In this document: positions 1 through 64,000 of the stretch, piece after piece | Position numbering within the stretch: position 1 is the first letter of the stretch | How the letters are laid out: each line of letters begins with the position of its first letter | DNA from: a virus | Lineage: Duplodnaviria > Heunggongvirae > Uroviricota > Caudoviricetes | Strand: one strand, 5' to 3' | Virus record (IMG/VR): IMGVR_UViG_3300048593_000385 | Length of the DNA stretch: 64,000 bases | The notes under the pieces: generated by a model | Seen by the model: only the letters and a program-made list of their open reading frames with translations | What the model was told of the DNA's origin: nothing | The model's database searches: none | Made by a program: the position numbers and the translations under genes

Positions 1-1489
1 CTGTATCTATAGCGTGTTTAATCGCTGCAGCTGCAGCATCAGGATCATCGTCTGTTGCCATACCGAAGTCTTCGACATTAGTAATAAAGCTAATCCCCGA
101 ACCTTTTGACTCCTCAGCAGCAACAGGAGCATCAAGAACAGCAGCTTCAGCTGCGATGGGTGCAGTGACGGAAGCAGTAGTAGAACCCTTGATGTTAGTT
201 GTATCGTCGGGTGAATTATGAGTTCCCTTGAGGTTCGTTGTCCCTGCATTCAGTGTGGTGATGTTTGCAGTTGTTACATCTAATGTTGCCGTATCAATTG
301 GCGAAGATGCAACAAGAGGTGCCTTGAGGTTGATATTGCCCGCACCTTCGACATTAACAGCAGCGCCTGATTTGATATTTGTTTCTGCAGTAGATTGGAT
401 AGATGTTTTTGCATCAGAGGCAAGAGAAATATCAGTAGTGGCGTGCTGTGATATCTTTTTGGCATCAACAATAAACTGTTCGCCAACAGTCATCGAGGTC
501 ATCTGAGTGCTATCAATATGATTAGCTTTAGACTTGATGTCGAGTTTTTCTGCTGATGTGATAATAGTATCCTTGGCCGACTTGGTGGTAATATTTCCGC
601 TAGTTGATTCCATGTTGATGGATCTTGCTTTGACACGGAAATCGCCCTTGGTTGACACATTCACACCCTGATCAGCTGACACTGTCAGATATCCACCAAC
701 TCTTAGCTGGCAGTTGCCCTTTACTACGATCTGAGCAGCGCCCTCGACACTGATAAAATCATCACCACAAACGATGGTATAATTGTCGTTAACAACCTTA
801 TGGACATAATTCCCGTTAGGTTTCATTTCTCTATATGTGCCGCTAACGTGCTGCTCTAACAATCTCTGATGATCAGGCGTGTCGTCGATCTCTATAAGGT
901 GTCCACCTTCAGATACGTAAACTTTGTTGTAAGGATATTCACCCTTAAACTCATCAACAGGCTCATTGGCAACGGGTGTCACCTGTCTGTCGTTAGGTCT
1001 TGCGCTTCCAGGATTTGCCGTAGGATCTAGAGGATTCTGTCTTGTTTCTGTCAGAGAAGGATCAACTGCAACTGAAGGATTTGCCAATATGACATCAGTA
1101 GCTTCATCGACCGTAGCTGATTTTGAGTCTCCCGTTGTGCCAATAGCCTCTGCAGTTGATATTAAAAGAGTTTCGATATCAGGCGTGTCAATGTTTAGAA
1201 TATAATCAGTAAAGGAGAAATCGTCAGGCAATAGATTACCAAACAGAGTGACCAAATCTAATGCACTTGATTCTGACGCATTGATGATTGTTCCAACAGC
1301 AAGAGAGTTGGATCCTATAATTAGTGTGTTGACCTTAAACTCGCCGATGAGTGGAGGATCAACAGAAATTGTATTATCAGTAGGGTTAACAGCTTTTACT
1401 GTAGAAGAAACAATTCCTGATGTTACTGTCTCGCCAATCTCGAATTGACCGAAAGTAGTCTTCACATTAAGTGTTATTAACGTTGCCAT
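1..1489 (-). CDS. Baseplate central spike / beta-helix protein (gp5 C-terminal-like), 3'-partial; runs off the window start
   Basis: Hand translation of the minus strand from an ATG at 1487-1489 (SD AAGGA upstream) gives about 495 codons with no stop down to position 1. It is absent from the ORF track because it is open-ended. It carries a YPYNKVYVSEGGHLIEIDDTPDHQRL motif and Val/Thr/Asn-rich beta-helix-like repeats typical of gp5/VgrG-type spikes. It sits immediately downstream of the OB-fold+lysozyme gene. Confidence 0.4.
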   Translation of the reverse strand, partial: MATLITLNVKTTFGQFEIGETVTSGIVSSTVKAVNPTDNTISVDPPLIGEFKVNTLIIGSNSLAVGTIINASESSALDLVTLFGNLLPDDFSFTDYILNIDTPDIETLLISTAEAIGTTGDSKSATVDEATDVILANPSVAVDPSLTETRQNPLDPTANPGSARPNDRQVTPVANEPVDEFKGEYPYNKVYVSEGGHLIEIDDTPDHQRLLEQHVSGTYREMKPNGNYVHKVVNDNYTIVCGDDFISVEGAAQIVVKGNCQLRVGGYLTVSADQGVNVSTKGDFRVKARSINMESTSGNITTKSAKDTIITSAEKLDIKSKANHIDSTQMTSMTVGEQFIVDAKKISQHATTDISLASDAKTSIQSTAETNIKSGAAVNVEGAGNINLKAPLVASSPIDTATLDVTTANITTLNAGTTNLKGTHNSPDDTTNIKGSTTASVTAPIAAEAAVLDAPVAAEESKGSGISFITNVEDFGMATDDDPDAAAAAIKHAIDT

Positions 1490-1498
1490 ATTATATCC

Positions 1499-2545
1499 TT
1501 ATTTGCTTGGCGTATTGGCTGTTGGTTTGCCCGTAGACCTGACAGGTGCACCTGCTTTATTCAGAGCAGCAAGTGTGGTTTTCGCATGCTTGATACGAGT
1601 ATCCGCAGAACTATACGCATACTTCTCTGCAGGTCGTTCATAATCGCCAATAAAATATCTTGTGGCACCCTCAATGGTGTTGACATTGTGTGGACCTTTG
1701 GGATGCCAAGGTGCTTTGTGTTCGCCACCTTTTCTGAATTTGGCTATAATATTTTTGAAGTCTGTCTGTAGCTCATACAAGAAGAAGTCTACGTTAGCAT
1801 TGTAGTCAGTTATCTGTCTGCCATTCTTTGCTGCCCAGTTGCAGAAATTAGTATAGCGTCCTGCGTTTGGTCGATTGTTGGTCCATTGAGCAAGTCCCCA
1901 GCCATTACCAACACCGTGACCAGACTGTGGCGGCGGAGTTTTCTTACCACCTTCGCGAACAATGCCGAGCGCACCGCCAGACTCATAAATCAAATTACCA
2001 ACAGCTGCGCATGCTTGGGCTGCAGATATTCCTGGGAACCTCTGCATCATACGAGAAGCAATGTCTGCTCCCTTCTGGTATACAGGTTTCTTTGGATCTA
2101 GATTACCAGGAGGAGCAGAAACCTGACCATCGCCTTGTGGTCCATAAGCAGAGTTTCCGTCGCTTCCTGTTGCTGGTGTGCCTTGCTCAGTTCCATAATT
2201 GAAATGTCCACCAGCGCCAGCGATAACACCAAAGAAGAACGGCTGCTGACGATCATAACCATCAGCAAAGAAACCTACGACATTGGTTCCAACAACAGGT
2301 CCAACTGCAGAGTGACCAGCTCCACCAAGAGCAGAGTTACCGAGGATAGGCATAACAGGAAATGCCCAAGGAAGCTGTTCTGTAGATACAAGCTCTTTGT
2401 CATCAGGATGCACTCCGAAAATACGGACTTTACATCTACCGAGATACAATGGATCACTACGATCTTCTACGATCCCGAAGAAAGGAAGGAATCGATCTAA
2501 TCCAAAAAAGTGTGGGTTCTCTGGGTTATTTTCGTGCGGGTTCAT
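1499..2545 (-). CDS. Baseplate hub subunit with N-terminal OB-fold and peptidoglycan hydrolase (tail lysozyme) domain, gp5 N-terminal-like
   Basis: 348 aa. The N-terminal GRCKVRIFGVHPDDKEL resembles the T4 gp5 OB-fold. The central/C-terminal region has a GWGLAQWTNNRPNAGRYTNF motif typical of phage tail lysozyme/peptidoglycan hydrolase domains. gp5 function appears split over two ORFs here. Confidence 0.55.
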   Translation of the reverse strand: MNPHENNPENPHFFGLDRFLPFFGIVEDRSDPLYLGRCKVRIFGVHPDDKELVSTEQLPWAFPVMPILGNSALGGAGHSAVGPVVGTNVVGFFADGYDRQQPFFFGVIAGAGGHFNYGTEQGTPATGSDGNSAYGPQGDGQVSAPPGNLDPKKPVYQKGADIASRMMQRFPGISAAQACAAVGNLIYESGGALGIVREGGKKTPPPQSGHGVGNGWGLAQWTNNRPNAGRYTNFCNWAAKNGRQITDYNANVDFFLYELQTDFKNIIAKFRKGGEHKAPWHPKGPHNVNTIEGATRYFIGDYERPAEKYAYSSADTRIKHAKTTLAALNKAGAPVRSTGKPTANTPSK

Positions 2546-4116
2546 AGCAATCCTCTTAATACATTTGAAACAGTTCCTACTACCCCATTATCAGGGACAT
2601 TGGGGAACAAGCTTCCTGGATCATTTTCTTCTTGATAATTATCTTGCTTAGACTTATTGTCTGTCGGCTTGGTCTTGGTTGAAGCAGCTTCAGGAGTAGA
2701 CTCAACCTTCTTGCCAAACGAATTCTTATACACATCCCATTTCGCCTGATATGTAGTCTGTGTCAGAATGTGGTTAATTGTGGCAACCAGATAATACCCA
2801 GTAAGATATGGATTCAGTGCGCTAGGGTCTTGTGGATTACCAGCTGGCATAGTAATGAAAACAACATCCCCAGCATTAATCTTTGGGTTGCCGTATACAT
2901 CAAGCGTAAACATATTCTGAGCTAATCGAGTGAAGTATGATGCTCTGGCTGGATAGATTTGATCCATAAACGAATCTTGGTTAGTCGATGATAGATCCTT
3001 GGGAATGAAGAAGAATCGACTGTATTTGACTTCTTTATCATCCTTAGAAGTAACACTGTTCATGAACGTGATGCTGTTTTCAGGATAAGATTGCTCTTTC
3101 TCGTTGCCCAGAGTCAGTGACTTGTTGTTTGTTTTGTCACCATTATCCAGAAAACGGAATCTTGATGGTATAGCCTTCTGATTGATATAATCGTAAACAA
3201 TAACATCAGATTCAAACATACCACGCTTTAGTTTCGCAACAGTATCAAAAAAGCTCTTTTGTTGCATCTTCAGAATAGTGTTAGTTTCTCTTGGATTAAT
3301 TGCTTCTTTCTGAGTGCCAATAAGAGGATTCTCAAACACATATTTGAATGGGTGTGGCTTGTTGTCAGTAGAAGGAAGACCTCCTGCTGATTTAATCTTT
3401 TCCATTCCCTTCTTGATCAGATACTCAACATCGCAGAAATTGAATCCTTTGAAGTTCTCGAAGAACAGATATGTTGCTGACACAAACTCATCAGAGCTGG
3501 AGATAGATCTTCTGGCAAGAAACTGACACGCTTGAAGGGGTGTGAGTCTAGGAATAACTACGTTTTGTAGACCTTTGGTTTCTTGCTTTTTGTTGAGAGT
3601 TTTAACTCTTTTGCCCTTGAATGGATTGTTTGCTTTGTCGATTAACAGATAATCTTTTGTTAGATCATCGATGTTATCGCTATGTGCTCTGTTATAGCTT
3701 TTCATAACAACACTTGTTGCGTCGATTAAATGCTCTTCGCTACAGAAGTTAAGAGTGTATTCTTTCAGTGTGTTGTTCTGTGCGTAATTGATATTCTCGA
3801 TAGCATATACAGCAAAACGCAGACTAACTTCAGCCAGATTACCATCTGCTGTTTCTGTAGCATAATCAATCTCAAGAAACTCTTCGCCGATAATAGGAAA
3901 GCTCGTGTCCTTTGCATTGGAAATATTCGCGAGACCACCCAATAGGTCTACAGCGTCTTTGATTCGTAATGCACCATAAAGTGTGTTCTTGAATATATCC
4001 TCAGTGATGGAGATATTTAACACTAGATTTGAAATGTTACGCTCTCTGGTGCCATCCGCATTCTTGAGGATGACTTTAAATTTCTTTAAACCACCAGGAA
4101 TATATGTCTCAGTCAT
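2542..4116 (-). CDS. Baseplate structural protein (wedge component, unassigned)
   Basis: 524-aa ORF between the gp53-like and gp5-like genes in a late-promoter-driven baseplate operon. No specific motif recognised. Confidence 0.35.
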   Translation of the reverse strand: MTETYIPGGLKKFKVILKNADGTRERNISNLVLNISITEDIFKNTLYGALRIKDAVDLLGGLANISNAKDTSFPIIGEEFLEIDYATETADGNLAEVSLRFAVYAIENINYAQNNTLKEYTLNFCSEEHLIDATSVVMKSYNRAHSDNIDDLTKDYLLIDKANNPFKGKRVKTLNKKQETKGLQNVVIPRLTPLQACQFLARRSISSSDEFVSATYLFFENFKGFNFCDVEYLIKKGMEKIKSAGGLPSTDNKPHPFKYVFENPLIGTQKEAINPRETNTILKMQQKSFFDTVAKLKRGMFESDVIVYDYINQKAIPSRFRFLDNGDKTNNKSLTLGNEKEQSYPENSITFMNSVTSKDDKEVKYSRFFFIPKDLSSTNQDSFMDQIYPARASYFTRLAQNMFTLDVYGNPKINAGDVVFITMPAGNPQDPSALNPYLTGYYLVATINHILTQTTYQAKWDVYKNSFGKKVESTPEAASTKTKPTDNKSKQDNYQEENDPGSLFPNVPDNGVVGTVSNVLRGLL

Positions 4117-4702
4117 TCAAAAGGTTACCCAATTCAGTTGCAACCAATGCCTTCAGCTTGTTGTCGATGAGGTTGATGTTTCTTTTTTCTTCGTTCAATT
4201 CTAATTCATGATCATATGCATAAACAGCAGAGTAATTCAAAGGATCTTCAACATCAGCAAAACTGTCAACAGTAATCCTTAGATCGGTATTGCTTAATAC
4301 GATATTCATATTAGAATTTGCTGTTGGCGAGAAGGTGGATCCATCAACAGAAACATAGCTGACATCTGGGTTTCTTCTGTAGAATAGGATCTCCGATCTT
4401 GCAGCCACAACAGACCCATACTTCTTTGCGATATATGCTTCGAACTGTTGGGTGGACTTTGGCCATTGTGTATGTGGATCAATGATGTTGTTTGCGAGAT
4501 AGATTAACCAGTCATATTCAGGCTTATCGTAATACCAAGAAGCAATAGCATCGGCTGTTTCTCCATCCTCAATAGTATAAGGGAAGTATACCAACGACTC
4601 TAATTTTAATCTTTCTAAGAAAGCTGCTCTGAGTGTAATGTTTGGTGCTACTACGTTGAAGTAGTTGATTCTTGGGAAGTTTTCGAAATAGCGGATTGAC
4701 AT
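4109..4702 (-). CDS. 53: Baseplate wedge protein gp53-like
   Basis: 197 aa (T4 gp53 is 196 aa). The segment WYYDKPEYDWLIYLANNIIDPHTQWPKSTQQFEAYIAKKYG parallels T4 gp53 IYGNPQLYWVLLMCNDNYDPYYGWITSQEAAYQASIQKYKN. It sits in a T4-like 53/5 neighbourhood. Confidence 0.5.
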   Translation of the reverse strand: MSIRYFENFPRINYFNVVAPNITLRAAFLERLKLESLVYFPYTIEDGETADAIASWYYDKPEYDWLIYLANNIIDPHTQWPKSTQQFEAYIAKKYGSVVAARSEILFYRRNPDVSYVSVDGSTFSPTANSNMNIVLSNTDLRITVDSFADVEDPLNYSAVYAYDHELELNEEKRNINLIDNKLKALVATELGNLLND

Positions 4703-4704
4703 TG

Positions 4705-5538
4705 TTAGCCTCGGATATCTTCAGATGTGACGATACTTCTTTCAAGGAAAGACATAGATAGAGTGACTTCTACAGGACTATTGCTTCCTGTGAAGAAAGC
4801 AGGGTGCGTTTGTCCCATATAGTCAACGCTTACGCTTTCAATGAATGCACCTTTGTTGCTGAACGTGATCAGTCCATTTTCCTTTGGACCTACAACTTGC
4901 AGGTATGCAATATCAGGATAATTCAGACCAAAGTTGCCACCGCTGGTTCTTGATGGTAGAGCAGCTTGTTTAAACTGTGTCACCATATTTTCCAGTTTGT
5001 TTGATTCGCTTTGGTTATATGCAATCATTCTCCATGTGAATGTATGCTTCCTTAGATTAACACCTTTAAATAAAGCAGCAAGGTTAGGGTTGTTAATTGC
5101 ACCTGTAGCCAACTGCACAGCATTAACACCAGCATCACCCAAAGCAGCGCCCATGGCTTCTTCGCCGAGAGTTCTGCCTAACGCACCAAGACCAGACAGA
5201 ACGTTTCCTACGATGCTAGAAGGGTTGTTGATTGCATCAACAACGGAAGAACCTACGCCACCAACAGCACCCATTTTTTGAGATTCTATTTGAATGTCAA
5301 AATTATCCTTTAGTCCAGCGACAGGCATAGGAAGAAAGAAGTGTTTGCCACCTGGACCAGCAACACCACCGCCACCACCAGGATTGATGTTTGCGCCCAC
5401 TGAGTATGGTCGCATTGTGATGGCAAAGTAATTTGGCTGTTGTGCGATGTCAGGAGGGAAACTACCTCCTGTTCCAGATAACCTCAACGCCTGAGCTTTC
5501 TTTGTTCCTGGATTACTGGTGTTAGTTGGTCTTGACAT
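4705..5538 (-). CDS. Baseplate tail-tube-family protein (gp48/gp54-like)
   Basis: 277 aa with a Gly-rich N-terminus and C-terminal beta-rich segments. It is the first gene after a TATAAATA late promoter at 5566-5573 (minus). Confidence 0.35.
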   Translation of the reverse strand: MSRPTNTSNPGTKKAQALRLSGTGGSFPPDIAQQPNYFAITMRPYSVGANINPGGGGGVAGPGGKHFFLPMPVAGLKDNFDIQIESQKMGAVGGVGSSVVDAINNPSSIVGNVLSGLGALGRTLGEEAMGAALGDAGVNAVQLATGAINNPNLAALFKGVNLRKHTFTWRMIAYNQSESNKLENMVTQFKQAALPSRTSGGNFGLNYPDIAYLQVVGPKENGLITFSNKGAFIESVSVDYMGQTHPAFFTGSNSPVEVTLSMSFLERSIVTSEDIRG

Positions 5539-5565
5539 TATTCACCTAAATATTTCTGTTACTTC

Positions 5566-5573
5566 TATTTATA
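5566..5573 (-). promoter_or_regulatory. T4-type late promoter TATAAATA for the baseplate operon
   Basis: Minus strand reads CACTATAAATAG about 28 nt upstream of the ATG at 5538. Confidence 0.5.
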
Positions 5574-5586
5574 GTGTGGACCCAGA

Positions 5587-6015
5587 ATGTTTAAGACGTA
5601 CAAAGGTAAATATCTACCGAAAAATCCAGAAAAATACATGGGTGACCCGAACAACATTATTTATAGAAGCAATTGGGAACAGCGTATGTTCTATCGGCTG
5701 GATGTAGATCCAGGAGTTGTCAAATGGGCATCAGAGGAATTCTCTATACCTTACCTAAGTCCTATTGACAACAAGTTACACAGATACTTTCCTGATGTGT
5801 ATGTTGAAAATGTCCATGGACAGAAGTATGTTATTGAAATAAAGCCAGATGCGCAGACCAGAGCTCCTGCCAAGAAGCCAAGGAATACTAAGAGATATCT
5901 CACAGAGGTAAGCACATACCTTATAAATAGTGCTAAGTGGAATGCAGCCGAAAGATTCTGTGAAGAACGAGGCTGGAAATTCCAGATTGTAACCGAAAAA
6001 GACTTGGGAATTTAA
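5587..6015 (+). CDS. 4: Head completion protein gp4
   Basis: 142 aa. The N-terminus MFKTYKGKYLPKNPEKYMGDPNNIIYRSNWEQR matches the conserved gp4 N-terminus (T4: MSLYKGKFKPKNPQKY..ITYRSSWER). It is divergent from the baseplate operon, as in T4. Confidence 0.7.
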   Translation: MFKTYKGKYLPKNPEKYMGDPNNIIYRSNWEQRMFYRLDVDPGVVKWASEEFSIPYLSPIDNKLHRYFPDVYVENVHGQKYVIEIKPDAQTRAPAKKPRNTKRYLTEVSTYLINSAKWNAAERFCEERGWKFQIVTEKDLGI

Positions 6016-6656
6016 TGGCTGTAACAACAGACAATTACATCTATTCTCGCCTTCTTAAGAGGGCTGCACAAGAGCGCATCATTCCGAACAAGACTAAAGA
6101 AGCCAGAGAGTGGTTTCGTTCTAAAGCTCAAAGGTATAATGGTAATAGAATCAGCCAAGACAAGCTGTTCGAGAAGTCAATCGTAACCAGCAGCATCATG
6201 CCTGGACGCATGTATATGTACGTATACGATGCCAAGACTAAAGACAAGCTACCCTACTGGGATGCTTTCCCTGTTATCTTTCCAGTCAGTACATTTGCTG
6301 GTGGATTTACAGGTCTGAATCTACACTATCTTCCGCCTCTTATGAGAGCAAGGTTGATGGATGCGCTTTATACTATTGCGAACAACGACAGATTCGACGA
6401 CACAACAAAACTCAAGATCTCATACGAAGCATTGAAGAGCGCTGGTTCAATGAAGCTGTTCGCTCCATGTTTCAAAAAATATTTATATTCGCAAGTCAAA
6501 TCTAGGTTCATCTATGTTGAACCGAAAGAATGGGACATTGCTATGTTTCTACCACTGCAGAGATTCCAGGGAGCAACAGCAGAGGAAGTTTGGGCAGACT
6601 CAGCATCAGGCGAACAGCCTTGGCAAAAATGGAAAACTGGAAGAGGGAAACGATAA
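6015..6656 (+). CDS. 2: DNA end protector protein gp2-like
   Basis: 213 aa with a conserved PGRMYMYVYDAKTKDKLPYWDAFP block. It is adjacent to gp4 as in T4 (genes 3-2-4). Confidence 0.5.
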   Translation: MAVTTDNYIYSRLLKRAAQERIIPNKTKEAREWFRSKAQRYNGNRISQDKLFEKSIVTSSIMPGRMYMYVYDAKTKDKLPYWDAFPVIFPVSTFAGGFTGLNLHYLPPLMRARLMDALYTIANNDRFDDTTKLKISYEALKSAGSMKLFAPCFKKYLYSQVKSRFIYVEPKEWDIAMFLPLQRFQGATAEEVWADSASGEQPWQKWKTGRGKR

Positions 6657-7274
6657 GTGGCTTTTAACATCAACAATTTTCTCCACGCTTTGCCTGATGG
6701 TCTGGCAAGAGAAGCGCATTTCGAAATGGAGATTGATCTTCCTTCAATCGTTGAGGGAGACTCAAGACAGCTGTCATTGATGTGCTCATCCGCCAGCCTT
6801 CCTAATAGAACTGCTGATATTACGCAAATTAGAAGAGGTGGTCAGGGTCTGCTGTCTCCATATGCCACAGGCTTGTCATATACTCCACTCAATGTTGCGT
6901 TCTATTGCGATGTTGAATCTAATACTATTCGCTCTCTTCAGAAATGGTTAGACTCATATATGGATCTAAACATCGGCAACATGTATGCGATGCAATATAA
7001 AGAGAACTACGTAACTGACATCAGGCTAATTCAATATGACTCGAAGGGCGACGCGATCGCGAACTATACGTTCTATGCATCATTCCTACAGTCCTTTGGT
7101 CCAGTCAATTTCAGCTGGGCTGCTCAGAACAGTCTCGTGATTGTTCCTGCAACCTTTGCATACACCTATTATAAGATTGATGATACGCCGCCAAGATCAA
7201 CAAAGAACAGCTCGACTACGCTACAACCAGCTCAAAACAATGGACTTCCTGTTACAGGAAACACACCAACTTGA
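6657..7274 (+). CDS. Tail-tube-fold protein (gp3 tail completion / gp19-like)
   Basis: 205 aa. The N-terminus FNINNFLHALPDGLAREAHFEMEIDL and LSLMCSSASLPNRTA resemble the gp19/gp3/gp54 tail tube family pattern (FQVEISY ... FQCKATALPAG). Synteny with gp2/gp4. Confidence 0.4.
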   Translation: MAFNINNFLHALPDGLAREAHFEMEIDLPSIVEGDSRQLSLMCSSASLPNRTADITQIRRGGQGLLSPYATGLSYTPLNVAFYCDVESNTIRSLQKWLDSYMDLNIGNMYAMQYKENYVTDIRLIQYDSKGDAIANYTFYASFLQSFGPVNFSWAAQNSLVIVPATFAYTYYKIDDTPPRSTKNSSTTLQPAQNNGLPVTGNTPT

Positions 7275-7292
7275 TATTAAAGTGAGGATACT

Positions 7293-7991
7293 ATGAAACT
7301 ACCAGTAATCGATTCGCCTATTTTTGAAATTAAACTGGTTTCTCTCGAGGAGCCTGTCAAGTTCCGCCCATTCACAGTCAAAGAAGAGAAAATCTTATTG
7401 ATTGCTGAAGAGAGCAACGATGATAAAGACATTCTAAATGCGATTAGACAAGTGATCAACAACTGTTGTATATCAAAGGTTGATGTCAACAAGCTGCCTC
7501 TGTTTGATATTGAATATCTGTTCCTTCAGCTTCGTTCTAAGTCTGTGAGCAATATTTCCACATTGCGTTATCGCGACAAAGAAGATAATGAAGTCAGAGA
7601 ATTTCAGGTTGATCTTGACACAATCAAACCGCACATGGATCCTGATCATAGCACAACTATAAAGCTATCTGACAATATTACTGTTACGTTCAAGTATCCT
7701 ACGATTGAAGATGTATCCAAGATTAAAACGGAATCAGATGATGCTGCAATCGAACTGGTGGCTTCTTGTATTGATACCATTTTAGACGGAGATGAGCTGT
7801 TCATTGCTGATAACTTTACCTTAGAGGAAAAGATTGAGTTTATCAACCAATTGAACACAAAGAGTTTCGAGAATGTTCTCGTCACCTTTGTTGAGAGCAT
7901 GCCGAAGATGACACATACGCTGAAGTATACAAACAATAAAGGGAATCCCAGAGAGATCGTCCTCGAAGGGTACAGAAGTTTTTTTCCGTAG
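7293..7991 (+). CDS. Hypothetical structural protein
   Basis: 232-aa ORF with SD GAGGA upstream, in the plus-strand late structural block. Confidence 0.35.
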   Translation: MKLPVIDSPIFEIKLVSLEEPVKFRPFTVKEEKILLIAEESNDDKDILNAIRQVINNCCISKVDVNKLPLFDIEYLFLQLRSKSVSNISTLRYRDKEDNEVREFQVDLDTIKPHMDPDHSTTIKLSDNITVTFKYPTIEDVSKIKTESDDAAIELVASCIDTILDGDELFIADNFTLEEKIEFINQLNTKSFENVLVTFVESMPKMTHTLKYTNNKGNPREIVLEGYRSFFP

Positions 7992-8167
7992 GGCTGAGTC
8001 ATAATACTCTGCTGAATTATTACTATTTGATTTTTAATTTGGCTCAGCACCATAAATATTCAATTGGAGAGATTGAAGCGATGTTTCCTTTCGAACGGGA
8101 CATTTATATTGGTTTGTTATACAAGATGATACAGGATGAAATAGCAGAAAACAAAAAAGGGTAAACG

Positions 8168-10231
8168 GTGGCCAGAAGAGATCCAAGCAGAACAGTAAGC
8201 ATTCATGGTGATAAGTACACCTATGATCCTGACAAAAACAAATGGATGTCAGGAAAGAAGGAAGCCACACCTGCAACAGCTGCGATGCTGGACATGGTTC
8301 TTGAACAACTGAGCCCAGACTCGGACGAAGAAGTTGAATCGTTCGTAGGAACAGCCAACATCACCCCACAAGATACTCCTGACGAAGAATCGCCAGAAGC
8401 AATACGTGACAAAGAAGAAGCTCACGAAAGAAAGCAAGAAGCCCAAGAAGATATGGAGGATTCGCCTCCTCCAGCAGAAGCAGAAGCCGAGCAGCTCAAG
8501 CCACCACCATTAGAACCCACATCGCTGAAGCCGCCTGAGCCTGAGCCAGAAGTTCCGACACCAGAGCCGACTCCTGCTGCACCAGAGCCAACTCCTCTCG
8601 AGAGAAGAGCTGGGACACTCAAGGATGAGTATACTGAGAGACTTAGAGAACGACTAGCCAAGCGTATGTCTCTGTTGAGGTTGTTTACTGACAAGCTAGA
8701 AGATCCTAAAAAGGCACCACAGGCTACTCGAGCTGCTGAGCAAGTCAAACCAAAACCTCTTGAAGCTGATCAGCTGAAACCTACTGCCGAGCAAACTGAT
8801 CAAGCTGCTCCTCAAGCAGAAGCAGAGCCAGCAAGAGAGCAAACTCCATTCGAGAGAAGATTCGGTAGACTCAAGGATGAATACACCGAAAGGTTTGCTG
8901 AGAGAATAAAGAAGCGCATGCCTCTGGCAAGGCTATTCACTGACAGGTTGGAAGACCCTAAGAGTGTTGCTAAGAAAGAGTCAACACCAGCCGATACACC
9001 AGCTGCTAAAGGCATTGGTGGATTCAGCAAAGAAGCAATTGATGCTCTCAAATCCATCGACAATTCTATAAAAGAAATTCTTGGTCTGTTCAAAGAGAAC
9101 AAAAAAGAGCAGAAACAAGACCAAACAAGAGAAACGACCGAAGAGCAGAAACAAGAACTTCAATCTGAATCTGCCAAAAGAGAACAGGCTGTCGACAATC
9201 TAGAGCAAAGAGGATTCGCCGATAGACCAGAGACTATGTTTAAGGCTCCGGAACCGCAACCTCTGCAGACAGATGATGCATATGAAGAGCCTGATTCTGA
9301 TGAAGGGTTTGGTCAGCAAATAAAGCAATATGCTGCCAAAAAAATCAAAGGTGGATTGAGAAGCAGAGGAAAGAGATTATTCTCTGGCATTAAAAGCAAG
9401 CTAGGGTTTGGTGCTGCTGCAGAAGTAGCAGAAGTAGCTGCCAAAGAACCTAAGATTGCTGAAGAGATAGCCTCTACAGGAACCAAAAGATTCAGAGATA
9501 AAGCAACTGGAAGATTTGTAACACAAGCAGTTGAAAAAGAAGGTGTCAAGGCTGCAGAAAAAGTTGGAGCCAAAGGCATCGCCAAAACTGCAGGCAGAAG
9601 TCTTCTAAAGAAAATTCCTGGAGTTGGACTTCTTGCTGGTCTGGCGTTTGGTGCTGGTCGTTTGATGAAAGGCGACCTGCTGGGTGCAGTCGGCGAAGTC
9701 GGCAGCGGATTGGCTTCGACAGTTCCTGGAGTTGGCACGGCAGCAAGTGTTGCTATTGATTCTGGCTTGGCCGCAAGAGATATCTACAAGTCTAAGGATG
9801 CAGAAAAAGAGCCAAGAGAATATGCTGATGGTGGCATCGTCAATAATCCGAAGCCACTTACATTGTTCGCAGATGGTGGTGTTGTAGATTCTCCTACAGC
9901 ATTCTCGCATGAAGGCGGAACAGGGATTATGGGAGAAGCTGGACCAGAAGCTATCATGCCTCTACAGAAAGGTGCAGATGGGAAGCTGGGCGTTAAGATG
10001 CAAGCTGATCCTGTTCCTAAAAATAGTATTACTCCTCAGACTAATGCTCTTGAACAAGCAGAAGAACAGAGAAAACTGGCCGAGCAGAAGAAGGAACAAA
10101 CTCCTGGAGCAAGTCCTACAATTATAAATAATAGTACTACCAATAACAACCAAAGTGGTGGCAGTGGTGGCGGTTCAGTCCCTACTGCTGGTCCAAGGAA
10201 TTCTCTGGATCTCAATTATTATGCTCAATAA
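8168..10231 (+). CDS. Putative tail tape-measure / gp29-like protein with internal duplication
   Basis: 687 aa. It has a Pro/Glu-rich spacer and a duplicated about 45-aa module (ERRAGTLKDEYTERLRERLAKRMSLLRLFTDKLEDPK vs ERRFGRLKDEYTERFAERIKKRMPLARLFTDRLEDPK). A Gly/Ala/Lys-rich amphipathic stretch and the C-terminal YADGGIV/FADGGVV motifs complete it. A rho-independent terminator follows at 10542-10573. Confidence 0.35.
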   Translation: MARRDPSRTVSIHGDKYTYDPDKNKWMSGKKEATPATAAMLDMVLEQLSPDSDEEVESFVGTANITPQDTPDEESPEAIRDKEEAHERKQEAQEDMEDSPPPAEAEAEQLKPPPLEPTSLKPPEPEPEVPTPEPTPAAPEPTPLERRAGTLKDEYTERLRERLAKRMSLLRLFTDKLEDPKKAPQATRAAEQVKPKPLEADQLKPTAEQTDQAAPQAEAEPAREQTPFERRFGRLKDEYTERFAERIKKRMPLARLFTDRLEDPKSVAKKESTPADTPAAKGIGGFSKEAIDALKSIDNSIKEILGLFKENKKEQKQDQTRETTEEQKQELQSESAKREQAVDNLEQRGFADRPETMFKAPEPQPLQTDDAYEEPDSDEGFGQQIKQYAAKKIKGGLRSRGKRLFSGIKSKLGFGAAAEVAEVAAKEPKIAEEIASTGTKRFRDKATGRFVTQAVEKEGVKAAEKVGAKGIAKTAGRSLLKKIPGVGLLAGLAFGAGRLMKGDLLGAVGEVGSGLASTVPGVGTAASVAIDSGLAARDIYKSKDAEKEPREYADGGIVNNPKPLTLFADGGVVDSPTAFSHEGGTGIMGEAGPEAIMPLQKGADGKLGVKMQADPVPKNSITPQTNALEQAEEQRKLAEQKKEQTPGASPTIINNSTTNNNQSGGSGGGSVPTAGPRNSLDLNYYAQ

Positions 10232-10242
10232 GGAGAAAATAA

Positions 10243-10488
10243 ATGAAAAAGATTCTCGATTATCTAAAAGGTATGATGCAGGATAGCCAAGGTTCTCCGT
10301 CGTCAAAACGTTGGGTTACTATTCTTGCTGTACTTTTGGTCGCTGTGGGCTATGTTGCTAATTTGTTTTGGGATTACACTGTAGAGCAATTTATGTTCGA
10401 GTCAATGATGTATATTGTTATTGCTGGTCTTGGTATCACTGGAGCTGAAAAATTCGCTCCGAAAAAGTCACCAACAGACAGTGAATAA
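10243..10488 (+). CDS. Small membrane protein (holin-like?)
   Basis: 81 aa with a single strong TM helix (ILAVLLVAVGYVANLFW) plus a second hydrophobic segment. SD AAGGAG upstream. Confidence 0.4.
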   Translation: MKKILDYLKGMMQDSQGSPSSKRWVTILAVLLVAVGYVANLFWDYTVEQFMFESMMYIVIAGLGITGAEKFAPKKSPTDSE

Positions 10489-10541
10489 ATAAAACGATTG
10501 GAAGATGTGGCAAACAATAAAACATAAGCCGCATACAACTT

Positions 10542-10573
10542 GGGGAGAGGTTTTTGGCCTCTCCCCTTTTTTG
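10542..10573 (+). terminator. Rho-independent terminator ending the plus-strand structural block
   Basis: GGGGAGAGG-TTTTTGG-CCTCTCCCC hairpin followed by TTTTTTG. Confidence 0.6.
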
Positions 10574-10738
10574 TTATTCGACGATCAACTCAGGTCCTCC
10601 GCCTTCGGTCCATTCCTGAACCGCAGCTTCGGCAATTTCCTTAGACTCGACACGACTCTCATGAACCTTCTGTCCATTTTCAAATCGTTTCACAGTCCAA
10701 GCCATAAAATTCGAGTTAAACTCGTAAGATGCATTTCT
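10565..10738 (-). CDS. Small hypothetical protein (57 aa, below ORF-track threshold)
   Basis: Hand translation gives MARNASYEFNSNFMAWTVKRFENGQKVHESRVESKEIAEAAVQEWTEGGGPELIVE. It directly follows the GapR-like gene on the same strand. Confidence 0.3.
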
Positions 10739-10745
10739 TGCCATA

Positions 10746-10985
10746 TTAGTCGATTCCTAGTGCTGCTTTGTATGTATCAAGGATTGCTTCCATCTCAGCG
10801 CGATCATGAGATTCCATCTTGCGCAGACGAACAATCTGCCTCATGATTTTGCCATCGTAACCACGAGATTTGGCTTCGCTGTAGACATCTTTCTTGTCAT
10901 CGCGAATGCTCTTTTCTTCTTCTTCAAGACGTTCAATTCGCTCAATAAGCAAACGAAGTTCGTCTGCTGAAACATTACCACTCAT
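10746..10985 (-). CDS. gapR: GapR-like nucleoid-associated protein (DUF2312/UPF0335 family)
   Basis: 79 aa. [49 protein letters not shown] matches the hallmark DUF2312/GapR consensus ([34 protein letters not shown]). This family is essentially restricted to Alphaproteobacteria and their phages. Confidence 0.7.
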
Positions 10986-11008
10986 TATAAAATCTCCATA
11001 TTGAAAGT

Positions 11009-11082
11009 TGGATGCTCCTTTAGGACTCGAACCTAAATTGACGGATTCAAAGTCCGATCTCTTACCTTTAGAGGAAGGAGCA
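11009..11082 (-). tRNA. tRNA-Gln (anticodon TTG)
   Basis: Hand-folded cloverleaf: acceptor TGCTCCT/AGGAGCA, D GCTC..GAGC-like, anticodon loop CTTTGAA, T-arm TTAGG-TTCGAGT-CCTAA, CCA encoded. Confidence 0.6.
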
Positions 11083-11091
11083 GCTAGTCAA

Positions 11092-11292
11092 TTACTTGCT
11101 GTCAGGTGCATGAGCTGCACGAGCTTCGCTGTGATCGCGGTCGGCTGGGTTAACAGCTACATCGGCTGGGGCAGCTTCAGTAACAGCTGTATTGGCTTCA
11201 GTAGCAGCTTCAGTAGCAGCTTCTGGTGCTTCCTGAGCACATGCAGAAGTAAGAGCAACAACAGCAGCGGCGATAAAAGTTTTGATATTCAT
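11092..11292 (-). CDS. Small secreted lipoprotein
   Basis: 66 aa with signal peptide and lipobox (VALTSAC), followed by an Ala/Glu/Thr-rich low-complexity region. SD AAGGA upstream. Confidence 0.4.
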   Translation of the reverse strand: MNIKTFIAAAVVALTSACAQEAPEAATEAATEANTAVTEAAPADVAVNPADRDHSEARAAHAPDSK

Positions 11293-11320
11293 GTGTTAAT
11301 CCTTAGAATAAAATTGAAAC

Positions 11321-11412
11321 TGGAGGAAGCGGTGGGATTCGAACCCACGGTACGCTCATCACGTACGGCAGTTTTCAAGACTGCAGGCATCAACCACTCG
11401 CCCACGCTTCCG
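11321..11412 (-). tRNA. tRNA-Ser (anticodon TGA), long variable arm
   Basis: Type II tRNA fold with anticodon loop CTTGAAA, variable arm GTACGTGATGAGCGTACC, T-arm GTGGG-TTCGAAT-CCCAC, CCA encoded. Confidence 0.6.
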
Positions 11413-11467
11413 TAACATTGGGGATGGAATGAAAGGAAGAAACTTTCCACCCCCAACGAACTGATAT

Positions 11468-12427
11468 TTAGTCTTCTTCGGCCAAACGCTTGAAGAAGGC
11501 CATATCGTCATCCTCATCAGTAGAGGTTTCGGCAGCTGGAGCAGTCCAAGGCAGGTCTTCATCTTCCTCGACCTTAGTCTCGAAGGCTGGCTTTGCAGTC
11601 TTACCTACTGGAGCTTCCTCGCGACCATAATGACGATTGTCGTCACGATTGATGTGAGTGTTCAGATCAAGAACTTCGTTCAGACGCTTTTCGAGGTCGG
11701 CAAACGACTTGAAGTTAGCAGCATCAAGGAACGGCTGTAGCTTATGTTCCTTCTGCCAGATTGCTTCGAGCGCATCATCATCCTCAAGAAGTGGCTTAGA
11801 ATCACCGAAGGAAGACTTGTCGTAGTTACGATAGCCATCAACCTGACGGATACGAAGATAGAAGTCAGCACCAGACCACATATCGAATGGATTGACTGGC
11901 TTGATTTCTTCAATACCATCATCCATTGGATGCATAAGTTCGTTCAGCTTTTCAAAGATCTTCTTGCCGAAGTCATAGAGGAAAACCTTACCGTTGTTAT
12001 CAGGATTAGCAGGATCCTTGACAACATAGATATTTGCGGCATAGTGAAGGCGACGCTTCTGCTTACGAGCCTGCTTGCGCTGAGGAGAGTCATCATTATC
12101 TGATTCCTTCCAGAGCTTGCTGTTATATTCAGCAACAGGATCCTTTTCGCCGAGGCTGGTCAACGACTTCTCGATATACCACTTTCCACTTGGACCTTGG
12201 AAACCATGATCCCAGTAACGAACAAACGGAACATCCTCGCCCTCGGGAGCAGGAAGAAAGCGAATAATCGCCGAACCATTACCAGCCTTATCGACTGTTG
12301 GCTTCCAGAATTGTTCGTTGTTTTTATCGGAATTTTCGCCGCCACCAGCGGACATCTTGCTAACCTGTTCGGTTAACTTACGGAGAGAATCCTGACTCGA
12401 ATTCTTCAGAGATGCAAAATTTGACAT
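11468..12427 (-). CDS. 32: Single-stranded DNA-binding protein gp32
   Basis: 319 aa. GNGSAIIRFLPAPEGEDVPFVRYWDHGFQGPSGKWYIEKSLTSLGE aligns with T4 gp32 [44 protein letters not shown]. Acidic C-terminal tail as in gp32. Confidence 0.9.
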   Translation of the reverse strand: MSNFASLKNSSQDSLRKLTEQVSKMSAGGGENSDKNNEQFWKPTVDKAGNGSAIIRFLPAPEGEDVPFVRYWDHGFQGPSGKWYIEKSLTSLGEKDPVAEYNSKLWKESDNDDSPQRKQARKQKRRLHYAANIYVVKDPANPDNNGKVFLYDFGKKIFEKLNELMHPMDDGIEEIKPVNPFDMWSGADFYLRIRQVDGYRNYDKSSFGDSKPLLEDDDALEAIWQKEHKLQPFLDAANFKSFADLEKRLNEVLDLNTHINRDDNRHYGREEAPVGKTAKPAFETKVEEDEDLPWTAPAAETSTDEDDDMAFFKRLAEED

Positions 12428-12470
12428 ATGTTTATTTCCTTATACAGTGTATGACAGTTTATACAGTTTA

Positions 12471-13043
12471 TTAATCAACAAAGTTTCTGTTCAGAAGAAA
12501 GATACTCTGCTCTCTTATATAGCGTTCTCTCATCGTTGACGCTTTGCGGATAGCATTAGTCTCTTCGAGAAGGATGGAGTATCCAAACGCATTCATGATA
12601 TGTGCCCAATATTCCGTGGTCTGGCAATTCACGTGGTGATGTCCAGGCTGTCCAGGGAATGCATGAGTCATAAGCACATACTTGCACTTATCCATCGTAG
12701 CAACAAAGTTGCGGATGTATTGCTCTTCAATATGCTCAACAAACTCGACCGTCCATGCTAGGTCGTAGCTTTTCTCCGGAACATATGGAGCTTTCTGGTA
12801 GTCATGGATGACGATGTCATCAACCTTGCGATCAACGACGAAGTCGCCATCCACGCCTAACACCTCGAGACCCTTTTCGCGAGCAAGTTCAACCATGCCC
12901 GCAGGACCACAACCAATATCGACCATGCTCTTGACACCGAGTTTCTCGATGATATAATCAAGAGCACCGTCATCAAGATGGGTCTCGCCTTCATGACCGC
13001 CCAAGTGCATGGGCAGACCATTGTCAGTAAATGTAATTTTCAT
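12471..13043 (-). CDS. Class I SAM-dependent methyltransferase
   Basis: 190 aa with motif I VDIGCGPAGMVELA and downstream acidic motif II (DDIVIHD). Confidence 0.75.
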   Translation of the reverse strand: MKITFTDNGLPMHLGGHEGETHLDDGALDYIIEKLGVKSMVDIGCGPAGMVELAREKGLEVLGVDGDFVVDRKVDDIVIHDYQKAPYVPEKSYDLAWTVEFVEHIEEQYIRNFVATMDKCKYVLMTHAFPGQPGHHHVNCQTTEYWAHIMNAFGYSILLEETNAIRKASTMRERYIREQSIFLLNRNFVD

Positions 13044-13101
13044 TCAATATCCTTTCTCATCATATTTCCACTATACTATAGATAGTTTAAAAAGTCAAGC
13101 A

Positions 13102-13329
13102 TTAAATTGGTAGCATTGCACTTTTAGGAAGATAGTGTAGACTCTCTGCTTCGAGTTGAAGTTTTGCTTTAAGCATATCGTTGGTTTTAATTGCCTTGGC
13201 AAATATTTCCACCTCCACATTATTCTCTTCGCAGTAATAGATGATTGCATCCATATACGAGAGATCGTGTTTCCACACGAGTTCTTCAATTGTTTCGCAA
13301 ATTACTTTCATTCGAGTCATTGAGTTCAT
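13102..13329 (-). CDS. Hypothetical protein (possibly gp33-like late transcription accessory)
   Basis: 75-aa ORF in the position that 33/59 occupy next to gene 32 in T4. No motif confirmation. Confidence 0.3.
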   Translation of the reverse strand: MNSMTRMKVICETIEELVWKHDLSYMDAIIYYCEENNVEVEIFAKAIKTNDMLKAKLQLEAESLHYLPKSAMLPI

Positions 13330-13332
13330 AAT

Positions 13333-13965
13333 TTAGCCTTCTCTATAAAAAATATGTGCACCAATTCGTGTGACTCTTTCTAGATTCCAACGTGGATTTA
13401 CATAGTTCGCATGATAGAATTTAGCTCCCCCTGTAATGTCCCCGTAATTGCCAAGATATACTTGTTCAGCAATTTTCTTTGATTCGACAAATTGCTCACG
13501 GCTACGAATTTTCTTCTGACCTTCACATTTCCAAGAAAATTGACATGTTCTTTTGTTTCTTTGTGAAACAACTGCACATGCTGTCTTTCCGAAACGACCT
13601 TTAGGATCATTTACTCTATTCATAACTACATTGTTGACGGCAATCTTGCCTTTGGTTGATTGGTTACCAGCCTCGAAATATGTGTTTTCGGCGAGGCACT
13701 GGATCTGTTTTTGATCATTATGATCCAGTTTTACAGGAACTTTCACGATTGTTGGCTTTTCAACAATCTTGATCACGGGAACCTTTTGGATCACCGGAAC
13801 TTCTACAGTAATTGCTTTGGCAGGAGCTAGTGCAGATATAGTTAGAATGGCAACCATTCCCATGCAAAAACCTGAGCCATATGTTAGATTTGGGTAATCA
13901 ATTCTCTGTTCGAATAATTTATCAATATTAAATTTTGATGTGAGATTTTTGAAGAAATTCTTCAT
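13333..13965 (-). CDS. SleB-family cell wall hydrolase with N-terminal signal-anchor (candidate endolysin)
   Basis: 210 aa. An N-terminal TM segment is followed by NTYFEAGNQSTKGKIAVNNVVMNRVNDPKGRFGKTACAVVSQ ... FYHANYVNPRW ... IGAHIFY, matching the Hydrolase_2 (SleB) family signature. Confidence 0.7.
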   Translation of the reverse strand: MKNFFKNLTSKFNIDKLFEQRIDYPNLTYGSGFCMGMVAILTISALAPAKAITVEVPVIQKVPVIKIVEKPTIVKVPVKLDHNDQKQIQCLAENTYFEAGNQSTKGKIAVNNVVMNRVNDPKGRFGKTACAVVSQRNKRTCQFSWKCEGQKKIRSREQFVESKKIAEQVYLGNYGDITGGAKFYHANYVNPRWNLERVTRIGAHIFYREG

Positions 13966-14397
13966 TTGTATCCTCTTTAGTTTAATGAGTCGGCGACTGT
14001 TCCGTGTATAACATACAAGAACAATACCGCTACGAGAAGATACAATAATAAAGAAAGTCGAGGTATCTTCTAATCCATTTCCCTCTTACTGGAAATGCGA
14101 ATCATTATGGTTTGGTCGGTAGTAGGCGAGCCTACTGCTTTCTGTGCCCTAAAGACTGAAGCTGTGTAAGAGTCAATGGAGGAAGACCCCCAGAGGTAAC
14201 ATTTTATTTAGGTCTCGAGTTTACCCCAAAACCTTCGGTCTGCCGCTATAAACCTTCGGTTAGACTTAGATGGACACACGTTGCGCAACTCAGTCGATCT
14301 GTCGTGACATTACATCCTGTGCAATGTGGTTGAAAGACTGTGTGTCCATCTAAGTGGCGGGATTCTGTTGCAAGGTTCCCGCCAGACCCCAATTTAA

Positions 14398-14604
14398 TTA
14401 ATTGCCATCAACGAAAGATTTGAGAAGTTGTGCTTCAGCAATAATGTCATCTGTGGCAGGATAAGCAACTTCTGGAAGAGGCGTATTGTGCAACCTAGAA
14501 TTCTCATAGGCAGCATTCATACTCGCATGGAATTTTTCTGAGGCTCTTTGTTGAGCTAGTTTGATCATGTCCATACGGAGCAAGAAAGGTGTATCATTAG
14601 ACAT
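14398..14604 (-). CDS. Hypothetical protein
   Basis: 68-aa ORF immediately downstream of the tmRNA coding piece. Confidence 0.35.
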   Translation of the reverse strand: MSNDTPFLLRMDMIKLAQQRASEKFHASMNAAYENSRLHNTPLPEVAYPATDDIIAEAQLLKSFVDGN

Positions 14605-14619
14605 AGTTATTTTCCTTAT

Positions 14620-14799
14620 GTGTGTAGTGTGTATTTGAGCCCGTTCTGTTTCGAGGTGGAACTCATACCCAATGCTAGCTGTTAGGCAGCTAGAGCAAAG
14701 GCAACGTCATTGTCGTTTGCATTTACAGTTTGTGGCACTTTGCCAGTCAATCAGTCTCGGACGCCCTATTACACGAAAATCGATATCCAGGTCACCCCC
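14620..14799 (-). ncRNA. ssrA: tmRNA (ssrA) coding piece of a permuted two-piece tmRNA; tag reading frame 14682-14720 encodes ANDNDVAFALAA
   Basis: The minus strand reads GGGGGUGACCUGGAUAUCGAUUUUCG (cf. E. coli GGGGCUGAUUCUGGAUUCGACGGG), then ..GCAAACGACAAUGACGUUGCCUUUGCUCUAGCUGCCUAA, a classic A-N-D...ALAA tag plus UAA. The 3' boundary is approximate. Confidence 0.7.
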
Positions 14800-14949
14800 A
14801 TCATAGACAAAGCACCAACTTGAAGTAACATCCAAGGTCATGACTCCTATCCAGTTACTCGTCCCCAAACATTATCTCCCTTGAGGCAAGCCATGCGGTC
14901 GGCCAGTTCCTATATTACGTACGCTGTATAGTCCCTGTTGCTTTATCTA

Positions 14950-15030
14950 TGGTGGAGGTGAGGGGAGTCGAACCCCTGTCTTTCCGCTTTTACTGTTGCC
15001 TGTCAGCAACTGATATTTTATTTAGGTATT
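14950..15030 (-). ncRNA. ssrA: tmRNA acceptor piece (T-arm + 3' acceptor strand + CCA), located upstream of the coding piece (permuted gene order)
   Basis: The minus strand reads ..GACAGGGGUUCGACUCCCCUCACCUCCACCA. The 3' acceptor strand CACCUCC pairs (one G-U) with the GGGGGUG 5' end at 14799. No matching 5' acceptor strand exists adjacent to it, so it is not a stand-alone tRNA. The 5' boundary is approximate and overlaps the 3' end of the 14990-15313 ORF. Confidence 0.6.
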
Positions 15031-15313
15031 TTACCTTCTCTTTGATCCAGTTATCAAACGGAAGGTGCATACCAGTGGAACCATTCCAGTCGGCGAATGC
15101 ATCATCATAAAAGCCAATCTTGGACTTTTTCACCTGCAGTTCGGTCAACTCGTCAGCCCACTGTTGCCACTTTTCGTCAGTGATAACTGGATCATCAAGC
15201 ACATAATACCGATACGAATGTACCAGCATTTGTGTCCGACGCTGTTTGATTTTCTCATCCAGCGTCTGGACTTCATTCACCAGATCCGCCTCGAAAAACG
15301 AATCTAGGCTCAT
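14990..15313 (-). CDS. Small protein resembling the NAD-dependent DNA ligase (LigA) N-terminal Ia domain
   Basis: 107 aa. QRRTQMLVHSYRYYVLDDPVITDEKWQQWADELTELQ resembles the LigA Ia pattern [29 protein letters not shown]. No adenylation domain follows. Confidence 0.4.
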   Translation of the reverse strand: MSLDSFFEADLVNEVQTLDEKIKQRRTQMLVHSYRYYVLDDPVITDEKWQQWADELTELQVKKSKIGFYDDAFADWNGSTGMHLPFDNWIKEKVKYLNKISVADRQQ

Positions 15314-15537
15314 TATATCTTAACTTTCAATTCGTTCAGAACACCCAAACAAATCAGAGCAACCCCGATGGAGCAACGAATAAGGATTTCAGAAAGGCTG
15401 ATCGGTGGACCAGCAACACAGTCAGCAGCAGCACGACATTCTTCATAGAAGTCACTAGCACCGACCGTGCCGAGAACAGCAAAAAAACCAACTCCGACGA
15501 GCAACAAATTCACGATCTTCATAAGCTTCCCTTTCAT
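15313..15537 (-). CDS. Small membrane protein
   Basis: ORF-track entry 15313..15579 starts with a non-ATG codon that sits inside the promoter cassette. The likely start is the ATGATG at 15532-15537 right after the AATAGGA leader. TM segment IVNLLLVGVGFFAVLGTV. Confidence 0.4.
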   Translation of the reverse strand: MKGKLMKIVNLLLVGVGFFAVLGTVGASDFYEECRAAADCVAGPPISLSEILIRCSIGVALICLGVLNELKVKI

Positions 15538-15550
15538 CATCCTATTATTC

Positions 15551-15579
15551 ACTATAACCCGAATCGGAAATAATAGCAA
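15551..15579 (-). promoter_or_regulatory. Early sigma70-like promoter cassette copy 1 (-35 TTGCTA, 17 bp, -10 TATAGT)
   Basis: Minus strand reads GTGCTTGCTATTATTTCCGATTCGGGTTATAGTGAATAATAGG. Member of the approx. 50-bp repeated cassette. Confidence 0.5.
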
Positions 15580-15588
15580 GCACTATTT

Positions 15589-16032
15589 TCATTCTTCTTC
15601 AAAATTATAATGCTCGGGGATGTCATACATCTCCATGAGATAGTCAGGGATGTTGCTGAAATCGTCTGGATCAATCTCGAAATCTTCATCCACACCATTG
15701 CTGAATTCACCAACATATCCTGCTCCTGGTTCGAAATACTGAGCCTCGACCTCAAACCCAAGACGCTCTAGAGCCTCATAGAACTTGATTGGAGGAGCCC
15801 AAGCAGTTTCGAACATGCAGTCAAGGCTGGTCTCATCAGACTCAAAGACTTGACCTTCGTTGATGTCCCATTTGGTGCCCCAATTTTGCACACACCAGTC
15901 ATAATCCCAGCCTGTTGGACAGGCAACGAACTCATTGAGCAGTGTGTCCTGTTCAATGGCAGTTTTTGCACGAACAATCATCTCTGGATCATTGTGGGTA
16001 AGAGTCACATTATTTGAGCACCAATTAGGCAT
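15589..16032 (-). CDS. Hypothetical conserved phage protein (acidic)
   Basis: 147-aa ORF starting MPNWCSNNVTLTH, preceded by cassette copy 2. Confidence 0.5.
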   Translation of the reverse strand: MPNWCSNNVTLTHNDPEMIVRAKTAIEQDTLLNEFVACPTGWDYDWCVQNWGTKWDINEGQVFESDETSLDCMFETAWAPPIKFYEALERLGFEVEAQYFEPGAGYVGEFSNGVDEDFEIDPDDFSNIPDYLMEMYDIPEHYNFEEE

Positions 16033-16060
16033 AAAATTTCCTTTTCAATTCCTATTATTC

Positions 16061-16089
16061 ACTCTAACCTATTTTTAAAAATAAAGCAA
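16061..16089 (-). promoter_or_regulatory. Early promoter cassette copy 2 (TTGCTT-17-TAGAGT)
   Basis: Minus strand reads AATAGTGCTTGCTTTATTTTTAAAAATAGGTTAGAGTGAATAATAGGAATTGAAAAGG, then ATG. Confidence 0.55.
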
Positions 16090-16092
16090 GCA

Positions 16093-16323
16093 CTATTTTT
16101 CTTGATTCTTGAGCTTCTCACGCTTACGATCACCGAGCCAGAAGAGACCAAAGAACGGTCCGATGATAATTACGGCAGCAAGTACAACTGGCCACGTCAG
16201 AGATCCAATAAAGGTGACCCAAAATATACCAAACTTACTATCAATATCTGTATCAAGCGTGCCGACTACGTACGAACCTACTGCAATAAACAAAATAGCA
16301 ACAATTAACCACAACCAAAACAT
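16093..16323 (-). CDS. Small integral membrane protein
   Basis: 76 aa with three predicted TM helices. Confidence 0.45.
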   Translation of the reverse strand: MFWLWLIVAILFIAVGSYVVGTLDTDIDSKFGIFWVTFIGSLTWPVVLAAVIIIGPFFGLFWLGDRKREKLKNQEK

Positions 16324-16324
16324 A

Positions 16325-16555
16325 TTAAACTTCCTTCTTATCTATATTCCATTTAAAATGATTCCGAGTATATACAATCGCAAGAGCGATGCTCATCGGA
16401 ATCAATCCCCATGCTTCGCTGGCAATAATCCATGTCACCCAGAGGACTTGGTTGGCAAGACCGACCGCCCATGCACGAGGATGATTATTGCCAGCGAGTA
16501 ATGTCATCCAGATAGTAAGGCATGACATCAACCATGGTAGATACGTTACAATCAC
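16325..16555 (-). CDS. Small integral membrane protein
   Basis: 76 aa, hydrophobic, Trp-rich. Confidence 0.45.
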   Translation of the reverse strand: MIVTYLPWLMSCLTIWMTLLAGNNHPRAWAVGLANQVLWVTWIIASEAWGLIPMSIALAIVYTRNHFKWNIDKKEV

Positions 16556-17514
16556 GCAGCTTCAGCCATCTCGAGCGCGAGGTTACCAGCCTCAAGCTTG
16601 CGACGCTGGTTATAACCAAACCAAGCCGAAGTCAGGCGAGTGTCAGCCGAACGACCAAGAAGGTGATCGGTTGAGTAGGTAACAGCATTAAATGCCTGCC
16701 ACCAAGAGCCAGCAGCATATTCGGCTCCAGGCTGAGTCTCGAGAACTTCGTAAGCCAGCTTGGCAGCACGCGACTGCAGTTCCAACGGATCGACTTCCTT
16801 GCGAGTGGTCATCGGGAATACACGATTGAAATATTCAACGATCGACTCGTTGTTATAACGCTTGGTCGAGAGATACTCAGCCATTTCCTTGTAACGAGCC
16901 AGCTTATCCTTAGAGACGCCGAGGACTTCCTTGACCATATCGCCGTCAAACACCTGACGGTGGTTCATCTTGAACATACGCTCAGCTGTGCCGTTCAGCG
17001 ACATAGTCAGAGTGTTGTTGCAGACAACACGGATGGGAGTGAAACGAACGTCAACGGTCTTGCCGTACTGGTGAGGATTCGAGAAGAGAAGGTATCCTTC
17101 AACCTTGTCGTCACCGTTGATCTCGAAGGATTCGTTAACCTTTGCGAGAGCCCAGATATTACGACCACCCTTGAGCGAGCCAGCCGTATGCATTTCCATA
17201 TCGCCAGCAGCGATAAAGTCATTGAAGAATTCGAATGCCTCACGATTCTGGACAGGATTCCAGTCATCGCCAACCATGTCGAAGAACTTATTGTCAGAGG
17301 TGCGAACCAAAGCGGAACGACCAGTGTCAATGCGCTTGCCATTAACTTCGGCAAAAGCAGGGAACTTCTCGACTTCCCAGTCGAGACCAGCAGCCTTCAT
17401 CATCTGCTCGGGCGAGAGATCCGAAGGAACCTTGGTACCAAGACCGTGCCAAGGCAGGTCGCCAGCGTAAGCCATCGAAGCAGCATCGCCGATCATTTCA
17501 AGTTCATGAGCCAT
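16552..17514 (-). CDS. DUF932-like phage/plasmid protein
   Basis: 320 aa starting MAHELEMIGD. Overall resemblance to the phage/plasmid-like DUF932 (TIGR03299-type) family is from memory only. Its 5' UTR contains a perfect hairpin (17536-17559) between the promoter cassette and the ATG. Confidence 0.45.
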   Translation of the reverse strand: MAHELEMIGDAASMAYAGDLPWHGLGTKVPSDLSPEQMMKAAGLDWEVEKFPAFAEVNGKRIDTGRSALVRTSDNKFFDMVGDDWNPVQNREAFEFFNDFIAAGDMEMHTAGSLKGGRNIWALAKVNESFEINGDDKVEGYLLFSNPHQYGKTVDVRFTPIRVVCNNTLTMSLNGTAERMFKMNHRQVFDGDMVKEVLGVSKDKLARYKEMAEYLSTKRYNNESIVEYFNRVFPMTTRKEVDPLELQSRAAKLAYEVLETQPGAEYAAGSWWQAFNAVTYSTDHLLGRSADTRLTSAWFGYNQRRKLEAGNLALEMAEAA

Positions 17515-17569
17515 AATATAATTTCCTTTTCAAACGGAGAGGGAACCATTCCCCTCTCCTCATATTCTC

Positions 17570-17598
17570 AATATAACCTAGTTTTTAAAATAAAGCAA
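17570..17598 (-). promoter_or_regulatory. Early promoter cassette copy 3 (TTGCTT-17-TATATT)
   Basis: Minus strand reads AATAATGCTTGCTTTATTTTAAAAACTAGGTTATATTGAGAATATGAGG. Confidence 0.55.
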
Positions 17599-17614
17599 GC
17601 ATTATTTTTAAAAA

Positions 17615-17968
17615 TTAAGCAGCAAAAAGATATTTCGCACGATCAGCTGTCGTCTTGAACATCTTACCGTTTTCTTCATAGATGAACGGGAACTTCGGCT
17701 TGCGAGTATCGTAGCGAACCAGCTTGCGACCGTTCTTTTCCATAACCAGATTGTATGCTTCAATCATACGCTGCAGGTTCAGGTCGGTGCGAGTAACAGC
17801 ACCCTTGATTTTGGTGGTCAGCTTAATCGTAGCTTCAGCTTCGCTAAAACGAATACCACCAATATCAAAATCAAGACCAGACTTTGCAGCGTAGGCATCC
17901 AGAACAGTCTGGAGATCATCACGAAGAGCCTTCAGCGAGGCACGGTCAAAAGAGGTAAACTTGGTCAT
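17615..17968 (-). CDS. Hypothetical protein
   Basis: 117-aa ORF downstream of cassette copy 4. Confidence 0.5.
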   Translation of the reverse strand: MTKFTSFDRASLKALRDDLQTVLDAYAAKSGLDFDIGGIRFSEAEATIKLTTKIKGAVTRTDLNLQRMIEAYNLVMEKNGRKLVRYDTRKPKFPFIYEENGKMFKTTADRAKYLFAA

Positions 17969-17999
17969 AAAAACTTCCTTTCTTCATTTCCTATTATTC

Positions 18000-18028
18000 A
18001 CTCTAACCTAATTTTAAAAATAAATCAA
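18000..18028 (-). promoter_or_regulatory. Early promoter cassette copy 4 (TTGATT-17-TAGAGT)
   Basis: Minus strand reads AATAATGCTTGATTTATTTTTAAAATTAGGTTAGAGTGAATAATAGGAAATGAAG. Confidence 0.5.
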
Positions 18029-18606
18029 GCATTATTTTCAGAATCATAAACTTTTTTTCCGTGCTTATAAATTTGCTTTTTGGTCAGCACACCCTGCATG
18101 CGTGGATCCTTGATTCGGTCGTTAGCCTTTAAGGTTTCGTAACGCTTTTTGAGTTTCGGGAGCAGGAGATCATATACAGTCTGACAATCCATCTGCCAGA
18201 TCTCCATGCATTCTCCATTTTCCCATCGAGAATGGTAGTGATTTTTGTATGCCAAAATCTTTTGGTCAAGATATTCCAGTTGCTCTTCCCATGTAGGGAA
18301 GAACGAAATTCCGCCATACACTGCATCAAACTTTCCTTTATACACTGCATCTTCGCCAGGAGAGCAAGATTTAATCTCGGCAGGTCCATCGGCGTCGTAA
18401 GCATCTGCTCCACTCACAGAGTTGCTGATTGTAAATCCAAGAATATTGCAGACGACGATCTCTTGACTTCGACCTGGAACAAAGGGATTACCCCATTTAT
18501 TTTGTCGGCAGACTTTTTGCGAACCAGAGCTATAAAAGGCGAATTTTTCTTCAGGAGAATATTTTCCTAAGATAGCTTCGATTGCCAGTTTGTCCTGCTC
18601 AAGCAT
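18025..18606 (-). CDS. Hypothetical protein (Cys/Trp-rich)
   Basis: 193-aa ORF. No motif recognised. Confidence 0.5.
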   Translation of the reverse strand: MLEQDKLAIEAILGKYSPEEKFAFYSSGSQKVCRQNKWGNPFVPGRSQEIVVCNILGFTISNSVSGADAYDADGPAEIKSCSPGEDAVYKGKFDAVYGGISFFPTWEEQLEYLDQKILAYKNHYHSRWENGECMEIWQMDCQTVYDLLLPKLKKRYETLKANDRIKDPRMQGVLTKKQIYKHGKKVYDSENNA

Positions 18607-18608
18607 GG

Positions 18609-18809
18609 TTATGCTTCCACCAACATATGCTTTTCGATGTAATGGTCACGAAAATCTTCGTAGAGGTAGCCCTCTTCTTGGGCAACGATCAAACCATCAC
18701 CATTACAGATGGAACGTTCACCATGGCAATTTTCCATGATATACACCATATGCTGATCCTGGAGATCATAGGAGTTATCGTACATGTTATCAAATTCATC
18801 ATAAGTCAT
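18609..18809 (-). CDS. Hypothetical small acidic protein
   Basis: 66-aa ORF adjacent to the previous gene. Confidence 0.35.
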   Translation of the reverse strand: MTYDEFDNMYDNSYDLQDQHMVYIMENCHGERSICNGDGLIVAQEEGYLYEDFRDHYIEKHMLVEA

Positions 18810-18831
18810 AATTCATTTCCTTTTCTCATCT

Positions 18832-18839
18832 TATAAATA
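18832..18839 (+). promoter_or_regulatory. T4-type late promoter TATAAATA on plus strand
   Basis: Exact TATAAATA 69 nt upstream of the plus-strand small basic ORF. Confidence 0.4.
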
Positions 18840-18840
18840 C

Positions 18841-18869
18841 ACCATAACCTGTTTTTTAAAATAAAGCAA
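18841..18869 (-). promoter_or_regulatory. Early promoter cassette copy 5 (TTGCTT-17-TATGGT)
   Basis: Minus strand reads AATAACTCTTGCTTTATTTTAAAAAACAGGTTATGGTGTATTTATAAG. Confidence 0.5.
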
Positions 18870-18907
18870 GAGTTATTTTCTAAAAAATATGATTGGGAGA
18901 AAAAATT

Positions 18908-19057
18908 ATGGCTAAAAAATCTACTGCTGTCGGAAAAGAGATACATGTCCGCAGACCCAAGAAAACAGCTCAGGACATTCGGTATCCTAAGTTGAGTTCG
19001 ATGAACAAGCGCAAAAGAAGCAACTTCAAGAAATATCGCGGTCAGGGTCGCCCATAA
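18908..19057 (+). CDS. Small highly basic protein (49 aa), unannotated in ORF track
   Basis: Hand translation gives MAKKSTAVGKEIHVRRPKKTAQDIRYPKLSSMNKRKRSNFKKYRGQGRP. SD GGGAGAAAAAATT-ATG. It is the only plus-strand gene in a minus-strand block, with a late promoter upstream and a hairpin terminator downstream. Confidence 0.4.
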   Translation: MAKKSTAVGKEIHVRRPKKTAQDIRYPKLSSMNKRKRSNFKKYRGQGRP

Positions 19058-19061
19058 AAAA

Positions 19062-19078
19062 GGAGGCTCGAAGCCTCC
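19062..19078. terminator. Bidirectional hairpin terminator
   Basis: GGAGGCT-CGA-AGCCTCC, flanked by AAAAA on one side and TTAATT on the other. It separates the convergent genes 18908-19057 (+) and 19079-19363 (-). Confidence 0.5.
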
Positions 19079-19363
19079 TTAATTATTCACAACATTTTCT
19101 AGAATGGCAATAAACTCATCGATCTTTTTTCCTCGATGTGGCCAATAGATATACTCATTTTTGTCTGCATCTTTCTTAAGATTTAGCAGCAGAGGCATGA
19201 TCATTTTGTAGATCTTTTCGACCTTTACATTTGATGCTTCAGTTACCTCTTTGGTGACCTGCTGGACAACAGTCGTTTCTTTGATCTTGAAGTCTTGCTC
19301 GGAGACAGTGGTGAATCCAAAGTCGAACGACTCGTCGTCATACTCAAATGTTTGTTTGGTCAT
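19079..19363 (-). CDS. Hypothetical protein
   Basis: 94-aa ORF at the end of the sugar operon. Confidence 0.45.
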   Translation of the reverse strand: MTKQTFEYDDESFDFGFTTVSEQDFKIKETTVVQQVTKEVTEASNVKVEKIYKMIMPLLLNLKKDADKNEYIYWPHRGKKIDEFIAILENVVNN

Positions 19364-19844
19364 GGCTTTTACCTTTTAGAAAATAGTGTTCTTTTATATA
19401 GGCTATCGTTGTCTTCACGTCAACATGGACAATCGCTTCACCGCCAGCTTCAATGAAATCTTGACAATTGTTTGCTTGATCATCAATCAAAAGATAATTC
19501 TCTCGAGCAAATTGTTTCTTGATGCCTTTAGAGGGAACGATGATGGTCGGCAGGTCAATTCCGTTCTTGCGCAGAGCTTCAAGCTTCTGGTCAACAATTT
19601 CTTCAAATCTGGATGCACCACCAGCTGATGATAGAAAATTGACGTTTACATTTTCACAAAGAAACTCTATCAATTCATAAGCATATGGTAGAAGAGGCAG
19701 ATCCGCGAACCCACCAACGTCGATAAATGCAGGAAATCCTTCGTTCCACCATTTTTCTTTGTCATTTAGCTGGTCGCCGACCACACTATGAAAATCAAAG
19801 ACAACTCCATCAAGATCTAGAAAGACAAAATCAATCTGTTTCAT
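19344..19844 (-). CDS. gmhB: HAD-family phosphatase, likely D,D-heptose 1,7-bisphosphate phosphatase (GmhB-like)
   Basis: 166 aa. N-terminal FVFLDLDGVVFD matches the HAD motif I DxDGT/V. Context is GmhA and a GHMP kinase. Confidence 0.6.
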   Translation of the reverse strand: MKQIDFVFLDLDGVVFDFHSVVGDQLNDKEKWWNEGFPAFIDVGGFADLPLLPYAYELIEFLCENVNVNFLSSAGGASRFEEIVDQKLEALRKNGIDLPTIIVPSKGIKKQFARENYLLIDDQANNCQDFIEAGGEAIVHVDVKTTIAYIKEHYFLKGKSHDQTNI

Positions 19845-20443
19845 CAGTATTTAATATCCCTTGGATCTTTGTTAGAAGCCCAACGTCTCATCAGTTGAGC
19901 CATGAAATGCATAATGGCTTGGCTGGCATCTTCAATGATACCATAATTGTCAGAATCGATATGAATGACAATGTTAGCAAGTTGTTTCGCATCGCCACCA
20001 TCAAATCCAACAATGGCAATAGTTTCCATTCCCTTTTCTTCTGCCTTAGAAATCGCATTAAGAATGTTCGGGGAATTACCGCTGGAACTGATAGCGATCA
20101 GAACATCGGCAGCACCATCTTTGACCTGCCATTCAATTTGTTTTGAAAAGATTTCATTATATCCAATGTCGTTGGCAATGGCAGAGATGAGAGGGAAGTT
20201 GGACGCTAGAGATGTGATGTTCAACCACTGCCCTAGATCTGATTCCATAGCAACACCCTTCATACAGTCACAGGTCAGATGTTCCGCGATAGCTGCCGAA
20301 CCGCCATTACCACAGACATAAATGTTTCCTTTGGTAGCGTAAATCTTTCTGGTTGCTAGGTCAAGTTCTTTCAGATCAACAGTGCTCAATGCACGTGACA
20401 GTTCTGCTGCGTATGAATCTAGAGTATAATATGGTGTTGTCAT
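19844..20443 (-). CDS. gmhA: SIS-domain phosphoheptose isomerase (GmhA)
   Basis: 199 aa. GNGGSAAIAEHLTCDCMKG corresponds to the GmhA GNGGSAADAQHFAAEL motif, and the C-terminal SSSGNSPN matches the SIS motif. Confidence 0.8.
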   Translation of the reverse strand: MTTPYYTLDSYAAELSRALSTVDLKELDLATRKIYATKGNIYVCGNGGSAAIAEHLTCDCMKGVAMESDLGQWLNITSLASNFPLISAIANDIGYNEIFSKQIEWQVKDGAADVLIAISSSGNSPNILNAISKAEEKGMETIAIVGFDGGDAKQLANIVIHIDSDNYGIIEDASQAIMHFMAQLMRRWASNKDPRDIKY

Positions 20444-20445
20444 GT

Positions 20446-21390
20446 TTAATCCTTGTATACTACTCTTGCCCCGTCTAATGCGACAGCCACATCAAGACAG
20501 ACTCGATCAGAAAACTCATGCTTCAATTTGTTTTTGTTGTCAGTCAGAGCCAGCATATATCCACCTCCTCCTGCGCCAAGCAGCTTTGCCCCTGACGCAC
20601 CAGCCTTCAGGCATCGGTCATAAAGAGAATCAATCTCTGGGCTGCTGATTCCACCTTCCAGCTGTTTCTTAAACTTCCATGCTTCGTTGAGCAGTGGACC
20701 GTAGAGATCGTAGGTCGGAGAAAGGTCGGCATGCATATCCGCCATGTGTGACATTTCACGAATGAGGTATGTCTTTTGATCAAAATCAATTTTATTGAGA
20801 ATCTCTGCAGCATGGCGCTGAATGTTTGTCGGAATCAAAACCATGGAGCTATCGATGCCTTTAGGGTCGATTCTCTGGACCAACACCCGATCGCTGGCAA
20901 GATATTCAATATAATTCATGCCACCGAAGGCAGAGGCATACTGATCTTGCTTCCCGATTGCCCAGCCGCACATATCGATCTCAATGTTACATGCAGCTTC
21001 CGCTAACTCATATTCGCTATACCGTTTACCGTTAGGGAAATATTCAGCAAGAGCAGCCACCAGTGCACAGGCGAAAGCAGAAGAACCTGCCAACCCTGTG
21101 CCAACTGTAGGAATATCAGCGAACGTGGTGATCTCGATATTAGATTTGATACCGAAATATTTTAAGGCATTCTTGACAATTTCATTTTGAATGTCATCAA
21201 CAGCAGTCACCAATTCTTGTTTAGAATAGTTGATCTTGATGTGATTCTGAGGAGTTCTTCCTACTGCAACGTAGACATACTTGTCAATCGCAGTAGAGAT
21301 TGTTGATCCGCCCCAACGAAGGTAGTGGGCAGGAATATCCGACCCACCACCAAAGAAGGAAACTCGAAGAGGTGCCTTAGCAAGAATCAT
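20446..21390 (-). CDS. hddA: GHMP-family sugar kinase (D-glycero-D-manno-heptose 7-phosphate kinase, HddA-like)
   Basis: 314 aa. MILAKAPLRVSFFGGGSDIP at the N-terminus and the GHMP motif PTVGTGLAGSSAFACALVAAL. Confidence 0.75.
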   Translation of the reverse strand: MILAKAPLRVSFFGGGSDIPAHYLRWGGSTISTAIDKYVYVAVGRTPQNHIKINYSKQELVTAVDDIQNEIVKNALKYFGIKSNIEITTFADIPTVGTGLAGSSAFACALVAALAEYFPNGKRYSEYELAEAACNIEIDMCGWAIGKQDQYASAFGGMNYIEYLASDRVLVQRIDPKGIDSSMVLIPTNIQRHAAEILNKIDFDQKTYLIREMSHMADMHADLSPTYDLYGPLLNEAWKFKKQLEGGISSPEIDSLYDRCLKAGASGAKLLGAGGGGYMLALTDNKNKLKHEFSDRVCLDVAVALDGARVVYKD

Positions 21391-21392
21391 AA

Positions 21393-22421
21393 TTACGACT
21401 TGTAGATAAACTTGGGAGCAGGAACAGACAGATCCTTACCTTCGTATTCATTCAACAACGATTCGCAGAGCGCATTCCATTGACTACCAATCTTATCCCA
21501 GTTGTAGCGATAGTCGGCATAAGTCTTTTGGAACTGTAGATACGGCATCATATCATTGTCGCGCATCTTTTGGATTGTGTCATCCAGAACAGCATAGAAC
21601 ATATTCGCATGAACATTGACATCCTGATCCCAATGGTACTGAATGGTAATGCTACCCGAGGTATCGGTAAGACCAGCATAGTTCGGGTGAACACAGACAG
21701 CACCAGATGACATTGCCTCGATCAACGACTGGCTGTTGCATTCTGGCCAGATCGAAGGATAGGCAAAGATATGTGCCTTTGCGACAGTCTCACGAACTGT
21801 TTCGTTCGGAGCAAAGCCATGGTAGTTAATCTTAGGATGATTACGACACTTGTCAAACAGATCCTCGAACTGTTGATCAGCATTTTCCCAACCGTAGATC
21901 TTATAGCTTGAGAAAACGTCAAGCACGATATTGTCATACTTTTCGCATAGCTTCTCGAACACAGGAACAAGAATGTTCAGACCACGTTGAGGAGTGCTGG
22001 TGTAAACCAAACGAATTTCTTCTTTCGGATCACTCTTGTTGATTGGGCCAAAAGGAGTTGTCGCAGTATCAATGACACAGCTTTGCTGAGTGTGCGGAAT
22101 TCCCAAATGATTTTGGTACATGTTCATCTGCCACTGGCCACAGTAGACAATCTTGTGGAAACGGTTGCGACTGTTCTCGGCGGTCAAATGCTTGGTCTCG
22201 GGATCCCAAGGCAAATCGTGCAACCAATAGATACGGATGCGATCATCATGCAGCTCGCGCACACGCGAGGGGATAATCTGAAACTTTTCGTGGTACTCTG
22301 GCTTCAATCGAGCCAGAACACCTTCCATCATTCGCTCTGTCCCACCTTGAGACTTTGCGTTCAATTCATTACGTTCCCAAATACTACTCATTGTAATTTC
22401 CCATCGTAAGTTCGGAGCCAT
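21393..22421 (-). CDS. Putative glycosyltransferase (GT-B, family 1/4-like)
   Basis: 342 aa. The C-terminal half (IRLVYTSTPQRGLNILVPVF ... AYPSIWPECNSQSLIEAMSSGAVCV) resembles the GT1/GT4 nucleotide-sugar-binding domain. Confidence 0.45.
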   Translation of the reverse strand: MAPNLRWEITMSSIWERNELNAKSQGGTERMMEGVLARLKPEYHEKFQIIPSRVRELHDDRIRIYWLHDLPWDPETKHLTAENSRNRFHKIVYCGQWQMNMYQNHLGIPHTQQSCVIDTATTPFGPINKSDPKEEIRLVYTSTPQRGLNILVPVFEKLCEKYDNIVLDVFSSYKIYGWENADQQFEDLFDKCRNHPKINYHGFAPNETVRETVAKAHIFAYPSIWPECNSQSLIEAMSSGAVCVHPNYAGLTDTSGSITIQYHWDQDVNVHANMFYAVLDDTIQKMRDNDMMPYLQFQKTYADYRYNWDKIGSQWNALCESLLNEYEGKDLSVPAPKFIYKS

Positions 22422-23383
22422 GGTTGCCCAACAAGCATCTGGCTACTAATAGATTCAAAGTGTGAAGTGATGATGTCGGCGAGATCATACTTTGGACCTT
22501 CTGGCCACATCAACGACAATTTATATGGATCGCCAATCAGGAATCCAGGATCGCCTGGACGAACTTCCGCAATATCATATTCCAGAGGATATAGTTTTGC
22601 GAATGTAAGAGCAAGTTGCAGATTCGACACAGGTTTGCCACTGCAAACATTGAAGGTGTCGTATTCACGTTCAGGCTTATTATATAGTTGTTCTGCTGCA
22701 GCAACCAGAGCATCACACACATCAGCTACGTGGATATAATCTCTTACGCATGTTCCATCAAAGGTGTCGTATTCATTACCGTTGATGTAGAATGTGTCAT
22801 CAGTCAAAGATGCCTTTGACATTTTGGTAAGGATATGTGGTTGATTAGCAGCTTGGCCGATACCTTTGTATGCACCAGCAACATTGAAGAAGCGCATTGA
22901 GTATGCCTTGAGGCCATACGCTTCGCATGATTCTTTCAACATCATCTCACCAACCCACTTGGTTGAGCCATAGGGATTGATTGGACTTCCAGCCACAACT
23001 TCAGGCAAAGGATCAGGGCTGCGCATATCACCATATGTTGCAGCAGAGGATGCAAAGATAAATGCACCCTTCCAGTTTTCTCTAGCTAAATTGGACAGCA
23101 TATCGCACATACTACTAACGTTATTATCATAGTAGTATAGTGGTTTGGATACCGATGGCCCAAGCAAACTGTTAGCGCCAAGATGGAAGATTGCATCAAC
23201 GCCATCCAGATCGCCGTCAGAGGCAATTGTTGCATAATTATCAATAAAAAACTCATCAGTGTTCCAGTCGTAATTGTCACACTTTACGTCTACGCCAATG
23301 ACATAATAACCAGCTTCTTTCAGCTTTAGCTGGAGAACACGCCCGATGAACCCTGATGCTCCAGTAACAATCGCCTTCTTCAT
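22388..23383 (-). CDS. NAD-dependent nucleotide-sugar epimerase/dehydratase (SDR extended family)
   Basis: 331 aa. N-terminal Rossmann motif MKKAIVTGASGFIGRVL and the YxxxK catalytic pair further downstream. Confidence 0.8.
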   Translation of the reverse strand: MKKAIVTGASGFIGRVLQLKLKEAGYYVIGVDVKCDNYDWNTDEFFIDNYATIASDGDLDGVDAIFHLGANSLLGPSVSKPLYYYDNNVSSMCDMLSNLARENWKGAFIFASSAATYGDMRSPDPLPEVVAGSPINPYGSTKWVGEMMLKESCEAYGLKAYSMRFFNVAGAYKGIGQAANQPHILTKMSKASLTDDTFYINGNEYDTFDGTCVRDYIHVADVCDALVAAAEQLYNKPEREYDTFNVCSGKPVSNLQLALTFAKLYPLEYDIAEVRPGDPGFLIGDPYKLSLMWPEGPKYDLADIITSHFESISSQMLVGQPWLRTYDGKLQ

Positions 23384-23601
23384 GCTGCAGCCTGAATTTT
23401 GGTGATCACATCCTCATATGTATCGAACTGATCCAGAGATAAGGGAATTTCGCCTTCTTTTGCTAATATGATATATGCGGCGGCGCTATAAACGCCATGT
23501 GCCGGAATCTTTTTCACATCGATGATATGATTTACATTAATATAGTGTTCAAACTTGTCGCGATCTCTTACCCAAATAAACTTACTCATCGATTGCCTCA
23601 A
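23380..23601 (-). CDS. Hypothetical protein
   Basis: 73-aa ORF. A further 51-aa membrane ORF (MQPLTRWEYIRAVVAKWIVVNVASRISALAVLALCLEISEKYMEQIEAIDE) lies at about 23596-23751 on the minus strand. Confidence 0.4.
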   Translation of the reverse strand: MRQSMSKFIWVRDRDKFEHYINVNHIIDVKKIPAHGVYSAAAYIILAKEGEIPLSLDQFDTYEDVITKIQAAA

Positions 23602-23736
23602 TCTGTTCCATATATTTTTCTGAAATTTCTAAGCAGAGTGCCAACACCGCCAGCGCACTGATGCGACTGGCGACGTTGACTACAATCCACTTTGCTACAA
23701 CTGCTCGGATATATTCCCAACGAGTAAGCGGCTGCA

Positions 23737-24264
23737 TTATTCTACATCCTCAAAGACCATATAGCTCTTCACCGAATTGAGACGGAAGCTGCGCCATTCG
23801 TTCTTCTCTAGATCGAAGACAACAACCAGACCATCGGTATCCTTACGAGTCCGTTCAGTTTTCTTTTCAGGAGCAGTGTATTGCTCAGAGATAACCTGAG
23901 AGTTCTTGGTGCAGAGCATGGTGCGCTCGGTGCCATCAGCCTTGGTGAACACAACACTGAGAGTTGCACCTTCATCGAGAGCCTGTTCAATTTCACTCTT
24001 CTCGAACGATGCCTTCAGTTCCTGGAAACCACCAATGTGAGTCCAATTTTCTTTGAGTTTGTTAGTATCTTGGATCAGCCAAATCTGTGGAACAGACCGA
24101 GCTTCTGGGGCCATAGCAAACAAATCTTCACGGTCATAATCTACGTTCAGTGTAAGATAGTCAAACTTCATACCTTTGGAGGTCAGAAGTGCCTTAGCCT
24201 GTTCACAGAAAGGGCAATCATCTTTGCCGTAAATCACATAAATATTTTCCATAATCATTTCCAT
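23737..24264 (-). CDS. Glutaredoxin-domain protein (NrdC-like) with C-terminal extension
   Basis: 175 aa with an N-terminal CPFC active site in a glutaredoxin context (VIYGKDDCPFCEQAKALL). Confidence 0.6.
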   Translation of the reverse strand: MEMIMENIYVIYGKDDCPFCEQAKALLTSKGMKFDYLTLNVDYDREDLFAMAPEARSVPQIWLIQDTNKLKENWTHIGGFQELKASFEKSEIEQALDEGATLSVVFTKADGTERTMLCTKNSQVISEQYTAPEKKTERTRKDTDGLVVVFDLEKNEWRSFRLNSVKSYMVFEDVE

Positions 24265-24452
24265 TCTACATTGTTAATAATAATTTCGGAGTTGGGGTAA
24301 GTGCGCTTCAGATATGCCTGAACAGCAAAATCTGACTTCGCGTTGTTGAGGTGGATTGTGGGAGAACCTTGAAGCATCCGCCGATTGCTGATGCCATTCT
24401 TGTTCTCATAAAAGTCAACCATAAAGTTAGTCATATCAATCTCCTATTATTC

Positions 24453-24481
24453 ACTCTAACCTATTTCGGAAATTAAAGCAA
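24453..24481 (-). promoter_or_regulatory. Early promoter cassette copy 6 (TTGCTT-17-TAGAGT)
   Basis: Minus strand reads AAAGTCCTTGCTTTAATTTCCGAAATAGGTTAGAGTGAATAATAGGAGATTG. Confidence 0.5.
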
Positions 24482-25138
24482 GGACTTTTTATAGAGATTG
24501 ATGCGATCCATGGCTTTGTAGATCCAATCGTTTCGCTTTTCGACAAAGACAGAAGGTTTGGTTGACTCTTCGGTGCCGATCAGAATGACCAGCTGAGGAA
24601 CAGGAATTCCTGTAAGTTCCTCGAACATCACTGCATATATAGATGTCTGCAGAAAGTAGTCCTCAATCCATTCACGCTTCTTGACCTTGTTACTGGACTT
24701 ATAGTCAATGATTGAGGTCTTTCCTTGCCAATCAGCAACGAGATCGACTCGACCTGCGATACCAAGGAAGTTTGAATATAGAGGAGATTCAACACCTCTG
24801 ATATTGTTGACATTTTCCTGTATGACTGGTCGCAGCTGACTGAACAACTGCACAGGAACAGGCATTTCTTTTCGAAGATCATAGGGTTGGTTAAGGACTA
24901 GCTTCTCGCACAATAGGTGGAGAGCAGTTCCTCGATCAGCTGTTCTCTTGCTCTCTCGAGCAGCAGCCTCTTCGCCTAATCTTTCTTTCCATTTCTGGAG
25001 ATGAGATTGGTCTTTTGTTGCACCTAGAACAGTGGTGACGGAAGGATACACAATTCCCTCAGGAGTAGTGTAGAACCTTCCGTCTTCACGTGTTTCAGAT
25101 TCAAGTTCAGTAAAGTCTATAAGATTCAATTCAAACAT
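24473..25138 (-). CDS. PD-(D/E)xK family nuclease (Cas4/RecB-exonuclease-like)
   Basis: 221 aa. Motifs GRVDLVADWQGKTSIIDYKSS (D..E/D.K core) and the C-terminal QTSIYAVMFEEL. Confidence 0.5.
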   Translation of the reverse strand: MFELNLIDFTELESETREDGRFYTTPEGIVYPSVTTVLGATKDQSHLQKWKERLGEEAAARESKRTADRGTALHLLCEKLVLNQPYDLRKEMPVPVQLFSQLRPVIQENVNNIRGVESPLYSNFLGIAGRVDLVADWQGKTSIIDYKSSNKVKKREWIEDYFLQTSIYAVMFEELTGIPVPQLVILIGTEESTKPSVFVEKRNDWIYKAMDRINLYKKSLL

Positions 25139-25147
25139 AACAATGTT

Positions 25148-25176
25148 ACTATAACCTAGTTAGAGAAAAAAGTCAA
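25148..25176 (-). promoter_or_regulatory. Early promoter cassette copy 7 (TTGACT-17-TATAGT)
   Basis: Minus strand reads ATATCGCTTGACTTTTTTCTCTAACTAGGTTATAGTAACATTG. Confidence 0.5.
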
Positions 25177-25994
25177 GCGATATTTAACTCTGCGATGATA
25201 AATTCTTTGACGAATCCAGAACGAACGATATCCTGGATCTCAAACTCAATCTTGGAAACCGATGGAATTCTATCCATAATTTTCATGATTGATTTAAGAC
25301 CAGATTCTTCGCTGTATCTGGAGCTGGTTAGATCGTCCTGATTGACATCTCCGCAGATAACGATCTTAGAGTTATCTCCGACACGAGTCAATACAGTTTT
25401 TAATTCTTGGTAGGAAAGGTTTTGCGCTTCATCGATGATAATGATTGCATCATCAATCGTGGTACCGCGAAGGAACGATGTTGATTCAAATTCAACAATT
25501 CCCTTATTCTTTAGAACTTGGTATGCGTCGCCTCGATCAAACAACTTAGAACAGATCGAGGAGTAGGGTGTTTCATAGACTTCCATCTTTTGTTTTGCAG
25601 TTCCTGGTAAGAAACCGATGCCTTTGGAAGATTGTGCGCTTCGGATGATTACAACTTTTTGAAGTTTTGAATTATTGTTGGCCAATTCATCTAGAGCAAG
25701 GTAAAGGCTGATAAAGGTCTTTCCGCTTCCTGGGACTCCATGAAGCAATAGATTTTTACCTGTCGAGTATTCTCTAAATGTCTTTCGTTGATTTTCAGTT
25801 TTCGGTTTAATGTTTTCTAGCTGAAGAGGATTCGGTTGATGTAATTGGACAACGTTATTAGGTTTACCTCTTTGAGATTTTCTAGACATCTTTCTCTCTT
25901 TACGAGTCGGTCTATAATTGTTTTCTTCTGTAATATCAAAAGCAGTTTGAGACATAGGGATAAGCTCCATGTTAGGAACGGTTGATACGATCAA
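25173..25994 (-). CDS. phoH: PhoH-like ATPase
   Basis: 273 aa. Walker A LLHGVPGSGKTFISLYLA and Walker B IIIIDEAQN. This is the typical PhoH core common in marine phages. Confidence 0.9.
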   Translation of the reverse strand: MIVSTVPNMELIPMSQTAFDITEENNYRPTRKERKMSRKSQRGKPNNVVQLHQPNPLQLENIKPKTENQRKTFREYSTGKNLLLHGVPGSGKTFISLYLALDELANNNSKLQKVVIIRSAQSSKGIGFLPGTAKQKMEVYETPYSSICSKLFDRGDAYQVLKNKGIVEFESTSFLRGTTIDDAIIIIDEAQNLSYQELKTVLTRVGDNSKIVICGDVNQDDLTSSRYSEESGLKSIMKIMDRIPSVSKIEFEIQDIVRSGFVKEFIIAELNIA

Positions 25995-26022
25995 ATACCC
26001 ATAACAAAATGCTAAAATCTCT

Positions 26023-26337
26023 TTACATTGTAGTAGTGTTTATTCCGTGACGCTTTTGTGCTGCCTTGACAGCATCGCGTGTTTTGCTTGCTTTGATACC
26101 CTTGTCGCCGTACTTATCAGCCAGAGGTGATCCAGGATTTGCGCGAGCAATCCGTCCGAGCATGTCGTTCATGCCAGACTCGACCTTAACTCGGTCGCCT
26201 GTTCCGCCAATGACGTTTATTGAAAATACGGGATTAATGTGAGGATTGTCGGCAAGAAATTTCTTCATGTCATCATAGGACATGAGATTGGTCCACTGTT
26301 CTTCAGTTTCTGTATTGTAAAATTCGTAGAGCGGCAT
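26023..26337 (-). CDS. Hypothetical protein
   Basis: 104-aa ORF. Confidence 0.45.
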   Translation of the reverse strand: MPLYEFYNTETEEQWTNLMSYDDMKKFLADNPHINPVFSINVIGGTGDRVKVESGMNDMLGRIARANPGSPLADKYGDKGIKASKTRDAVKAAQKRHGINTTTM

Positions 26338-26354
26338 TAGTCCTCCATCATCTT

Positions 26355-26543
26355 TTATTTAGTAGTTTTGCGCCATTGAAACCCAAAACAAAGTTCTTGC
26401 ATTTTACGATGAAACCAGTTAGGTTCCATTCCTTTTCGAGCTCGGTATACGACAGCGCCATATTGACTCTTGCCATAATCACCCATTAACCAGCAAGACC
26501 AGTCAGAATATTCTGGCTCCAAATTGATTCTCATGTTTTCCAT
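26355..26543 (-). CDS. Hypothetical small protein (probable true start at the internal MENMRINLEPEY)
   Basis: The N-terminal 50 aa of the 112-aa track ORF look non-protein-like. The C-terminal 62 aa look genuine, and they overlap the stop of the upstream ORF by about 10 nt in another frame. Confidence 0.3.
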   Translation of the reverse strand: MENMRINLEPEYSDWSCWLMGDYGKSQYGAVVYRARKGMEPNWFHRKMQELCFGFQWRKTTK

Positions 26544-26550
26544 TTTAAAT

Positions 26551-26787
26551 TCACCATTCAGGTCCACTAGATTTCTCCGTCTTTTCATAAATTTGAAACC
26601 AGTCGACACCATATGCAGGGCAGATATGGATTCGTTCGGGAAGGTTGTTTTGATCCTTCTCGCCACCTTCACCACAGATGAAGTAAATTCCACCCATTTT
26701 TTCTGCTAGACCAGTATGTTTCACTAGCTTGTAGCAATGCCGAAGCATCGCTAGTTCGCCTTCATATGCTTCTAATTCTAGATTCAT
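26551..26787 (-). CDS. Hypothetical protein
   Basis: 78-aa ORF starting MNLELEAYEGELAMLRHCYKL. Confidence 0.4.
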   Translation of the reverse strand: MNLELEAYEGELAMLRHCYKLVKHTGLAEKMGGIYFICGEGGEKDQNNLPERIHICPAYGVDWFQIYEKTEKSSGPEW

Positions 26788-26904
26788 TTAGAGCTTTCTC
26801 TGCAATATTGGCGCAGGTGTATCCACGCCCATGTCCATGCGAATGACCAAATTCTTTGATTTTCTCAAGAGCCTTGATCAAAATCTCGAATCTTTCATTT
26901 TTGG

Positions 26905-27186
26905 TCACCGAACAATCAGTCCTGTGGTTTGCTTGATGTATTCAGCCTTAACTGCATCAAAGGTCTTGGTAATTGCTGCGACCGCAGTCTGAGCAATCTC
27001 AAACTGAGCATTCGGATCTGCTGTGAGAACCCAAGGAATCAACCCGAATCCTCCCTTATCGAGCATCACACCATGTGGTTTGGTAACAACATATGCCCGA
27101 CCTTCCCAGACTTCAACCAGCTTGGCAACTACCTCGTCACCAGAGACCAGCTTCATTGTTACAATATCATTTTCTTTAACAGCCAT
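26905..27186 (-). CDS. Hypothetical protein
   Basis: 93-aa ORF. Confidence 0.45.
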   Translation of the reverse strand: MAVKENDIVTMKLVSGDEVVAKLVEVWEGRAYVVTKPHGVMLDKGGFGLIPWVLTADPNAQFEIAQTAVAAITKTFDAVKAEYIKQTTGLIVR

Positions 27187-27389
27187 TATTCAGGGATCCT
27201 ATACCATTCAATTATAAGGTTCAGAGCATCAATGTGCTTCTGAATTTCGATGTCATCTGCTTCTGGGTCGCCCCAGACAAATACATTACTGTTTGCGCCA
27301 AGGTCTTTGGTAAGACTATCGCGAGTTTCTTCAAGTTGTTTCCAAACGATCCTATCGACCTGTTCGTACTGTAATTCTATACTAACCAT
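27186..27389 (-). CDS. Hypothetical protein
   Basis: 67-aa ORF. Confidence 0.4.
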   Translation of the reverse strand: MVSIELQYEQVDRIVWKQLEETRDSLTKDLGANSNVFVWGDPEADDIEIQKHIDALNLIIEWYRIPE

Positions 27390-27634
27390 TATACTTTCCT
27401 ATCCAATACAATAAAAATCGCTAGTAGTACTACTAGCATAGCGACAAAGGTCCAACCGAGGATATACCATTCAGTCATTATACTAACTCCTCATACACAC
27501 CAACGATCTCTGCGAGACCGTAACCCAATCCAAGAATGAATACGGCAACAGATGGATTGCTCATCATCAAGCAAGCAACGCAGCTCGCAGCAATTCTTAT
27601 ACCACTCTTTACAAAAGAGATTAACTGGTGTTTC

Positions 27635-28048
27635 TTAGGATCTGGATGTTTCATTGTCTACTACCTTCTTGTAACGATTGTAAGTTCCATCAGCCTCTTC
27701 GATCATGATCTCATCAAGCTCAGTATTACATGCTATAACACGCTGTTCACCTTCTGCTACAATACGAGCAGCTGATCGAAGCCTACGCAATACAGCATTG
27801 GCAATACCAAACTTATTACGATTGGTTTCAATAGCTTCTTCTACCGCATCAGCACATTGACGATACAATTCATCAGGAAGTTCCCACGAATGATCGACAG
27901 CGTTTGCAAAGTCACCGACCCGACGAAGGTATGCTTGCCCACCATCCACCGAGATAGAGCCACAGGTGCAAGTTACAAAATCGTGACGGTGCTTAGAGAC
28001 GATGAAGTCTCCGCAGCCTAGACACGTTACAGCATTCTGAATAATCAT
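27635..28048 (-). CDS. Zinc-ribbon protein
   Basis: 137 aa with CLGCGD ... CTCGS Cys pairs near the N-terminus. Confidence 0.45.
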   Translation of the reverse strand: MIIQNAVTCLGCGDFIVSKHRHDFVTCTCGSISVDGGQAYLRRVGDFANAVDHSWELPDELYRQCADAVEEAIETNRNKFGIANAVLRRLRSAARIVAEGEQRVIACNTELDEIMIEEADGTYNRYKKVVDNETSRS

Positions 28049-28287
28049 GACGAAACCTTTTGATGAACCAAGGTAATATGCTTACATTTACCGTGGAAGT
28101 TGAATCCCATACAATCACACACCCAACCAGTTGCAACCATGGTTGTGTTGTATTGTTTACCTTTTGAATTTATATAGGGCCAAGTGAAACCGACCAGATG
28201 GTGTTCTTCGCTGAAATTTATTCCAGGAAGAGCAACAGGAGTTCGATAAGGACTTACTCCAGAAACTTGCATCATATAACCTCTCAA
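28045..28287 (-). CDS. SWIM zinc-finger domain protein
   Basis: 80 aa. WVCDCMGFNFHGKCKHI fits the SWIM CxCxnCxH signature. Confidence 0.5.
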   Translation of the reverse strand: MRGYMMQVSGVSPYRTPVALPGINFSEEHHLVGFTWPYINSKGKQYNTTMVATGWVCDCMGFNFHGKCKHITLVHQKVSS

Positions 28288-28297
28288 TCAATAATTC

Positions 28298-28326
28298 ACT
28301 ATACCCCATTTTTTAAAATAAAGCAA
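28298..28326 (-). promoter_or_regulatory. Early promoter cassette copy 8 (TTGCTT-17-TATAGT)
   Basis: Minus strand reads AATCCTTGCTTTATTTTAAAAAATGGGGTATAGTGAATTATTG. Confidence 0.5.
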
Positions 28327-28329
28327 GGA

Positions 28330-30411
28330 TTATTTTGAGGTTGCGCGATAAACACCATCCCAATTTTTAGGAGCAGCTTTGGCTTCGTTCATACGATCGA
28401 GCATGGCTTCGTAGTAGCCTTTGAGTTCTCCATTCCACAATGGACCCATTTCATATGCCATGGCCATGGCTCTGCCCCAATCACCTGAGCGATATGCATC
28501 CAGGAATCTGTTGTGAGCAATTTCAGCCTTTTCGTTCTTTTCTTCAAGAACTGTATAGATTCGAGCTGGTTCAGTTTTGCCTTTAACAGCAATCAAATCA
28601 AGTTCAATTACTTGGTATACATCCCTAACCAGTTCGGCAGTTTGTGGTCCGACGATGAGTTTGACCCCATAAGGTTTGGTTTGACCTTCGAGGCGAGCAG
28701 CCAAATTAACCCCATCACCCAAGCAAGTGTAATCAAAACGCTGGTCGCTGCCCATATTACCAACAACCACAGTGGCAGTGTTAATACCAAGACCCATACC
28801 GAAAGCTGGAATGCCTTCCCCTTTAATTTCGCCATTAAATATCTCCAGGTCTTTTAGCATCTGGAAAGCAGTGCGCACCGAATCCAAAGCATGTTGAGGG
28901 TTATCTACTGGTGCATTCCAGAAAGCCATCTGTGCGTCACCAATATACTTATCAAGTGTTCCTTTGTTTTCCAGAATAGCTCTTGTCATCACAGTCATAT
29001 ATCTATTCATTATGGAAGTAAGACCTTCAACGTCTTCGCCATAGTGTTCGGAAATAGTAGTGAAGCCACGAACATCAGTAAACATAATCGACAACTGTTG
29101 TTTTGTTCCACCTAGCTTGAGTAACTCTGGCTGTTTCTGCAGCTGAGCAACCAAGTCTGGCGACAGATACGTGCCAAACTGTTTCTTAATCTGTTGCTTT
29201 TGTAGGAATTCGCTGATAAACTTGGCAGTATATAGATGTATATATACAAACAGTGCAGCAGCAATATTGAACGACACATCAAAAAGGATGTGTTCTTTGG
29301 TAAATAAATAGAATGGTAGATACAGATATCCGCCCATGATCACGGCGATATATATAATTGAATAGCGGAAACGAGAAACAACAATCAATGACAGGCAAAC
29401 AAAAACAAATGCACCAAGATCAGCAAGTTGCCCCCACAGAGGAATCGCAACCGAATCACCATTTATCAGAGTCTGAAGAATTGACGCTTGCAACTGATGG
29501 GGATACTGCGCACCTTGTGGAGTCGCTACAGGATTCGCGATACCAGCGGCAGTTACGCCAAGTATCACAATTTTACCTGTCAGATCAGGCAAAGCCTTGT
29601 CACCAATTTCGAATGACGCAAATTTATAGTTCGGATTGACGAACACTCGACCATATTCATCAGTTTTAATTGTTTCGAAGGAAGGAATTCGTAATGCCTC
29701 AACTCCCGTCTGATTTATCTTCGCTTGATATGACGGATCTCCAGCAGCTACACGCAGCATCTCTAGAGCAAATGCGGGATAGTATTCGCCAGATGATTGT
29801 GCTAGAAGAGGAACTCGCCGTACGACCCCGTCTGCCTCAGGTAATGTTGATGTTATCCCAACACCGACAGCGGCTTCTTGCAGAGGTGCAATATTACTTA
29901 GAACGCATGGATATTGAGGAAGAAATTCAGTTGGTTCTCCATCGCCGATTACGGCAACGCCTGTCTTCCGAATTGTCGCACTTGCCTGAGGTGAACCTCG
30001 GCCAGTGGTCGATCCAGCAATACAGTCAGCGGAAACAGTCTGACTGAGTACAACTGGATATTCGCTTAGAGCATTCGCAAGAACTCTATCAGTCCCCAAG
30101 CGGTCAGGCTCAGGCATAAGTATAGTGCTGCCAACAGCGCCAGCCCCTCTGCTGTATATATCGCCAATGATTTTAGCATGGACTTCCCTCGGGAAAGGCC
30201 ACTGACCATATTTTTCAATTGATTTCTCCCCTAAATTAGCGACTACAATCTGCTCAGATTGCTTTGGTGTATCCAGCATGATGTAGTCATAAAATTTAAG
30301 GCGAGACGCTTCAACCAAAAATGGATCTTGTAGCTTTACTACAAGCAGTAGCGCAAATGTGATCAGTACCAACCACGGAGACAATAAAATTTTAATCGCT
30401 TTGTTTGACAT
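28330..30411 (-). CDS. Membrane-bound class III adenylate cyclase with periplasmic CHASE2 sensor domain
   Basis: 693 aa. N-terminal TM, then about 300 aa extracytoplasmic CHASE2-like domain, 3-4 TM helices, then the cyclase homology domain (FTDVRGFTTISE ... DKYIGDAQMAFWNAP ... GINTATVVVGNMG ... DYTCLGDGVNLAARLE). The Lys before YIGD indicates ATP specificity. Confidence 0.85.
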   Translation of the reverse strand: MSNKAIKILLSPWLVLITFALLLVVKLQDPFLVEASRLKFYDYIMLDTPKQSEQIVVANLGEKSIEKYGQWPFPREVHAKIIGDIYSRGAGAVGSTILMPEPDRLGTDRVLANALSEYPVVLSQTVSADCIAGSTTGRGSPQASATIRKTGVAVIGDGEPTEFLPQYPCVLSNIAPLQEAAVGVGITSTLPEADGVVRRVPLLAQSSGEYYPAFALEMLRVAAGDPSYQAKINQTGVEALRIPSFETIKTDEYGRVFVNPNYKFASFEIGDKALPDLTGKIVILGVTAAGIANPVATPQGAQYPHQLQASILQTLINGDSVAIPLWGQLADLGAFVFVCLSLIVVSRFRYSIIYIAVIMGGYLYLPFYLFTKEHILFDVSFNIAAALFVYIHLYTAKFISEFLQKQQIKKQFGTYLSPDLVAQLQKQPELLKLGGTKQQLSIMFTDVRGFTTISEHYGEDVEGLTSIMNRYMTVMTRAILENKGTLDKYIGDAQMAFWNAPVDNPQHALDSVRTAFQMLKDLEIFNGEIKGEGIPAFGMGLGINTATVVVGNMGSDQRFDYTCLGDGVNLAARLEGQTKPYGVKLIVGPQTAELVRDVYQVIELDLIAVKGKTEPARIYTVLEEKNEKAEIAHNRFLDAYRSGDWGRAMAMAYEMGPLWNGELKGYYEAMLDRMNEAKAAPKNWDGVYRATSK

Positions 30412-31483
30412 TTATAATAGTCCCGCCCGATGGTTGATTTACTTCGATTAGAAATGACTTTCCATTACTATCTATGTATAATGTTTTGTTTGAATCTTTT
30501 TTGACAACAATGTCAACAGTACTACTTAGTGTCCGAACGAGCCGTAGATAATCTCCAGAAAGAATTGTAGTTATCTGTGTAGTATTATCTAGCCCAAATG
30601 TTGTTCCGCACAACTTGGTGTCTTCTCTGGTGACACAATTATCTGCTCCTAAAGCATTGTCTAAAAAGTCTTCGCCGAGGTAATTTGCATCGATTGCATT
30701 AATATCAAGATCCGAACTTGCAAGTGCATTTTCTTGTAGATCATCTTTGGCAAGGAAATCTACATCAAGTTCAGAGAGATCCAGCATGTTAGTCCTGATA
30801 TCTCTCAATTCCTCCTCAGTCTTGAATTCTTCGGCAGGTGCTACGATGAGCATATTATCAATTTGATCAAGTGACATATTCAGAATGACTGGACGAGTAG
30901 GTCTGCTGTCTGTGGTTGATACTATGGTCGCTTGAAACGCTCTGGTCAAAATGACTGAGCCAGCAGCATTTGAAACAGTAATCTCACCAACTGATCCATC
31001 TTCCTCTGGCAGAAGGATGACCAAACTCTTTCCAAAATCATCGACTGTGGTCGCAAAGTCTGTTCCACGAACAGCAATCGTGGCTGTTGGTGTTCTCAGA
31101 TTAATATTGCCTTTGTTGATTTTTCCGGATTTACCTGTCGCAAATCTGGCAGTCCCCGAAGCAAATTTGAGAACCATTTTTGATGTTGATGGATTGCCGC
31201 TGTAAACAAAATCATCAACAACAAGCCTAGAATTTTCAGTGACTTTGACGGTAGAGTCGTCTAAAAAAGTTATCTCGACTCTACCGTTTCCAGTCTGCAC
31301 TTTGTCCATCTTGGCAATAGGTAACTGAAGTCGTGAAGGAACCTTTGCAGTTTTCTTCACAACTTCGCTCGAACCTCGAGTTTGAGTTACCTTACCAATA
31401 TTAGCATGGACCACCTGCGTTGCACTGATTAATAGTAATAGTGCTGCCGTTGCTCGTGCTATCAACTTTAAGTGTGTCAACAT
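30392..31483 (-). CDS. Secreted FecR-domain protein
   Basis: 363 aa. Signal peptide (LLLLISATQVVHA). FecR-type beta-rich pattern including ATIAVRGTDFATTV (the a.v.GT.F.v hallmark). Confidence 0.6.
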   Translation of the reverse strand: MLTHLKLIARATAALLLLISATQVVHANIGKVTQTRGSSEVVKKTAKVPSRLQLPIAKMDKVQTGNGRVEITFLDDSTVKVTENSRLVVDDFVYSGNPSTSKMVLKFASGTARFATGKSGKINKGNINLRTPTATIAVRGTDFATTVDDFGKSLVILLPEEDGSVGEITVSNAAGSVILTRAFQATIVSTTDSRPTRPVILNMSLDQIDNMLIVAPAEEFKTEEELRDIRTNMLDLSELDVDFLAKDDLQENALASSDLDINAIDANYLGEDFLDNALGADNCVTREDTKLCGTTFGLDNTTQITTILSGDYLRLVRTLSSTVDIVVKKDSNKTLYIDSNGKSFLIEVNQPSGGTIINVKQSD

Positions 31484-32096
31484 TTGTTGTGCTCTGCTGA
31501 TTTATTGTTAATGTATTTGTACTGCCTGTAAGAACCAATTCAATATTCTTCCCAGCATTGCCATTCTGCAGCGTAGTAATAGTATTACCATCACCAACAA
31601 TAGTCTTAGTGTTCACCACATCATCCGCATTTATGGTGGATGTCATTGTGTTGGTGTCACCAGTGATTGCGATAGTTTGTGTAGCATTAGTGGCTGATGC
31701 CGCTGTACCCTGATTAAAGGTCAAGTCGTTTGAATCCCCAGTCACTGTAAGTGTTTTGGTGGATCCAGCCACACTACCGCTATCGCCTTCGTCATACGTC
31801 AACTTATTGTTGTCGCCAGTAACAGTAACATCCTTATCGACATTATCTGCTTGAACAATAGAGCCTTGGATAATGTTTCCATTACCTTCTTGTTTGACTG
31901 TAACTGTTTGGTTATTACCTTCAATTACTACTCGATTCTGCTCAGAACCGATGCTGTTGGTTTGACCTTTTTGGGTAATAGTAATAGTGCTACTATCACC
32001 GACCTGATCAATAAAAATCGAGTTGGTTGTTGTTTGTGCAAAACTCACCGAACTCGTCATCAGAAACATAATGAAAAGAGCTATTTTATTTTTCAT
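31401..32096 (-). CDS. Secreted curlin-repeat protein (CsgA/CsgB-like amyloid subunit)
   Basis: 231 aa. Signal peptide. Tandem degenerate repeats of the form ITQKGQTNS / VKQEGNGNIIQG / TVTGDNNKLTYDEGDSG / TVTGDSNDLTFNQG / AITGDTNTMTS / LTGSTNTLTINQ, resembling curlin repeats (S-x5-Q-x-G-x-G-N). Confidence 0.6.
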   Translation of the reverse strand: MKNKIALFIMFLMTSSVSFAQTTTNSIFIDQVGDSSTITITQKGQTNSIGSEQNRVVIEGNNQTVTVKQEGNGNIIQGSIVQADNVDKDVTVTGDNNKLTYDEGDSGSVAGSTKTLTVTGDSNDLTFNQGTAASATNATQTIAITGDTNTMTSTINADDVVNTKTIVGDGNTITTLQNGNAGKNIELVLTGSTNTLTINQQSTTNVDTLKVDSTSNGSTITINQCNAGGPC

Positions 32097-32101
32097 TACC
32101 C

Positions 32102-32920
32102 TTATTCCTTTAATGATACCGATCGATCGATATCGATCTTCGGTGCGAACTTAAAATATCCTTTCTCGATACCCTGTTTTATCAATTGTAAAACTGCTTC
32201 TTCAATCGCCATTTTGACTGCCATGGTGTTGGCTTCATTTTCGGTCATGCCTGCTTCGGCTTCCACCAATTTTGTGCCAACATCGACAAATTTAAACAGT
32301 GACAGATCTTTACCGACAGATAATACTGTTTTAGAAACTTGCACATTAAGAACAACTTCTCCAGTATTAGTGTTGACTCCTCGCAGAGAAACAACAACCT
32401 GATCTTTTCGGTAGACGACAGAGCCTCCTACACCAAGATATCTTGCTCCTGCTCCGCCTGTCTGTATGTTACTATCATACCCGATAATACCACCTTGGAT
32501 GATGAGCCCAGCGAACAGCATTGGTTCGAGTTTATTTGCACCCTCACCAAGATATTCTTCACGAGTCTGTCTAACAATCTGACGTTCTTTGGCAAGATCC
32601 TCGACACGATTTCGTTCTACAACTCTAAACCATGTTCCTCCACCTGCATCCCTCAAAGCAGAAATTAATAGTGGTGTTCCGCCTTGTGTGACTGCAGTTG
32701 ATATGCTGGCAATACCATCTTTATCTCTGCGTTGACCTGTCATATCAGGAAAGTCATAAACCGCTACTACTGCTTGTCTGTCAGGCGCAGGAAGGTTGTA
32801 TAATTCTTTGACTTGTGTCTTTACAATCTTTGCATCTTCTTTTAATTGAAGACCAACAGGTCCAGATGCCACGCAACCACACAGAAGAAAAGGTAATAAT
32901 AGAATCTTCCACATTACCAC
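32102..32920 (-). CDS. csgG: Curli production assembly/transport outer-membrane lipoprotein CsgG
   Basis: 272 aa. Lipobox LLCGC. Extensive collinearity with E. coli CsgG, for example AVVAVYDFPDMTGQ (VSVYNIQDETGQ) and GLIIQGGIIGYDSNIQTGGAGARYLGVGG (NIMVEGSIIGYESNVKSGGVGARYFGIGA). Confidence 0.9.
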   Translation of the reverse strand: MVMWKILLLPFLLCGCVASGPVGLQLKEDAKIVKTQVKELYNLPAPDRQAVVAVYDFPDMTGQRRDKDGIASISTAVTQGGTPLLISALRDAGGGTWFRVVERNRVEDLAKERQIVRQTREEYLGEGANKLEPMLFAGLIIQGGIIGYDSNIQTGGAGARYLGVGGSVVYRKDQVVVSLRGVNTNTGEVVLNVQVSKTVLSVGKDLSLFKFVDVGTKLVEAEAGMTENEANTMAVKMAIEEAVLQLIKQGIEKGYFKFAPKIDIDRSVSLKE

Positions 32921-33366
32921 TTGAATCCACTTGTTGGAACTATAATCTCAGTTTGATTGCCAGCTGCATCAATGATCACAAGTTTAATTTCTGTTTCAGT
33001 TTTTTCATACTTGATAGTGTTGCCTTCGAGTATGAATTCTCCAGCCTCTCCGCCATCTTCGCCAAACAAATTATTGGTAAGCTGTTGTGCCAGCTGAGAA
33101 TAGATACGAGACTGCAAGTTATTCAAGAAACGATTCAAAATAGAGTTTTTTTCTTCGAGAGCCTTTGCTTTCAAATCAGCTTCTATCTTGTCCTGTATAG
33201 TTTTTTTACGCAGAGTCTCTTGATTTTCAATCGTCAGCCATTGCGCTCCAGCATTGACGCCAGAGAATGAAGGATTTTTAAATTGATGGACCAGTTCACT
33301 TGCTTGCAGGTGGCTGCTTGTCAGGAGCAGCATTAGTGCCGTCACTCGTTTTAGCATCTTTCCCAT
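32914..33366 (-). CDS. csgF: Curli assembly protein CsgF-like
   Basis: 150 aa. Signal peptide, then LVHQFKNPSFSGVNAGAQWLTIENQ (E. coli CsgF: [25 protein letters not shown]). C-terminal KLVIIDAAGNQTEIIVPTSG ([30 protein letters not shown]). Confidence 0.7.
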   Translation of the reverse strand: MGKMLKRVTALMLLLTSSHLQASELVHQFKNPSFSGVNAGAQWLTIENQETLRKKTIQDKIEADLKAKALEEKNSILNRFLNNLQSRIYSQLAQQLTNNLFGEDGGEAGEFILEGNTIKYEKTETEIKLVIIDAAGNQTEIIVPTSGFKW

Positions 33367-33422
33367 CCTTTATTTTTTTGTTTGAACAAAAAGAAAAGTT
33401 GAGCTCGAAGACTTTGAGGATT

Positions 33423-33689
33423 TCAATCTTTAGATTTACTTGCATTTTTATGCTCCTCGTGAACCTGCAGCACAACGTTAACCTTTTGTTGTAACCTAAT
33501 TAGATCATTGTCCAACATTCTAATACGATCAATCAGTGCGATCAAAATTACATTTGTTTCACCAATCAGAGGCATTAATCTGTCAGTAACAAACTTATAG
33601 ATAAAGAATACAAAGTAACCCATTCCCACAGACGCTACGATCGGGAAACCATATTGTTTTATTAACTCCGCAACAACTTGTGGATCCAT
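33423..33689 (-). CDS. Small single-TM protein, paralog 1 (holin-like?)
   Basis: 88 aa with N-terminal TM (FPIVASVGMGYFVFFIYKFV) followed by a coiled-coil. Tandem paralog of the next ORF. Confidence 0.4.
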   Translation of the reverse strand: MDPQVVAELIKQYGFPIVASVGMGYFVFFIYKFVTDRLMPLIGETNVILIALIDRIRMLDNDLIRLQQKVNVVLQVHEEHKNASKSKD

Positions 33690-33976
33690 CAGTCCCTCCG
33701 AGCATCATTCTTTCCATCTGCTCGGGCGATTCTATCCAAATCAGGTCGAAGACCAAGAGCAGAACTAACTACAGCATCAACACGAATAATGTCGTGGTTC
33801 ATAGTTTTCACTCGGTTGTCCAACCCCATAATGATACCTTGCATTCCTTTGATTGCTTTCAAAACACTCTCAAGAATATAGTTGATCACAAAATACACGA
33901 AAACCCCACCGAGCAAACAAGCTGCGATGGGGAAGCCGACATCGGCGATCAGTTGAAAGATAACATCATATTGCAT
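33689..33976 (-). CDS. Small single-TM protein, paralog 2 (holin-like?)
   Basis: 95 aa. Same architecture (FPIAACLLGGVFVYFVINYI, then a coiled-coil). Confidence 0.4.
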   Translation of the reverse strand: MQYDVIFQLIADVGFPIAACLLGGVFVYFVINYILESVLKAIKGMQGIIMGLDNRVKTMNHDIIRVDAVVSSALGLRPDLDRIARADGKNDARRD

Positions 33977-34168
33977 GCATCTATTTATAATAAAAGCGAA
34001 GTGGGAGGATTTAGGTATACCTCCAAGGTCCAGTCAATTACTATCTGTAATCTCGACCCACGACTCGTTAGCTGGTTAAGCAGGAGACCAATCCCCGAGT
34101 CTACTTTATCCCCACTGACGAGGGGATTATTCAGTCACACTTCTTACTAGACCCGTCGGTCCAGATAT

Positions 34169-34245
34169 TTGGTACGGGATGACAGGCTCGAACTGCCGAC
34201 ATTCTGCGTGTAAAGCAGACGCTCTACCAACTGAGCTAATCCCGC
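34169..34245 (-). tRNA. tRNA-Val (TAC)
   Basis: Cloverleaf with anticodon loop TTTACAC, T-arm GGCAG-TTCGAGC-CTGTC, CCA encoded. Confidence 0.65.
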
Positions 34246-34246
34246 A

Positions 34247-34684
34247 TTAACTTCTTACCATATGGTCAGCTGCATGCGTTGCAGCAAATGCCTCAGGTTT
34301 AACTTTTGCATCAAGACCAGTAGTTCCTTTGACATATCCCAATGCTTCTTTTATCGCAATACTAGATTTGTGCTTAGGATCAGGATTGATGTCAAGGTGA
34401 ATTTCTAGTTTGCGATCGCCAACAACATCAATAATTTCTGTTGCTGCTTGGATCGCAAATCCAGCTTCGGTGATCATTCTTTGACGAAGGTTTCCGTAGT
34501 CGCGCATGTCAACCGAATTGTGCCAAAGCTGACAACCATGCTTCGAATCCTTGTGCAGGATGATCACGGTCGAATACTTTGCCCACCACTCCTTGTTCTT
34601 TTTATATCGAATGCTATCGGCACCAACATAAATTGTAGAAGTGTCGCTTGATTCTATAATTGCCTTCTTTGCTTCATCAAACAT
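34247..34684 (-). CDS. Hypothetical protein, possibly RNase H-like fold nuclease
   Basis: 145-aa ORF embedded in the tRNA array. Acidic residues are spaced as in RuvC/YqgF-like nucleases (IYVGADS ... ITEAGF ... EIHLDINPD), which is weak evidence. Confidence 0.3.
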   Translation of the reverse strand: MFDEAKKAIIESSDTSTIYVGADSIRYKKNKEWWAKYSTVIILHKDSKHGCQLWHNSVDMRDYGNLRQRMITEAGFAIQAATEIIDVVGDRKLEIHLDINPDPKHKSSIAIKEALGYVKGTTGLDAKVKPEAFAATHAADHMVRS

Positions 34685-34698
34685 AAATCACCTAAAAA

Positions 34699-34773
34699 CT
34701 GGCGAAGGTGCCGAGACTCGAACTCGGAACGACGGTTTTGGAGACCGTAATGATAGCCATTTCACCACACCGA
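34699..34773 (-). tRNA. tRNA-Trp (CCA), acceptor stem with two mismatches
   Basis: Anticodon arm ACGGT-CTCCAAA-ACCGT, T-arm CCGAG-TTCGAGT-CTCGG, CCA encoded. The acceptor GTCGGTG/CACCTTC has two non-pairing positions. Confidence 0.5.
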
Positions 34774-34779
34774 CAAAAA

Positions 34780-34857
<78 letters not shown>

Positions 34858-34862
34858 AATTA

Positions 34863-34944
34863 TGGAGCCCAAGACAGGATTCGAACCTGCATCTTACTTC
34901 CAGTTACCTTTGGCTCCGTTCGTAGCGGAGAGGGATACTTGGGC
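34863..34944 (-). other. Degenerate tRNA-like element (perfect acceptor stem, T-arm and CCA, but aberrant D/anticodon region)
   Basis: Acceptor GCCCAAG/CTTGGGC, T-arm GCAGG-TTCGAAT-CCTGT, CCA. The interior contains a perfect 5-bp/7-nt hairpin CTCCG-CTACGAA-CGGAG (anticodon-like ACG) but no orthodox D-arm. Confidence 0.3.
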
Positions 34945-34949
34945 AAAAG

Positions 34950-35024
34950 TGGAGCGGATGATCGGGATCGAACCGACGACGAACAGCTTGGAAGGCTGAC
35001 ACTCTACCACTGAGTTACATCCGC
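34950..35024 (-). tRNA. tRNA-Gly (TCC)
   Basis: Anticodon loop CTTCCAA, T-arm GTCGG-TTCGATC-CCGAT, CCA encoded. Confidence 0.6.
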
Positions 35025-35039
35025 ATTAAACTTATTTAG

Positions 35040-35115
35040 TGGCGAGGACGATGGGTTTCGATCCCACTACCTCCAGCGTGACAAGCTGGTGCTCTCCCGA
35101 TTGAGCTACGCCCCC
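35040..35115 (-). tRNA. tRNA-Asp (GTC)
   Basis: Anticodon arm CCAGC-TTGTCAC-GCTGG, CCA encoded. Confidence 0.65.
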
Positions 35116-35117
35116 AA

Positions 35118-35202
35118 TGGTGGGTCAGTGAGGTATCGATCCTCCCCCGAAGACGGATCGGATTTACAGTCCGACTGCCAGAGCCACTGGCTTTACCGAC
35201 CC
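35118..35202 (-). tRNA. tRNA-Tyr (GTA), long variable arm
   Basis: Anticodon arm TCGGA-CTGTAAA-TCCGA, extended variable arm, CCA encoded. Confidence 0.6.
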
Positions 35203-35208
35203 TTAAAA

Positions 35209-35291
35209 TGGTACGGGTAGAGGGACTTGAACCCCCACGCCGAAGCGCTAGTACCTAAAACTAGTGTGTCTGCCAATTCCACCATACCCGC
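35209..35291 (-). tRNA. tRNA-Leu (TAG), long variable arm
   Basis: Anticodon arm CTAGT-TTTAGGT-ACTAG, T-arm GGGGG-TTCAAGT-CCCTC, CCA encoded. Confidence 0.6.
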
Positions 35292-35380
35292 ATAGGAGTA
35301 TCTCACGTCTCGATACACGTGCTAAACATTCACGACAGACTCCATACACCATACGGTATGCGAGTAGTTTAGCTATTAAC

Positions 35381-35456
35381 TGGTGCCTTCGGAGGGAGTC
35401 GAACCCCCGACACGTGGATCTTCAATCCACTGCTCTACCAACTGAGCTACAAAGGC
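35381..35456 (-). tRNA. tRNA-Phe (GAA)
   Basis: Anticodon arm GTGGA-TTGAAGA-TCCAC, T-arm GGGGG-TTCGACT-CCCTC, CCA encoded. Confidence 0.65.
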
Positions 35457-35548
35457 AAATAAAAACTCCTTAACAAATGCGTTTCCTAGGACACAAATGT
35501 TACCGCCTGTCAGTTCAGGTCGGAACTTAAACCAGAGGTCGGAGTCAA

Positions 35549-36565
35549 TTAGATAATTATTGCTGCCGTACAATTTGCACATATCTCACGATATGCTCGT
35601 TCAACTGTAGCGGCATGGGCATCGCTGCCCCAAATTTCTCGAATAGTTTGGGTGTTAATGTTTCCAAACTTATAGTCGAAATTATAATCGTTACAACAAA
35701 GAATCACGTCACCTGCTGCATTGATATGCAGCCATTCGGTGGTTCTGTCGCCCCAATTTCCACAACCGACAACGGTGCGAGTCTCGAGTCTGCGTTCCTG
35801 CATCTCTTTGTTAGAAATATAATCAGAAAGCAAACCAGTGCGATCCATCAACGAACCTTTGCCGACATTAAACTTGGGGAACCTTCGATCAGCGATCACC
35901 CACTGTCGTTCCCACTCGCCATGTTCTCTGTCTAAGTTAATATCAAGTTCGTCAAACTTTGGACCTTTGGTTGTTCGACCATTGAAATCTTCAGTGTTAA
36001 CACCGTTGACATGGATATTGAGTTCTATAAGCCCATGCAGAGTTTCTCCTGCATAATCCAGATTCTCCATCAATTCGTCGAACCGTCTTTCAGGAAACCC
36101 AGCACGCTTTGCCCACAGTTCCTTCTCAAAAGCAGGAATGTTCAGCCCAATATGAGGAACAACATCTTTATACTCTTTGATCAGATCGACTTTTTCTTTG
36201 TTCAGGTTCATACCATTACTGAGAATAAAAGTCTGCAGCTTATATTTTCTGGCAAGTTCCAACAGCCCAGCAAAATCCTTATACAAAAGAATCTCGCTAT
36301 AATGAGTTGTCATAAACAAACTAAAGCTGCGATCAACAACACCTTCTTCTTTGTCTCGTTCTTCTACAAATTGCTTGAAGATTTTCTCGACAGTTTCCAA
36401 AGGCATTTGAACCATGCCTTCTTCTGGCTGAGGAATATATCTTACAGGGCAATACCAACATTTGGCATTACAGAATCCAAACACATCAAGCTGAAGCATT
36501 TTGATCTTCGCCTTGGCGAGTCTAGATTGCACATAAGTCATATTACTGTCGCTAGAAGATAACAT
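35549..36565 (-). CDS. Radical SAM domain protein (Cys-rich C-terminal, SPASM/twitch-like)
   Basis: 338 aa. CNAKCWYCP matches the CxxxCxxC radical-SAM cluster motif near the N-terminus. The C-terminal CGNWGD ... CCNDYNF ... CANCT gives an auxiliary cluster signature. Confidence 0.7.
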   Translation of the reverse strand: MLSSSDSNMTYVQSRLAKAKIKMLQLDVFGFCNAKCWYCPVRYIPQPEEGMVQMPLETVEKIFKQFVEERDKEEGVVDRSFSLFMTTHYSEILLYKDFAGLLELARKYKLQTFILSNGMNLNKEKVDLIKEYKDVVPHIGLNIPAFEKELWAKRAGFPERRFDELMENLDYAGETLHGLIELNIHVNGVNTEDFNGRTTKGPKFDELDINLDREHGEWERQWVIADRRFPKFNVGKGSLMDRTGLLSDYISNKEMQERRLETRTVVGCGNWGDRTTEWLHINAAGDVILCCNDYNFDYKFGNINTQTIREIWGSDAHAATVERAYREICANCTAAIII

Positions 36566-36719
36566 TTTAATTCCTTTTTATGAGCGACCACCCACAGTGT
36601 GCCTTGATCAATTACTTCCGGACGCTTGATCTTCCTAGATAGTCTTTACTGTTGCAACAGCAAGCGCTACCCTTTTCTCTATGTGGTTTCCCACGAGGTT
36701 CAGCAGAGGTGGTCTATAA

Positions 36720-36795
36720 TGGTGGAGGATAACGGGATCGAACCGTTGACCTTCTGCGTGCAAGGCAGACGCTCTCCCAGCTGAGCTAATCCCCC
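36720..36795 (-). tRNA. tRNA-Ala (TGC)
   Basis: Anticodon arm CTGCC-TTGCACG-CAG.., T-arm AACGG-TTCGATC-CCGTT, CCA encoded. Confidence 0.65.
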
Positions 36796-36944
36796 AATTC
36801 TTTAAACACAATTTTAATATTCGAAACTTTATATATCTCTGCTAAAACCGTTTCATCTGTAAATGCCGCACGATTCAAAGGTGTATCGGGCACATACATC
36901 ACACATTCTGCAGATTCGCTTCTCATATTCATATCCTAGAATAA

Positions 36945-37020
36945 TGGTGCCCTCATGAGGACTCGAACCCCAGACCCCCTGCTTACAAGGCAGGTGCTCT
37001 ACCAACTGAGCTATAAGGGC
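36945..37020 (-). tRNA. tRNA-Thr (TGT)
   Basis: Anticodon arm CCTGC-CTTGTAA-GCAGG, T-arm CTGGG-TTCGAGT-CCTCA, CCA encoded. Confidence 0.65.
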
Positions 37021-37205
37021 AGTAAACTTCTTAAATGACCACACTGGCTACTGAGATGTTGCCACGCACACTGGCAGTAATTTCGCTCTTTACGTTCCTA
37101 TCTTCCCCCGAGCGCTTGGTCGCCACAGGAACTTCCAGTGTGGTCATCTAAAAGGTCTAACAATTTCAAAGAGCAACGTATTTAGTGATTTTCTCACTAT
37201 AATTC

Positions 37206-37234
37206 ACTATAACTCGAAATAAATAATATGTCAA
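37206..37234 (-). promoter_or_regulatory. Early promoter cassette copy 9, perfect consensus (TTGACA-17-TATAGT), driving the tRNA sub-cluster
   Basis: Minus strand reads AGTGCTTGACATATTATTTATTTCGAGTTATAGTGAATTATAGTGAG. Confidence 0.6.
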
Positions 37235-37245
37235 GCACTATTTTA

Positions 37246-37323
37246 TGGTAGGGGTAGTGGGACTCGAACCCACACTGTGGGGATTTTAAGTCCCCTGACT
37301 CTAACCAATTGGCCTATACCCCC
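37246..37323 (-). tRNA. tRNA-Leu (TAA)
   Basis: Anticodon arm GGGGA-CTTAAAA-TCCCC, T-arm GTGGG-TTCGAGT-CCCAC, CCA encoded. Confidence 0.6.
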
Positions 37324-37324
37324 A

Positions 37325-37400
37325 TGGGGTGATCGACGGGTAACGATCCCGCAACTCCGGATTCACAATCCAGCATGTATCCATTAACACCTCGACCACC
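37325..37400 (-). tRNA. tRNA-His (GTG) with encoded G-1
   Basis: Anticodon arm CTGGA-TTGTGAA-TCCGG, T-arm GCGGG-ATCGTTA-CCCGT, an extra 5' G pairing opposite the discriminator (typical of bacterial tRNA-His), CCA encoded. Confidence 0.5.
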
Positions 37401-37507
37401 ATAAACTCTGTGTGGAACAGTCCCCGCTGCTCTGTATTACTGTTTGCTCAATGGGGTTACATAAGGTCGACCTCATCTCTTTTCTATGCAAACAAACCAC
37501 GCAAACT

Positions 37508-37596
37508 TGGCGGAACGTCTGGGAGTCGAACCCAGTCTACCCTTTACAGGTAGTACAGATTAGCAGTCTGCTGCATTACCGTCCTGCCCACGTTCC
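37508..37596 (-). tRNA. tRNA-Ser (GCT), long variable arm
   Basis: Acceptor GGAACGT/ACGTTCC, anticodon loop CTGCTAA, long variable arm, T-arm CTGGG-TTCGACT-CCCAG, CCA encoded. Confidence 0.55.
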
Positions 37597-37602
37597 TATG
37601 TC

Positions 37603-38400
37603 TTACTTTACGTTGACAATACCCTTGAAGTCATAAGGAACAACGATGGTGTTAACCTTGCCGTCCTTAATCGCTTCAGCAATCGTCACGATAGCAGTAG
37701 CTTCCATATACTTAGTTGCGCCAGCGTTAGCATTCAATGCAGAGATACGCTGTGCTTCAAGTTTTGCAGTAGAAACTTCTACTTCCTTACGCTTGTTTTC
37801 ATTTTGCGCTTGGACCAAAAGGTTAGCAGACTGCACGATATTGGCTGCAGGCTTGACCTGACGAACCAGAACCTGTGAGATAGAAATTGAGTTATCTAGC
37901 TTTTCAGATGCGAGGCTTGCAATAATTTCCTGACGAACAAGCTGTTCGATTTCAGCACGATTGTCTGCCATCTTCAGTGACTCGTAGCGACGAGCAACCT
38001 TGTATGCAGCATTACGACCCAACTGACGAATGTAGTTATACATCAACAGCGTATCACCTTCTTCGGTGTCAGCGTGGAAGCCACGATTCTTCTCGATGTA
38101 GAGTTCGGCAACCGAACCTGGATTGATCGAGTAGATGACTGCCATGTCGAAGTCAGCAACGGTCGAGTTATCTGACGCGAGTGGAGTCAAGTCAGCAACG
38201 TCAACAGAAACGTCCTTGGTAGGAAACGTCATAACATCGCCAAACAGTGTCTGGTTGATTGATCCTGGCATCAACTCTGTGGTTTCAATGGTCTTGTCGA
38301 TAGCACGACGAACACCTACTTCACCTGTTTCAATTCGAGTACAAGCAGCAGTCGTAGCCATGAGACCAGCGAGCACAGCAATCTTAGCAATACGATTCAT
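37603..38400 (-). CDS. SPFH/Band-7 (prohibitin/HflKC-like) domain protein with N-terminal signal-anchor
   Basis: 265 aa with an N-terminal hydrophobic segment, followed by a domain with SPFH-type periodicity and a C-terminal Ala/Gln-rich coiled-coil. Confidence 0.6.
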   Translation of the reverse strand: MNRIAKIAVLAGLMATTAACTRIETGEVGVRRAIDKTIETTELMPGSINQTLFGDVMTFPTKDVSVDVADLTPLASDNSTVADFDMAVIYSINPGSVAELYIEKNRGFHADTEEGDTLLMYNYIRQLGRNAAYKVARRYESLKMADNRAEIEQLVRQEIIASLASEKLDNSISISQVLVRQVKPAANIVQSANLLVQAQNENKRKEVEVSTAKLEAQRISALNANAGATKYMEATAIVTIAEAIKDGKVNTIVVPYDFKGIVNVK

Positions 38401-38412
38401 AATATATCTTCC

Positions 38413-38637
38413 TTAAAACAAAACGATAATAGCAAGAGCAAATAGCGACGCGATTGTCGCAATGCCCAACGAGTAACTGGCCAACTTAACAAACTCCATC
38501 TTTTCTTTTCCGGTCAGCCGACGGAAAATATCAATGCTTGTATATAAAATTATACACATTGACAAGAAAGCAAAAATCATTTTACCCATAACAATCTCCA
38601 AAAATGGTGGACGGTCTGGGGTTTGAACCCAGGACAC
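38413..38637 (-). CDS. Small membrane protein
   Basis: 74 aa with two TM segments. Confidence 0.35.
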   Translation of the reverse strand: MSWVQTPDRPPFLEIVMGKMIFAFLSMCIILYTSIDIFRRLTGKEKMEFVKLASYSLGIATIASLFALAIIVLF

Positions 38638-38680
38638 ACAGGTTAAAAGCCCGTTGCTCTACCTACTGAGCTAACCGTCC
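38605..38680 (-). tRNA. tRNA-Lys (TTT)
   Basis: Anticodon arm ACGGG-CTTTTAA-CCTGT, T-arm CTGGG-TTCAAAC-CCCAG, CCA encoded. It overlaps the predicted start of the small membrane ORF. Confidence 0.6.
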
Positions 38681-38684
38681 GAAT

Positions 38685-38760
38685 TGGTAGACCCTGTTGG
38701 ATTCGAACCAACGACCTGCGGATTAAGAGTCCGATGCTCTACCGACTGAGCTAAGGGTCC
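38685..38760 (-). tRNA. tRNA-Lys (CTT)
   Basis: Anticodon arm TCGGA-CTCTTAA-TCCGC (first pair mismatched), T-arm GTTGG-TTCGAAT-CCAAC, CCA encoded. Confidence 0.5.
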
Positions 38761-38768
38761 ATTAAACT

Positions 38769-38984
38769 TTAACCGATGTAGATCCGATGACGTTCGGAAT
38801 CTACAGGAGCGCCGACTACACGATGCTCGATGTAGTAAAAATCGATGAATTGATCGCCGTCACGAGTATACACACCGTAGGCAGTCCGTGCTTCTTCTTC
38901 AGATGCATACACGCCCAACAACAGCGAACCGTGGTGATCAAACTCACCTAACAATGCAAAAACTTCCATTTCGAATTCCTTCAT
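38769..38984 (-). CDS. Hypothetical protein
   Basis: 71-aa ORF preceded by cassette copy 10. Confidence 0.35.
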   Translation of the reverse strand: MKEFEMEVFALLGEFDHHGSLLLGVYASEEEARTAYGVYTRDGDQFIDFYYIEHRVVGAPVDSERHRIYIG

Positions 38985-38996
38985 TTCCTATTATTC

Positions 38997-39025
38997 ACTC
39001 TAACCTAGAATTAAAAATAAAGCAA
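38997..39025 (-). promoter_or_regulatory. Early promoter cassette copy 10 (TTGCTT-17-TAGAGT)
   Basis: Minus strand reads ACTTCTTGCTTTATTTTTAATTCTAGGTTAGAGTGAATAATAGGAAATGAAGG. Confidence 0.5.
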
Positions 39026-39054
39026 GAAGTATTTTCAAAAATCGTCCATCAAAC

Positions 39055-39555
39055 TTAGCACACGTACTCATAATCCTCTTTATAGTAATTTCTTACCATT
39101 TCTTCCAGATCATCGTCAAGTTCTAAGAATGTTACTGTTTTATGTAGTCTAGGTATATCAGCGCCTGTAGACCCAAATATGGTCTCTAGAAATCTAATAC
39201 TAGTTTCGTACTCAGAGAAGGGAAGAATCGTTAAATTCGGCACATTCTTATACCACTCACACTGAGGTTTAAAGAGCATTAAAGGAGGGTCGCCAGACAT
39301 TAAGCCTGTAATAATCTCTCTAGCATCCCATACTGTTCCATCCTCGTCAGTCTCATTAAAGAACTTCACAGCAGACTTAAACCGATCTACAGGGTCTCTC
39401 CAAAATGCATACACATTATCGAACTCCCCTTGTATATCTTGGTATAGTATATGAGGTTCTAATATGCTTACTCGCTCACCAACTAGAAATTCTCTGGCAG
39501 TTGTGGACCCACACTTAGGCACTCCAAGGAGTAGGTTTCTTTGATTTTTTAACAT
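39055..39555 (-). CDS. Sulfotransferase-like protein
   Basis: 166 aa. N-terminal LLLGVPKCGSTTAREFL resembles the 5'-PSB (PAPS-binding) motif PKxGTT of sulfotransferases. Confidence 0.45.
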   Translation of the reverse strand: MLKNQRNLLLGVPKCGSTTAREFLVGERVSILEPHILYQDIQGEFDNVYAFWRDPVDRFKSAVKFFNETDEDGTVWDAREIITGLMSGDPPLMLFKPQCEWYKNVPNLTILPFSEYETSIRFLETIFGSTGADIPRLHKTVTFLELDDDLEEMVRNYYKEDYEYVC

Positions 39556-39583
39556 TTGTTTTTACAAAACCTAATAAACAAAT

Positions 39584-39659
39584 TGGTACGGGTAACAGGG
39601 TTCGAACCTGTGACCTAACGATTATCGGTCGTTTGCTCTACCAGCTGAGCTATACCCGT
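39584..39659 (-). tRNA. tRNA-Ile (GAT)
   Basis: Anticodon arm AACGA-CCGATAA-TCGTT, T-arm ACAGG-TTCGAAC-CCTGT, CCA encoded. Confidence 0.6.
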
Positions 39660-39660
39660 A

Positions 39661-39737
39661 TGGTATCCCGTAGGGGATTCGAACCCCTGATCTCTGCCGT
39701 GAAAGGGCAGTGTCCTAGACCGCTAGACGAACGGGAC
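39661..39737 (-). tRNA. tRNA-Glu (TTC)
   Basis: Anticodon arm CTGCC-CTTTCAC-GGCAG, T-arm AGGGG-TTCGAAT-CCCCT, CCA encoded. Confidence 0.6.
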
Positions 39738-39738
39738 A

Positions 39739-39813
39739 TGGTACCTCTGGTTGGACTCGAGCCAACAACCTTTCGCGTATGAAGCGAATGCTCTACCGTT
39801 GAGCTACAGAGGT
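39739..39813 (-). tRNA. tRNA-Met (CAT) with A1-U72 (could be elongator Met or Ile-lysidine)
   Basis: Anticodon arm TTCGC-TTCATAC-GCGAA, T-arm GTTGG-CTCGAGT-CCAAC, CCA encoded. The 5' end overlaps the last codons of the 39793-40227 ORF. Confidence 0.55.
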
Positions 39814-40227
39814 GTTTGATACTGCATTACAAAATTCAACAGAACCATAATTGTGCCAGTAATTATTGATCATAACTCTCATATTGTGGTTTTGTTTTGC
39901 GCCAAATTCATAGATCCAAGCAAGAATCTGAGAACTGATTATTGCATCAGTTTCTCTGAATTCATAATATAATCCATCCTGCCATTCTCTAGTAGTAATA
40001 ATAACCTTTGAGATGTCAGGACGCATCCATTCTGGGAATACATCTTGCCGTAGCCAATCACAAGAATAGTCAATGCAAGGATCCTTTGGTCTATCTTCGT
40101 AGATAGTGCATCCATTGCATAAAAATTGACAGGGTCGTCCTGGGAACATATCATATCCCAGAACGCTCCCCATATGCCAACCTTCGCAGCATGCAGTGCA
40201 ATCACCGCATTGTCTGACTTTCTCCAT
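39793..40227 (-). CDS. YkgJ/UPF0153-like CxxCxxCC Fe-S/zinc-binding protein
   Basis: 144 aa. QCGDCTACCEGW matches the CxxCxxCC signature, with further Cys pairs (CQFLCNGC, CIDYSCD). Confidence 0.5.
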   Translation of the reverse strand: MEKVRQCGDCTACCEGWHMGSVLGYDMFPGRPCQFLCNGCTIYEDRPKDPCIDYSCDWLRQDVFPEWMRPDISKVIITTREWQDGLYYEFRETDAIISSQILAWIYEFGAKQNHNMRVMINNYWHNYGSVEFCNAVSNTSVAQR

Positions 40228-40234
40228 AGAAATT

Positions 40235-40813
40235 CTATGCGCTTGTTTTTAACCAAGCCAGAATGTTTTCTGGTGACGTTTCGCCGTATGGATCAGTGTC
40301 AGCATTATCGCGAGGATCAGGTTCGATGAACCATTTCTCAATCTTGCCGTTGTTCACAACACAAGCATAACGCCAAGAACGCTCGCCAAAACCAAGATTG
40401 TCTTTCTGAACCCGCATATGCATCTTGCTAGTAAACTCGCACGATCCGTCAGGAATTACCTTGACCTTCTTAATCTTTTGAGCCTTAGCCCAGCAGTTCA
40501 TTACGAATGCATCATTGACTGAGATGCAGTAGATATCCTTGATACCCAGAGCCTTAAACTCGGCGAAGCTGTTTTCAAACCCAGGAAGCTGCATTGTCGA
40601 ACAAGTCGGAGTAAATGCACCTGGAAGCGAGAACAGAACAACACGTTTGCCAGCGAACAGATCAAAGGATGTCACATCTTCCCAACGATAGGGATTGTCA
40701 CCTTCAATCGAGTTATCGCGAACACGAGTCTTGAAGACTACGCTAGGAACTACCTGAGGTAAGTTTTCGCCTTCTTCATCCCAAGAACGCTTAATCTTAA
40801 TTTTTTCTGTCAT
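40235..40813 (-). CDS. Peroxiredoxin (Prx5-like, AhpC/TSA family)
   Basis: 192 aa. VVLFSLPGAFTPTCSTMQLPGF contains the peroxidatic PGAFTPTCS motif of Prx5-type peroxiredoxins. Confidence 0.8.
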   Translation of the reverse strand: MTEKIKIKRSWDEEGENLPQVVPSVVFKTRVRDNSIEGDNPYRWEDVTSFDLFAGKRVVLFSLPGAFTPTCSTMQLPGFENSFAEFKALGIKDIYCISVNDAFVMNCWAKAQKIKKVKVIPDGSCEFTSKMHMRVQKDNLGFGERSWRYACVVNNGKIEKWFIEPDPRDNADTDPYGETSPENILAWLKTSA

Positions 40814-40835
40814 ATTTAAATCCTCAAATTAAAAA

Positions 40836-40913
40836 TGGAGTGCCGAGTGGGATTCGAACCCACGACTGGAAGGATTTGCAGTCCTTTGCATTTGACCACT
40901 CTGCCATCGACAC
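40836..40913 (-). tRNA. tRNA-Cys (GCA)
   Basis: Anticodon arm AAGGA-CTGCAAA-TCCTT, T-arm GTGGG-TTCGAAT-CCCAC, CCA encoded. Confidence 0.6.
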
Positions 40914-40917
40914 AATT

Positions 40918-40991
40918 GGTACTCCCGAAGGGATTCGAACCCCTAACCAAACCGTTATGAGCGGTCGGCTCTACCGTTGAGCTACAGGAGT
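40918..40991 (-). tRNA. tRNA-Met (CAT), second copy, A1-U72
   Basis: Anticodon arm GACCG-CTCATAA-CGGTT, T-arm AGGGG-TTCGAAT-CCCTT, CCA encoded. Confidence 0.55.
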
Positions 40992-40992
40992 A

Positions 40993-41069
40993 TGGTGCGC
41001 TGTGCAGGACTCGAACCTGCTGCCTCAAGATTAGAAGTCTCGCGCTCTATCCAGATGAGCTAACAGCGC
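40993..41069 (-). tRNA. tRNA-Arg (TCT)
   Basis: Anticodon arm CGAGA-CTTCTAA-TCTTG, T-arm GCAGG-TTCGAGT-CCTGC, CCA encoded. Confidence 0.55.
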
Positions 41070-41077
41070 AATAAACT

Positions 41078-41272
41078 TTAACTCTCCGATGTCATCAAAA
41101 AGTTGTTTGCCGTATCCATCCAGTCAAGAGCCTCAGGATCCAGCTTAACACCATTGCGATAATCATTGATGAGTTCGCAAAATGTGCGCTCGATTGCAGT
41201 ACGAGAACCGTCATTAAGAGCAGGAAATTTAAACACTAATACTTCAGTCATAATCTTTTTTCCTTTTCGCAC
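41078..41272 (-). CDS. Hypothetical protein
   Basis: 64-aa ORF between tRNA-Arg and tRNA-Asn. Confidence 0.35.
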   Translation of the reverse strand: MRKGKKIMTEVLVFKFPALNDGSRTAIERTFCELINDYRNGVKLDPEALDWMDTANNFLMTSES

Positions 41273-41278
41273 AATAGT

Positions 41279-41353
41279 TGGCTCCCTGAGAAGGATTCGA
41301 ACCTCCGACCAATTGATTAACAGTCAACTGCGCTACCGCTGCGCCATCAGGGA
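41279..41353 (-). tRNA. tRNA-Asn (GTT)
   Basis: Anticodon arm GTTGA-CTGTTAA-TCAAT, T-arm GGAGG-TTCGAAT-CCTTC, CCA encoded. Confidence 0.6.
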
Positions 41354-41369
41354 ATAAACTTTATAATTC

Positions 41370-41398
41370 AATATAACCTATCTAATTAAATAAGTCAA
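41370..41398 (-). promoter_or_regulatory. Early promoter cassette copy 11 (TTGACT-17-TATATT) upstream of tRNA-Asn
   Basis: Minus strand reads CCTTGACTTATTTAATTAGATAGGTTATATTGAATTATAAAG. Confidence 0.55.
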
Positions 41399-41551
41399 GG
41401 TTTTATTTAGGAGAAAATCACGATTTTTGCCAAACCTTTTTCAACTTCCTTCTTGCGAGCAGCCTGACTCTTGGACACTTGTTTGTGTCTCATACTCATT
41501 CCACCTGCCCATTCGTAGCGCTCGAGCAAGACTCCATTGATATCCATATAC

Positions 41552-41977
41552 TCAGGCATCAGCAGCCTCCGACACCCACTTGGCGATTGAACCGTACTTG
41601 AGGTTCAATTCGTTCTCAAGAATCTCGAGACCATAGAAATCGAACTCTCGTTCACTGATGCCTTCGGCTTCGGCAATGATCTCGATCGCACGCTCGCGAG
41701 TGGTGCCTTCGACAAGGTACATCGTGGCTGCAACACGAGCAGTAAACTCCAGGAATGCCTTCTCCTGCCGATCCTGTTCGTAAGCGATCTGCTTATCGAG
41801 TTTCAACGAGAGATACTCGAAGTCAGCATCGAATGCTTCGACCGACTCAAACGTAGGATTATATGGACGACATCCATACACTTCCTTGTAGAGATCCGAG
41901 TAGATGCTTGCATCTTTCGAACCAGTGGCGGCATCAATATCGCGAAGAGTCAACATAATCAATTCCCTTTCAATCAA
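41552..41977 (-). CDS. Hypothetical protein
   Basis: 141-aa ORF, acidic, preceded by cassette copy 12. Confidence 0.5.
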   Translation of the reverse strand: MIERELIMLTLRDIDAATGSKDASIYSDLYKEVYGCRPYNPTFESVEAFDADFEYLSLKLDKQIAYEQDRQEKAFLEFTARVAATMYLVEGTTRERAIEIIAEAEGISEREFDFYGLEILENELNLKYGSIAKWVSEAADA

Positions 41978-41988
41978 CCTTATATTTC

Positions 41989-42017
41989 ACTCTAACCTAT
42001 TTTTTAAAAAAAGTCAA
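41989..42017 (-). promoter_or_regulatory. Early promoter cassette copy 12 (TTGACT-17-TAGAGT)
   Basis: Minus strand reads AGTCCTTGACTTTTTTTAAAAAATAGGTTAGAGTGAAATATAAGG. Confidence 0.55.
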
Positions 42018-42041
42018 GGACTATTTTTGGTCCAGACATTT

Positions 42042-42548
42042 TTATTTTTGTCTAAAGTGACCTTTCATATTGAACACGATATTGGCCCGAACAAACGTAT
42101 CATCCTGTATTGTCGCAGCATGTTTCTTGAGTCCATCAAACAACACAAAGCGATTGGCGACACTATCAACCTTGGTGTCTTCTACTATCGTAGGTCCATT
42201 GTTGGTATTGATGTAGTATATGCCTGTATAGTGAGGTTCATCAAAATCCACATGCATTGTTTGTGGCTTTATTTTGCCTTGGTTTGTGCACAGCGTACAG
42301 TTGATCCTCATCAGATTATCGATCACAAAGCCAAGCTTGTCATCCATAAAATACAGCACTGGTTTGATGTCATTGAATATAGGAGAAGTGTGCTCTTTGG
42401 CTATGACTTTGTGGACGAAATAAAATTCATCTTTTATATCGACGGAAGTACCTCCAGGCATATAGTTCCAGTTGATCTGATCACCCAACACAACATTTTT
42501 TAAGTCGTTGTATAAAGAGTCAGGCAAAAAATCATCAACAATCCACAT
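42042..42548 (-). CDS. 2OG-Fe(II) oxygenase superfamily protein
   Basis: 168 aa with an HxD motif (QTMHVDFDEPH) and a distal His (GLKKHAAT), consistent with the small 2OG-Fe(II)/PhyH-like oxygenases common in marine phages. Confidence 0.5.
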   Translation of the reverse strand: MWIVDDFLPDSLYNDLKNVVLGDQINWNYMPGGTSVDIKDEFYFVHKVIAKEHTSPIFNDIKPVLYFMDDKLGFVIDNLMRINCTLCTNQGKIKPQTMHVDFDEPHYTGIYYINTNNGPTIVEDTKVDSVANRFVLFDGLKKHAATIQDDTFVRANIVFNMKGHFRQK

Positions 42549-42563
42549 AGTTTAAACTTTCTC

Positions 42564-42851
42564 TTAAATATATTTTAGAAGTGGGTCGGTCGCCTTGACG
42601 TTTCCTTTTTGAATTTCGTACTCTAGTCGGTTCTGAATTGTTTCGGTGCCGTCTAGTTCTTCTATCGTGATCGTGGTCTCGTTGGCTCGTCTAAGCCAAC
42701 AAACTCGGTCTTGATCCTTTTTGAATTTGCGTTGCCGCTGTTCGAACTTTCCTAATTTTTCTATTTGCGCTCTGAGGTTTTGATACTCCTCGCGCATCTC
42801 GAAAATTTCGTACGATTCTAACTCTTGGAAAAGTGTGTAAACGTCGGTCAT
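42564..42851 (-). CDS. Hypothetical protein
   Basis: 95-aa ORF preceded by cassette copy 13. Confidence 0.45.
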   Translation of the reverse strand: MTDVYTLFQELESYEIFEMREEYQNLRAQIEKLGKFEQRQRKFKKDQDRVCWLRRANETTITIEELDGTETIQNRLEYEIQKGNVKATDPLLKYI

Positions 42852-42871
42852 GTTTCGTTCTCCTATTATTC

Positions 42872-42900
42872 ACTCTACCTTATTTTTAAAAATAAAGCAA
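42872..42900 (-). promoter_or_regulatory. Early promoter cassette copy 13 (TTGCTT-17-TAGAGT)
   Basis: Minus strand reads AATTCTTGCTTTATTTTTAAAAATAAGGTAGAGTGAATAATAGGAG. Confidence 0.5.
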
Positions 42901-42903
42901 GAA

Positions 42904-43326
42904 TTATTTTTTAGGATTCTTTACAGCATTCACATGGACCGAGGAAATCTTGACGCTTACCCAATCGTTATAGAAATCTTCCGATAGGATGGCATCGTGC
43001 TGGAAAATCAGCTTTGATTCGTAGTAGCTGCACTCGGATCGGTTGTAGCATATACGCACGATCTCTCGGGAGAAATCTTCTTTTCCGAATTCTTCTAATG
43101 CTCGTGACATTGAGGGGGATGATCCGTAGTAGTCTTTCCAATCAGACTCAAGACGGATCTTCTTGCGTTTCTTGTTGACAGTTTTGTATCCAGCTTTGGT
43201 AAAGAACTTTCTTCCGATGTATCTTTTACCAGTGGATATCTGAGTGATTATGTAAACGAACCCATACGCATTTTCAGGGATTTCTTCAAGAGCCTGACCT
43301 TGGAAAATCCAAGGCATCAATCCCAC
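42904..43326 (-). CDS. GIY-YIG domain nuclease-like protein
   Basis: 140 aa. YGFVYIITQISTGKRYIGRK matches the GIY-(x10-11)-YIG spacing of GIY-YIG homing-endonuclease/Seg-like proteins. It is short, with no obvious DNA-binding extension. Confidence 0.5.
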   Translation of the reverse strand: MGLMPWIFQGQALEEIPENAYGFVYIITQISTGKRYIGRKFFTKAGYKTVNKKRKKIRLESDWKDYYGSSPSMSRALEEFGKEDFSREIVRICYNRSECSYYESKLIFQHDAILSEDFYNDWVSVKISSVHVNAVKNPKK

Positions 43327-43329
43327 TCT

Positions 43330-43470
43330 TCATCTTCAAGCAGCTCTTCTTCTTCCTCTAATTCATAACCACAAAACGGACAGAAGCCAATGCTCTCATG
43401 ATTGTCCGAGATTACTCTGAATTCTAAGGTACAATTTCCACAGGTTGTCCAATCTTCTTTTTTCGCCATA
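43330..43470 (-). CDS. Small zinc-ribbon protein (about 47 aa), not in ORF track
   Basis: Hand translation gives MAKKEDWTTCGNCTLEFRVISDNHESIGFCPFCGYELEEEEELLEDDE, with CxxC ... CxxC and an acidic tail. End coordinate approximate. Confidence 0.3.
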
Positions 43471-43858
43471 CTTTAACTCCACATTTTTCTAAGAATTCAA
43501 TACCGATTTTATCTCGGTATTCTTCCTTATATATGACTTCTGCAATTCCTGCTTGGTAGAGCAGTTTTGCGCAGTCCATGCATGGAGCATGCGTGACAAA
43601 GGCAGTGGCATCCTTTGAAGATTCGGTAGATGCTGCTAGTTTGGTAATGGCATTTGATTCGGCGTGAATAACTTCTGGTTTGGTTTTGTTGTCATGCTCA
43701 CAACAGTTGTCCCAACCAGAGGGTGTTCCGTTGTATCCAATCGAAAGAATGCGACGATCCTTGACTATGACACAACCAACTTGTAGACGTTTCGCATACG
43801 AGAGGGCAGCTGTTTCTTCTGCCACTCTCATAAAATAATCAATGAATCTATTGTTCAC
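43424..43858 (-). CDS. cd: dCMP deaminase
   Basis: 144 aa. HAESNAI ... HAPCMDCAKLL matches the zinc-binding H(A)E ... PCxxC deaminase motifs. Confidence 0.85.
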   Translation of the reverse strand: MNNRFIDYFMRVAEETAALSYAKRLQVGCVIVKDRRILSIGYNGTPSGWDNCCEHDNKTKPEVIHAESNAITKLAASTESSKDATAFVTHAPCMDCAKLLYQAGIAEVIYKEEYRDKIGIEFLEKCGVKVWRKKKIGQPVEIVP

Positions 43859-44020
43859 CCAACTTTTCCAGTTCTAGCTTGGCTCTCTGTAGAGCCTGAA
43901 TTTCTACGCCCATGTCATGGATGCCGTGGGCATCTCTGTTCTGTAAAAATACTTCAGCCATATCCCAACAGATCATCTCACGATAGCCTATGCTGTCCAG
44001 AATCTCTTCTTGTCTGGTTC

Positions 44021-45097
44021 TCATAACGTAAATCCCTTGAATGTATCAGAATCAACATCCTTCTTGACTCCACCGCTGATATAGCTGGTGATCTCAGTTT
44101 CCTGAGGAGCAACCTGCACATCGCTTCCGCTGATCCATTTCTGTGTCCATGGCAGAGGATTTGCTCCTGGCTTACCATTGAGACCAATCGCGCCCATACG
44201 CTTCGCAGCAATGTGATCAACATAGTCACAGAGTAGTTGCTCATTTAGTCCGATCATGGATCCGTTCTGAAATAGGTAATGTGCCCAGCTTTTCTCTTGT
44301 TCGACCACGCTGTGAAACATGTCAATACACTCAGATCGTGTCTCCTCTTGTATGCGAGCAAAGTCTTCATCCTCTTTCGGGAGAATTTTGAGGAGCTGCT
44401 GAGTAGAGGCAAGGTGAACGTTCTCATCCCTCGCAATGAGTTTGATGATTTTCGCATTGCCTTCCATCTTCTTGACTTCAGCAAACGCCCACGAACAGGC
44501 AAAGGATACATAAAATCTCACTCCTTCTAATGCATTAACAGCATTGAGACACAACCATAATGCTTTCTTGTGATCATAATGCGCACCGCCATCTCCATTC
44601 CAGCGAACATTATAACTGATCAAGTCGTCATAATATTTGCTGATGTCATCGGCACACTCTCCGATTTCTTTAATGTCAAGCATCTGATCAAACACACTTG
44701 ACGGATCGCTGTAGACGTTACGAATAATGTGAGTATACGAACGAGAGTGAATTGTTTCCGAAAATGCCCAAGTTTGAATCCAAGTTTCTAATTCAGGCAA
44801 AGAACAGATAGGAAGAAAGGCGATCGATGGTGCTCTGCCTTGAACCGAATCCAAAAGAATTTGTCTCTTCAGATTTGAAGTGAAGATATGCTTTTCTTGT
44901 TCGCTCAATCCCTTGAAGTCTTTGCCGTCACGCGACAAATCAACTTCCTCTGGTCTCCAGAAAAACCCAAGCTGCTTGTCAGTCAGTTTCTCGAATATAG
45001 GATACTTTTGTTTGTCGTACCGAGCAATATTGACAGGACTGCCAAAAAAGCAATTCTGTTCCATTGCATCAACTTTATCTTTTTTAAATACTGGCAT
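44021..45097 (-). CDS. nrdB: Ribonucleotide reductase class Ia beta subunit NrdB
   Basis: 358 aa with the ferritin-like di-iron ligand pattern and overall R2 collinearity. It lies downstream of nrdA. Confidence 0.9.
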   Translation of the reverse strand: MPVFKKDKVDAMEQNCFFGSPVNIARYDKQKYPIFEKLTDKQLGFFWRPEEVDLSRDGKDFKGLSEQEKHIFTSNLKRQILLDSVQGRAPSIAFLPICSLPELETWIQTWAFSETIHSRSYTHIIRNVYSDPSSVFDQMLDIKEIGECADDISKYYDDLISYNVRWNGDGGAHYDHKKALWLCLNAVNALEGVRFYVSFACSWAFAEVKKMEGNAKIIKLIARDENVHLASTQQLLKILPKEDEDFARIQEETRSECIDMFHSVVEQEKSWAHYLFQNGSMIGLNEQLLCDYVDHIAAKRMGAIGLNGKPGANPLPWTQKWISGSDVQVAPQETEITSYISGGVKKDVDSDTFKGFTL

Positions 45098-45295
45098 TTA
45101 CCAATCCTTAGCTTCGAGCCATTCTATTTCGTGGAACGCAACAACACGTCTCAAAGTTTCACCAGTAGAGGTGTCTTCGAGGACCAAATGCGTAGCGGAA
45201 CTTTTTGGGTTTGGTCTGGAATATTCAACAACAGCCCAAACCTTATTTAGATCATCCCAGCTATCATTATTGATTTTTATGTATCTCATACTCAT
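45098..45295 (-). CDS. Hypothetical small protein between nrdA and nrdB
   Basis: 65-aa ORF tightly packed between the two RNR genes. Confidence 0.4.
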   Translation of the reverse strand: MSMRYIKINNDSWDDLNKVWAVVEYSRPNPKSSATHLVLEDTSTGETLRRVVAFHEIEWLEAKDW

Positions 45296-47559
45296 ATTTT
45301 ACAACTTTCACAATCTTCATCATCCATATCGCCAGCAGCAAGTGACTTATCTTCAATCTCACCAGCACCATCATTGGTGTTCAAATAGTATAGAGTTTTC
45401 CCGCCATACTTATAGTGCATCAAAAGGTGGCCAATCATTTCTGACATTGGGATCTTACCATCTTCATAGTGAGCAGGATTGTAGGAAGTGTTGACAGAGA
45501 TAGCCTGATCAATAAACTTCTGCAATACAGCCATAATCTTCAGATATCCTTCTGGCGATTTCTGATCCCAAAGCAATTCATACTTGTTTTTCAGAGTACG
45601 AATACCAGGAACAACCTGCTTGAGAACACCATCCTTAGACTGCTTGATCGAAACCAGAGCACGAGGAGGCTCAATACCATTGGTCGAGTTAGAGATCTGA
45701 GCTGAAGTTTCGGCTGGCATCAACGCCATCAGAGTTGAGTTACGGATACCAGATGCCAACGCCCGACTTGATAATATGCTCCAAGGCATCTTGTAGTCTG
45801 GTGCAACTAGCTCGTCCACCTCTTTCTTGTATGTATCGATTGGCATATACCCGTGACCATACTTGGTTTCATGATCGAGGGGGCATGCCCCTACTTCTTC
45901 AGCCAAGTCGACGGAGGCTTTAATGAGATAGTAACTCCATGCTTCAGCATACTCATGTACCAACTCAAGGTTTGGATTAGAATAATTACTGTCATTACGA
46001 GCCAGCCAATAAGCAAAATTAATGATGCCAATACCAAGAGGGCGACGATTCCGAGTACCAATAGCAGCGGCTCTAACAGGATAGTCCTGATAATCCAGTA
46101 AGGCATCCAAAGCACGTACTGCAAGGGTGCATGGCTTTTCGAAATCTGCTGGCTTTTTAATCTTTCCCCAATTGATTGCAGCAAGTGTGCAAAGGCTAAT
46201 TTCGCCTGATTCATCGTGAATATCCTTTAGCGGTGTAGTCGGTAGCGTGATCTCACAGCAGAGATTGCTCATCTTAATCGGAGCAGCCTGTGTAAACGAA
46301 CCATGGTCATTGACATGATCAACATTCATCAGATAGATTCGTCCAGTGTCTTTTCGCTCTTGCATAAAAGATGAGAAGAGATCAATCGCAGGGATGGTTT
46401 TCTTTCTGATTTTGGTTGAACGCTCATACTTTTCGTAGAGTTCTCGGAACTTATCAACGTCTGAAAAGAACTCTGCGTAGAGATCTGGGCAATCATGAGG
46501 CGAGAACAGGGTGATATTACCTCCAGACAGAAGTCTCTCATACATCACCTTGTTAAACTGGACACCATAATCAAGATGGCGGATGCGGTTATCTTCCGTT
46601 CCCTTGTTGTTCTTCAAAACAAGAAGATCTTCCACCTCATAATGCCAGATCGGGTAATAGACAGTCGCTGCTCCACCACGAACGCCACCTTGTGAACAAG
46701 ATTTAACAGCAGATTGAAAATGCTTCCAAAAAGGAATAACACCAGTATGGCTAGCATCGCCGTTGCGTATAGGAGATCCAACAGCCCTAATAGAACCGCC
46801 GCCAATACCAATTCCGGCTTTCTGAGAGACGTACTTAACAATCGCAGAAGAAGTCGCATTTATGGAATCCAGACTGTCATCTGTTTCGATAAGTACGCAC
46901 GAACTAAACTGGCGTTGAGGTGAGCGGACTCCTGCCATAATAGGAGTAGGCAGACTAATATCAAAAGTACTGATTGCATCATATAATTCCTTTACCCATT
47001 TAATTCTATCCGTCTTATAATTTTGAAAGAGTGTCATAGCAATCAACATGAATGCCATCTGAGGAGTTTCGTAGAACTTGTTTGTCACACGGTTACGAAT
47101 CAGATACTTGCCACGGAATTGTTCCATAGCAGCATAAGTCAGTAGGTTGTCGCGCTCATGGTCGATGTAACGATTGAGTTCGTCCCACTCACCACTTGTA
47201 TAAGATAATCCCAATTCTGGATCATAATATCCTTGAGTCATCACTTTAAGGTAATGTTCGTTCAACCAATCAGGCTCATACCGACCATAGACTTCTTTGC
47301 GAAGATGGTAGTTGATTAGACGACCAGCGACATACTGATAGTTTGGATGTTCTTCATCAATCAGATCAGCAGCTGCTTTGATCAGAGTTTCTTGAATGTC
47401 AGTTGACTTGATGCCATTGTAGAACTGGATATGCGTTTTAATTTCAAGATCAGAAACAGAAACTCCAGTCAAACCTTCGCATGCATAATTTGTAACTTTG
47501 TGGAATTTCTCGATATTCAATGGCTCTTTGGTACCATCACGTTTCGTCACTTGAATCAT
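45292..47559 (-). CDS. nrdA: Ribonucleotide reductase class Ia alpha subunit NrdA
   Basis: 755 aa with an N-terminal ATP-cone and conserved catalytic motifs including the C-terminal CESC pair. Confidence 0.95.
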   Translation of the reverse strand: MIQVTKRDGTKEPLNIEKFHKVTNYACEGLTGVSVSDLEIKTHIQFYNGIKSTDIQETLIKAAADLIDEEHPNYQYVAGRLINYHLRKEVYGRYEPDWLNEHYLKVMTQGYYDPELGLSYTSGEWDELNRYIDHERDNLLTYAAMEQFRGKYLIRNRVTNKFYETPQMAFMLIAMTLFQNYKTDRIKWVKELYDAISTFDISLPTPIMAGVRSPQRQFSSCVLIETDDSLDSINATSSAIVKYVSQKAGIGIGGGSIRAVGSPIRNGDASHTGVIPFWKHFQSAVKSCSQGGVRGGAATVYYPIWHYEVEDLLVLKNNKGTEDNRIRHLDYGVQFNKVMYERLLSGGNITLFSPHDCPDLYAEFFSDVDKFRELYEKYERSTKIRKKTIPAIDLFSSFMQERKDTGRIYLMNVDHVNDHGSFTQAAPIKMSNLCCEITLPTTPLKDIHDESGEISLCTLAAINWGKIKKPADFEKPCTLAVRALDALLDYQDYPVRAAAIGTRNRRPLGIGIINFAYWLARNDSNYSNPNLELVHEYAEAWSYYLIKASVDLAEEVGACPLDHETKYGHGYMPIDTYKKEVDELVAPDYKMPWSILSSRALASGIRNSTLMALMPAETSAQISNSTNGIEPPRALVSIKQSKDGVLKQVVPGIRTLKNKYELLWDQKSPEGYLKIMAVLQKFIDQAISVNTSYNPAHYEDGKIPMSEMIGHLLMHYKYGGKTLYYLNTNDGAGEIEDKSLAAGDMDDEDCESCKI

Positions 47560-47713
47560 GTTTGCTCTTTCCTAATTTAACTTTGCCATCATCATCGATA
47601 GTCCACACCAATTCTGTAGACTCGTCCCACCCCAGATCTTCCATAAGATCTGGGGGGAGCTCTATATATAATCCTTGTTCATCTTCCTGAACAGTTATTA
47701 TCATTAATTTAAA

Positions 47714-47923
47714 TTATTGTGCTTGTAATTGTTCTTGCGCTTGTTGAATCAGCTTCTTTATAATCGCATCAACAACACGATGCGGAAGCTCTTGGAGTCC
47801 AGCAACAACTACGTTCAATTCATTGATATCCAGTGTCAATGTGACAATTGGTGCAGCTGCTGGTTGGGCTTGCGCTTCAACAGTTGGCGTTTCAGTTTCT
47901 ACATTTTCTACATTATCAGTCAT
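47714..47923 (-). CDS. Hypothetical protein
   Basis: 69-aa ORF. An additional about 45-aa ORF (MIITVQEDEQGLYIELPPDLMEDLGWDESTELVWTIDDDGKVKLGK...) lies at about 47565-47700 and overlaps the nrdA start. Confidence 0.35.
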   Translation of the reverse strand: MTDNVENVETETPTVEAQAQPAAAPIVTLTLDINELNVVVAGLQELPHRVVDAIIKKLIQQAQEQLQAQ

Positions 47924-47939
47924 TATATTTTCTCCTTAA

Positions 47940-48320
47940 TTATGGGGTATTTGCACTTGCTTCTTCTGCAGGTGCTTCTACTGTTGGTGTTTCTTCCATC
48001 CATGGAAGAGTTGGGGTTATTACAGTTGGATTTTTACTAGCTTCGATTTGGCTGGCTACGCTTTGTTCGTAGGCTGCAACCTGTTCTTCGCCGAGGGCAT
48101 CATGCACCCAACCAATCACTTGTTCTTGTGTCAAATCAGCGAATGGAGTAAATTCTGTGTCTTCATCAATCTGAATTCCTACAGAACCATACACATAACC
48201 AGTATGAGTATCGTCGGTTCCTGTCAAATTCCAATGCACATTGAAGACTACGTTTGTTTCATTTTCATATTCTGGGTAAGCTTCAAGTTGAACAACTCCC
48301 CATGTATTTGTAATTGGCAT
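47940..48320 (-). CDS. Hypothetical acidic protein
   Basis: 126-aa ORF. Confidence 0.45.
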   Translation of the reverse strand: MPITNTWGVVQLEAYPEYENETNVVFNVHWNLTGTDDTHTGYVYGSVGIQIDEDTEFTPFADLTQEQVIGWVHDALGEEQVAAYEQSVASQIEASKNPTVITPTLPWMEETPTVEAPAEEASANTP

Positions 48321-48347
48321 ATTAATTCCTCTCTATTATATTTATTC

Positions 48348-49016
48348 TTATTCCATATCATCTAATGCTTTGATGACATCAGGGAAGTGGTGGCCGATAA
48401 TGTCCCAGCACAGTTCGGCAATGATACGGTGTTCTTTCTGAGTCGCCATGTCCATACGCAGCTGACAGTAGTGAACCCAACTACGAAGTGTGCCAGTCAC
48501 AATCATCACAGACTCGGTATTACCTTCAGGAAGAACTACGCGAGCCTGTTCCTTGGCGATACCATTTTCGATAGCCCACTCATAAGCATCTAATGCAGCA
48601 TCAGTAGCAGCTACCTGTCTCATCGCCCATTCTTCTTGCAGGCGATGGTCATCGACCTCTACTGAGTTCTGTCTGTTCTTGGCATCCTGGAGGCGTGCTT
48701 CCCGTACAACAAATCCCAGATCCTGGGTTGGATCGGCGTAACGCTGACTGTACTCTTGGAATGAGAAAGAACGATGCCGCAAAATCTGGCGGGCAATATC
48801 TCTTGTTGTTCGGATTTCCATTGATACATGTATCATCTCCAAAGGCGACCAATGCTTGTTCTTGATTAAATACTGAACCAGCTTGGATGCTGTTGCTGTG
48901 TTGTTCTGGTTAGACGGATTAGACACTCTTGCTGTCCAAGCCACCAATTCGTTTGCAGTAGTGCATCCTGTATACGCACTCGGCTTAGTGATGCCGATCA
49001 AATTAACTTCACTCAT
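48348..49016 (-). CDS. thyX: Flavin-dependent thymidylate synthase ThyX
   Basis: 222 aa. ILRHRSFSFQEYSQRY matches the ThyX RHRxxxxxxxSxR signature. Confidence 0.9.
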   Translation of the reverse strand: MSEVNLIGITKPSAYTGCTTANELVAWTARVSNPSNQNNTATASKLVQYLIKNKHWSPLEMIHVSMEIRTTRDIARQILRHRSFSFQEYSQRYADPTQDLGFVVREARLQDAKNRQNSVEVDDHRLQEEWAMRQVAATDAALDAYEWAIENGIAKEQARVVLPEGNTESVMIVTGTLRSWVHYCQLRMDMATQKEHRIIAELCWDIIGHHFPDVIKALDDME

Positions 49017-49282
49017 TAATCATCCAATCTATATAATTTCACAAATTCTTTACGTAGGACTTCCGCTTCCTTTAGATTATCGCGCATACCTGTAAGATCA
49101 TGAATGCTTGTTGCATCAATTTTAGTAGCTAACAATCGAGATCTAGTATCAAGTTCTTCTTCACTCATTTTTTACCCTTTATATGTGCTTCACAATATCT
49201 CTGACCATTCGTGGCTTTGTCGCCAAGAAGAGTGACCTTCCACACTTCTCCGCTTGCAGTTTTTATTTCATATTCATCAATC

Positions 49283-49990
49283 TTATGCATTGTTTCTGTA
49301 GATGTCAACTCTTCCAGTTTCTGTATTAGCAGTGTAGGCGATTGTTCTATTGGTGCGATACAAGTTAGTTACTGGATATTCGCCATATCCACCAGAAACA
49401 ATGCATTCCTGAAAATCATTGGGCAGCACATCGACGATCAGATATACTGTTCGAGTTAATCCGCGATTAATTTCAGTGTGAATATTGATATTATCGAATT
49501 CATACACTCCACCAACAGGCAGCGCCCCTTGGAATCCATTAATTTCTACAACATCATCTGCATTGGTTTCAAGAGCAACAATATTCTTAGAAACAAGAGG
49601 AACCAAAAGACAATCGCCATCTCCGTGACGATCAACTTCCGATTGAGGATCTAATTGTGAATAATATGCTCTTACTGCAACTCCATTGTGGTGCGCCTCA
49701 ATCTGTTCAACGAGAGGTTTCGCAAGCGCCCATAGCTCTGTGTCCATGTGAAACTTGTCAACAAAAGGATCAACATCTTGGCTGTGTTTCCAATCGAAAT
49801 TAGGATCAACAAACCATTTAAAGATAATTGACTTGGTAGCGCCCAAGCCCCAAGCAGGGTCTTCCTGTCGTCTGGTGTCTAGAGCCCAAATAGGATCCTC
49901 ATCAGGCGGCATGTTGGCAACGATATCAGAAACATCATAATCGAAAAGATGAACCTTTAAAGTATCATCGGTGAAATTACGCATCTTCAT
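49283..49990 (-). CDS. Hypothetical protein
   Basis: 235-aa ORF. A 50-aa ORF (MSEEELDTRSRLLATKIDATSIHDLTGMRDNLKEAEVLRKEFVKLYRLDD) lies at about 49022-49174. Confidence 0.5.
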   Translation of the reverse strand: MKMRNFTDDTLKVHLFDYDVSDIVANMPPDEDPIWALDTRRQEDPAWGLGATKSIIFKWFVDPNFDWKHSQDVDPFVDKFHMDTELWALAKPLVEQIEAHHNGVAVRAYYSQLDPQSEVDRHGDGDCLLVPLVSKNIVALETNADDVVEINGFQGALPVGGVYEFDNINIHTEINRGLTRTVYLIVDVLPNDFQECIVSGGYGEYPVTNLYRTNRTIAYTANTETGRVDIYRNNA

Positions 49991-50264
49991 TGAAAGAAAA
50001 CTCCTTGACTGTTTGAAACTGTGCTTTGCTCACGAATCCAATATCAATCAAATGATCCACACGACTTGATGCATCAGCATAATCAACATATACTCCATCA
50101 TCGAACCACCACCAGCGATCGAGACCTAGCGGCCACCTCGGCTGACGACGATACTCAACCAACCACTTACCGTCTGTGCGATGGATACGCAACTTAGTAA
50201 TTTTGATATGGTCAAATTCTACACCATATTCGTTTGCGACAAGATCGCTCATGTTTTCCTCCAT
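49977..50264 (-). CDS. Hypothetical protein (Trp-rich)
   Basis: 95-aa ORF. Confidence 0.45.
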   Translation of the reverse strand: MEENMSDLVANEYGVEFDHIKITKLRIHRTDGKWLVEYRRQPRWPLGLDRWWWFDDGVYVDYADASSRVDHLIDIGFVSKAQFQTVKEFSFNEDA

Positions 50265-51265
50265 GCGGCGAGTTTTAGCGTCGCCTCTAATTCTTTATAG
50301 CTGCATTTATTTATTAAGTCAAGCAATTTATTCGTCGTCATACCAGATAAAATCATGTCGTTGATGTCTTTTTCTACAACATCATCTGGCCAGATACAAA
50401 CTGTGTAGCCCTGATCAATTGTTTTCTGTATTCGTTTAACAATATCCTTGTTGCGAGGCTCGTTGTCAAATATAACTACAGTCTTTTCTGTATCCAACCA
50501 ATCCTGATTAACATCTGCTCCAGCCATAGCTAAACAGTTAGGCAGAAACATACTATCGATTGGACCCTCGACCATGTATACGGTCTTATTGAAGTCAACC
50601 TGATCAAGACCAAAGACTTTGCTGTGGTCGCCGCGAATCATAATCGAATAGTAACGGATTTTAGAATTAGGATCAAACGAACGACCCTGATATCCAAACA
50701 TCTTACCGTCTGCATCAAAGAACGGCATAACCAATCTTGGCTCGTCGCCCTTGGTCAAATCAAACTTATCAGGAATCATTGTATTTGTCCAAGCACAAAA
50801 CTTAGGAACATAATACAGCCTGAAATGCTGTTGAGAGGGGATGCCTCGCTTTAGAACATAATCTCTAGCAGGATGACCAACTGGCAGCTGCGAGATTTTC
50901 TTGACCTTCTTTAAAGGTGCGTTAGGATCCCCAGGATTTAAATACTCATGCTTGAGCGGTTTCGCTTCGATAGGAGCATTGGCTCTCATCTCAGCAAACA
51001 ATTCTAAGTCATATTCTTTTTTAAGAGTTGGGTCTATGTCTTTCAGCAGACTAGAGACAGATCGAGTGCACCCACAGTTGTGACACTTCATTAGAATCTT
51101 ATTCTTCTGTTGGAAGAAGTATGCTCTTTTCTTATACAGATTCTTTTTAGAGTCGCCACATACAGGACAACGACTGTTGGCTAGGTAAGGGTTAGTCGAC
51201 TTGACCGTAAACATTGGTATTCTGGCAGACAACATCCCCAGATACTTCGCATCAATCCAATACAT
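50249..51265 (-). CDS. 61: DNA primase (gp61-like; zinc-binding N-terminus + TOPRIM)
   Basis: 338 aa. N-terminal CPVCGDSKKNLYKKRAYFF ... CHNCGC zinc ribbon as in T4 gp61, with a downstream acidic TOPRIM-like region. Confidence 0.8.
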   Translation of the reverse strand: MYWIDAKYLGMLSARIPMFTVKSTNPYLANSRCPVCGDSKKNLYKKRAYFFQQKNKILMKCHNCGCTRSVSSLLKDIDPTLKKEYDLELFAEMRANAPIEAKPLKHEYLNPGDPNAPLKKVKKISQLPVGHPARDYVLKRGIPSQQHFRLYYVPKFCAWTNTMIPDKFDLTKGDEPRLVMPFFDADGKMFGYQGRSFDPNSKIRYYSIMIRGDHSKVFGLDQVDFNKTVYMVEGPIDSMFLPNCLAMAGADVNQDWLDTEKTVVIFDNEPRNKDIVKRIQKTIDQGYTVCIWPDDVVEKDINDMILSGMTTNKLLDLINKCSYKELEATLKLAAWRKT

Positions 51266-51294
51266 AATATTCCAATCATCAAAGGCTACATCCC

Positions 51295-51322
51295 ATTATA
51301 CCCTAAATCGAAATAAAAGCAA
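51295..51322 (-). promoter_or_regulatory. Early promoter cassette copy 14 (TTGCTT-16-TATAAT) upstream of primase
   Basis: Minus strand reads ACTTCTTGCTTTTATTTCGATTTAGGGTATAATGGGATG. Confidence 0.5.
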
Positions 51323-51336
51323 GAAGTATTTTATGG

Positions 51337-51690
51337 CTAGAAGAGTTTTATTCCTAAAACCTTGGACAATATATATCCAGCTACTGTGGCCATACCAACA
51401 ACAATCCAACGCCATTTGTTGAGATCATTTAGTTTGTCGCTTATCTTGGTAAGAAGTTGGTTCTGAGCCTCGATCTTCTTTTCTAAATCAACCTTTAGAG
51501 TATTAATATCCTCTTTGAGCTCAGTCCTAAAGTCTTCCATACGATCATAAATCTTTCCGGTATTATGATTGCTTTCCTCTCTGTGCTTTTCCATTGCAGT
51601 GTTCATTCTGTCAAGCGATGTGTTCGCTCTTAGCATGTCATTTTCAAGCAAAGAAATTCTTGTGGATACAGACGGATTCTTTTCAACCAT
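51337..51690 (-). CDS. Coiled-coil protein with C-terminal TM anchor
   Basis: 117 aa with heptad-like repeats and the C-terminal WRWIVVGMATVAGYILSKVLG. Confidence 0.45.
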   Translation of the reverse strand: MVEKNPSVSTRISLLENDMLRANTSLDRMNTAMEKHREESNHNTGKIYDRMEDFRTELKEDINTLKVDLEKKIEAQNQLLTKISDKLNDLNKWRWIVVGMATVAGYILSKVLGIKLF

Positions 51691-51691
51691 T

Positions 51692-52420
51692 TTATTTGTC
51701 TTTCTGCTTATTGAGAACTTGGTTGCCGATATCGATCAGGCGACCTTTAGTGCTCTTTGCGAATCCTGTTGGGTTCTCAGCAGTTTTTGAGTTTGATGCA
51801 ATAAGTTCTTTCTGGTTCTTGACAGTGTCTTCCTTGACATCATCAGCAGAAACCTTATACAGAGGATGCTTCATAGCCTTTACGTCGGCATCATCCTTTG
51901 ACTTATGTTTAGAAACAACTTCGGTTCCTTTCTTCACAACCCAATTTTCTTTGGTCATGAAGTTTTGTGGACCAACGCCAGAATCTGAAGCCTTGATCTT
52001 TGTGTTTTTCTTGTGGAAATTTGCAAAGGATTCCATATTTACTGCTCCAGTTATTTTACGTGGGTTTTGTGGTCCGACTCTGTTGGATACTCCGGAACTC
52101 GGAGCCTTCACAGCAGGAGTTTCTGAATGAGGTCCAAGCACCGAGGCTCTTCTATCTAGGGTATGTTTTTGGACTGTTTGTGTTCTGACCAAATCTGCAT
52201 TTTTTCTTTGTTTCACATCAGCAGACATTTTGGATTTTTCTCTTTGTTGCTGGGTGTCTGGGTCATTCTGTTCGCCCATAGCAGCGGCAACATATTTCTT
52301 CTGCATCTTTTTAGAAACAGGAACAGTGTTCTTGTCGTCACCAGCGCCAGCTACGCCAGCTACGCCTGTGCCGACACCAGCAGCGCCACCATCTTCAGCG
52401 AATTGTTTGAACGACTTCAT
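51692..52420 (-). CDS. Low-complexity lysine-rich protein (possible internal virion protein)
   Basis: 242-aa ORF with a Gly/Ala-rich N-terminus and Lys-rich body. Confidence 0.4.
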   Translation of the reverse strand: MKSFKQFAEDGGAAGVGTGVAGVAGAGDDKNTVPVSKKMQKKYVAAAMGEQNDPDTQQQREKSKMSADVKQRKNADLVRTQTVQKHTLDRRASVLGPHSETPAVKAPSSGVSNRVGPQNPRKITGAVNMESFANFHKKNTKIKASDSGVGPQNFMTKENWVVKKGTEVVSKHKSKDDADVKAMKHPLYKVSADDVKEDTVKNQKELIASNSKTAENPTGFAKSTKGRLIDIGNQVLNKQKDK

Positions 52421-52848
52421 ATCTTCTTTAATACCTTTATTATGTTTTCGTCGCTATTGATATCAGAACAATCTATTTTTTTGTTCGTGATACCAATATT
52501 AATAACTGTATTTGGCAAATAGCCAAGAAAATCTAAGAACGGTTTCAAATATTCGTAGTGTTCAGTCATTCTAAAGAATAACATTCTGGTAGCAGGAACA
52601 ACTCCGAATACATTATAAAGAACAATGATATGATTTAATATCAATCGTTCTTTTAATTCGCCACTCTCTTGGTACTTGTTGAATAAACGCTTGAGATACT
52701 TGAATCTTTTTAAATCAGAAAAAAATTCCTCTGTGTCGAAACACTCGGGATTATCATAGTGTCTAGCAGCATACAGAACAAAATTGGTTTCATCAAGGCT
52801 ATCGTTCATATCAATTACCGATTTTTCGGTATACTCCATCATAGGCAA
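52417..52848 (-). CDS. Hypothetical protein
   Basis: 143-aa ORF. Confidence 0.45.
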   Translation of the reverse strand: MPMMEYTEKSVIDMNDSLDETNFVLYAARHYDNPECFDTEEFFSDLKRFKYLKRLFNKYQESGELKERLILNHIIVLYNVFGVVPATRMLFFRMTEHYEYLKPFLDFLGYLPNTVINIGITNKKIDCSDINSDENIIKVLKKI

Positions 52849-53278
52849 CCCAAGTATATACCTCTCCGATAGAGGTCAGACTTGTAGTATTACCAACAGA
52901 ACCGCCTGTAGCAGCTTCAATTGTTGTAACAGATGTGTTGCTTGTTGTTACAATTACGCTGTATGGTCCAGGAGCAATACATTTGATTGTGAAGATCTTA
53001 TTGTTTGCACCTGCTGGCAAAGTGACAGTAATGTCTTCACCAGCAGTGTTTGGGTTGCAAAGAATAATATCAGTCGAAAGATTGGCAACGAATGTATCGT
53101 TGGCAACAAAAGTTACTGCTCTTGTACTGGTTACTTTATTGGCAACGTAGCTGTAGATTGTGTTGGCTACGACGACGTATGTATTACCATCCGCCCTCTC
53201 GATCGCAAACAAGTCAGTATCAGCGACACTAGCAGTGTTTGACGTCTTGTAGATATCGCTGTACTTTTTACCTGCCAT
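52811..53278 (-). CDS. Hypothetical structural protein (Thr/Val-rich beta)
   Basis: 155-aa ORF. Confidence 0.4.
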   Translation of the reverse strand: MAGKKYSDIYKTSNTASVADTDLFAIERADGNTYVVVANTIYSYVANKVTSTRAVTFVANDTFVANLSTDIILCNPNTAGEDITVTLPAGANNKIFTIKCIAPGPYSVIVTTSNTSVTTIEAATGGSVGNTTSLTSIGEVYTWVAYDGVYRKIGN

Positions 53279-53301
53279 TTAATCAATTCCCTCTATAACT
53301 A

Positions 53302-54120
53302 TCAGGCGTCAGGGAATACTGTATCTTCAGCGTCCGCACCAGCATTGTTCATCGAGCGAACAACAGCAATATTTTCATACTGAACGCGACCAGAACGACC
53401 ACCGACAGTGATGCCAGCAAGAGTTCCGCCTGTAGAAGCAACAGCATTCGCGCCGAACGTAGCACCCGAACCACCTGAAGCTCCACCAGTCGAGTTAGCA
53501 ATAGTAACAACCAACTGGTTATTTGCGGTCGTGTTAGCAACTGTTCCTGAGTTCGTGACTGTGAAAGTCAGAGAACCACCAGTAGCATTGGTCGAGACTG
53601 TTGCTGTAGCATTGACGATCGCATTTGCAACTGTAACAACGTCGGTGTTGCTATAGCCTGTCGCAGTTCCTGTGTAGGTGATCACAGTGACATGCTTTTC
53701 GCGATTGAAACCTGCAACAACGACAGAAGCATTAACGTAGCCTGAACCCAGACCACTACCGTTGATGCCAACGGAAACAAGATTTCCTGTAGCATTTGCG
53801 GTCAGAGTTGCTGTAGCATTAGCCGAACCATTCGAAACAGTGATAGTGTCACCTGTCTTGAACCCTGTTCCGCCTGTTGCAGTCATTGCAGTGATCGGAC
53901 CAGTGCCAGTACGAACGATATTCCAACCTGGAGTCACGCCCTTAGCTTTGACTGTTGCTTCTGTTTGGTCAACGCCAAAAAGACCAGCAACCTGCTTGTC
54001 GACAACTGCATTTGGTGTATTATTACTGAAGATCGTATTGCCACGATATTCAGTGCCAGCAATAACGCTTGTTTGTCTTGGTGCATTATTAGCTTGGTCT
54101 AGTTTTCCCCATAGAGCCAT
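53302..54120 (-). CDS. Thr/Gly/Ala-rich repeat structural protein (fibre or decoration-like)
   Basis: 272-aa ORF with TATG/NATG-type low-complexity repeats. Confidence 0.4.
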   Translation of the reverse strand: MALWGKLDQANNAPRQTSVIAGTEYRGNTIFSNNTPNAVVDKQVAGLFGVDQTEATVKAKGVTPGWNIVRTGTGPITAMTATGGTGFKTGDTITVSNGSANATATLTANATGNLVSVGINGSGLGSGYVNASVVVAGFNREKHVTVITYTGTATGYSNTDVVTVANAIVNATATVSTNATGGSLTFTVTNSGTVANTTANNQLVVTIANSTGGASGGSGATFGANAVASTGGTLAGITVGGRSGRVQYENIAVVRSMNNAGADAEDTVFPDA

Positions 54121-54135
54121 TTCTAGTTTCTCCTG

Positions 54136-55230
54136 TTATACTTTATATTTATTGAAGTAGTCAACGACTTCCATACTACCCGTCGAGACATTGAGCCAAT
54201 CTTGGCGCTGTTCAGGGGAAATGATGGTGATATTTGAAGCATCTTCAAACATCTTGCGTTTCTCGAAAGTTTTTGCCATAACATCAAGTACAGCAGATTC
54301 AACAGCTGGAACTCTCTTGTTGACCGAAGTAGCATTCATAGCGTCGCCAGACTTGCCTGACTTCTTGTAGATTTCACCAGTCTTTGATTGTGCGATTTGA
54401 TCAGCACCACCCATTGAAGTGTCAGTCATGCAACCTTCACTTTCTTCCTTGGCAAGTTTTCTAACTGCAGTCAAAACGCCCAAAGAACGCTTTACAGCTT
54501 TGGCATCTTCTTTTTCGCCAGCAGATGAATCTGTGTCGCCACGCTCGCCTTGCTCGAATCCACCCTTAGAAGCCAAATTGCTGATCGACTTTTCGCTGCT
54601 AGGAGCTAGGGATTTGATCACATAAGAATTGAGAGTTCCCTTCGACAATTCGTCAAGTTCTTCAGCTTCTTCCTTGGTCAGTTTATTAACAGCGAGTTTA
54701 ATACCCTTTTCGCGCTTGCCCATGTCCTTAAAGTTCTTGCTCGACTTTTCGTCTGCAGCAATCTTCAGGCCAGCTGTAACACCTTGACTGCCCATTTTTG
54801 TGGCAGCCTTGTTGATATAACGACCCATTGTATCCTTTGAAAGTTCATCAATCTGTTCTGCGTCTTCTTTGGTCAACTTCTTGACAGCAGTTTCAATACC
54901 TCTATGGCGCTTGTCGAGCTTTTTGCCTAAAGATGCGACATGCTTTGGGTTAGCGGCCACATCAGCTTCTTTGTGACCTTGTCTCCAAGCAGTTAGATCA
55001 ATAGAGTTTTTTGCTTTATTGATATAGCGACCAAGTGTTGGCTTTGAGATCTCATCAAGATCTTCAACTTCTTCAGCAACTTTGTTCTTACCACGAAGAA
55101 GTTTGAAGTCATGAGCATCAACCTTGCCATTCTTGTTGGCATCAATCTTATGCTGATTACCTTTTAGTTCATCGATCTGCTCGAACTTCGCTCGAGCCTC
55201 CGACAACTTCATTTTAATGAATTCTGACAT
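54136..55230 (-). CDS. Lysine-rich protein with three about 65-aa ELDELSK-TLG-YI-KA repeats (family member 1)
   Basis: 364 aa. Repeats EDLDEISKPTLGRYINKA / EQIDELSKDTMGRYINKA / EELDELSKGTLNSYVIKS, each ending in AV-KLTKEE. TATAAATA late promoter at 55255-55262. Confidence 0.5.
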   Translation of the reverse strand: MSEFIKMKLSEARAKFEQIDELKGNQHKIDANKNGKVDAHDFKLLRGKNKVAEEVEDLDEISKPTLGRYINKAKNSIDLTAWRQGHKEADVAANPKHVASLGKKLDKRHRGIETAVKKLTKEDAEQIDELSKDTMGRYINKAATKMGSQGVTAGLKIAADEKSSKNFKDMGKREKGIKLAVNKLTKEEAEELDELSKGTLNSYVIKSLAPSSEKSISNLASKGGFEQGERGDTDSSAGEKEDAKAVKRSLGVLTAVRKLAKEESEGCMTDTSMGGADQIAQSKTGEIYKKSGKSGDAMNATSVNKRVPAVESAVLDVMAKTFEKRKMFEDASNITIISPEQRQDWLNVSTGSMEVVDYFNKYKV

Positions 55231-55254
55231 GTTATTCTCCCAAATTTTATTATC

Positions 55255-55262
55255 TATTTATA
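55255..55262 (-). promoter_or_regulatory. T4-type late promoter TATAAATA
   Basis: Minus strand reads TATAAATAG about 25 nt upstream of the ATG at 55230. Confidence 0.45.
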
Positions 55263-55282
55263 ATTATCGGTATCTTATGATC

Positions 55283-56692
55283 TCAACGATACTTGGGCAT
55301 GCCATAATCACCACTGTCTTTGTGGGCAGGTGTTGGCTCGGAAACAGCTTTTACGAATGCATCATGCGAAGCACTGGCTTTCTTTTGGAACGCAGCTTTA
55401 TCTTGAGTCGTTCTGCGAGCAGCCATGTGATCATTAAATGCAGTAATATGTCTTGGGTGAATCTCATGTTTTTTGCCATCATCAAATTCTACATGAGAAT
55501 TGATTGATGCTGCTTTGCGAAGTTGCATACCAAGAGCAACTGGCTCTTCTTTTGGCTTACCTGCAGAAGCTGCAGCCTGTTGGCGATGCCAAGCTGCCGA
55601 GCCTTCTTTGGCTGGGCGACCGCGACCTTCTTCGAGTTTCTTAAGAACACCAGTTAAAAATTTGTTTTCTTTCATGACTTCTTCCTTGGTAAGTTTATCA
55701 GCTGCTCTTGTGATTCCTGTTTCGCGATTTTTACGGAGACGCTCTGCTTTGTCGTAAGTTGCTTGGTTGAATCTTTTGCCAAAGTGTCCTGTTTCACTAT
55801 CGCCTTGATATGCAGCGATTTTTGTCAGAGGAAGATTCTTTGGTGACATTACATTCTTTGGCTGTTCAGCACCAGATGCCTTCTTGATATATGAACCAAG
55901 AGTTCCCTTTGACAATTCGTCAAGTTCTTCAGCTTCTTCCTTGACAGCATTCTGACGAAGACTCTTGTAACGACGGACAGCAGCTTTTCGCTCAGAAGAA
56001 CCACCAGGAGTTTTTAGAAGATCAGCATACGCCTTCTTGATTTCTGGATTTGTCACACCTTCATCAATTTCAACTTCTTCGTTGGTTTTCTTGGCCTTCT
56101 CAATTGTTCTGAGCGCACGGGCAGTGCTCTTCATATCTTTGTTCATCTTACCAAAAGACTGCGGCTTCTTTAACTTGCTAGATTTGCCATCTGGACTGAT
56201 ATCGTAATCTCTTTCACGCTTTCCTTTTAGATAGCGATGAGCCATATCAGAAGAAATCTCATCCATCTGCTCAACTTCTTCATTTGCTGGGAGGTGTGGA
56301 GTCACCTTAAACTTATGAAGTGGACCATTGGCATTTTTTCCACTCTTGTTGTATGCACGGATGTGAACGCTCGCGCCATCATTTTTTGTTACGGTGCCAT
56401 AATGTTTGTCGCCAGTTCCTGGAAGATAGTAGTCGACATCATCATTTTTATTCATGTCCTTTGCCATATCAGGATGCATCAAACCATGAGAAGCATAGGC
56501 GCGATGACTATAATTAGCTTCAGCCATATAGTCGTCAAAGTTTTGTTGAAGATGAGACACAGCAGCACCTTCATGCGATGCGCCATGGTCAGCAACAGAG
56601 AAAGATGCCTTGATGTCACCGTCTTTACCTAGGACATGCGAACCTGACTCGTCAGAAAATACTGTTGGTTTCTTAAACATTTGTGTCTCCAT
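55283..56692 (-). CDS. Lysine-rich ELDELSK-repeat protein (family member 2)
   Basis: 469 aa. Contains EEAEELDELSKGTLGSYIKKA and EVEQMDEISSDMAHRYLKGK repeats homologous to those in 54136-55230. Confidence 0.5.
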   Translation of the reverse strand: METQMFKKPTVFSDESGSHVLGKDGDIKASFSVADHGASHEGAAVSHLQQNFDDYMAEANYSHRAYASHGLMHPDMAKDMNKNDDVDYYLPGTGDKHYGTVTKNDGASVHIRAYNKSGKNANGPLHKFKVTPHLPANEEVEQMDEISSDMAHRYLKGKRERDYDISPDGKSSKLKKPQSFGKMNKDMKSTARALRTIEKAKKTNEEVEIDEGVTNPEIKKAYADLLKTPGGSSERKAAVRRYKSLRQNAVKEEAEELDELSKGTLGSYIKKASGAEQPKNVMSPKNLPLTKIAAYQGDSETGHFGKRFNQATYDKAERLRKNRETGITRAADKLTKEEVMKENKFLTGVLKKLEEGRGRPAKEGSAAWHRQQAAASAGKPKEEPVALGMQLRKAASINSHVEFDDGKKHEIHPRHITAFNDHMAARRTTQDKAAFQKKASASHDAFVKAVSEPTPAHKDSGDYGMPKYR

Positions 56693-57129
56693 TACTTTAC
56701 TGTGGCTCTAAGCATCCAGCCATGCTTGTTGTGAATATCTAGGCGATCCTGCATAAAGTTCTCAATGCCCTTATGCTTTGGATCTTTTCCTGCTTCTGCG
56801 ATCGCAGCAATAACAGAATCAATTACCTTGTCGTTATCAGACAACAGTGTTTTGATCATGGCGCGAGCATCAGGAACAGTTTCAATTGTGCCAATTGTTG
56901 ATAATTCTTGGAAACGCTTATAGCTTCCTGGAGCATATTCATCAAGAGTGCGAATGTGCTCTGCGATTGCATCCACAGCACCAAAAACTTCGCTGTAGAG
57001 AGTTTCGAACAATGCATGATATTGTGGGAAATTATCCCCTTCTACGTTCCAGTGAAAGTAGTGAGATTTCAAATAGAATGTAAAGCTGTCCGCTAAGACA
57101 ACCTTTAGTTTGTCACCCAGTGTGCTCAT
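56692..57129 (-). CDS. dps: Dps (DNA-binding ferritin-like protein)
   Basis: 145 aa. FYLKSHYFHWNVEGDNFPQYHALFETLYSEVFGAVDAIAEHIRTLD matches the Dps ferroxidase-centre helix pattern (H..W.V.G..F...H..FEE.Y ... D.IAER). Confidence 0.8.
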   Translation of the reverse strand: MSTLGDKLKVVLADSFTFYLKSHYFHWNVEGDNFPQYHALFETLYSEVFGAVDAIAEHIRTLDEYAPGSYKRFQELSTIGTIETVPDARAMIKTLLSDNDKVIDSVIAAIAEAGKDPKHKGIENFMQDRLDIHNKHGWMLRATVK

Positions 57130-59120
57130 TTCTTGCCTTCCATAATTGCCTTGACTCTGTCTGTCAGAGATTCCTCAGAGACAGTATCAACTTTGGCATG
57201 TTTCTTTGCTTTTTCTAGAGCCGAATCAGCAAGTCTCCAATATTTAACGTGGTATCCATCGGAAGATTTATAACCGACTTGCTTACCGTTTTCTGAATAT
57301 GGCTTTACATATGGAGTTGCTTTGGCTTCTTTAATTGCTTCAATCTCGCTGGCTTTCAGATGAAGATTAGAACCATGTTTGTCAGTAGCAACTACGTAGC
57401 TGTCGCTAGCAGCATCATACATGTCGATGTTACCCTTACCAGTGTATCCATCTTTCTTGATCATTACTCGATCGCCACGATGAAATTGACCAGCCTTTTG
57501 TGTATGACCTTCGTCACCATCATCATATTCGATTTCTTCGCAGTTCCAAGCACGACGAGACCAGTAGTTGGCCGAAGACTTGTCAGTCAGATTGCCTTGA
57601 CCGCCAGAACGAGCGCAATATGATTTCTTGCGAGCAGGAATATTCTTTTTAATGCTGAGAGTCTTGTCGCCGAAGTTTACCTTCTTAGCTTTGCCGTCAC
57701 CATCTGGATCGACATAGACCTTTGACTTCTTAACATCGCCAGCCATTGGCTTGTTTAGAGGAACTTTCTTGCCTTGATATGTGGCTTCATCAATCTCGAC
57801 TTCTTCTTTCGGAACACAATTAGGAACGGTCTTGCCGTTTTTCTTCTTGGTGCCTACAGGCTCGTAGCCTTTCCAGCAAGGATTATCGGTGCGCAGACTT
57901 TCACGAACAGGCTTAAACTTCTTGGTCTTTTCAGCAGTTGTTGGAATGCCATCCATAGATTGGTTGGCGCTGCCTGATTCGCCAGTTTCGCCGTTAGCAA
58001 TATCAGCAGCGAACAATCCCTCTGCCTTGATTCTCTTGCCACCGATGCGGCTAGTCTTCATTGCTTGTGTTGTTGGAGCATTTGACTCTGGAGCTTTTGG
58101 TGTATCTAAAGCACCTGTTCCCTCAATGTCATCATAACCCTCAAGGAAACCAGCCGACAGTTGGCGCTTCTTAGATCTACGACGCATTAGCTCAAAATTA
58201 GTCTGGTCGCTATCATCTTTTTTGTTCGAATCAAGACCAATATTGCCTTTGTCCTCAGGAGGTGGCAATTTGTTCAGTGGTGATTTCTTGCCGATGAAGT
58301 CACGAGCAGTTCTGGTTGGAATGGCAGGGACAGGATATCCACTTGCATCGCCACCAGCTTCGTTCATAGGTTTTGCTGTATTCAGACCCATACCATTATG
58401 AAGGTCGTCATATAGTTCTTTGGCATGTTTATCTGACACGTGTGACGGAACAGCATTTGTGCGGAATTTCTTATAATCCCCTGCTTCAACTGTTTCTCTG
58501 CTCTTTGTTCCAGACCATCCTGCAGCACCAGTGGCAGCGGCATCGCGCTGTTCTCCAGCAGCAACTACGCTGATTTTCGGAAAATTGAAATATCCATGTT
58601 TGCCAGCTTCGCCATTGTATCTGTTCAGCAATCTTTCGTATTCAGATACGCGATCCGATCCAGCAACAACCATAAGGTGCTTGTGCCCCTTTTGGTGAAG
58701 TTCAGCAGCTTGGCTAAGGAGATTTGGTCTTTCCTCAGAAGCCATTTGAATGTTTGCTTTAGGGAAAAATCTTTTGGCGTGCTTTAGTTTTTGATCAGGC
58801 GTCAAAGGATTGCGAACGCCAGAGCCTGTCTTTTTCTTGATGACATCATGCGAACGAGTAAGTATAATATGGTGAGGTGCGCCATGAGCCTTAGCTAGTT
58901 GCATTGCTTTGTCGACAACAATACCATGAGAAGGTGTAGGAGGAGACATGCGCATCGGCGCAAGAACAACTGGTTTGTCACCTGGAGCTGATGGATCAAC
59001 AGATTCATTCTGTGTTGCACGGCTGACGATAACCTCGTTAGGAGTCTTGCCAGTAAGAGTCACATCTCTTTTTGGCTCTAACCCTAACTTTGCTCTAATT
59101 TTATTAAGAAACTGACCCAT
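57126..59120 (-). CDS. Large lysine-rich protein with N-terminal HxGH-type nucleotidyltransferase-like domain
   Basis: 664 aa. The N-terminal VVLAPMRMSPPTPSHGIVVD (HIGH-like) and the later ISVVAAGEQRD (ISST-like) resemble the cytidylyl/adenylyltransferase alpha/beta fold. The long C-terminal region is Lys/Gly/Asp-rich. Confidence 0.4.
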   Translation of the reverse strand: MGQFLNKIRAKLGLEPKRDVTLTGKTPNEVIVSRATQNESVDPSAPGDKPVVLAPMRMSPPTPSHGIVVDKAMQLAKAHGAPHHIILTRSHDVIKKKTGSGVRNPLTPDQKLKHAKRFFPKANIQMASEERPNLLSQAAELHQKGHKHLMVVAGSDRVSEYERLLNRYNGEAGKHGYFNFPKISVVAAGEQRDAAATGAAGWSGTKSRETVEAGDYKKFRTNAVPSHVSDKHAKELYDDLHNGMGLNTAKPMNEAGGDASGYPVPAIPTRTARDFIGKKSPLNKLPPPEDKGNIGLDSNKKDDSDQTNFELMRRRSKKRQLSAGFLEGYDDIEGTGALDTPKAPESNAPTTQAMKTSRIGGKRIKAEGLFAADIANGETGESGSANQSMDGIPTTAEKTKKFKPVRESLRTDNPCWKGYEPVGTKKKNGKTVPNCVPKEEVEIDEATYQGKKVPLNKPMAGDVKKSKVYVDPDGDGKAKKVNFGDKTLSIKKNIPARKKSYCARSGGQGNLTDKSSANYWSRRAWNCEEIEYDDGDEGHTQKAGQFHRGDRVMIKKDGYTGKGNIDMYDAASDSYVVATDKHGSNLHLKASEIEAIKEAKATPYVKPYSENGKQVGYKSSDGYHVKYWRLADSALEKAKKHAKVDTVSEESLTDRVKAIMEGKK

Positions 59121-59153
59121 ATTTCGCTCTCTTTTTATATATTTATCTATTTA

Positions 59154-60398
59154 TTATTCTGGCGTGTTAGTGGGTTGACTGCGATTCTTTGACATAGCAA
59201 AGTTCGCAGCACTAAATGCTGGCTTTCCAGGTTCATCTTGGCGGCGAACAAACTTGGATATGTTATTGTCTTTATCAACAGAAACAAATCCTTCAGGTCC
59301 AGACTTCTGTCCGCCTAAAGAATATCCATATTGCTTGTTGTTTTCCAAAGAATTGATCAGAGTGTTCTTGGCTTTCTGCAGGTGATTGTGCAGTCTCAAT
59401 GCTCGCTCAATGTGCGGCTTGTTTACTTGAATATGTGCCAATCTTTGATCAAGCAGAGCTCTCTTGCGGTCTATAGCCGAAGGAGTTTTGAGTTTGGCAA
59501 TAGCCTTTTCTTCTTTTTCTCTGACATGACGCATGAAACCAGCATGAGTCGGAGCACCATTTTGCCTAATCTCATGGTTCAAATATGTTCCGATAGCATC
59601 AGCATGCTGACCAACAGCATCATGGCCATGCTTAGGCATTGCTTGAAATTCTTTTTCAGCAGAATTCATATGATCAAGAAACTTCAATTTCTCTTCATCA
59701 GAATAGTGAGAAGAGTCAACAGGAACCTTGGTCGAAATTACGTGGACATCTGAATGGGATTTGAATCTAGCCAAGTTTGGCATGAATTTCGGACTCATTC
59801 CAGCAAGAGTATTAGTGCCATCGCCTTGATATTCAGTATGCGTTGACACACCAATCTTTGCGTTAGAAACCTTCTTGCCCTCTGTAGAGTTTTTGTCTAC
59901 ATCGTATTTCAAGGTGTTTGGAGTGAAGGAATAAGTTTTACCTTCATCCTGCACATCAGGTTTAGTATACATAACATCGCCCTGATACACCTTATTTCCA
60001 GGAGTAACTTTAGGCAGATGCTCTAGAGCTGCGTTCATCTTCTCGACCAGACCAGGAGCATGACCGTGATTACGTTCAATATCTTCTGGTGTATAGTTTA
60101 TCTTTGGTGTCTTGTTGCCGATTGCTTTGGTTGCAACAAAGAATTTGCCATTTTCGGGATTTGTGCCCCAAACCAATGATGGACTGCCATCATCTTTTCT
60201 TCCGACTTTAACATCAGAAGGAAGTCCACGCATCGCATTGTGCATGCCAATGAGGTGTTTGACTGCATGGCGATAGCCATCTGCTCCATGCATATACGAA
60301 TAATCTTCGACATGAGTCGTATGCCCATGCACTTTACCCGAAGGCTCTTCGGTTTGTTGAGGAGCCTCCTCGGCAAACAATAGATTAAACTTTTTCAT
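59154..60398 (-). CDS. Hypothetical His/Lys-rich protein
   Basis: 414-aa ORF preceded by a TATAAATA late promoter at 60427-60434. Confidence 0.5.
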   Translation of the reverse strand: MKKFNLLFAEEAPQQTEEPSGKVHGHTTHVEDYSYMHGADGYRHAVKHLIGMHNAMRGLPSDVKVGRKDDGSPSLVWGTNPENGKFFVATKAIGNKTPKINYTPEDIERNHGHAPGLVEKMNAALEHLPKVTPGNKVYQGDVMYTKPDVQDEGKTYSFTPNTLKYDVDKNSTEGKKVSNAKIGVSTHTEYQGDGTNTLAGMSPKFMPNLARFKSHSDVHVISTKVPVDSSHYSDEEKLKFLDHMNSAEKEFQAMPKHGHDAVGQHADAIGTYLNHEIRQNGAPTHAGFMRHVREKEEKAIAKLKTPSAIDRKRALLDQRLAHIQVNKPHIERALRLHNHLQKAKNTLINSLENNKQYGYSLGGQKSGPEGFVSVDKDNNISKFVRRQDEPGKPAFSAANFAMSKNRSQPTNTPE

Positions 60399-60426
60399 GC
60401 ATTATTCCTTACTGTGTCCACAGCTC

Positions 60427-60434
60427 TATTTATA
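60427..60434 (-). promoter_or_regulatory. T4-type late promoter TATAAATA
   Basis: Minus strand reads TTATTATAAATAGAG 29 nt upstream of the ATG at 60398. Confidence 0.45.
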
Positions 60435-60460
60435 ATAAAAAAGGACAAGGAGTTTCCCCC

Positions 60461-61573
60461 TTATCCTAGTTTGAACGCACCAGCCATACCTTTGTGTGGA
60501 CCAGATGTGGCTTTGAAAATTTGGGATGCGACTTTCGTTGGCTTGCCCGTTTCCTTATGGGTTCCCCAAATTTCAGAAGAGATACCTCTGCCTTGTTTTA
60601 CATGTAAGTGCGCAAATTTATCCAGATGTTCGTTGGCAATATCTGCAGCATTATGGATCAGAGGAACTGCAGAACCATCGGATTGAACGTGGCCATGAGC
60701 AACAATATGCGGATATACAGTTGGAGCAGAAACTTGGCTCACTATATGTCTACGCAAATGAGCATCTTGGAGTTCTGGATTGTGTTGGTCTCTGCTCAAC
60801 CCCTGTTCATGCATTCTTGCCATTCTCTGTCTGGCATCAAGAGAAGAAGCTTCTGCAGCAGCAACCTTTGCCTGCACTTCAGGATCCTCAGACTTCAAGT
60901 CTTGCTTGTACTGAGCATGTCTTTCTTTCTTTGATCCTTCGTAGCCCAACTCTGTCATTTTAGAATCATGGTCTCGAGCTATTCTCGTGTAAGAACCTTT
61001 GGCATGACCAGCCTGAGATTCTAATGATTCTAATCCAGAGTTGCGGAAATTTGGTTGCTTTTCTGAACCATATTTTGCCGAAATAGGAATAAAGTTTCGT
61101 TCGCCAGCAGCATTCGTTGTGGTCGCGATAATGTCAGCGTTTGAGTTGACATCTTTGATTCCTGTTGTTTTTTCGTGGTCACCTGCTTTTTTATCTGTGT
61201 CAGCATTAGAAGTCCAGCTGACATCAGCAATCTTGTGACCTCCTGATCCACCAAGCATTCCCTGCCTACCGAGATGGTCTTTTACTGCATCAGCAGTTGC
61301 TCGCGCATGCTCGTGCAACTCATTATATGCTTCCTCGCCAATCTTTTCTCGAAGTCGATCGTGGACTTGCTGGGGAGTTCCGCCGTATTCTTCGTTCTCA
61401 GAACGATGGTGAGAGGGCAATTGTTTCTTACTATCATCTGTGTGTGACATATGATGTGCCAAAAGCAACTCAAACATTTTGCCTTTGTCATCATTTGATA
61501 CTTTAGATGTGGCGGAGAGACTTGGTTTTCTCGCCTCATCCAGATAGTGTTTGTATTCTTTAAAAGATAACAT
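60461..61573 (-). CDS. Hypothetical His/Lys-rich protein (possible paralog of 59154-60398)
   Basis: 370-aa ORF of similar composition, with a TATAAATA late promoter at 61599-61606. Confidence 0.5.
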   Translation of the reverse strand: MLSFKEYKHYLDEARKPSLSATSKVSNDDKGKMFELLLAHHMSHTDDSKKQLPSHHRSENEEYGGTPQQVHDRLREKIGEEAYNELHEHARATADAVKDHLGRQGMLGGSGGHKIADVSWTSNADTDKKAGDHEKTTGIKDVNSNADIIATTTNAAGERNFIPISAKYGSEKQPNFRNSGLESLESQAGHAKGSYTRIARDHDSKMTELGYEGSKKERHAQYKQDLKSEDPEVQAKVAAAEASSLDARQRMARMHEQGLSRDQHNPELQDAHLRRHIVSQVSAPTVYPHIVAHGHVQSDGSAVPLIHNAADIANEHLDKFAHLHVKQGRGISSEIWGTHKETGKPTKVASQIFKATSGPHKGMAGAFKLG

Positions 61574-61598
61574 AAGTCCCCCAGGATCGCATTTTTAT

Positions 61599-61606
61599 TA
61601 TTTATA
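61599..61606 (-). promoter_or_regulatory. T4-type late promoter TATAAATA
   Basis: Minus strand reads TTTATAAATAATAAAAATG 26 nt upstream of the ATG at 61573. Confidence 0.45.
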
Positions 61607-62249
61607 AAATCCAGGAAGGTGCCTCTCTCTTTTTCCAGGCATGCATTCTAGCTTTGCCGATTTTGTAGTAGTTTCGATAGTTCGTAACGGGATCTTTGCT
61701 GATGATATACTCCTGATCCATACAAGATGGCATTTCGGTCATATCATATTCAGTCAGATTTAAAGGAGGAGACTGAAGCATATAGCCCAGTTTCTCTATA
61801 GTTTTGTGCGTTTTCCCGTAACGATAGCTATACTCAGAACCAAGAGCAAGAAGATGATCGGCGAGCCAAACATAATTGCAAACAGACTCACGACACCAAA
61901 CAGCGCTAGGGTGATTAATATGAGTTGCATTATACATGACATCATTTCGGTTATCATCAAGCACCCAAACTTTCTTTTTTCTGAGTTTGTCTGTCGAAGG
62001 AACACGATATGTCACCTCGACAGGAGCACCGTCAAGCACACGATGAGCAGTGGAGAGAAGCTGTGCCGACTCAAGAATCATCTTGACGACATGCTTGTCA
62101 ACCATCCACTCAGCGCATTGCTTGGGATCTTCATGAAGATAGAAGATATTCATATTTATATCACTCGTATGCGTATGCAACGATGTCTTGCACAATATCT
62201 GAGGTTCTACGATAATTGGGATGCACCCTATCTTTGGTAGGAATACCAA
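61602..62249 (-). CDS. Hypothetical protein
   Basis: 215-aa ORF. Start uncertain; there is an internal MNIFYLHEDPKQCAEWMV candidate start. Confidence 0.45.
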   Translation of the reverse strand: MVFLPKIGCIPIIVEPQILCKTSLHTHTSDINMNIFYLHEDPKQCAEWMVDKHVVKMILESAQLLSTAHRVLDGAPVEVTYRVPSTDKLRKKKVWVLDDNRNDVMYNATHINHPSAVWCRESVCNYVWLADHLLALGSEYSYRYGKTHKTIEKLGYMLQSPPLNLTEYDMTEMPSCMDQEYIISKDPVTNYRNYYKIGKARMHAWKKREAPSWIL

Positions 62250-62580
62250 TAGCGCCTAGATCTACAATGGCATCAGGGAACTGTTGTGCAACCTTGCGAA
62301 TCGCAGCTGCTGCTTTTCGGTCATATGGTAGAATCCACACAACAAAGCCAACGTCTAATGATTCGCGAAGCTTCAGCGCATTCTGATAGTTGCGAGGATT
62401 CATAGGAGCATTAGAGCCCATAGAGATTACCGCATGACCGCCTACCTTGGTGCCAGAAAACTTCTTGACAATAAAATCAGTATCAGCGCCAACCTTGGCA
62501 TAGATGCCACAGCTAGGTTCATACTTCTGTAAACCAACAGCGATACTGTCGCCGATATAAACACAATCCATCATGGCCAC
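62161..62580 (-). CDS. SGNH/GDSL-like hydrolase (short)
   Basis: 139 aa. The N-terminal VYIGDSIAVG matches GDSL block I. It overlaps the previous ORF in another frame. Confidence 0.4.
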   Translation of the reverse strand: MAMMDCVYIGDSIAVGLQKYEPSCGIYAKVGADTDFIVKKFSGTKVGGHAVISMGSNAPMNPRNYQNALKLRESLDVGFVVWILPYDRKAAAAIRKVAQQFPDAIVDLGAIGIPTKDRVHPNYRRTSDIVQDIVAYAYE

Positions 62581-62639
62581 ATTTCCTTATCATTTAACAT
62601 TTCATCACGTTCTTCGGGAGAAACCCGACTAACAATTAC

Positions 62640-62668
62640 ACTATACGCTGTATATGAAATTAAAGCAA
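62640..62668 (-). promoter_or_regulatory. Early promoter cassette copy 15 (TTGCTT-17-TATAGT)
   Basis: Minus strand reads TTTGTGCTTGCTTTAATTTCATATACAGCGTATAGTGTAATTG. Confidence 0.5.
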
Positions 62669-62691
62669 GCACAAAAAGAAAGAGATATGTA

Positions 62692-62958
62692 TTACTTGTC
62701 ATAATTCACCTTGTGGACATATTCCATCGCCTTCTCTGGCCCCCATTCTACAAGATATGGATGGTCTTCGAAAAACAGAACAGGAATTTCTTCATCTCCG
62801 ATCTCTCGACAACCAACGATATTCTCGTCAATATGAAGCTGACCAAACTCATCTGCCTCGTTCATAGTGACAGTGTCTTTGGCATGTTCAGCGCTGTCAC
62901 AATCCACAACATAACGAATACGAAACATTGAAACTGTTTCAACAAGATATTTCGGCAT
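62692..62958 (-). CDS. Hypothetical protein
   Basis: 88-aa ORF. Confidence 0.4.
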   Translation of the reverse strand: MPKYLVETVSMFRIRYVVDCDSAEHAKDTVTMNEADEFGQLHIDENIVGCREIGDEEIPVLFFEDHPYLVEWGPEKAMEYVHKVNYDK

Positions 62959-64000
62959 CAGAGTGCTCCGAAGTAGTTAAACTTCTCAGTCTTTTCGCGA
63001 GTCAATTTGAGACGCGAGCCATCCTTCGACTTATATTCAAAGGTGCCAGTCTCGCCATTGATATTGATCAATTCAGACTGATGGAACGAATAAGTCACCT
63101 CGTCTTCGTTGTCTGGGTCGACCAACCAAGAAGGAATGCCGTCAGCATCCTCATTCACTTCGATGACGATAGTGTTTGAAGACAGAGGGTTGCGATTCCA
63201 GGTTTTAGTATAGAGAAATTTGTCTTCAACCTTCTGGCCATTCTCGGCAATCAGTTCGACCTTAAACTTGGTTTCAGATTGAGAATCATACTCAGGCTTC
63301 GCATTGAGAAGCTGCATGACCTGTTGAGGAGTTTCGCCGTAACGATTCATGTCTTCGACCATCGCCTTGAGCATATCGAAGTTGAATTGACTGAACAGAG
63401 AAGCGATCTTGACCATCTGTTCGATATAGCTCTTGTTTTCCAGATTGTCATTGCAATATTCTACAATGAATTCTGGATCAAGACCCTTGAAGTCAATCAT
63501 GTAGAAGATGCGTCCAGGACGATTGCGCATATGCTGGTCAATACGCCACTTGTCATTGCAAGTCAGAATGAACAGCTTCTTGCTAGGAAACACACCATCG
63601 AGCAGAGTCAGAATAGCTTCTTGCTGGCGCTGGTCGTAGACCTTCTCGAACTCGTCAAAGAGAACGATGCAAGGCTGGTCAATGTCAGCCATAAACTTAT
63701 TGAATTTGTCGCCATTCCATGCATTGTTGATGACGATGGTGGGAATGTCGTAACGATATCCGGAAATCGACAGTTCCTTGGCCAACAGAGTCTTACCAGA
63801 ACCCTTCTCGCCAGTTAGCATTACGCCTGTCGAGTTAGGACGATCTGAAAATGTGCGGTGGATACGATCGGCATGCCGCAACGTGTCGCCGTAGTATTTC
63901 GAGAGAGGCTTAAATTTATCAGTTTCTTCCAGGAACAGATTCCCGAACTGATCTTCCTTGATGATGTAATTGCCTGCAGGAAGAGTCTCATGCAGGCAAT
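62958..64000 (-). CDS. AAA+ ATPase (MoxR/CobS-like), 5'-partial; runs off the window end
   Basis: Walker A GVMLTGEKGSGKTLLAKEL and Walker B CIVLFDEFEKV ... QEAILTLLD. The reading frame stays open upstream to position 64000, and the track start at 63881 is a TTG inside the continuous frame. Confidence 0.55.
   Translation of the reverse strand, partial: CLHETLPAGNYIIKEDQFGNLFLEETDKFKPLSKYYGDTLRHADRIHRTFSDRPNSTGVMLTGEKGSGKTLLAKELSISGYRYDIPTIVINNAWNGDKFNKFMADIDQPCIVLFDEFEKVYDQRQQEAILTLLDGVFPSKKLFILTCNDKWRIDQHMRNRPGRIFYMIDFKGLDPEFIVEYCNDNLENKSYIEQMVKIASLFSQFNFDMLKAMVEDMNRYGETPQQVMQLLNAKPEYDSQSETKFKVELIAENGQKVEDKFLYTKTWNRNPLSSNTIVIEVNEDADGIPSWLVDPDNEDEVTYSFHQSELININGETGTFEYKSKDGSRLKLTREKTEKFNYFGAL

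Follow-up and report, generated by a model that had tools for sequence, protein, structure and literature searches.

A GapR-type DNA-binding protein encoded downstream of gp32 in an uncultured T4-like phage suggests Sphingomonadales as its host order

Introduction

The nucleoid protein GapR is represented in the PDB by the Caulobacter crescentus protein (CCNA_03428 / CC_3319; entries 6CG8, 6OZX-Z, 6JYK and 6K2J), whose interface, salt-bridge and DNA-contact residues have been listed (PMC7498317). Phage copies are also on record. The T4-like Caulobacter phage Cr30 carries a homolog named GapR-Cr30 (PMC7349988), the gene has been called an "auxiliary gene" of the Erythrobacter siphophages R34L1/R34L2, R16L/R22L and XM05 (PMC12185513), and T4 DsbA has been stated to be a GapR homolog (PMC7824862, PMC7349988). 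GapR is annotated in about 150 isolated phage genomes (152 isolated-phage records); these are phages of alphaproteobacteria, as a preliminary description of the present locus had said of phage-borne copies, with few exceptions (Microcystis and Synechococcus phages and an EBPR siphovirus).

Here we describe a GapR gene in a 64,000-nucleotide stretch of viral DNA, hereafter the window, from the IMG/VR record IMGVR_UViG_3300048593_000385. Because phage GapRs and the link to DsbA are already published (PMC12185513, PMC7824862, PMC7349988), our findings do not overturn current knowledge; what is new is an order-level host call, a conserved genomic slot with two allele classes, and an altered stripe of residues on helix 1.

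Results

The phage and its gapR gene

The source phage is uncultured and T4-like, with a genome of ~160 kb and 43% GC. The window has T4-like gene content (gp32, a gp33-like co-activator, baseplate proteins, gp5 and gp2) and carries 23 tRNAs and a permuted tmRNA. A megablast of the region against isolated phages returned tRNA matches only and no isolated relative; by gp32, the nearest isolates are Caulobacter phage Cr30 (50.8%), cyanomyoviruses, Stenotrophomonas phage DLP_6 and Sinorhizobium phage phiM12. The gene of interest is an ATG-to-stop open reading frame on the minus strand:

10746..10985, minus strand: gapR, 79-aa GapR/DUF2312 (UPF0335) predicted DNA-binding protein (ORF, PF10073, PDB matches, AF2 model, Foldseek)
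10994..10997, minus strand: Shine-Dalgarno GGAG, 8 nt 5' of the gapR ATG (read from the sequence)

The ORF list places the 79-codon frame at exactly these positions. Its product matches Pfam PF10073 (GapR_DNA-bd, formerly DUF2312/UPF0335) with 114.3 bits and E=1.9e-33 over profile positions 2-72 of 72, the score cut-off being 22.6 bits. In a phmmer search of the PDB it matched Bosea GapR (6CFY) at E=7.3e-23 and Caulobacter GapR (6CG8/6JYK/6OZX) at about 1e-15 to 1e-16. Since the same protein occurs unchanged on 8 independent metagenome contigs, the longest of which (JGI 3300044716 Ga0453708_0000020) has 160,657 bp, the ORF is not an assembly artefact; ORFs overlapping it in other frames (10806..10970, plus strand; 10841..10981, minus strand) are unsupported. 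The family assignment of the preliminary description, together with the motifs that it had quoted from this translation, is therefore confirmed: The ORF is genuine and its product is a true GapR/DUF2312 protein. Named cellular and plasmid homologs are all alphaproteobacterial, and phage homologs mostly so.

Neighbourhood and expression

The minus-strand gene order around gapR is gp33, methyltransferase, gp32, tRNA-Ser, orf66, tRNA-Gln, gapR, orf56:

13102..13329, minus strand: gp33-like late-transcription co-activator (phrog_254 E=7.7e-15; PF16805 Trans_coact)
13070..13098, minus strand: sigma-70-like promoter candidate, TTGACT-17-TATAGT (consensus scan, 10/12 matches; pattern match only)
12471..13043, minus strand: methyltransferase, first gene of the inferred transcription unit (phrog_3382; weak Methyltransf_23)
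11468..12427, minus strand: gp32 single-stranded-DNA-binding protein, anchor of the conserved slot (PF08804 E=2.9e-41)
11321..11411, minus strand: tRNA-Ser(tga) (ARAGORN; Rfam)
11092..11292, minus strand: orf66, small variable ORF between gp32 and gapR (59-81% conserved among sub-lineages)
11009..11082, minus strand: tRNA-Gln(ttg) (ARAGORN; Rfam tRNA 57.1 bits)
10574..10744, minus strand: orf56, small gene (ORF) beginning 1 nt past the gapR stop
10542..10566, plus strand: GC-rich hairpin with 11-bp stem (terminator scan; T-run after the stem on the plus strand only)

The two tRNAs listed here flank orf66, which has no Pfam or PHROG match, and the 3' end of tRNA-Gln(ttg) sits 23 nt 5' of the gapR start codon. 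In every sub-lineage of the phage clade orf56 lies directly 3' of gapR; it is 77-96% identical in L090, L133 and L135 and 48% identical in L144, adjoining gapR in these, and its C-terminal half scarcely varies. Pfam and PHROG give no match for it, and homologs are absent outside the phage clade. We considered gapR and orf56 as a general two-gene module and rejected the idea, orf56 being absent beside gapR in other phages or cells.

The hairpin lies at a convergent junction, where the gapR-orf56 unit meets the opposing orf81/structural genes. The sigma-70-like candidate is the sole promoter-like site upstream, on the minus strand, of the unit running from the methyltransferase through gp32 to gapR. 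The T4 late-promoter motif TATAAATA is enriched in the window (11 found, 2.06 expected), and a scan of the window for TATAAATA found none in front of gp32 or gapR. Since gapR shares its strand and unit with gp32, with a sigma-70-like promoter upstream and no late promoter, it is probably expressed in the early or middle phase of infection, alongside gp32 and other replication genes.

Fold, interface and DNA-contact residues

The AF2 model of the window GapR (40 homologs; pLDDT 91.4) is a single domain with helices at residues 3-40, 45-56 and 59-76, that is, one long N-terminal helix followed by two short C-terminal ones, which is the GapR architecture. Its top PDB match in Foldseek is Caulobacter GapR 6OZY_B (TM 0.73, probability 1.00). 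Caulobacter residue numbers equal window numbers plus 10. The inter-subunit salt bridges R16-E37, E18-R55 and E21-K56 are all three retained, and 12 of the 14 hydrophobic dimer-interface positions are identical or conservatively replaced; the other two are A16, which is S here, and Caulobacter I41, which is radically replaced by K (window K31). For the DNA contacts we compared the channel-lining basic residues K34, K42, K49, K56, K59, K60, R63 and K66 of Caulobacter GapR. Five are identical (window K32, K39, K46, R53 and K56, corresponding to Caulobacter K42, K49, K56, R63 and K66), K59 is conservatively replaced by R (window R49), and K60 is replaced by Q, as it is in all sphingomonad GapRs. 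The window protein thus retains most interface and DNA-contact residues of the family along with its fold; that it also assembles into tetrameric rings, favours AT-rich or overtwisted DNA and stimulates gyrase and topo IV would follow by analogy with cellular GapR.

The remaining contact, Caulobacter K34, touches DNA in both solved complexes (PMC7498317) and corresponds to window position 24. Helix 1 of the window sub-lineage carries K24E, A28R and I31K (proteins P0002, P0003 and P0004, from several independent samples): K24E is a charge reversal, and I31K falls on the dimer-interface position of Caulobacter I41. All cellular relatives compared have K24 and I31 (80/80) and none has R28 (0/80); in sister phage lineages K24 and I31 are likewise retained, and residue 28 is T, N or S. 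More broadly, residues 22-31 are variable among phage GapRs and invariant in cells. With their i, i+4, i+7 spacing, positions 24, 28 and 31 share a face of the helix. Because the net charge of the stripe is the same after the changes from K to E, A to R and I to K, the triple replacement looks more like a re-spacing of the basic stripe than an inactivation. Since K24E and I31K fall on invariant positions, DNA binding or assembly in the window sub-lineage may nevertheless differ from that of canonical GapR.

Age, selection and the gp32-adjacent slot

The GC content (0.43) and GC3 (0.38) of gapR equal the phage background (phage GC3 0.30-0.57), the cellular copies having GC3 values of 0.43-0.95. 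This match rules out a recent horizontal transfer: The gene is not a recent pickup. Between phage sub-lineages its dN/dS is 0.06-0.3, so gapR is maintained by selection. Within phage GapRs, dN is about 0.24 for residues 22-31 and 0.02 for residues 42-79. Positive selection on residues 22-41 was considered but is not demonstrable, as their dN is ~10x that of residues 42-79 yet omega is 0.17-0.25; one pair gives omega 1.1 there, from very small counts.

We surveyed the slot on IMG/VR contigs anchored on gp32. Where gp32 is at least 68% identical, every contig has a GapR ORF 0.2-1.4 kb downstream of gp32, and a 153-kb contig of a second sub-clade has it in the same position; in this survey none of about 70 more distant relatives has a gp32-downstream GapR. 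This second sub-clade, of the L144 type, which we call the L clade, contains more than 80 GapR allele clusters, many of them on 75-260-kb contigs that also carry the CHASE2-cyclase gene described below. Judging from composition, selection and distribution, GapR has long been part of the gene content of a large group of uncultured phages.

Cellular relatives

Of 5.8 billion proteins searched, those that match the window GapR and bear an organism name are all from Sphingomonadales: Sphingobium boeckii (82%), Sphingomonas sp. (83%), S. colocasiae (77%) and Sphingorhabdus soli (77%). The best 80 cellular loci, taken at one genome per species, are 70-85% identical and belong to Sphingomonadales wherever the order is named, with the single exception of a Cypionkella MAG contig. 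The closest cellular homologs (77-87%) are chromosomal Sphingomonadales GapRs: Flanking genes of cellular gapR are common to 64-68 of the 80 loci, complete chromosomes included, and the closest cellular type (P0012, 87%) is located among housekeeping genes. Plasmid-borne GapRs of Rhodobacterales, Rhizobiales, Acetobacterales and Azospirillum are only 40-58% identical (Rhodobacterales 50-55%), those of roseobacter phages 44-50%, and the Cr30 copy 45%. Among isolated phages, identity is highest for Erythrobacter phages, which have a sphingomonad host (65-73%).

A tree of the phage proteins with bacterial GapRs, to which the preliminary description had pointed as a check, nests the phage alleles inside sphingomonad GapR diversity in 300/300 bootstraps against the available outgroups, a small sample that leaves out SAR11 and chromosomal Rhodobacterales GapRs. 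The preliminary description had read the gene as an alphaproteobacterial host signature and had suggested SAR11 or the roseobacter clade. The alphaproteobacterial part holds, the best homologs all being from that class. The narrower guess does not: Sphingomonadales sequences are closest (70-87%), and Rhodobacterales (50-55%) and roseobacter-phage (44-50%) sequences are far more distant, in a comparison that contained no SAR11 GapR.

Two allele classes in one slot

Although the clade of the window (W) and the L clade both carry GapR in this slot, identity between the proteins of the two is only 61-69%. W alleles share the motifs AADELRLL, SRGYD and KME[AS]HD with a cellular subtype A found in Sphingomonadales MAGs, including a Chakrabartia sp.; L alleles share TDDRLRLL with a subtype B of Erythrobacteraceae/Novosphingobium type. 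A four-point test favours the grouping (W,A | L,B), with distance sums of 0.548 vs 0.732 and 0.799 and 489/500 bootstraps, although A and B were picked as nearest neighbours of W and L, a possible bias. A full neighbour-joining bootstrap without hand-picked groups recovers W as monophyletic in 87% and L in 98% of replicates, an exclusive W+L clade in only 0.3%, W with subtype A to the exclusion of L in 77%, and phage plus cellular sphingomonad sequences apart from the outgroups in 100%. Because W and L group with different cellular sphingomonad subtypes, there has been at least one replacement or re-acquisition in place, and these comparisons imply that both slot alleles came from sphingomonad-type donors and were probably swapped at least once.

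Only the W/L split requires a replacement. We rejected strict host-tracking of every allele, since no cellular GapR is more than ~76% identical to those of the L144 clade, and none at all is close to that of L145; phage GapRs therefore also drift on their own. L145 (IMGVR_UViG_3300016472_001137), which belongs to the same phage clade and has a low GC content (36%), carries in the same slot, at 6154..6414, a strongly diverged GapR (49% identity) with a C-terminal extension and with no close relative in a metagenome scan. Separately, L139 (JGI 3300071642, a 42.7-kb contig) encodes at 6001..6237 a GapR 85% identical to that of the window; it is a temperate-phage-like element with Mu Gam, an HTH repressor pair, ParB_N and an Acb2/Tad1-like gene, and a phage-to-phage donor route for GapR alleles is thus possible.

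GapR similarity marks the donor lineage, and the present host need not be the same. Because the gene is of Sphingomonadales-type origin and has been exchanged for another sphingomonad-type allele, however, we infer Sphingomonadales, rather than SAR11 or the roseobacter clade, as the host order indicated by these sequences.

Other features of the window

Several further loci on the minus strand are of interest in their own right:

14591..15045, minus strand: permuted (two-piece) tmRNA, tag peptide ANDNDVAFALAA (Rfam tmRNA_permuted 91.6 bits)
16552..17514, minus strand: DUF932 protein (highest GC3 in the window, 0.57)
19844..23383, minus strand: sugar-nucleotide/heptose-type block of SIS isomerase, GHMP kinase, family-1 glycosyltransferase and NAD-dependent epimerase
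28330..32920, minus strand: cluster of CHASE2 sensor-adenylate/guanylate cyclase fusion (693 aa), FecR-domain protein, 231-aa ORF and CsgG-like lipoprotein
34170..41353, minus strand: dispersed array of 21 tRNA genes among small ORFs
35549..36565, minus strand: radical SAM/SPASM protein
37603..38400, minus strand: Band 7/SPFH protein

The tmRNA is permuted, as first described, and scores 54.2 bits on the Rfam alpha_tmRNA model, just over the 50-bit threshold; a similarity search with it gave one weak match in isolated phages (Sinorhizobium jumbo phage Phosso) and none in plasmids. The DUF932 gene may be a more recent acquisition, since its GC3 is the maximum of the window, and modification of either the host surface or phage DNA is a possible role of the sugar-nucleotide block. 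The cluster at 28330..32920 looks bacterial within a T4-like phage. Its CHASE2-cyclase belongs to the core genes of a very large group of uncultured phages, with at least 120 clusters at 75-92% identity, and the sole name on its relatives is 'uncultured Caudovirales phage'; as a core gene of that group it is uninformative as an independent host signal.

Discussion

Based on these comparisons, we consider it probable that the window encodes a functional GapR clamp of Sphingomonadales-type origin, long resident in a phage whose host order is Sphingomonadales. The mechanism that we propose as the best-supported one is borrowed from established GapR biology. As cellular GapR does, the three-helix phage protein would form a tetrameric ring that encircles duplex DNA. 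It would be produced with gp32 in the early or middle phase of infection. On phage DNA that is AT-rich or overtwisted, it would load in front of advancing replication forks and RNA polymerase and aid type II topoisomerases in removing positive supercoils, which would let fast phage replication and late transcription proceed. The 64-kb window, out of a genome of ~160 kb, holds no type II topoisomerase gene.

The charge reversal of a universal DNA-contact lysine by K24E in the window sub-lineage could also be read differently: The phage protein might co-assemble with the essential host GapR into mixed tetramers, either redirecting it onto phage DNA or inactivating it and so shutting down replication of the host chromosome. 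The preliminary description had proposed that the phage protein may mimic or compete with host GapR during replication. In published work, replacing six lysines of the channel by acidic residues eliminated DNA binding and left the tetramer intact (PMC6853979), which would fit such a poison subunit. However, L090, L133, L135 and the L144 clade all keep K24 and I31, so a loss of DNA binding is not general, and the unchanged net charge of the 24/28/31 stripe suggests remodelling over inactivation. Oligomerisation helices and salt bridges almost identical to those of host-type GapR are consistent with mixing, and alleles matching two cellular subtypes in one slot would be expected if the phage copy must fit that of the host; yet L-clade alleles are at most 76% identical to any cellular GapR, which argues against strict matching. 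We regard this account as unlikely.

An equally improbable reading, in our judgement, is that the protein is a DsbA-like double-stranded-DNA binder of the gp33-gp32 module that boosts some late promoters and is not a topology or replication factor. The window GapR matches the T4 DsbA family phrog_639 weakly (E=0.0039), T4 DsbA matches PF10073 weakly (E=0.026), the pairwise BLASTP alignment of the two gives E=0.002 with about 29% identity over 48 residues, and T4 DsbA against the GapR of the window clade gives E=0.0015. These weak reciprocal similarities agree with the published statements of homology (PMC7824862, PMC7349988), and by analogy the window GapR may work like T4 DsbA. PF11126 (Phage_DsbA), however, is not reported for the window GapR at E<=0.01, so the protein is not a member of the DsbA family, and its sequence is that of a typical cellular-type GapR. 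Distant relatives in IMG/VR (L201, L206, L208, L194, L175 and L171/L173) have a DsbA-like small ORF directly upstream of gp33, as in T4; the GapR clade is without it, and tblastn finds no separate DsbA within the 64-kb window, so that the distribution of the two in the gp33-gp32 module is complementary. But intermediate relatives have neither gene within 5 kb, and gapR does not occupy the T4 dsbA slot, an idea that we rejected on gene order: T4 has dsbA-33-59-32 and the window has 33-MTase-32-...-GapR, the place upstream of gp33 being taken in the GapR clade by a SleB-like hydrolase gene. Isolated alphaproteobacterial phages (RL38J1, RHph_I1_18, phiM9, XM05 and Cr30) carry GapR elsewhere in the genome.

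That the host is some other alphaproteobacterium (SAR11, roseobacter or another), the sphingomonad-like GapR being an old import uninformative on the host, would be in line with the fully ameliorated composition of gapR, with a phage GC content (43%) below that of every sphingomonad locus seen (50-70%) and with the Caulobacter, cyanobacterial, Stenotrophomonas and Sinorhizobium hosts of the nearest isolates by gp32, but two same-slot allele classes from sphingomonad subtypes speak for repeated contact with Sphingomonadales, roseobacter and Rhodobacterales GapRs reach only 44-55% identity, and the highest identities among isolated phages are those of Erythrobacter phages (65-73%), which makes this alternative very unlikely.

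The functional clamp of Sphingomonadales-type origin thus remains our preferred reading. It gives an order-level host prediction for an abundant uncultured T4-like phage group without an isolate, and corrects the earlier guess of SAR11 or roseobacter. It also shows a nucleoid protein essential to the host as a long-term, selected component of a phage replication module. The natural variants at a known DNA-contact lysine and a dimer-interface residue are ready-made mutants for studying DNA binding by the GapR ring, and could probe whether phage and host GapR subunits mix. A further idea, which we put forward as speculation with little expectation that it holds in full, is that the GapR of the slot is re-sampled from the host lineage so as to fit the host GapR or topoisomerases, that the window variant is a changed clamp, and that DsbA is a diverged descendant. 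If so, phage GapR would be a host-range-linked factor, acting through mixed tetramers or through its fit to host topoisomerases; the K24E/A28R/I31K clamp would be specificity-switched, dominant-negative or adapted to modified phage DNA; and T4 DsbA would descend, much diverged, from the same module component.

Comparison with known systems

Caulobacter GapR belongs to the same Pfam family as the window protein, has the same helix architecture, and shares with it the salt bridges and most interface and DNA-contact residues, at about 46% identity over the aligned core. The window protein differs in having no counterpart of the ~10-residue N-terminal extension of Caulobacter GapR, in the replacement of the K34 and I41 equivalents by E and K in its sub-lineage, and in being encoded by a lytic-type phage. 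The chromosomal GapRs of subtype A (JAYVVW01, JANOXQ01 and Chakrabartia sp. JBEBKH01; P0012) are much closer, being of equal length, 85-87% identical, and marked by the same diagnostic motif KME[AS]HDRAEMEA. Their genes have GC3 values of 0.54-0.64 and a conserved chromosomal neighbourhood, whereas the window gene has a GC3 of 0.38 and lies beside gp32.

Among phages, Cr30 is the nearest isolate by gp32 (50.8%) and is likewise a T4-like myovirus of an alphaproteobacterium with a GapR homolog, but GapR-Cr30 is only 45% identical to the window GapR, over residues 25-77, and its gene is ~73 kb from Cr30 gp32, unlike the slot in the window; it is probably an independent acquisition. The Erythrobacter phages, siphoviruses or other types with ~61% GC, carry GapRs with high similarity to the GapR of their sphingomonad host genus, and these are 65-73% identical to the window GapR in another genomic context. 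T4 DsbA is a remote homolog of the window GapR and a small double-stranded-DNA binder of the gp33-gp32 module of T4-like phages. It belongs to a different Pfam family and, unlike the window GapR, has no close cellular counterpart; its gene lies upstream of gp33, and that of the window GapR downstream of gp32.

Follow-up and report, generated by a model that had tools for sequence, protein, structure and literature searches.

The window, a 64,000-nt stretch of a tailed-phage genome (IMG/VR record IMGVR_UViG_3300048593_000385), carries a circularly permuted tmRNA gene on its minus strand at 14637-15012. Along the transcribed strand, an acceptor piece is followed by a 150-nt intervening segment and then by the coding piece. 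ARAGORN called the locus as a permuted tmRNA ('tmRNA*', 14591-15045, minus strand) with the tag ANDNDVAFALAA. The Rfam model RF04321 (tmRNA_permuted) was matched over its full length (model positions 1-213) at 91.6 bits (gathering score 47, E 2e-16), and the alpha_tmRNA model RF01849 was passed marginally (54.2 bits versus a gathering score of 50). The outer P2 segments of RF04321 are non-canonical in the window, and the local 5' hairpin of the alpha model fits better. The original prediction had placed a permuted two-piece tmRNA with a tag on this strand at 14620-15030; the program calls and the sequence anatomy confirm it, with a chance match far out of reach, and the coordinates were essentially right, the best boundaries being ~15012 and ~14637. 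The conditions that the prediction had set for its own refutation were all decided in its favour. The gene consists of the following parts.

14950-15012, minus strand: acceptor piece, delimited by sequence, ARAGORN and Rfam RF04321/RF01849, with the 5' end put at ~15012 from the promoter register
15010-14995, minus strand: 5' hairpin of the acceptor piece
14987-14981, minus strand: P2 strand GCGGAAA of the acceptor piece
14977-14961, minus strand: T-arm AGGGG-UUCGACU-CCCCU with the canonical T-loop UUCGACU
14960-14954, minus strand: acceptor 3' strand CACCUCC
14953-14950, minus strand: encoded ACCA, with the CCA end at 14950
14800-14949, minus strand: intervening segment of 150 nt, putatively removed in maturation, with an 11-bp basal stem (UAGAUAAAGCA / UGCUUUGUCUA) and then UGAU directly before G1
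14637-14799, minus strand: coding piece, delimited by sequence, ARAGORN and Rfam, starting with GGGGGUGACCUGGAUAUCGAUUUUCG (G1 = 14799)
14799-14793, minus strand: acceptor 5' strand GGGGGUG
14783-14780, minus strand: UCGA, between the acceptor 5' strand and the P2 strand of the coding piece
14779-14773, minus strand: P2 strand UUUUCGU of the coding piece
14682-14720, minus strand: tag ORF including the stop (ARAGORN), codons at 14720-14685 and stop UAA at 14684-14682
14693-14675, minus strand: 7-bp hairpin of the coding piece, with the stop codon in its loop
14664-14637, minus strand: 3'-terminal stem-loop with the conserved loop CACCUCGAAACAGAAC, which ends the coding piece at ~14637

The acceptor stem pairs perfectly over 7 bp (GGGGGUG/CACCUCC) and includes G3-U70. 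The CCA end (14950) lies upstream of G1 (14799) on the transcribed strand, and the two are exactly 150 nt apart, where about 150 nt had been predicted. The tag frame reads GCA AAC GAC AAU GAC GUU GCC UUU GCU CUA GCU GCC UAA, which gives ANDNDVAFALAA and a stop, and the resume codon GCA is at 14720-14718. For the region of the pseudoknot PK1, between P2 and the resume codon, RNAalifold and a brute-force helix scan of closely related clade sequences gave just 3-4-bp candidates of low variation, including a UGGC/GCCA hairpin at 14747-14734, and led to no assignment of a pseudoknot. When both pieces were folded together by free energy, P1, the T-arm and the hairpins were recovered and P2 was missing; P2 was accepted on covariation alone.

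Covariation was evaluated in 55 distinct viral homologs (alignment A1). Pairing in the tRNA-like domain is 100% among them, but this is partly enforced by the search pattern and the pairing-based selection of sequences, in which P2 was not used. In the P2 helix (A1 columns 8-14 with 57-63), all seven pairs show changes on both sides and 91.9% of the cells are paired, a score reached by none of 500 shuffles, and only ~52% of the cells are paired when the register is slid. The P2 pairing of the original prediction, for which such a covariation check had been proposed, was right to within one base. The structure as a whole is 97% paired versus 72% in shuffles (0/500). The 3' stem-loop covaries as well, and its loop stays conserved and matches the RF01849 consensus ACCuGGCAACAGAA. 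The 5' hairpin of the acceptor piece shows a compensatory change of U-A to C-G in L142 and wobble-compatible changes in the relative L002. More than 25 viral contigs keep the gene, always in the permuted order, and compensatory changes are seen in its P1 and P2 helices, in the 3' stem-loop and in the precursor stem. As judged from this alignment, these results demonstrate selection on the phage two-piece tmRNA at the RNA level.

Tags such as ANDNVAFALAA, ANDNNVAFALAA, ANDNVAFAGYALAA and ANDNNAYEGLALAA are found in the relatives, each of them in frame and with ALAA and a stop at its end, and the ANDN start is kept in every relative. Third positions of the alanine codons vary (GCU CUA GCU GCC, GCG CUA GCC GCA and GCU CUA GCA GCA). 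Such synonymous change demonstrates, at the level of codon comparison, that the tag itself is under selection. The middle of the tag differs among clade members, and the tag therefore appears free to evolve.

Relatives with near-identical mature pieces have intervening segments of 3, 5, 53, 57, 65, 67, 70, 83, 101, 121, 122, 129, 134 or 150 nt, and the interiors are unrelated between relatives, that is, hypervariable. The basal stem is kept: changes on both sides are seen at 11 of the 11 pairs, 96.5% of the cells are paired, no shuffle among 500 reaches the score, and the U-G wobbles are specific to the transcribed (minus) strand. The fold stability of the whole 150-nt segment is unexceptional (z = -1.6), so that the support is confined to the basal stem. 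A 35-mer from the segment of the window is absent from IMG/VR, and the exact 150-nt variant is thus a single observation so far. The intervening segments of the window, of the phage Melnitz and of one relative (L075) contain small ORFs that all enter the coding piece in the same frame, and the ORF of L075 has no Pfam match. A meaning of this shared frame was rejected on the window sequence alone, in which the conserved GGGGGUGA gives an immediate stop UGA in one other frame and the remaining third frame stops after ten codons.

Three features flank the gene downstream or upstream, together with a promoter-like motif.

15015-15025, minus strand: promoter-like motif CTAAATAAAAT, immediately 5' of the acceptor piece
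14990-15313, minus strand: upstream ORF of 107 aa, a stand-alone DNA-ligase N-terminal Ia-like domain (Pfam PF22745, E 3.6e-25)
14398-14604, minus strand: small ORF of 68 aa, inserted between the 3' stem-loop of the tmRNA and a displaced second copy of it
14355-14384, minus strand: displaced second copy of the 3'-terminal stem-loop, UGGCGGGA-ACCUUGCAACAGAA-UCCCGCCA, recognized by sequence comparison

The motif CTAAATAAAAT is a putative promoter, and its register matches that of TATAAATA / TATATA (-10 or T4-late type) in the relatives. Exact copies are present at 15015-15025 and 14201-14211 (both minus strand), and copies with one mismatch at 41400-41410, upstream of a tRNA array, and at 26352-26362, upstream of an ORF; 8 matches were counted in total versus 2.0 expected. 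At the same position, four relatives (L002, L003, L006 and L018) and Melnitz have TTGACA/TTGACT-N17-TATAAA/TATATA. The strong TTGACA -35 element of the relatives is missing upstream of the tmRNA of the window, and a sigma-70-like site (TTGATA-18-TAAAAT) is found at 15057-15028. The last codons and the stop (14992-14990) of the ligase-domain ORF overlap the 5' hairpin of the acceptor piece. The same overlap is found in two relatives (L011 and L012), and the other relatives have a promoter there.

On the downstream side, the 68-aa ORF has no Pfam match and no relative in a protein scan of viral contigs. In its place, L012 has an ORF with a homologous N-terminus and L011 has none. A weak RF01849 match (24.8 bits) at 14353-14430 covers the displaced stem-loop. 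Two copies of the 3' stem-loop are present in both the window and L012, and the second copy of L012 is preceded by decayed tag-coding sequence of the L011 type. By this comparison, the stem-loop at 14355-14384 is a remnant of an L011-like tmRNA 3' end. A search of 13900-14700 for the glutamine riboswitch gave no match at E up to 1. Separately, a conserved structured leader RNA without Rfam match lies just downstream of the tmRNA at 14022-14195, upstream of the hydrolase-gp33 operon.

The gene is phage-encoded, as predicted. The window belongs to a T4-like myovirus, with gp32, the gp33 late coactivator, NrdA, tail proteins and 23 tRNAs, and the locus is ordered as tmRNA (14637-15012), small ORF, hydrolase, gp33 (13102-13329) and gp32. 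It is distantly related to the OM43 phage Melnitz and the SAR11 phage HTVC008M: gp33 shares 40% identity with the Melnitz protein (E 2e-12), and the only homologs of a 693-aa cyclase-domain protein among deposited phages are in these two, apart from partial matches (28% coverage, 28% identity) in two Acinetobacter phage records. Megablast and blastn searches of deposited phages with the locus and 14 kb around it gave no close relative, just tRNA-level matches and an 88-nt match to the phage Phosso. When 185,579 species genomes were scanned for the acceptor pattern specific to this clade, no bacterial donor or host emerged; only two short MAG contigs matched, a 592-bp phage-like fragment and a gene with only the tRNA-like domain, and host inference was abandoned for this reason. 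A tblastn search of the 64-kb window, which is part of the genome, with a weak query found no SmpB-like ORF, and the function of the tmRNA would therefore depend on host SmpB.

It is highly probable that the gene is a complete and selectively maintained permuted ssrA of a T4-like myovirus, which is processed, charged and used for tagging to the benefit of the phage. We infer expression, processing, charging, tagging and benefit after the Caulobacter two-piece paradigm, and processing is modelled in the way already established for permuted genes (PMC11915505; Keiler, Shapiro and Williams 2000, cited in PMC9004378). A single precursor would be transcribed from the CTAAATA/-10-like element ~5 nt upstream of the acceptor hairpin, or by read-through of the upstream ORF. 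One long hairpin of this precursor would combine the acceptor stem with the ACCA/UGAU region and the basal stem of 11 bp. Host tRNA-processing enzymes would then act on it, with RNase P cutting on the 5' side of G1 (14799) and 3' trimming to the encoded CCA (14950), after which the 150-nt intervening segment would be discarded and the two pieces would be held together by the acceptor stem and the P2 helix, each of 7 bp. Host AlaRS would charge the tRNA-like domain, which has G3-U70, a canonical T-arm and ACCA, with alanine, and the charged RNA would be brought, along with SmpB and EF-Tu of the host, to ribosomes that have stalled on broken mRNAs. Resumption at GCA would append (A)ANDNDVAFALAA, whose ALAA end would direct the product to host ClpXP-type proteolysis. 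The likely benefit for the phage is that ribosomes are kept available and truncated proteins are recycled during the destruction of host transcription and mRNAs.

A broader combined reading is unlikely as a whole. It holds that the gene goes beyond a borrowed rescue RNA and represents a phage-specific two-piece tmRNA lineage, with a canonical T-arm and an alpha-like mRNA domain, which also serves as a recombination platform and in counter-defence. For the lineage, the clade-specific pattern found no bacterial counterpart among the 185,579 species genomes. For recombination, inserts that are unrelated to each other and measure from 3 to 150 nt or longer may be exchanged in the intervening segment, enclosed by the conserved basal stem, and small ORFs may enter as cassettes at the 3' stem-loop with a replacement end, leaving displaced fragments behind. 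For counter-defence, the tmRNA could rescue ribosomes stalled by RNA-cleaving abortive-infection systems of the host.

It is more doubtful still that the RNA acts as a decoy or saboteur, inhibiting or redirecting host trans-translation by titrating SmpB, AlaRS or EF-Tu of the host or by competing with its tmRNA; host proteins could, for example, be given a phage-chosen tag that changes their fate. An RNA of mycobacteriophage DS6A consisting only of a tRNA-like domain is reported to inhibit endogenous tmRNA (PMC4131195, PMC11915505), and L143 has a tRNA-like-domain-only gene with its own promoter. The free middle of the clade tags would fit as well, and selective tagging for amino-acid recycling has been suggested by Buchholz et al. 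(PMC9004378). A pure decoy needs no tag, yet synonymous change has left the reading frame, ANDN at the start, ALAA at the end and the stop codon intact, and the mRNA-like part and the 3' stem-loop are also under structural selection. These features are the signature of a translated tag.

The gene could also be a passive passenger, i.e. an ssrA taken over from a host as an att-site remnant, through imprecise excision or recombination, and now neutral or decaying, for which the chance is very small. tmRNA genes are favoured integration sites and ssrA fragments occur in prophages (PMC9004378, PMC4383910), and the window does hold a displaced partial 3' fragment at 14355-14384. This copy has the form of an att remnant, a partial gene displaced by an insert with a replacement end, but lies near no identified integrase; the main gene, in contrast, is complete. 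The compensatory helix changes and synonymous tag variation in more than 25 viral contigs argue against a decaying passenger, as do the T4-like phage without an integrase in the searches made, the conserved locus common to Melnitz, and the genome scan, which gave no bacterial donor but just the 592-bp phage-like MAG fragment. That the T-arm and CCA come from an ordinary tRNA, or that a standard one-piece tmRNA has its 3' end elsewhere, has next to no chance and is refuted by ARAGORN, Rfam and the complementary-strand search: only a generic T-arm resemblance to tRNA speaks for it, none of the 23 tRNAs of the window (ARAGORN, Rfam tRNA models) overlaps 14950-15012, RF00023 has no match even at a permissive E-value threshold, and the sole GGG-starting strand complementary to CACCUCC is 150 nt downstream, an order shared by all relatives.

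Several known systems were compared with the selectively maintained ssrA of the window. The one-piece tmRNAs of phages (cluster C mycobacteriophages, e.g. Bxz1, and Bacillus phage G; PMC4131195) are likewise ssrA genes of large lytic phages with many tRNA genes, but they have the standard non-permuted order, and the hosts are unrelated. The Sinorhizobium phage Phosso (PV764938, 349.5-350.2 kb) has a permuted, alpha-type tmRNA (RF01849 108 bits) with the tag ANDNVSTKVALAA and an almost identical 3' stem-loop, which is unannotated in the record and missed by ARAGORN. In contrast to the window, it has an alpha-type T-arm and a 410-nt intervening segment, and its carrier is a jumbo phage of 469 kb with a soil rhizobium as host.

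The alphaproteobacterial two-piece tmRNA (Caulobacter crescentus, RF01849) and that of the window are alike in the permuted gene, the joining of both pieces through P1 and P2, the ANDN-type tag with AA at its end, the acceptor 5' hairpin and the conserved 3' loop ACCuNGNAACAGAA. The alphaproteobacterial gene is chromosomal and the window gene is phage-borne. The consensus T-loop of RF01849 is reduced and alpha-type (GGCgGUA), whereas that of the window is the canonical UUCGACU, and the P2b/P2c positions of the long three-segment P2 align to gaps in the window. The original prediction had also taken the gene to constrain the host lineage. This inference is weak: RF01849 is passed only marginally, the T-arm is canonical instead of alpha-type, the long P2 extension is missing, and Melnitz has an alpha-type tmRNA while infecting a non-alphaproteobacterial host (Methylophilales, OM43) (PMC9004378). 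Host taxonomy should not be read from the type of a phage tmRNA.

Melnitz has a published two-piece tmRNA (ssrA, gene 86) just upstream of gp33, which forms a known system together with related pelagimyophage-like contigs, and 53 two-piece tmRNAs were counted in isolate phages in the same study (Buchholz et al. 2022, PMC9004378). Melnitz and the window are both T4-like aquatic myophages with the permuted order and the tmRNA upstream of gp33 and gp32, and they share a long intervening segment (142 versus 150 nt), a basal stem, UGAU before G1, an ANDN...ALAA tag and an AACAGAA loop in the 3' stem-loop. Identity between the mature parts is no more than ~63-66%. Melnitz has the alpha-type T-arm GGGGGCAGUACCC and reaches 106.7 bits with RF01849, whereas the window has the canonical T-loop without the long P2 extension (54.2 bits). 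The tmRNA of Melnitz has a TTGACA-17-TATAAAT promoter and is directly followed by a glutamine riboswitch (RF01739, 52.8 bits); the window has only the -10/late-like part of the promoter, and the small ORF, the displaced stem-loop copy and a different structured leader instead of the riboswitch. Phage two-piece tmRNAs at the same locus of related aquatic phages are already published (PMC9004378), and the window copy is a well-supported new example. With it, a well-documented case and, through the contig scans, a sizeable clade from the environment join the phage-borne two-piece tmRNAs, a class that is known but has been little studied, and the intervening segments of 3-150 nt around identical mature pieces are a natural test set for the requirements of processing enzymes.

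The window carries a permuted two-piece tmRNA gene on the minus strand. Its anatomy was exact at 14637–15012, as the original prediction had read it, with the T-arm lying upstream of the coding piece. The parts, placed by reading the sequence, are:

14977–14961, minus strand: T-arm, AGGGG UUCGACU CCCCU
14960–14954, minus strand: acceptor 3' strand, CACCUCC
14953–14950, minus strand: ACCA, encoded
14799, minus strand: G1 of GGGGGUGACCUGGAUAUCGAUUUUCG
14720–14718, minus strand: resume codon GCA
14684–14682, minus strand: stop of the tag frame GCA AAC GAC AAU GAC GUU GCC UUU GCU CUA GCU GCC UAA, encoding ANDNDVAFALAA

By sequence reading, GGGGGUG and CACCUCC pair over 7 bp, including G3-U70, the alanine identity pair. 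The distance from the CCA end to G1 is exactly 150 nt. ARAGORN called a permuted tmRNA with the tag ANDNDVAFALAA, and in the Rfam search the window scored 91.6 bits with RF04321 (tmRNA_permuted, gathering score 47) and 54.2 bits with RF01849 (alpha_tmRNA, gathering score 50). A one-piece tmRNA or an ordinary tRNA had been named as the reading that could overturn the prediction. No such model in ARAGORN or Rfam matched the acceptor/T-arm element (23 tRNAs were found elsewhere in the window), and this reading was excluded by ARAGORN, Rfam and an acceptor-strand search. No helix could be assigned to PK1, the pseudoknot between P2 and the resume codon, in a search of the clade alignment.

The exact 26-nt 5' end was present in 20 IMG/VR contigs, all with a permuted tmRNA. 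A broader scan of viral contigs, with the T-arm and CCA fixed and the acceptor stem free, matched at least 120 contigs; among the matches listed (120 viral contigs), ARAGORN reported 57 further permuted and 29 standard tmRNA genes. Pairs were counted in 55 distinct sequences as fixed-register constructs, and P2 played no part in choosing them. The intermolecular P2 helix that had been proposed, formed in the window by GCGGAAA (14987–14981) and UUUUCGU (14779–14773), showed both-sided changes in 7/7 pairs, with 91.9% of cells paired. For the whole structure 97% was paired, compared with 72% in shuffles (0/500 reached the score) and about 52% in a slid register. P1 (the acceptor stem) and the T-stem were 100% paired in the 55 sequences, which is in part guaranteed by the search pattern and pairing-based selection. 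The 3'-terminal stem-loop of the coding piece (14664–14637) covaries within the close clade, and its conserved loop CCUCGAAACAGAA agrees with the RF01849 consensus. The relatives' tags, including ANDNVAFALAA, ANDNNVAFALAA, ANDNVAFAGYALAA and ANDNNAYEGLALAA, all kept the frame, the ANDN start, the ALAA end and the stop codon, and their alanine codons vary at third positions. Judged from these substitution patterns, the RNA covariation together with the synonymous tag variation indicates selection on the gene at two levels, the RNA and the translated tag.

A functional two-piece tmRNA is the best-supported account, with the steps beyond gene anatomy taken from the family. One precursor would be transcribed, cut at G1 and trimmed to CCA, and the two pieces would be kept joined by P1 and P2. 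Charging by the host AlaRS would follow; with host SmpB, stalled ribosomes would be rescued and (A)ANDNDVAFALAA appended to the product for proteolysis. A weak probe found no SmpB in the 64-kb window, which covers part of the genome. A tmRNA acting as a decoy is less likely, because a decoy would need no conserved tag. A captured remnant is also less likely, as compensatory changes at a conserved phage locus would not be expected, and no bacterial donor was found when 185,579 species genomes were scanned with a clade-specific acceptor pattern. The original finding is real and its reading as a permuted tmRNA is correct.

The segment between CCA and G1 was 3, 5, 53, 57, 65, 67, 70, 83, 101, 121, 122, 129, 134 or 150 nt long in relatives with near-identical mature pieces, and no similarity was detectable among its interiors. 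In 13/13 relatives with a segment of at least 50 nt, the 11 nt at its 5' end form a stem with the 11 nt before a conserved UGAU located directly 5' of G1. This basal stem showed both-sided changes in 11/11 pairs, with 96.5% of cells paired and no shuffle reaching the score; several are U-G pairs, which could not pair on the opposite strand. The OM43 phage Melnitz has the same basal stem and UGAU. This shared, covarying stem indicates a precursor predicted to be one long hairpin, consisting of P1, ACCA opposite UGAU, and the basal stem. Permuted tmRNA genes are described as maturing through tRNA-maturation enzymes (PMC11915505; Keiler, Shapiro and Williams 2000, as cited in PMC9004378), and the hairpin would be consistent with cutting by such enzymes in this phage.

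The segments of Melnitz and the compared locus L075 open with a ribosome-binding site and ATG, and their ORFs (54 and 58 aa, respectively) run into the coding piece. A 44–53-aa ORF at 14707–14868 of the window shares their frame. This agreement is probably due to chance, since the other frames are closed by the conserved GGGGGUGA. Pfam gave no match for the L075 ORF, which is rich in Cys.

Two further features lie downstream of the 3' stem-loop:

14398–14604, minus strand: 68-aa ORF, family unknown
14355–14384, minus strand: second, displaced copy of the tmRNA 3'-terminal stem-loop, beyond the ORF

Locus L012 has the same layout, with a decayed copy of an L011-type tag sequence preceding the second stem-loop; locus L011 has a single stem-loop without the ORF. 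The displaced stem-loop and the tag remnant suggest cassette insertion or unequal recombination at the 3' end of a phage tmRNA gene. In the simplest reading, recombination would have brought DNA with a replacement 3' end and the small ORF into an L011-like gene, pushing the original end of that gene out of place. Elements integrating into ssrA leave this pattern of displaced and replacement ends (PMC4383910). No integrase was seen near the window tmRNA 3' end. An insertion of about 88 nt (14266–14353), specific to the window and missing from L011 and L012, sits between the displaced stem-loop and a conserved spacer. Its ends are inverted repeats of 14 bp that match perfectly (TTAGATGGACACAC ... 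GTGTGTCCATCTAA), and the window contains no second full copy.

Upstream of the hydrolase-gp33 operon lies a non-coding element of about 175 nt (14022–14195, minus strand) that is structured and conserved, without an Rfam match at E up to 1. It is also present in L011, L012, L045, L068 and L112, as well as at over 100 other IMG/VR loci. The element was counted in at least 113 viral contigs, and at least 119 contain its 21-mer TTCCAGTAAGAGGGAAATGGA. A cell-wall hydrolase homolog (44–76% aa identity) follows within about 120 nt in 113/113 loci, with gp33 next in 101 of the 113. In one hairpin 6 pairs covary, and its loop can take up large insertions; in the long-range helices CCAUU/AAUGG and CUCUUAC/GUAAGAG, the free-strand changes were A to G only. 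In relatives TATAAATA stands at a fixed distance 5' of the element, and the window counterpart is CTAAATAAAAT (14201–14211). The element probably serves the hydrolase-gp33 late operon as a cis-regulatory 5' leader, and it is a candidate for a new RNA family.

The window has more copies of the motif CTAAATAAAA(T) than expected (8 matches at ≤1 mismatch versus 2.0), among them:

15015–15025, minus strand: directly upstream of the tmRNA
14201–14211, minus strand: directly upstream of the structured leader
41400–41410, minus strand: directly upstream of the first tRNA of a 21-tRNA array
26352–26362, minus strand: directly upstream of an ORF

The T4 late motif is TATAAATA, and a late-type promoter is a plausible reading of CTAAATAAAA(T). 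A manA RNA motif (RF01745, 66.1 bits, gathering score 55.2) was found at the downstream edge of the tRNA array (33994–34163, minus strand). In the Acholeplasmataceae MAG contig DUOG01000037.1 (L143, about 3390–3472), a TTGACA...TATTAT promoter precedes an RNA of about 85 nt that is a tmRNA-like tRNA-like domain alone (GGGGGUGAAUGG ... CACCUCCACCA), without a tag region. Mycobacteriophage DS6A has a comparable domain-only gene, reported to act as a tmRNA inhibitor (PMC4131195).

The phage is a T4-like myovirus. Besides tail proteins and 23 tRNA genes, the window encodes:

11468–12427: gp32
13102–13329: gp33 late-transcription coactivator
13333–13965: cell-wall hydrolase
45292–47559: NrdA

Nucleotide searches of deposited phages turned up nothing closely related. 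The window also encodes a 693-aa protein (phrog_35576; 28330–30411, minus strand) whose domain is of the adenylate/guanylate-cyclase type. Of 50,697 deposited phages, Melnitz and the SAR11 phage HTVC008M alone matched it over its full or nearly full length, at about 40% identity; two Acinetobacter phage records matched partially (28% coverage). These homologs place the phage near the Melnitz/HTVC008M group.

The window gene differs from its counterparts in several respects. Its T-loop is the canonical UUCGACU, whereas the loop in Melnitz, the Sinorhizobium phage Phosso and the RF01849 consensus is the alpha-type GGCNGUA. The window gene also lacks the long P2 extension found in the alpha model. 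Because of these two differences, the RF01849 score is a marginal 54 bits, compared with 107–108 bits for Melnitz and Phosso. A glutamine riboswitch lies 3' of the Melnitz gene; none was found after the window gene by Rfam search (13900–14700), and the structured leader occupies that position. TTGACA/TTGACT-N17-TATAAA/TATATA precedes the acceptor piece in Melnitz and loci L002, L003, L006 and L018. The window, L011 and L012 instead have, in place of the -35 region, the end of a 107-aa ORF:

14990–15313, minus strand: stand-alone DNA-ligase N-terminal Ia-like (NAD+-binding) domain (PF22745, E 3.6e-25)

Its stop codon (14992–14990) falls within the acceptor-piece hairpin, and CTAAATAAAAT (15015–15025) alone remains upstream of the tmRNA, in the register of the -10/late element. 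The Melnitz ORF at the equivalent position is unrelated.

A permuted tmRNA that is not annotated in the Phosso record (PV764938) lies at about 349.5–350.2 kb (RF04321 113 bits, RF01849 108 bits); its intervening segment is 410 nt long and its tag is ANDNVSTKVALAA. ARAGORN missed it, probably because of the long insert.

The constraint on host lineage in the original prediction fared less well. The alpha model passes its threshold, but the assignment is marginal and mosaic, no cellular counterpart was found in the scan of species genomes, and Melnitz, whose host is not an alphaproteobacterium, carries an alpha-type tmRNA (PMC9004378); the host inference is therefore weak.

In Melnitz the annotated tmRNA, a two-piece, alpha-type ssrA (Buchholz et al., PMC9004378), immediately precedes gp33, and gp32 comes later. 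The order in the window is identical, and the two gp33 proteins are orthologous (40% identity, E 2e-12). A survey of 18,146 phage genomes found 133 unique tmRNAs, 53 of them two-piece and 50 of these 53 from aquatic phages (PMC9004378), and the 2025 tmRNA database holds 79 phage tmRNAs (PMC11915505). Therefore, the phage two-piece tmRNA is an already known kind of element, and the window copy occupies a known locus.

Follow-up and report, generated by a model that had tools for sequence, protein, structure and literature searches.

Results

The window analyzed here, a 64,000-nucleotide stretch of viral DNA (IMG/VR virus record IMGVR_UViG_3300048593_000385), is from an uncultured T4-like aquatic myovirus that is related to the Kyanoviridae and resembles Melnitz and the pelagimyophages. 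Its gene order is syntenic with that of Methylophilales phage Melnitz and of pelagimyophages, and it carries the T4-like genes for gp32, primase, NrdAB, and PhoH; positions 1–10.8 kb code for baseplate, tail, and head-completion proteins. As the tmRNA of this phage is of the alphaproteobacterial two-piece type, E. coli promoter rules may not transfer exactly.

The window contains 17 copies of a cassette of ~50 bp, all of which lie on the minus strand and can be aligned without gaps; no copy was found on the plus strand. An earlier note had listed 15 minus-strand copies, and all 15 were found, the coordinate given for each being the 3′ end of its −10 hexamer. Two more have −10 ends at 13070 and 50294. 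A position weight matrix (PWM) built from the 15 listed copies scored 24.9–70.3 bits at those sites and 24–70 bits at all 17 copies; in 30 dinucleotide shuffles the top score was 4.5 bits, with zero matches above 15 bits. In an unbiased repeat search of the window, the cassette came out first among the direct-repeat families (D1, D3–D5). The copies, named by their −10 ends, are as follows.

13058..13111, minus strand: cassette not among the earlier 15; TTGACT-17-TATAGT, −10 end 13070; 26 nt to the ATG of a 190-aa methyltransferase-like gene (12471-13043)
15539..15592, minus strand: cassette 15551; TTGCTA-17-TATAGT, exact GTGAATAATAGGA; before a small membrane ORF (15313-15522)
16049..16102, minus strand: cassette 16061; TTGCTT-17-TAGAGT, exact leader; before a 147-aa ORF (15589-16032)
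17558..17611, minus strand: cassette 17570; TTGCTT-17-TATATT; 55-nt leader with a GC hairpin, then a DUF932 gene (16552-17514)
17988..18041, minus strand: cassette 18000; TTGATT-17-TAGAGT, exact leader; before a 117-aa ORFan (17615-17968)
18829..18882, minus strand: cassette 18841; TTGCTT-17-TATGGT; before a 66-aa ORFan (18609-18809)
24441..24494, minus strand: cassette 24453; TTGCTT-17-TAGAGT, exact leader; ATG of a 59-aa ORF (24255-24434) 18 nt past the −10
25136..25189, minus strand: cassette 25148; TTGACT-17-TATAGT; ATG of a PD-(D/E)XK nuclease gene (24473-25138) just 9 nt past the −10
28286..28339, minus strand: cassette 28298; TTGCTT-17-TATAGT; adjoins the end of a CHASE2-cyclase gene, before an ORF of ~75 aa
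37194..37247, minus strand: cassette 37206; TTGACA-17-TATAGT; adjoins tRNA-Leu; 186-nt structured leader, then tRNA-Thr and tRNA-Ala
38985..39038, minus strand: cassette 38997; TTGCTT-17-TAGAGT, exact leader; before a 66-aa ORF and two tRNA-Lys genes
41358..41411, minus strand: cassette 41370; TTGACT-17-TATATT; 5′ end of tRNA-Asn 17 nt past the −10, then tRNA-Arg, Met, and Cys
41977..42030, minus strand: cassette 41989; TTGACT-17-TAGAGT; before a 134-aa ORF (41552-41956)
42860..42913, minus strand: cassette 42872; TTGCTT-17-TAGAGT, exact leader; before a 95-aa ORF (42564-42851)
50282..50335, minus strand: probable, diverged 17th copy, not among the earlier 15; TTGACT (50322-50317) -17- TATAAA (50299-50294)
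51282..51335, minus strand: cassette 51295; TTGCTT-16-TATAAT, 16-bp spacer; before the primase gene (50249-51265)
62628..62681, minus strand: cassette 62640; TTGCTT-17-TATAGT; T-rich upstream region in place of the A-tract; before an ORF (62161-62580)

All 17 copies have an ORF or tRNA gene in the same orientation downstream, and the claim that the cassettes precede early or metabolic genes and tRNA sub-clusters was supported. A start codon or tRNA usually follows the −10 by 17–32 nt. Counted by copy, the distance from the end of the −10 to the start codon is 9–32 nt in 12 copies and that to tRNA-Asn is 17 nt in one; longer leaders are those of 17570 and 62640 (55–59 nt) and that of 37206, which reaches tRNA-Thr after 186 nt. 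With its ATG so close to the −10, the nuclease mRNA (24473-25138) would be near-leaderless. The AGGAG of cassettes 24453 and 42872 probably serves as the Shine-Dalgarno sequence of the 59-aa and 95-aa ORFs, respectively. Copy 50294 is contained in the 3′-terminal part of the primase gene, and ORF 49977-50264 starts ~30 nt downstream of it. The ORF upstream of cassette 15551 has a stop codon that overlaps the A-tract, cassette 18000 contains the 3′ end of the ORF upstream of it, and ORF 15589-16032 is bracketed by cassettes 16061 and 15551. The late baseplate and tail block (1–10.8 kb) contains zero cassette copies; the window has 11 matches to the T4 late motif TATAAATA, versus 2.06 expected, and five of these 11 fall within that block.

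The aligned cassettes begin with an UP-like A-tract (AAAATA) at −45 to −40, followed by a −35 hexamer that is TTGCTT in 9 copies, TTGAC(T/A) in 6, and TTGCTA and TTGATT in one each. The spacer, a T-run followed by an A-run, is 17 bp long in 16 of the 17 copies and 16 bp in copy 51295. A G at −14 is conserved; the canonical extended −10 (T−15 G−14) is absent, with GGT there instead. The −10 consensus is TA(T/G)AGT, in which T−12, A−11, and T−7 are kept, and downstream of it an AT-rich segment from −6 to +5, GAATAATAGGA, covers the discriminator and start region. The favored hexamers TTGCTT and TAGAGT are commoner here than the better sigma-70 matches TTGACA and TATAAT. The sigma70-like arrangement described in the earlier note, with its 17-bp and once 16-bp spacer, was thus borne out; the −35 variants that it named (TTGCTT, TTGACT, and TTGACA) account for 15 of the 17 copies, and TTGCTA and TTGATT must be added. 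Its fixed leader did not hold up: GTGAATAATAGGA is exact in just 6 of the 17 copies, and the remainder agree only in the G at −6 and in having an AT-rich run. The six exact matches in the window are all on the minus strand, and allowing up to two mismatches gives 8 matches versus 2.08 expected. Copies 18000 and 38997 have ~18 nt in common (repeat D16).

In ~80 related IMG/VR loci the PWM gave 126–450 matches on the gene strand versus 0–3 on the other strand. Orthologs of individual cassettes are conserved as well: that of 25148 in L082 and L088, with a Melnitz promoter at the same position; that of 41370 in L083; and that of 62640 in L001, where copy 50294 also has a counterpart. The logo of 301 unique sites from these contigs shifts from the seed TTGCTT/TAGAGT to AAAATA...TTGACA-N17-TATAAT, and downstream of the −10 it retains weak AT-richness only. 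The complete Melnitz genome has 31 PWM matches, versus 4.1 in shuffles, nearly all of them in nonstructural regions, and its homogenized version is GCCTTGACaTTTGTT-N-AAAACATGTATAcT. Applied to the T4 genome, the same PWM selected sites that precede motA, ndd.4, and ndd.6; all are on the early strand, and a stretch of 26 nt from ~−16 to ~+10 is identical in two of them. Orthologous copies in L088 (86% overall identity) interchange TTGCTT with TTGACT and TTGATT with TTGCTT, and the spacers of L089 are 90% identical within their own genome and 68% identical to those of the window. Each lineage, Melnitz and T4 included, carries its own homogenized cassette flavor. The lineage-specific conservation of the spacer and of −6 to +5, which are weakly read by polymerase, might alternatively reflect a lineage-specific DNA-binding protein.

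Discussion

The collapse of the family logo to TTGACA-N17-TATAAT, together with the anatomy, the single strand, the position before genes, the exclusion from the late block, and the conservation in relatives, makes it very probable that the cassettes are early-class promoters for unmodified host RNA polymerase carrying a housekeeping sigma-70-type factor. They would be transcribed by the host polymerase immediately upon infection. The A-tract AAAATA would provide a proximal UP-like contact for the α C-terminal domains, and with the −35, the T-then-A spacer, G−14, the −10, and the AT-rich discriminator and start region would form a stack of polymerase contacts, so that the cassettes would be "uber-promoters" like the T4 early promoters. 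Transcription is predicted to start at an A ~7–8 nt past the −10, which would give very short leaders of ~10–25 nt, in which the conserved AGGA may sometimes itself be the ribosome-binding site, and tRNA precursors with short 5′ leaders. Concerted evolution, in which promoter-plus-ORF modules would be duplicated and copies would recombine with one another, best explains why many copies are nearly identical and why the flavor differs between lineages.

T4 early promoters combine UP, −35, TGn, and −10 elements with "additional regions of consensus" (Hinton 2010, PMC2988021), and the early logo is specific to each T4-like phage, is A-rich at −40 to −44, and is found upstream of tRNAs and novel ORFs as well (Nolan et al. 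2006, PMC1524935). The cassettes resemble them in the sigma-70-type −35 and −10 with a 17-bp spacer, the A-rich UP-like tract at ~−40 to −45, the conservation beyond the hexamers, the many copies per genome in early-gene orientation upstream of ORFans and tRNA genes, and a phage-specific consensus flavor; the clade PWM also recovers the T4 motA and ndd sites. They differ in having GGT with G−14 and no canonical TGn, in their −35 (TTGCTT/TTGACT versus GTTTAC in T4), and in their −10, TA(T/G)AGT; in addition, the Alt and Mod enzymes are probably absent here. That sequence is conserved outside the hexamers has been described for T4-type early promoters (PMC2988021) and is reproduced in T4 itself. 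The cassettes would be the ordinary T4-type way to start an infection and not a new regulatory system.

A second role, compatible with early promoter function, is possible but doubtful: the ~50-bp direct repeats may also act as homology patches for the insertion, deletion, or exchange of promoter-plus-ORF modules, as with the promoter-early stem-loops (PeSLs) known from three branches of T4-like phages (Arbiol et al. 2010, PMC2839356; Comeau et al. 2014, PMC4122927). PeSLs share with the cassettes an AT-rich tract, a sigma-70-like N17 promoter, a Shine-Dalgarno sequence, and a start codon; they are likewise highly conserved, in one orientation, and often around single ORFans, and the nt-1/KVP40 consensus, TTGYVH-N17-TAWWAT, is close to that of the window. 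Recombination of this kind between cassettes would yield near-identical copies, and homogenization is indeed lineage-specific. Pairs of cassettes 430–880 bp apart flank several single ORFs, and as with PeSLs some differences in gene content begin or end at cassettes: L083 has four tandem modules of cassette and small ORF where the window has other genes, its homology to the window stopping 8 nt after cassette 42872 and restarting ~20 nt before cassette 41370; homology to L088 restarts exactly at the −35 of copy 16061; and L089 is without the module of cassette 16061 and ORF 15589-16032. However, homology breakpoints fell within 30 nt of a cassette in 5 of 25 cases, versus 18 of 90 for gene ends in general (p = 0.58), so there is no enrichment beyond that of gene boundaries. 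The upstream stem-loop that defines PeSLs was absent from all 16 cassettes examined in the window, where folding gave a mean z of −0.55 and a tRNA as the one strong structure, whereas a GC hairpin and T-run abutting the −35, the true PeSL layout, occurs in just two copies of relatives. Support for a PeSL-like role appears anecdotal and not statistical.

The earlier note favored a phage-specific factor or a shared RNA motif. Recognition of TGCTT, of −6 to +5, or of both by a MotA/AsiA-like or other phage protein, which would make the cassettes a middle-type or phage-specific class, seems to us very unlikely. The cassettes share with T4 middle promoters the TGCTT core with T/A flanks and a sigma-70-type −10, and CTTGCTTTA fits the MotA box, (a/t)(a/t)TGCTT(t/c)a, at 8 of 9 positions; lineage-own variants at positions weakly read by polymerase would also arise by coevolution with a lineage-specific binding protein. 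But the MotA box lies 12±1 bp from the −10 (PMC2988021), whereas TTGCTTTA ends 15 bp from it and occupies the place of an ordinary −35 with a 17-bp spacer. The cassette box also appears to alternate with a canonical −35: TTGAC(T/A) stands in the same context in 6 of the 17 copies, the L088 orthologs interchange hexamers, and TTGACA is the −35 of the family logo. The spacer shows dyad symmetry centered at −22.5 (861 observed versus 860 expected) that is wholly accounted for by the T-run/A-run composition. The search for MotA and AsiA proposed earlier, made by tblastn with the T4 proteins, gave no match in the window; in ~2 Mb of related loci every match was at chance level, with E values of 0.7 or higher. 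According to PMC7029224, alt, modA, asiA, and motA are missing from the pelagimyophage/cyanomyophage clade. Nor were middle promoters found.

That GTGAATAATAGGA is a transcribed leader motif with a function in the RNA, recognized for instance by a translational repressor or RNase, is extremely unlikely. Six copies do have the identical 13-mer downstream of the −10, ~18 nt are common to copies 18000 and 38997, and AGGA is purine-rich and Shine-Dalgarno-like. But a start 7–8 nt past the −10 would leave at most ~5 conserved nt (AGGA...) in the transcript, and the exact motif is missing from 11 of the 17 copies. Beyond +5 the copies have unrelated sequences, RNAalifold gave 0 pairs, and an Rfam search matched no family on the cassettes. 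The motif is also found ahead of tRNAs, for which translational control is not required, and in this segment the family logo shows weak AT-richness only.

Early promoters have also been predicted for Melnitz, where, in the promoter passages of PMC9004378, BPROM was used and no middle promoters are given. These passages do not mention a conserved cassette, and Melnitz differs from the window in having its own homogenized version; the 31 PWM matches found here equal in number the 31 early promoters independently reported there. The early region of Melnitz is syntenic with that of the window, with sigma-70-type promoters upstream of the same genes, and promoters at the PD-(D/E)XK nuclease and the tmRNA region are common to Melnitz and the window.

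The phage and its relatives

The best protein matches were to cyanomyophages, Pelagibacter phage HTVC008M and Methylophilales phage Melnitz, and the gene order matched the first 50 kb of the Melnitz genome (MZ577097); this places the window in an uncultured T4-like myovirus of a Kyanoviridae-related aquatic group. It encodes gp32, primase, NrdA/NrdB, PhoH, a PD-(D/E)XK nuclease, DUF932 and DUF6267 proteins, with T4-type baseplate, tail-tube, head-completion and DNA-end-protector genes at 1-10.8 kb, and its RNAs comprise 23 tRNAs and a two-piece tmRNA of alphaproteobacterial type. Megablast against GenBank phages gave no near-identical relative, the tRNAs alone matching. Syntenic loci collected by protein-anchored IMG/VR searches formed a graded series: L088/L082 and L083 shared about 81-92% nucleotide identity with the window, L089/L090 had 79% amino-acid identity in DUF932, and dozens more loci had 60-66%.

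Copies of the cassette

The 15 positions at which the earlier note had placed copies of a cassette of about 50 bp proved to be the 3' ends of minus-strand −10 hexamers, by which we name the copies, and the corresponding 54-nt segments aligned without gaps when anchored on CTTG. A position weight matrix (PWM) built from these copies scored 24.9-70.3 bits at its own sites; in 30 shuffles that kept the dinucleotide composition of the window, no score exceeded 4.5 bits. Two copies were added:

13058-13111, minus strand, cassette with TTGACT, 17-bp spacer and TATAGT
50282-50335, minus strand, more diverged cassette with TTGACT, 17-bp spacer and TATAAA

The window thus holds 17 cassettes, every one in minus orientation with no plus-strand copy, and the observation in the earlier note was confirmed and slightly extended. 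The exact 13-mer GTGAATAATAGGA occurred six times, on the minus strand every time, and an unbiased repeat search returned the cassette as the largest direct-repeat family of the window, with the tRNAs behind it. A scan with the generic sigma-70 consensus alone found no enrichment (52 versus 40 and 39 versus 39), showing that the signal lies in the extended cassette and not in the hexamers. No exact match to a cassette 20-mer was found in the DNA of IMG/VR or the JGI metagenomes, a degenerate cassette pattern gave only chance matches in metagenomes, and a cassette 17-mer had 31 matches in bacterial genomes, none of them a full cassette.

Anatomy of the cassette

With the −10 hexamer numbered −12 to −7, the consensus read (C)TTGCTT or TTGACT at −35 to −30 and TA(T/G)AGT at −12 to −7. 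The −35 hexamers were TTGCTT (nine copies), TTGACT (five), TTGACA, TTGCTA and TTGATT (one each), so that TTG was kept in all 17. The TGCTT core pointed out in the earlier note was accordingly present in nine copies, or ten with TTGCTA, but canonical TTGAC(T/A) stood in its place in six. In the −10 element T−12 and A−11 were invariant and T−7 was present in 16 of 17, the exception being copy 50294 (TATAAA). The spacer measured 17 bp in all copies but one, where it was 16 bp; its sequence runs from T-rich to A-rich (TATTTTTAAAAATAGGT), with G−14 well conserved. T4 early promoters typically have an extended −10, TGn; here it was absent, positions −15 to −13 reading GGT with T−15 not conserved. 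Upstream of the −35, AAAATA occupied −45 to −40 in most copies at 0.8-1.2 bits per position and was kept family-wide. This A-tract, at about −40 to −45, is UP-like, as in T4-type early promoters; the likening of such tracts to UP-element subsites is established knowledge. Downstream of the −10 there was a G at −6 followed by an AT-rich stretch with TAGGA at its end. The leader had been described as fixed; it was exact in just six of the 17 copies, and the G at −6 and the AT-rich run were what the others had in common with these.

The spacer also holds a perfect palindrome, TATTTTT|AAAAATA, which we considered as an operator and rejected: dyad complementarity about its centre at −22.5 was 861 versus 860 from column composition, so that the T-run and A-run composition explains it with no excess of complementarity over column frequencies. 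Among related sequences the best z in this dyad test was about 3, and the centres differed in G/C-containing variants.

Genes served and leaders

The genes downstream of the cassettes, read in the same direction, are early or non-structural, mostly small ORFans but also the DUF932, nuclease, methyltransferase and primase genes and three tRNA sub-clusters; no cassette was found in the late-gene block (1-10.8 kb). The ORF upstream often terminates within the A-tract or the −35, so that the cassette occupies the entire intergenic space. In most copies the distance from the −10 end to the likely start codon was 18-32 nt, and in copies 24453 and 42872 the conserved AGGA(G) doubles as the ribosome-binding site. 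Other arrangements were as follows:

Copy 25148, 25136-25189, minus strand, PD-(D/E)XK nuclease gene (24473-25138) with its ATG 9 nt past the −10, an arrangement kept in L082 and L088
Copies 17570 and 62640, minus strand, 55-59 nt to the start codon with a hairpin within the leader
17515-17569, minus strand, leader of the DUF932 gene, with a perfect 8-bp GC hairpin (GGAGAGGG...CCCTCTCC) between promoter and Shine-Dalgarno
Copy 41370, minus strand, 5' end of tRNA-Asn 17 nt past the −10
Copy 37206, minus strand, tRNA-Thr 186 nt past the −10

The 9-nt distance at copy 25148 implies a leaderless or near-leaderless nuclease mRNA. The start of the DUF932 gene leader was conserved in L088. Between copy 37206 and tRNA-Thr, the 180 nt at 37021-37200 (minus strand) folded into a strongly structured RNA (−59.3 kcal/mol, z −4.2) closed by a helix of 19 bp, matching nothing in Rfam and having no homolog among the related loci; it may be a phage ncRNA that has escaped annotation and is transcribed straight from an early promoter.

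Cassettes in related phages

In the relatives, the window PWM matched 126 sites on the gene strand and none on the opposite strand, and after iterative refinement 450 versus 3. The logo of 301 unique sites departed from the seed (TTGCTT, TAGAGT): behind an A-tract at −45 to −40 the hexamers read TTGACA and TATAAT, a T-run and then an A-run lie between them, and −6 to +1 is no more than weakly AT-rich; it is a textbook housekeeping-sigma promoter plus an UP-like element. The same PWM gave 31 matches in the complete Melnitz genome versus 4.1 in shuffles, nearly all in non-structural regions on the gene strand, and some, such as those ahead of the PD-(D/E)XK nuclease and beside the tmRNA, were orthologous in position to window copies. 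In a 14-kb early region of T4 it found three sites, which precede motA, ndd.4 and ndd.6 and all lie on the early strand. Two of these sites had 26 identical nt in common from about −16 to about +10; the window is thus not alone in having identity that runs on beyond the −10.

Each lineage had its own homogenised flavour of the cassette, as listed below, and the L089 spacers were 90% identical among themselves versus 68% to those of the window.

Lineage flavours of the cassette
Window and L088: GCTTGCTTTATTTT..AGGTTA(G/T)AGTGAATAATAGG
L089 and L090: GCTTT(A/C)C..TTTTTTCAAAT(T/C)TAGGTTAGAATGAATTATAG
L121 and L122 (two further related loci): GCTTGCTTTATTTC...TATGATGAATTATAG
Melnitz: GCCTTGACATTTGTT...AACATGTATACT

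Between the window and L088 (about 86% overall identity), orthologous copies swapped TTGCTT with TTGACT and TTGATT with TTGCTT, and at the −10 TAGAGT with TATAAT, TATAGT or TATATT, indicating that the individual variants are interchangeable. Melnitz has a near-identical cassette of its own, GCCTTGACaTTTGTT-N-AAAACATGTATAcT, for example at MZ577097 positions 3980, 32305, 33527, 38687, 39020, 67275 and 136619, the spacer of which carries a TGTT...AACA dyad with G/C positions centred near −21.

Comparison with promoter-early stem-loops

In T4-like phages, promoter-early stem-loops (PeSLs) are conserved cassettes in which an early promoter follows a terminator stem-loop, and they mediate modular shuffling (PMC2839356, PMC4122927). 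Like them, the window cassettes unite a strong sigma-70-like promoter, an AT-rich upstream tract, a Shine-Dalgarno and a start codon in one conserved unit, and the nt-1/KVP40 PeSL consensus, TTGYVH-N17-TAWWAT, is close to theirs. They differ in that a terminator-like stem-loop directly upstream was missing from the 16 window copies folded: the 64 nt upstream of these had a mean z of −0.55 and no consistent hairpin, the sole strong fold being tRNA-Leu, and a generic terminator scan of the window stayed at chance level, with no hairpin abutting a cassette. Two cassettes in relatives had the true PeSL layout; at L088:12525 and L089:11214 a GC hairpin and T-run (L088 12480-12530; L089 11170-11215) abutted the −35, the hairpin standing where the window has its A-tract.

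Individual homology junctions fell at cassettes or within them. Homology with L083 ended 8 nt past cassette 42872 and restarted about 20 nt before cassette 41370, L083 having four tandem modules of cassette plus small ORF between these two points; homology with L088 restarted at the −35 of copy 16061; and L089 lacked a module that is bracketed by two cassettes in the window. These individual junctions are suggestive. Enrichment of breakpoints at cassettes did not exceed the gene-boundary expectation, 5 of 25 breakpoints versus 18 of 90 gene ends lying at most 30 nt from a cassette (p = 0.58); as these proportions are the same, a role of the cassettes in recombination is possible rather than demonstrated.

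Recognition of the cassettes

The best-supported reading of these sequences is that the cassettes are early-class promoters, probably used by the host sigma-70-type holoenzyme. Early promoters of T4 have UP, −35 and −10 elements with additional conserved positions (PMC2988021; PMC1524935), and the cassettes are built like these 'uber-promoters', with UP/−35/−10 plus extra conserved positions. On this reading they belong to a type already known, T4-type early promoters, PeSL-like minus the stem-loop. Transcription would start at the A about 7-8 nt past the −10, at a pyrimidine-purine TA step, giving leaders of about 10-25 nt, and its timing would be early. Copy-to-copy identity and the lineage flavours would fit concerted evolution in which promoter-plus-ORF modules are duplicated and the copies recombine with one another. 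A literature search on cyanomyophages found no mapped early promoters.

It is conceivable, though we consider it improbable, that the lineage-specific positions (the TTGCTT variant of the −35, the spacer and GTGAATAATAGGA at −6 to +5), the Melnitz equivalent of which is the TGTT...AACA dyad in the spacer, are the binding site of a lineage-specific protein, phage-encoded or injected with the virion, rather than products of gene conversion. Were this so, the protein would mark the early promoters of the phage and might, for example, favour these over those of the host or silence them in the transition from early to late; and it would be a new means of timing transcription in very abundant aquatic T4-like phages, since the clade lacks MotA/AsiA and a recognisable middle class.

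The earlier note took the cassettes for promoters, and that part of its interpretation stands, but we found no evidence for either of the special devices it proposed, a phage-specific, MotA-like factor or a shared RNA motif in the leader. For the former, CTTGCTTTA resembles the MotA box, and the box sequence (a/t)(a/t)TGCTT(t/c)a was matched in 9-10 of 17 copies; the others, however, have TTGAC(T/A) (six copies) or TTGATT, and the forms interconvert between orthologs. Moreover, TTGCTTTA ends 15 bp ahead of the −10, the canonical −35 position, whereas a MotA box takes the place of the −35 at a required distance of 12±1 bp from the −10 (PMC2988021). No MotA/AsiA pair was detected: tblastn with the T4 proteins gave no hit in the window and, in about 2 Mb of related loci, a best E of 0.7, which is chance level. 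Pelagimyophage and cyanomyophage groups have been reported to lack alt, modA, modB, asiA and motA (PMC7029224), and no middle promoters were found in Melnitz (PMC9004378). MotA/AsiA was rejected on the empty tblastn search of the window and the wrong box spacing. A leader RNA fared no better, since at most about 5 conserved nt would be transcribed, the motif precedes tRNAs too, RNAalifold predicted no base pairs in the 60 nt past the −10 in 16 copies, and Rfam matched no cassette at either gathering or E-value thresholds.

Taken as early promoters of host sigma-70 type, the 17 window sites and about 300 in relatives provide an early-promoter model for an uncultured branch of the Melnitz/pelagimyophage-like T4 superfamily. 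It could serve to annotate early, tRNA and late (TATAAATA) transcription units in genomes from metagenomes, for which predictions of the BPROM type are noisy. Homogenisation of early promoters per lineage, already described for coliphages and vibriophages, is seen in this aquatic clade too; apart from the model and the homogenisation, the biology is ordinary for the T4 type.

Late-promoter motifs and other features of the window

The T4 late-promoter motif TATAAATA occurred 11 times in the window versus 2.06 expected, 5 of the 11 inside the 10.8-kb late block. The matches include:

5566-5573, late-promoter motif
55255-55262, late-promoter motif
60427-60434, late-promoter motif
61599-61606, late-promoter motif
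62153-62160, late-promoter motif

Several stood just upstream of genes, including a baseplate tail-tube-cap-like gene (4705-5538) and the DUF6267 gene (59154-60398), and the 54-62 kb region therefore seems to have late (gp55-type) promoters scattered through it. A manA RNA motif (33994-34163, minus strand; Rfam RF01745, 66 bits versus a gathering threshold of 55) sits at the 3' edge of the tRNA region and was followed directly by TATAAATA.

The tmRNA (14633-15049, minus strand) is a permuted two-piece molecule with the tag ANDNDVAFALAA, like those reported for Melnitz and pelagimyophages; the glutamine riboswitch that adjoins it in Melnitz was not detected here. At 28330-30411 (minus strand) a CHASE2 sensor domain is fused to a class III adenylate/guanylate cyclase domain; the gene is conserved in L082, and Melnitz also has an adenylate/guanylate cyclase gene. 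A cluster of GHMP kinase, group-1 glycosyltransferase and NAD-dependent epimerase/dehydratase genes in the early region (20446-23383, minus strand) may be a module for sugar-nucleotide or surface/DNA modification. Repeats about 200 nt apart at 54441-56282 (minus strand; families D8, D10 and D13), within and between genes 54136-55230 and 55283-56692, suggest paralogous proteins with internal repeats. Finally, a 131-nt direct repeat (8579-8709 and 8831-8961, plus strand; 72% identity, 252-nt spacing) lies within a tail/peptidase-like gene of 687 amino acids (8168-10231).
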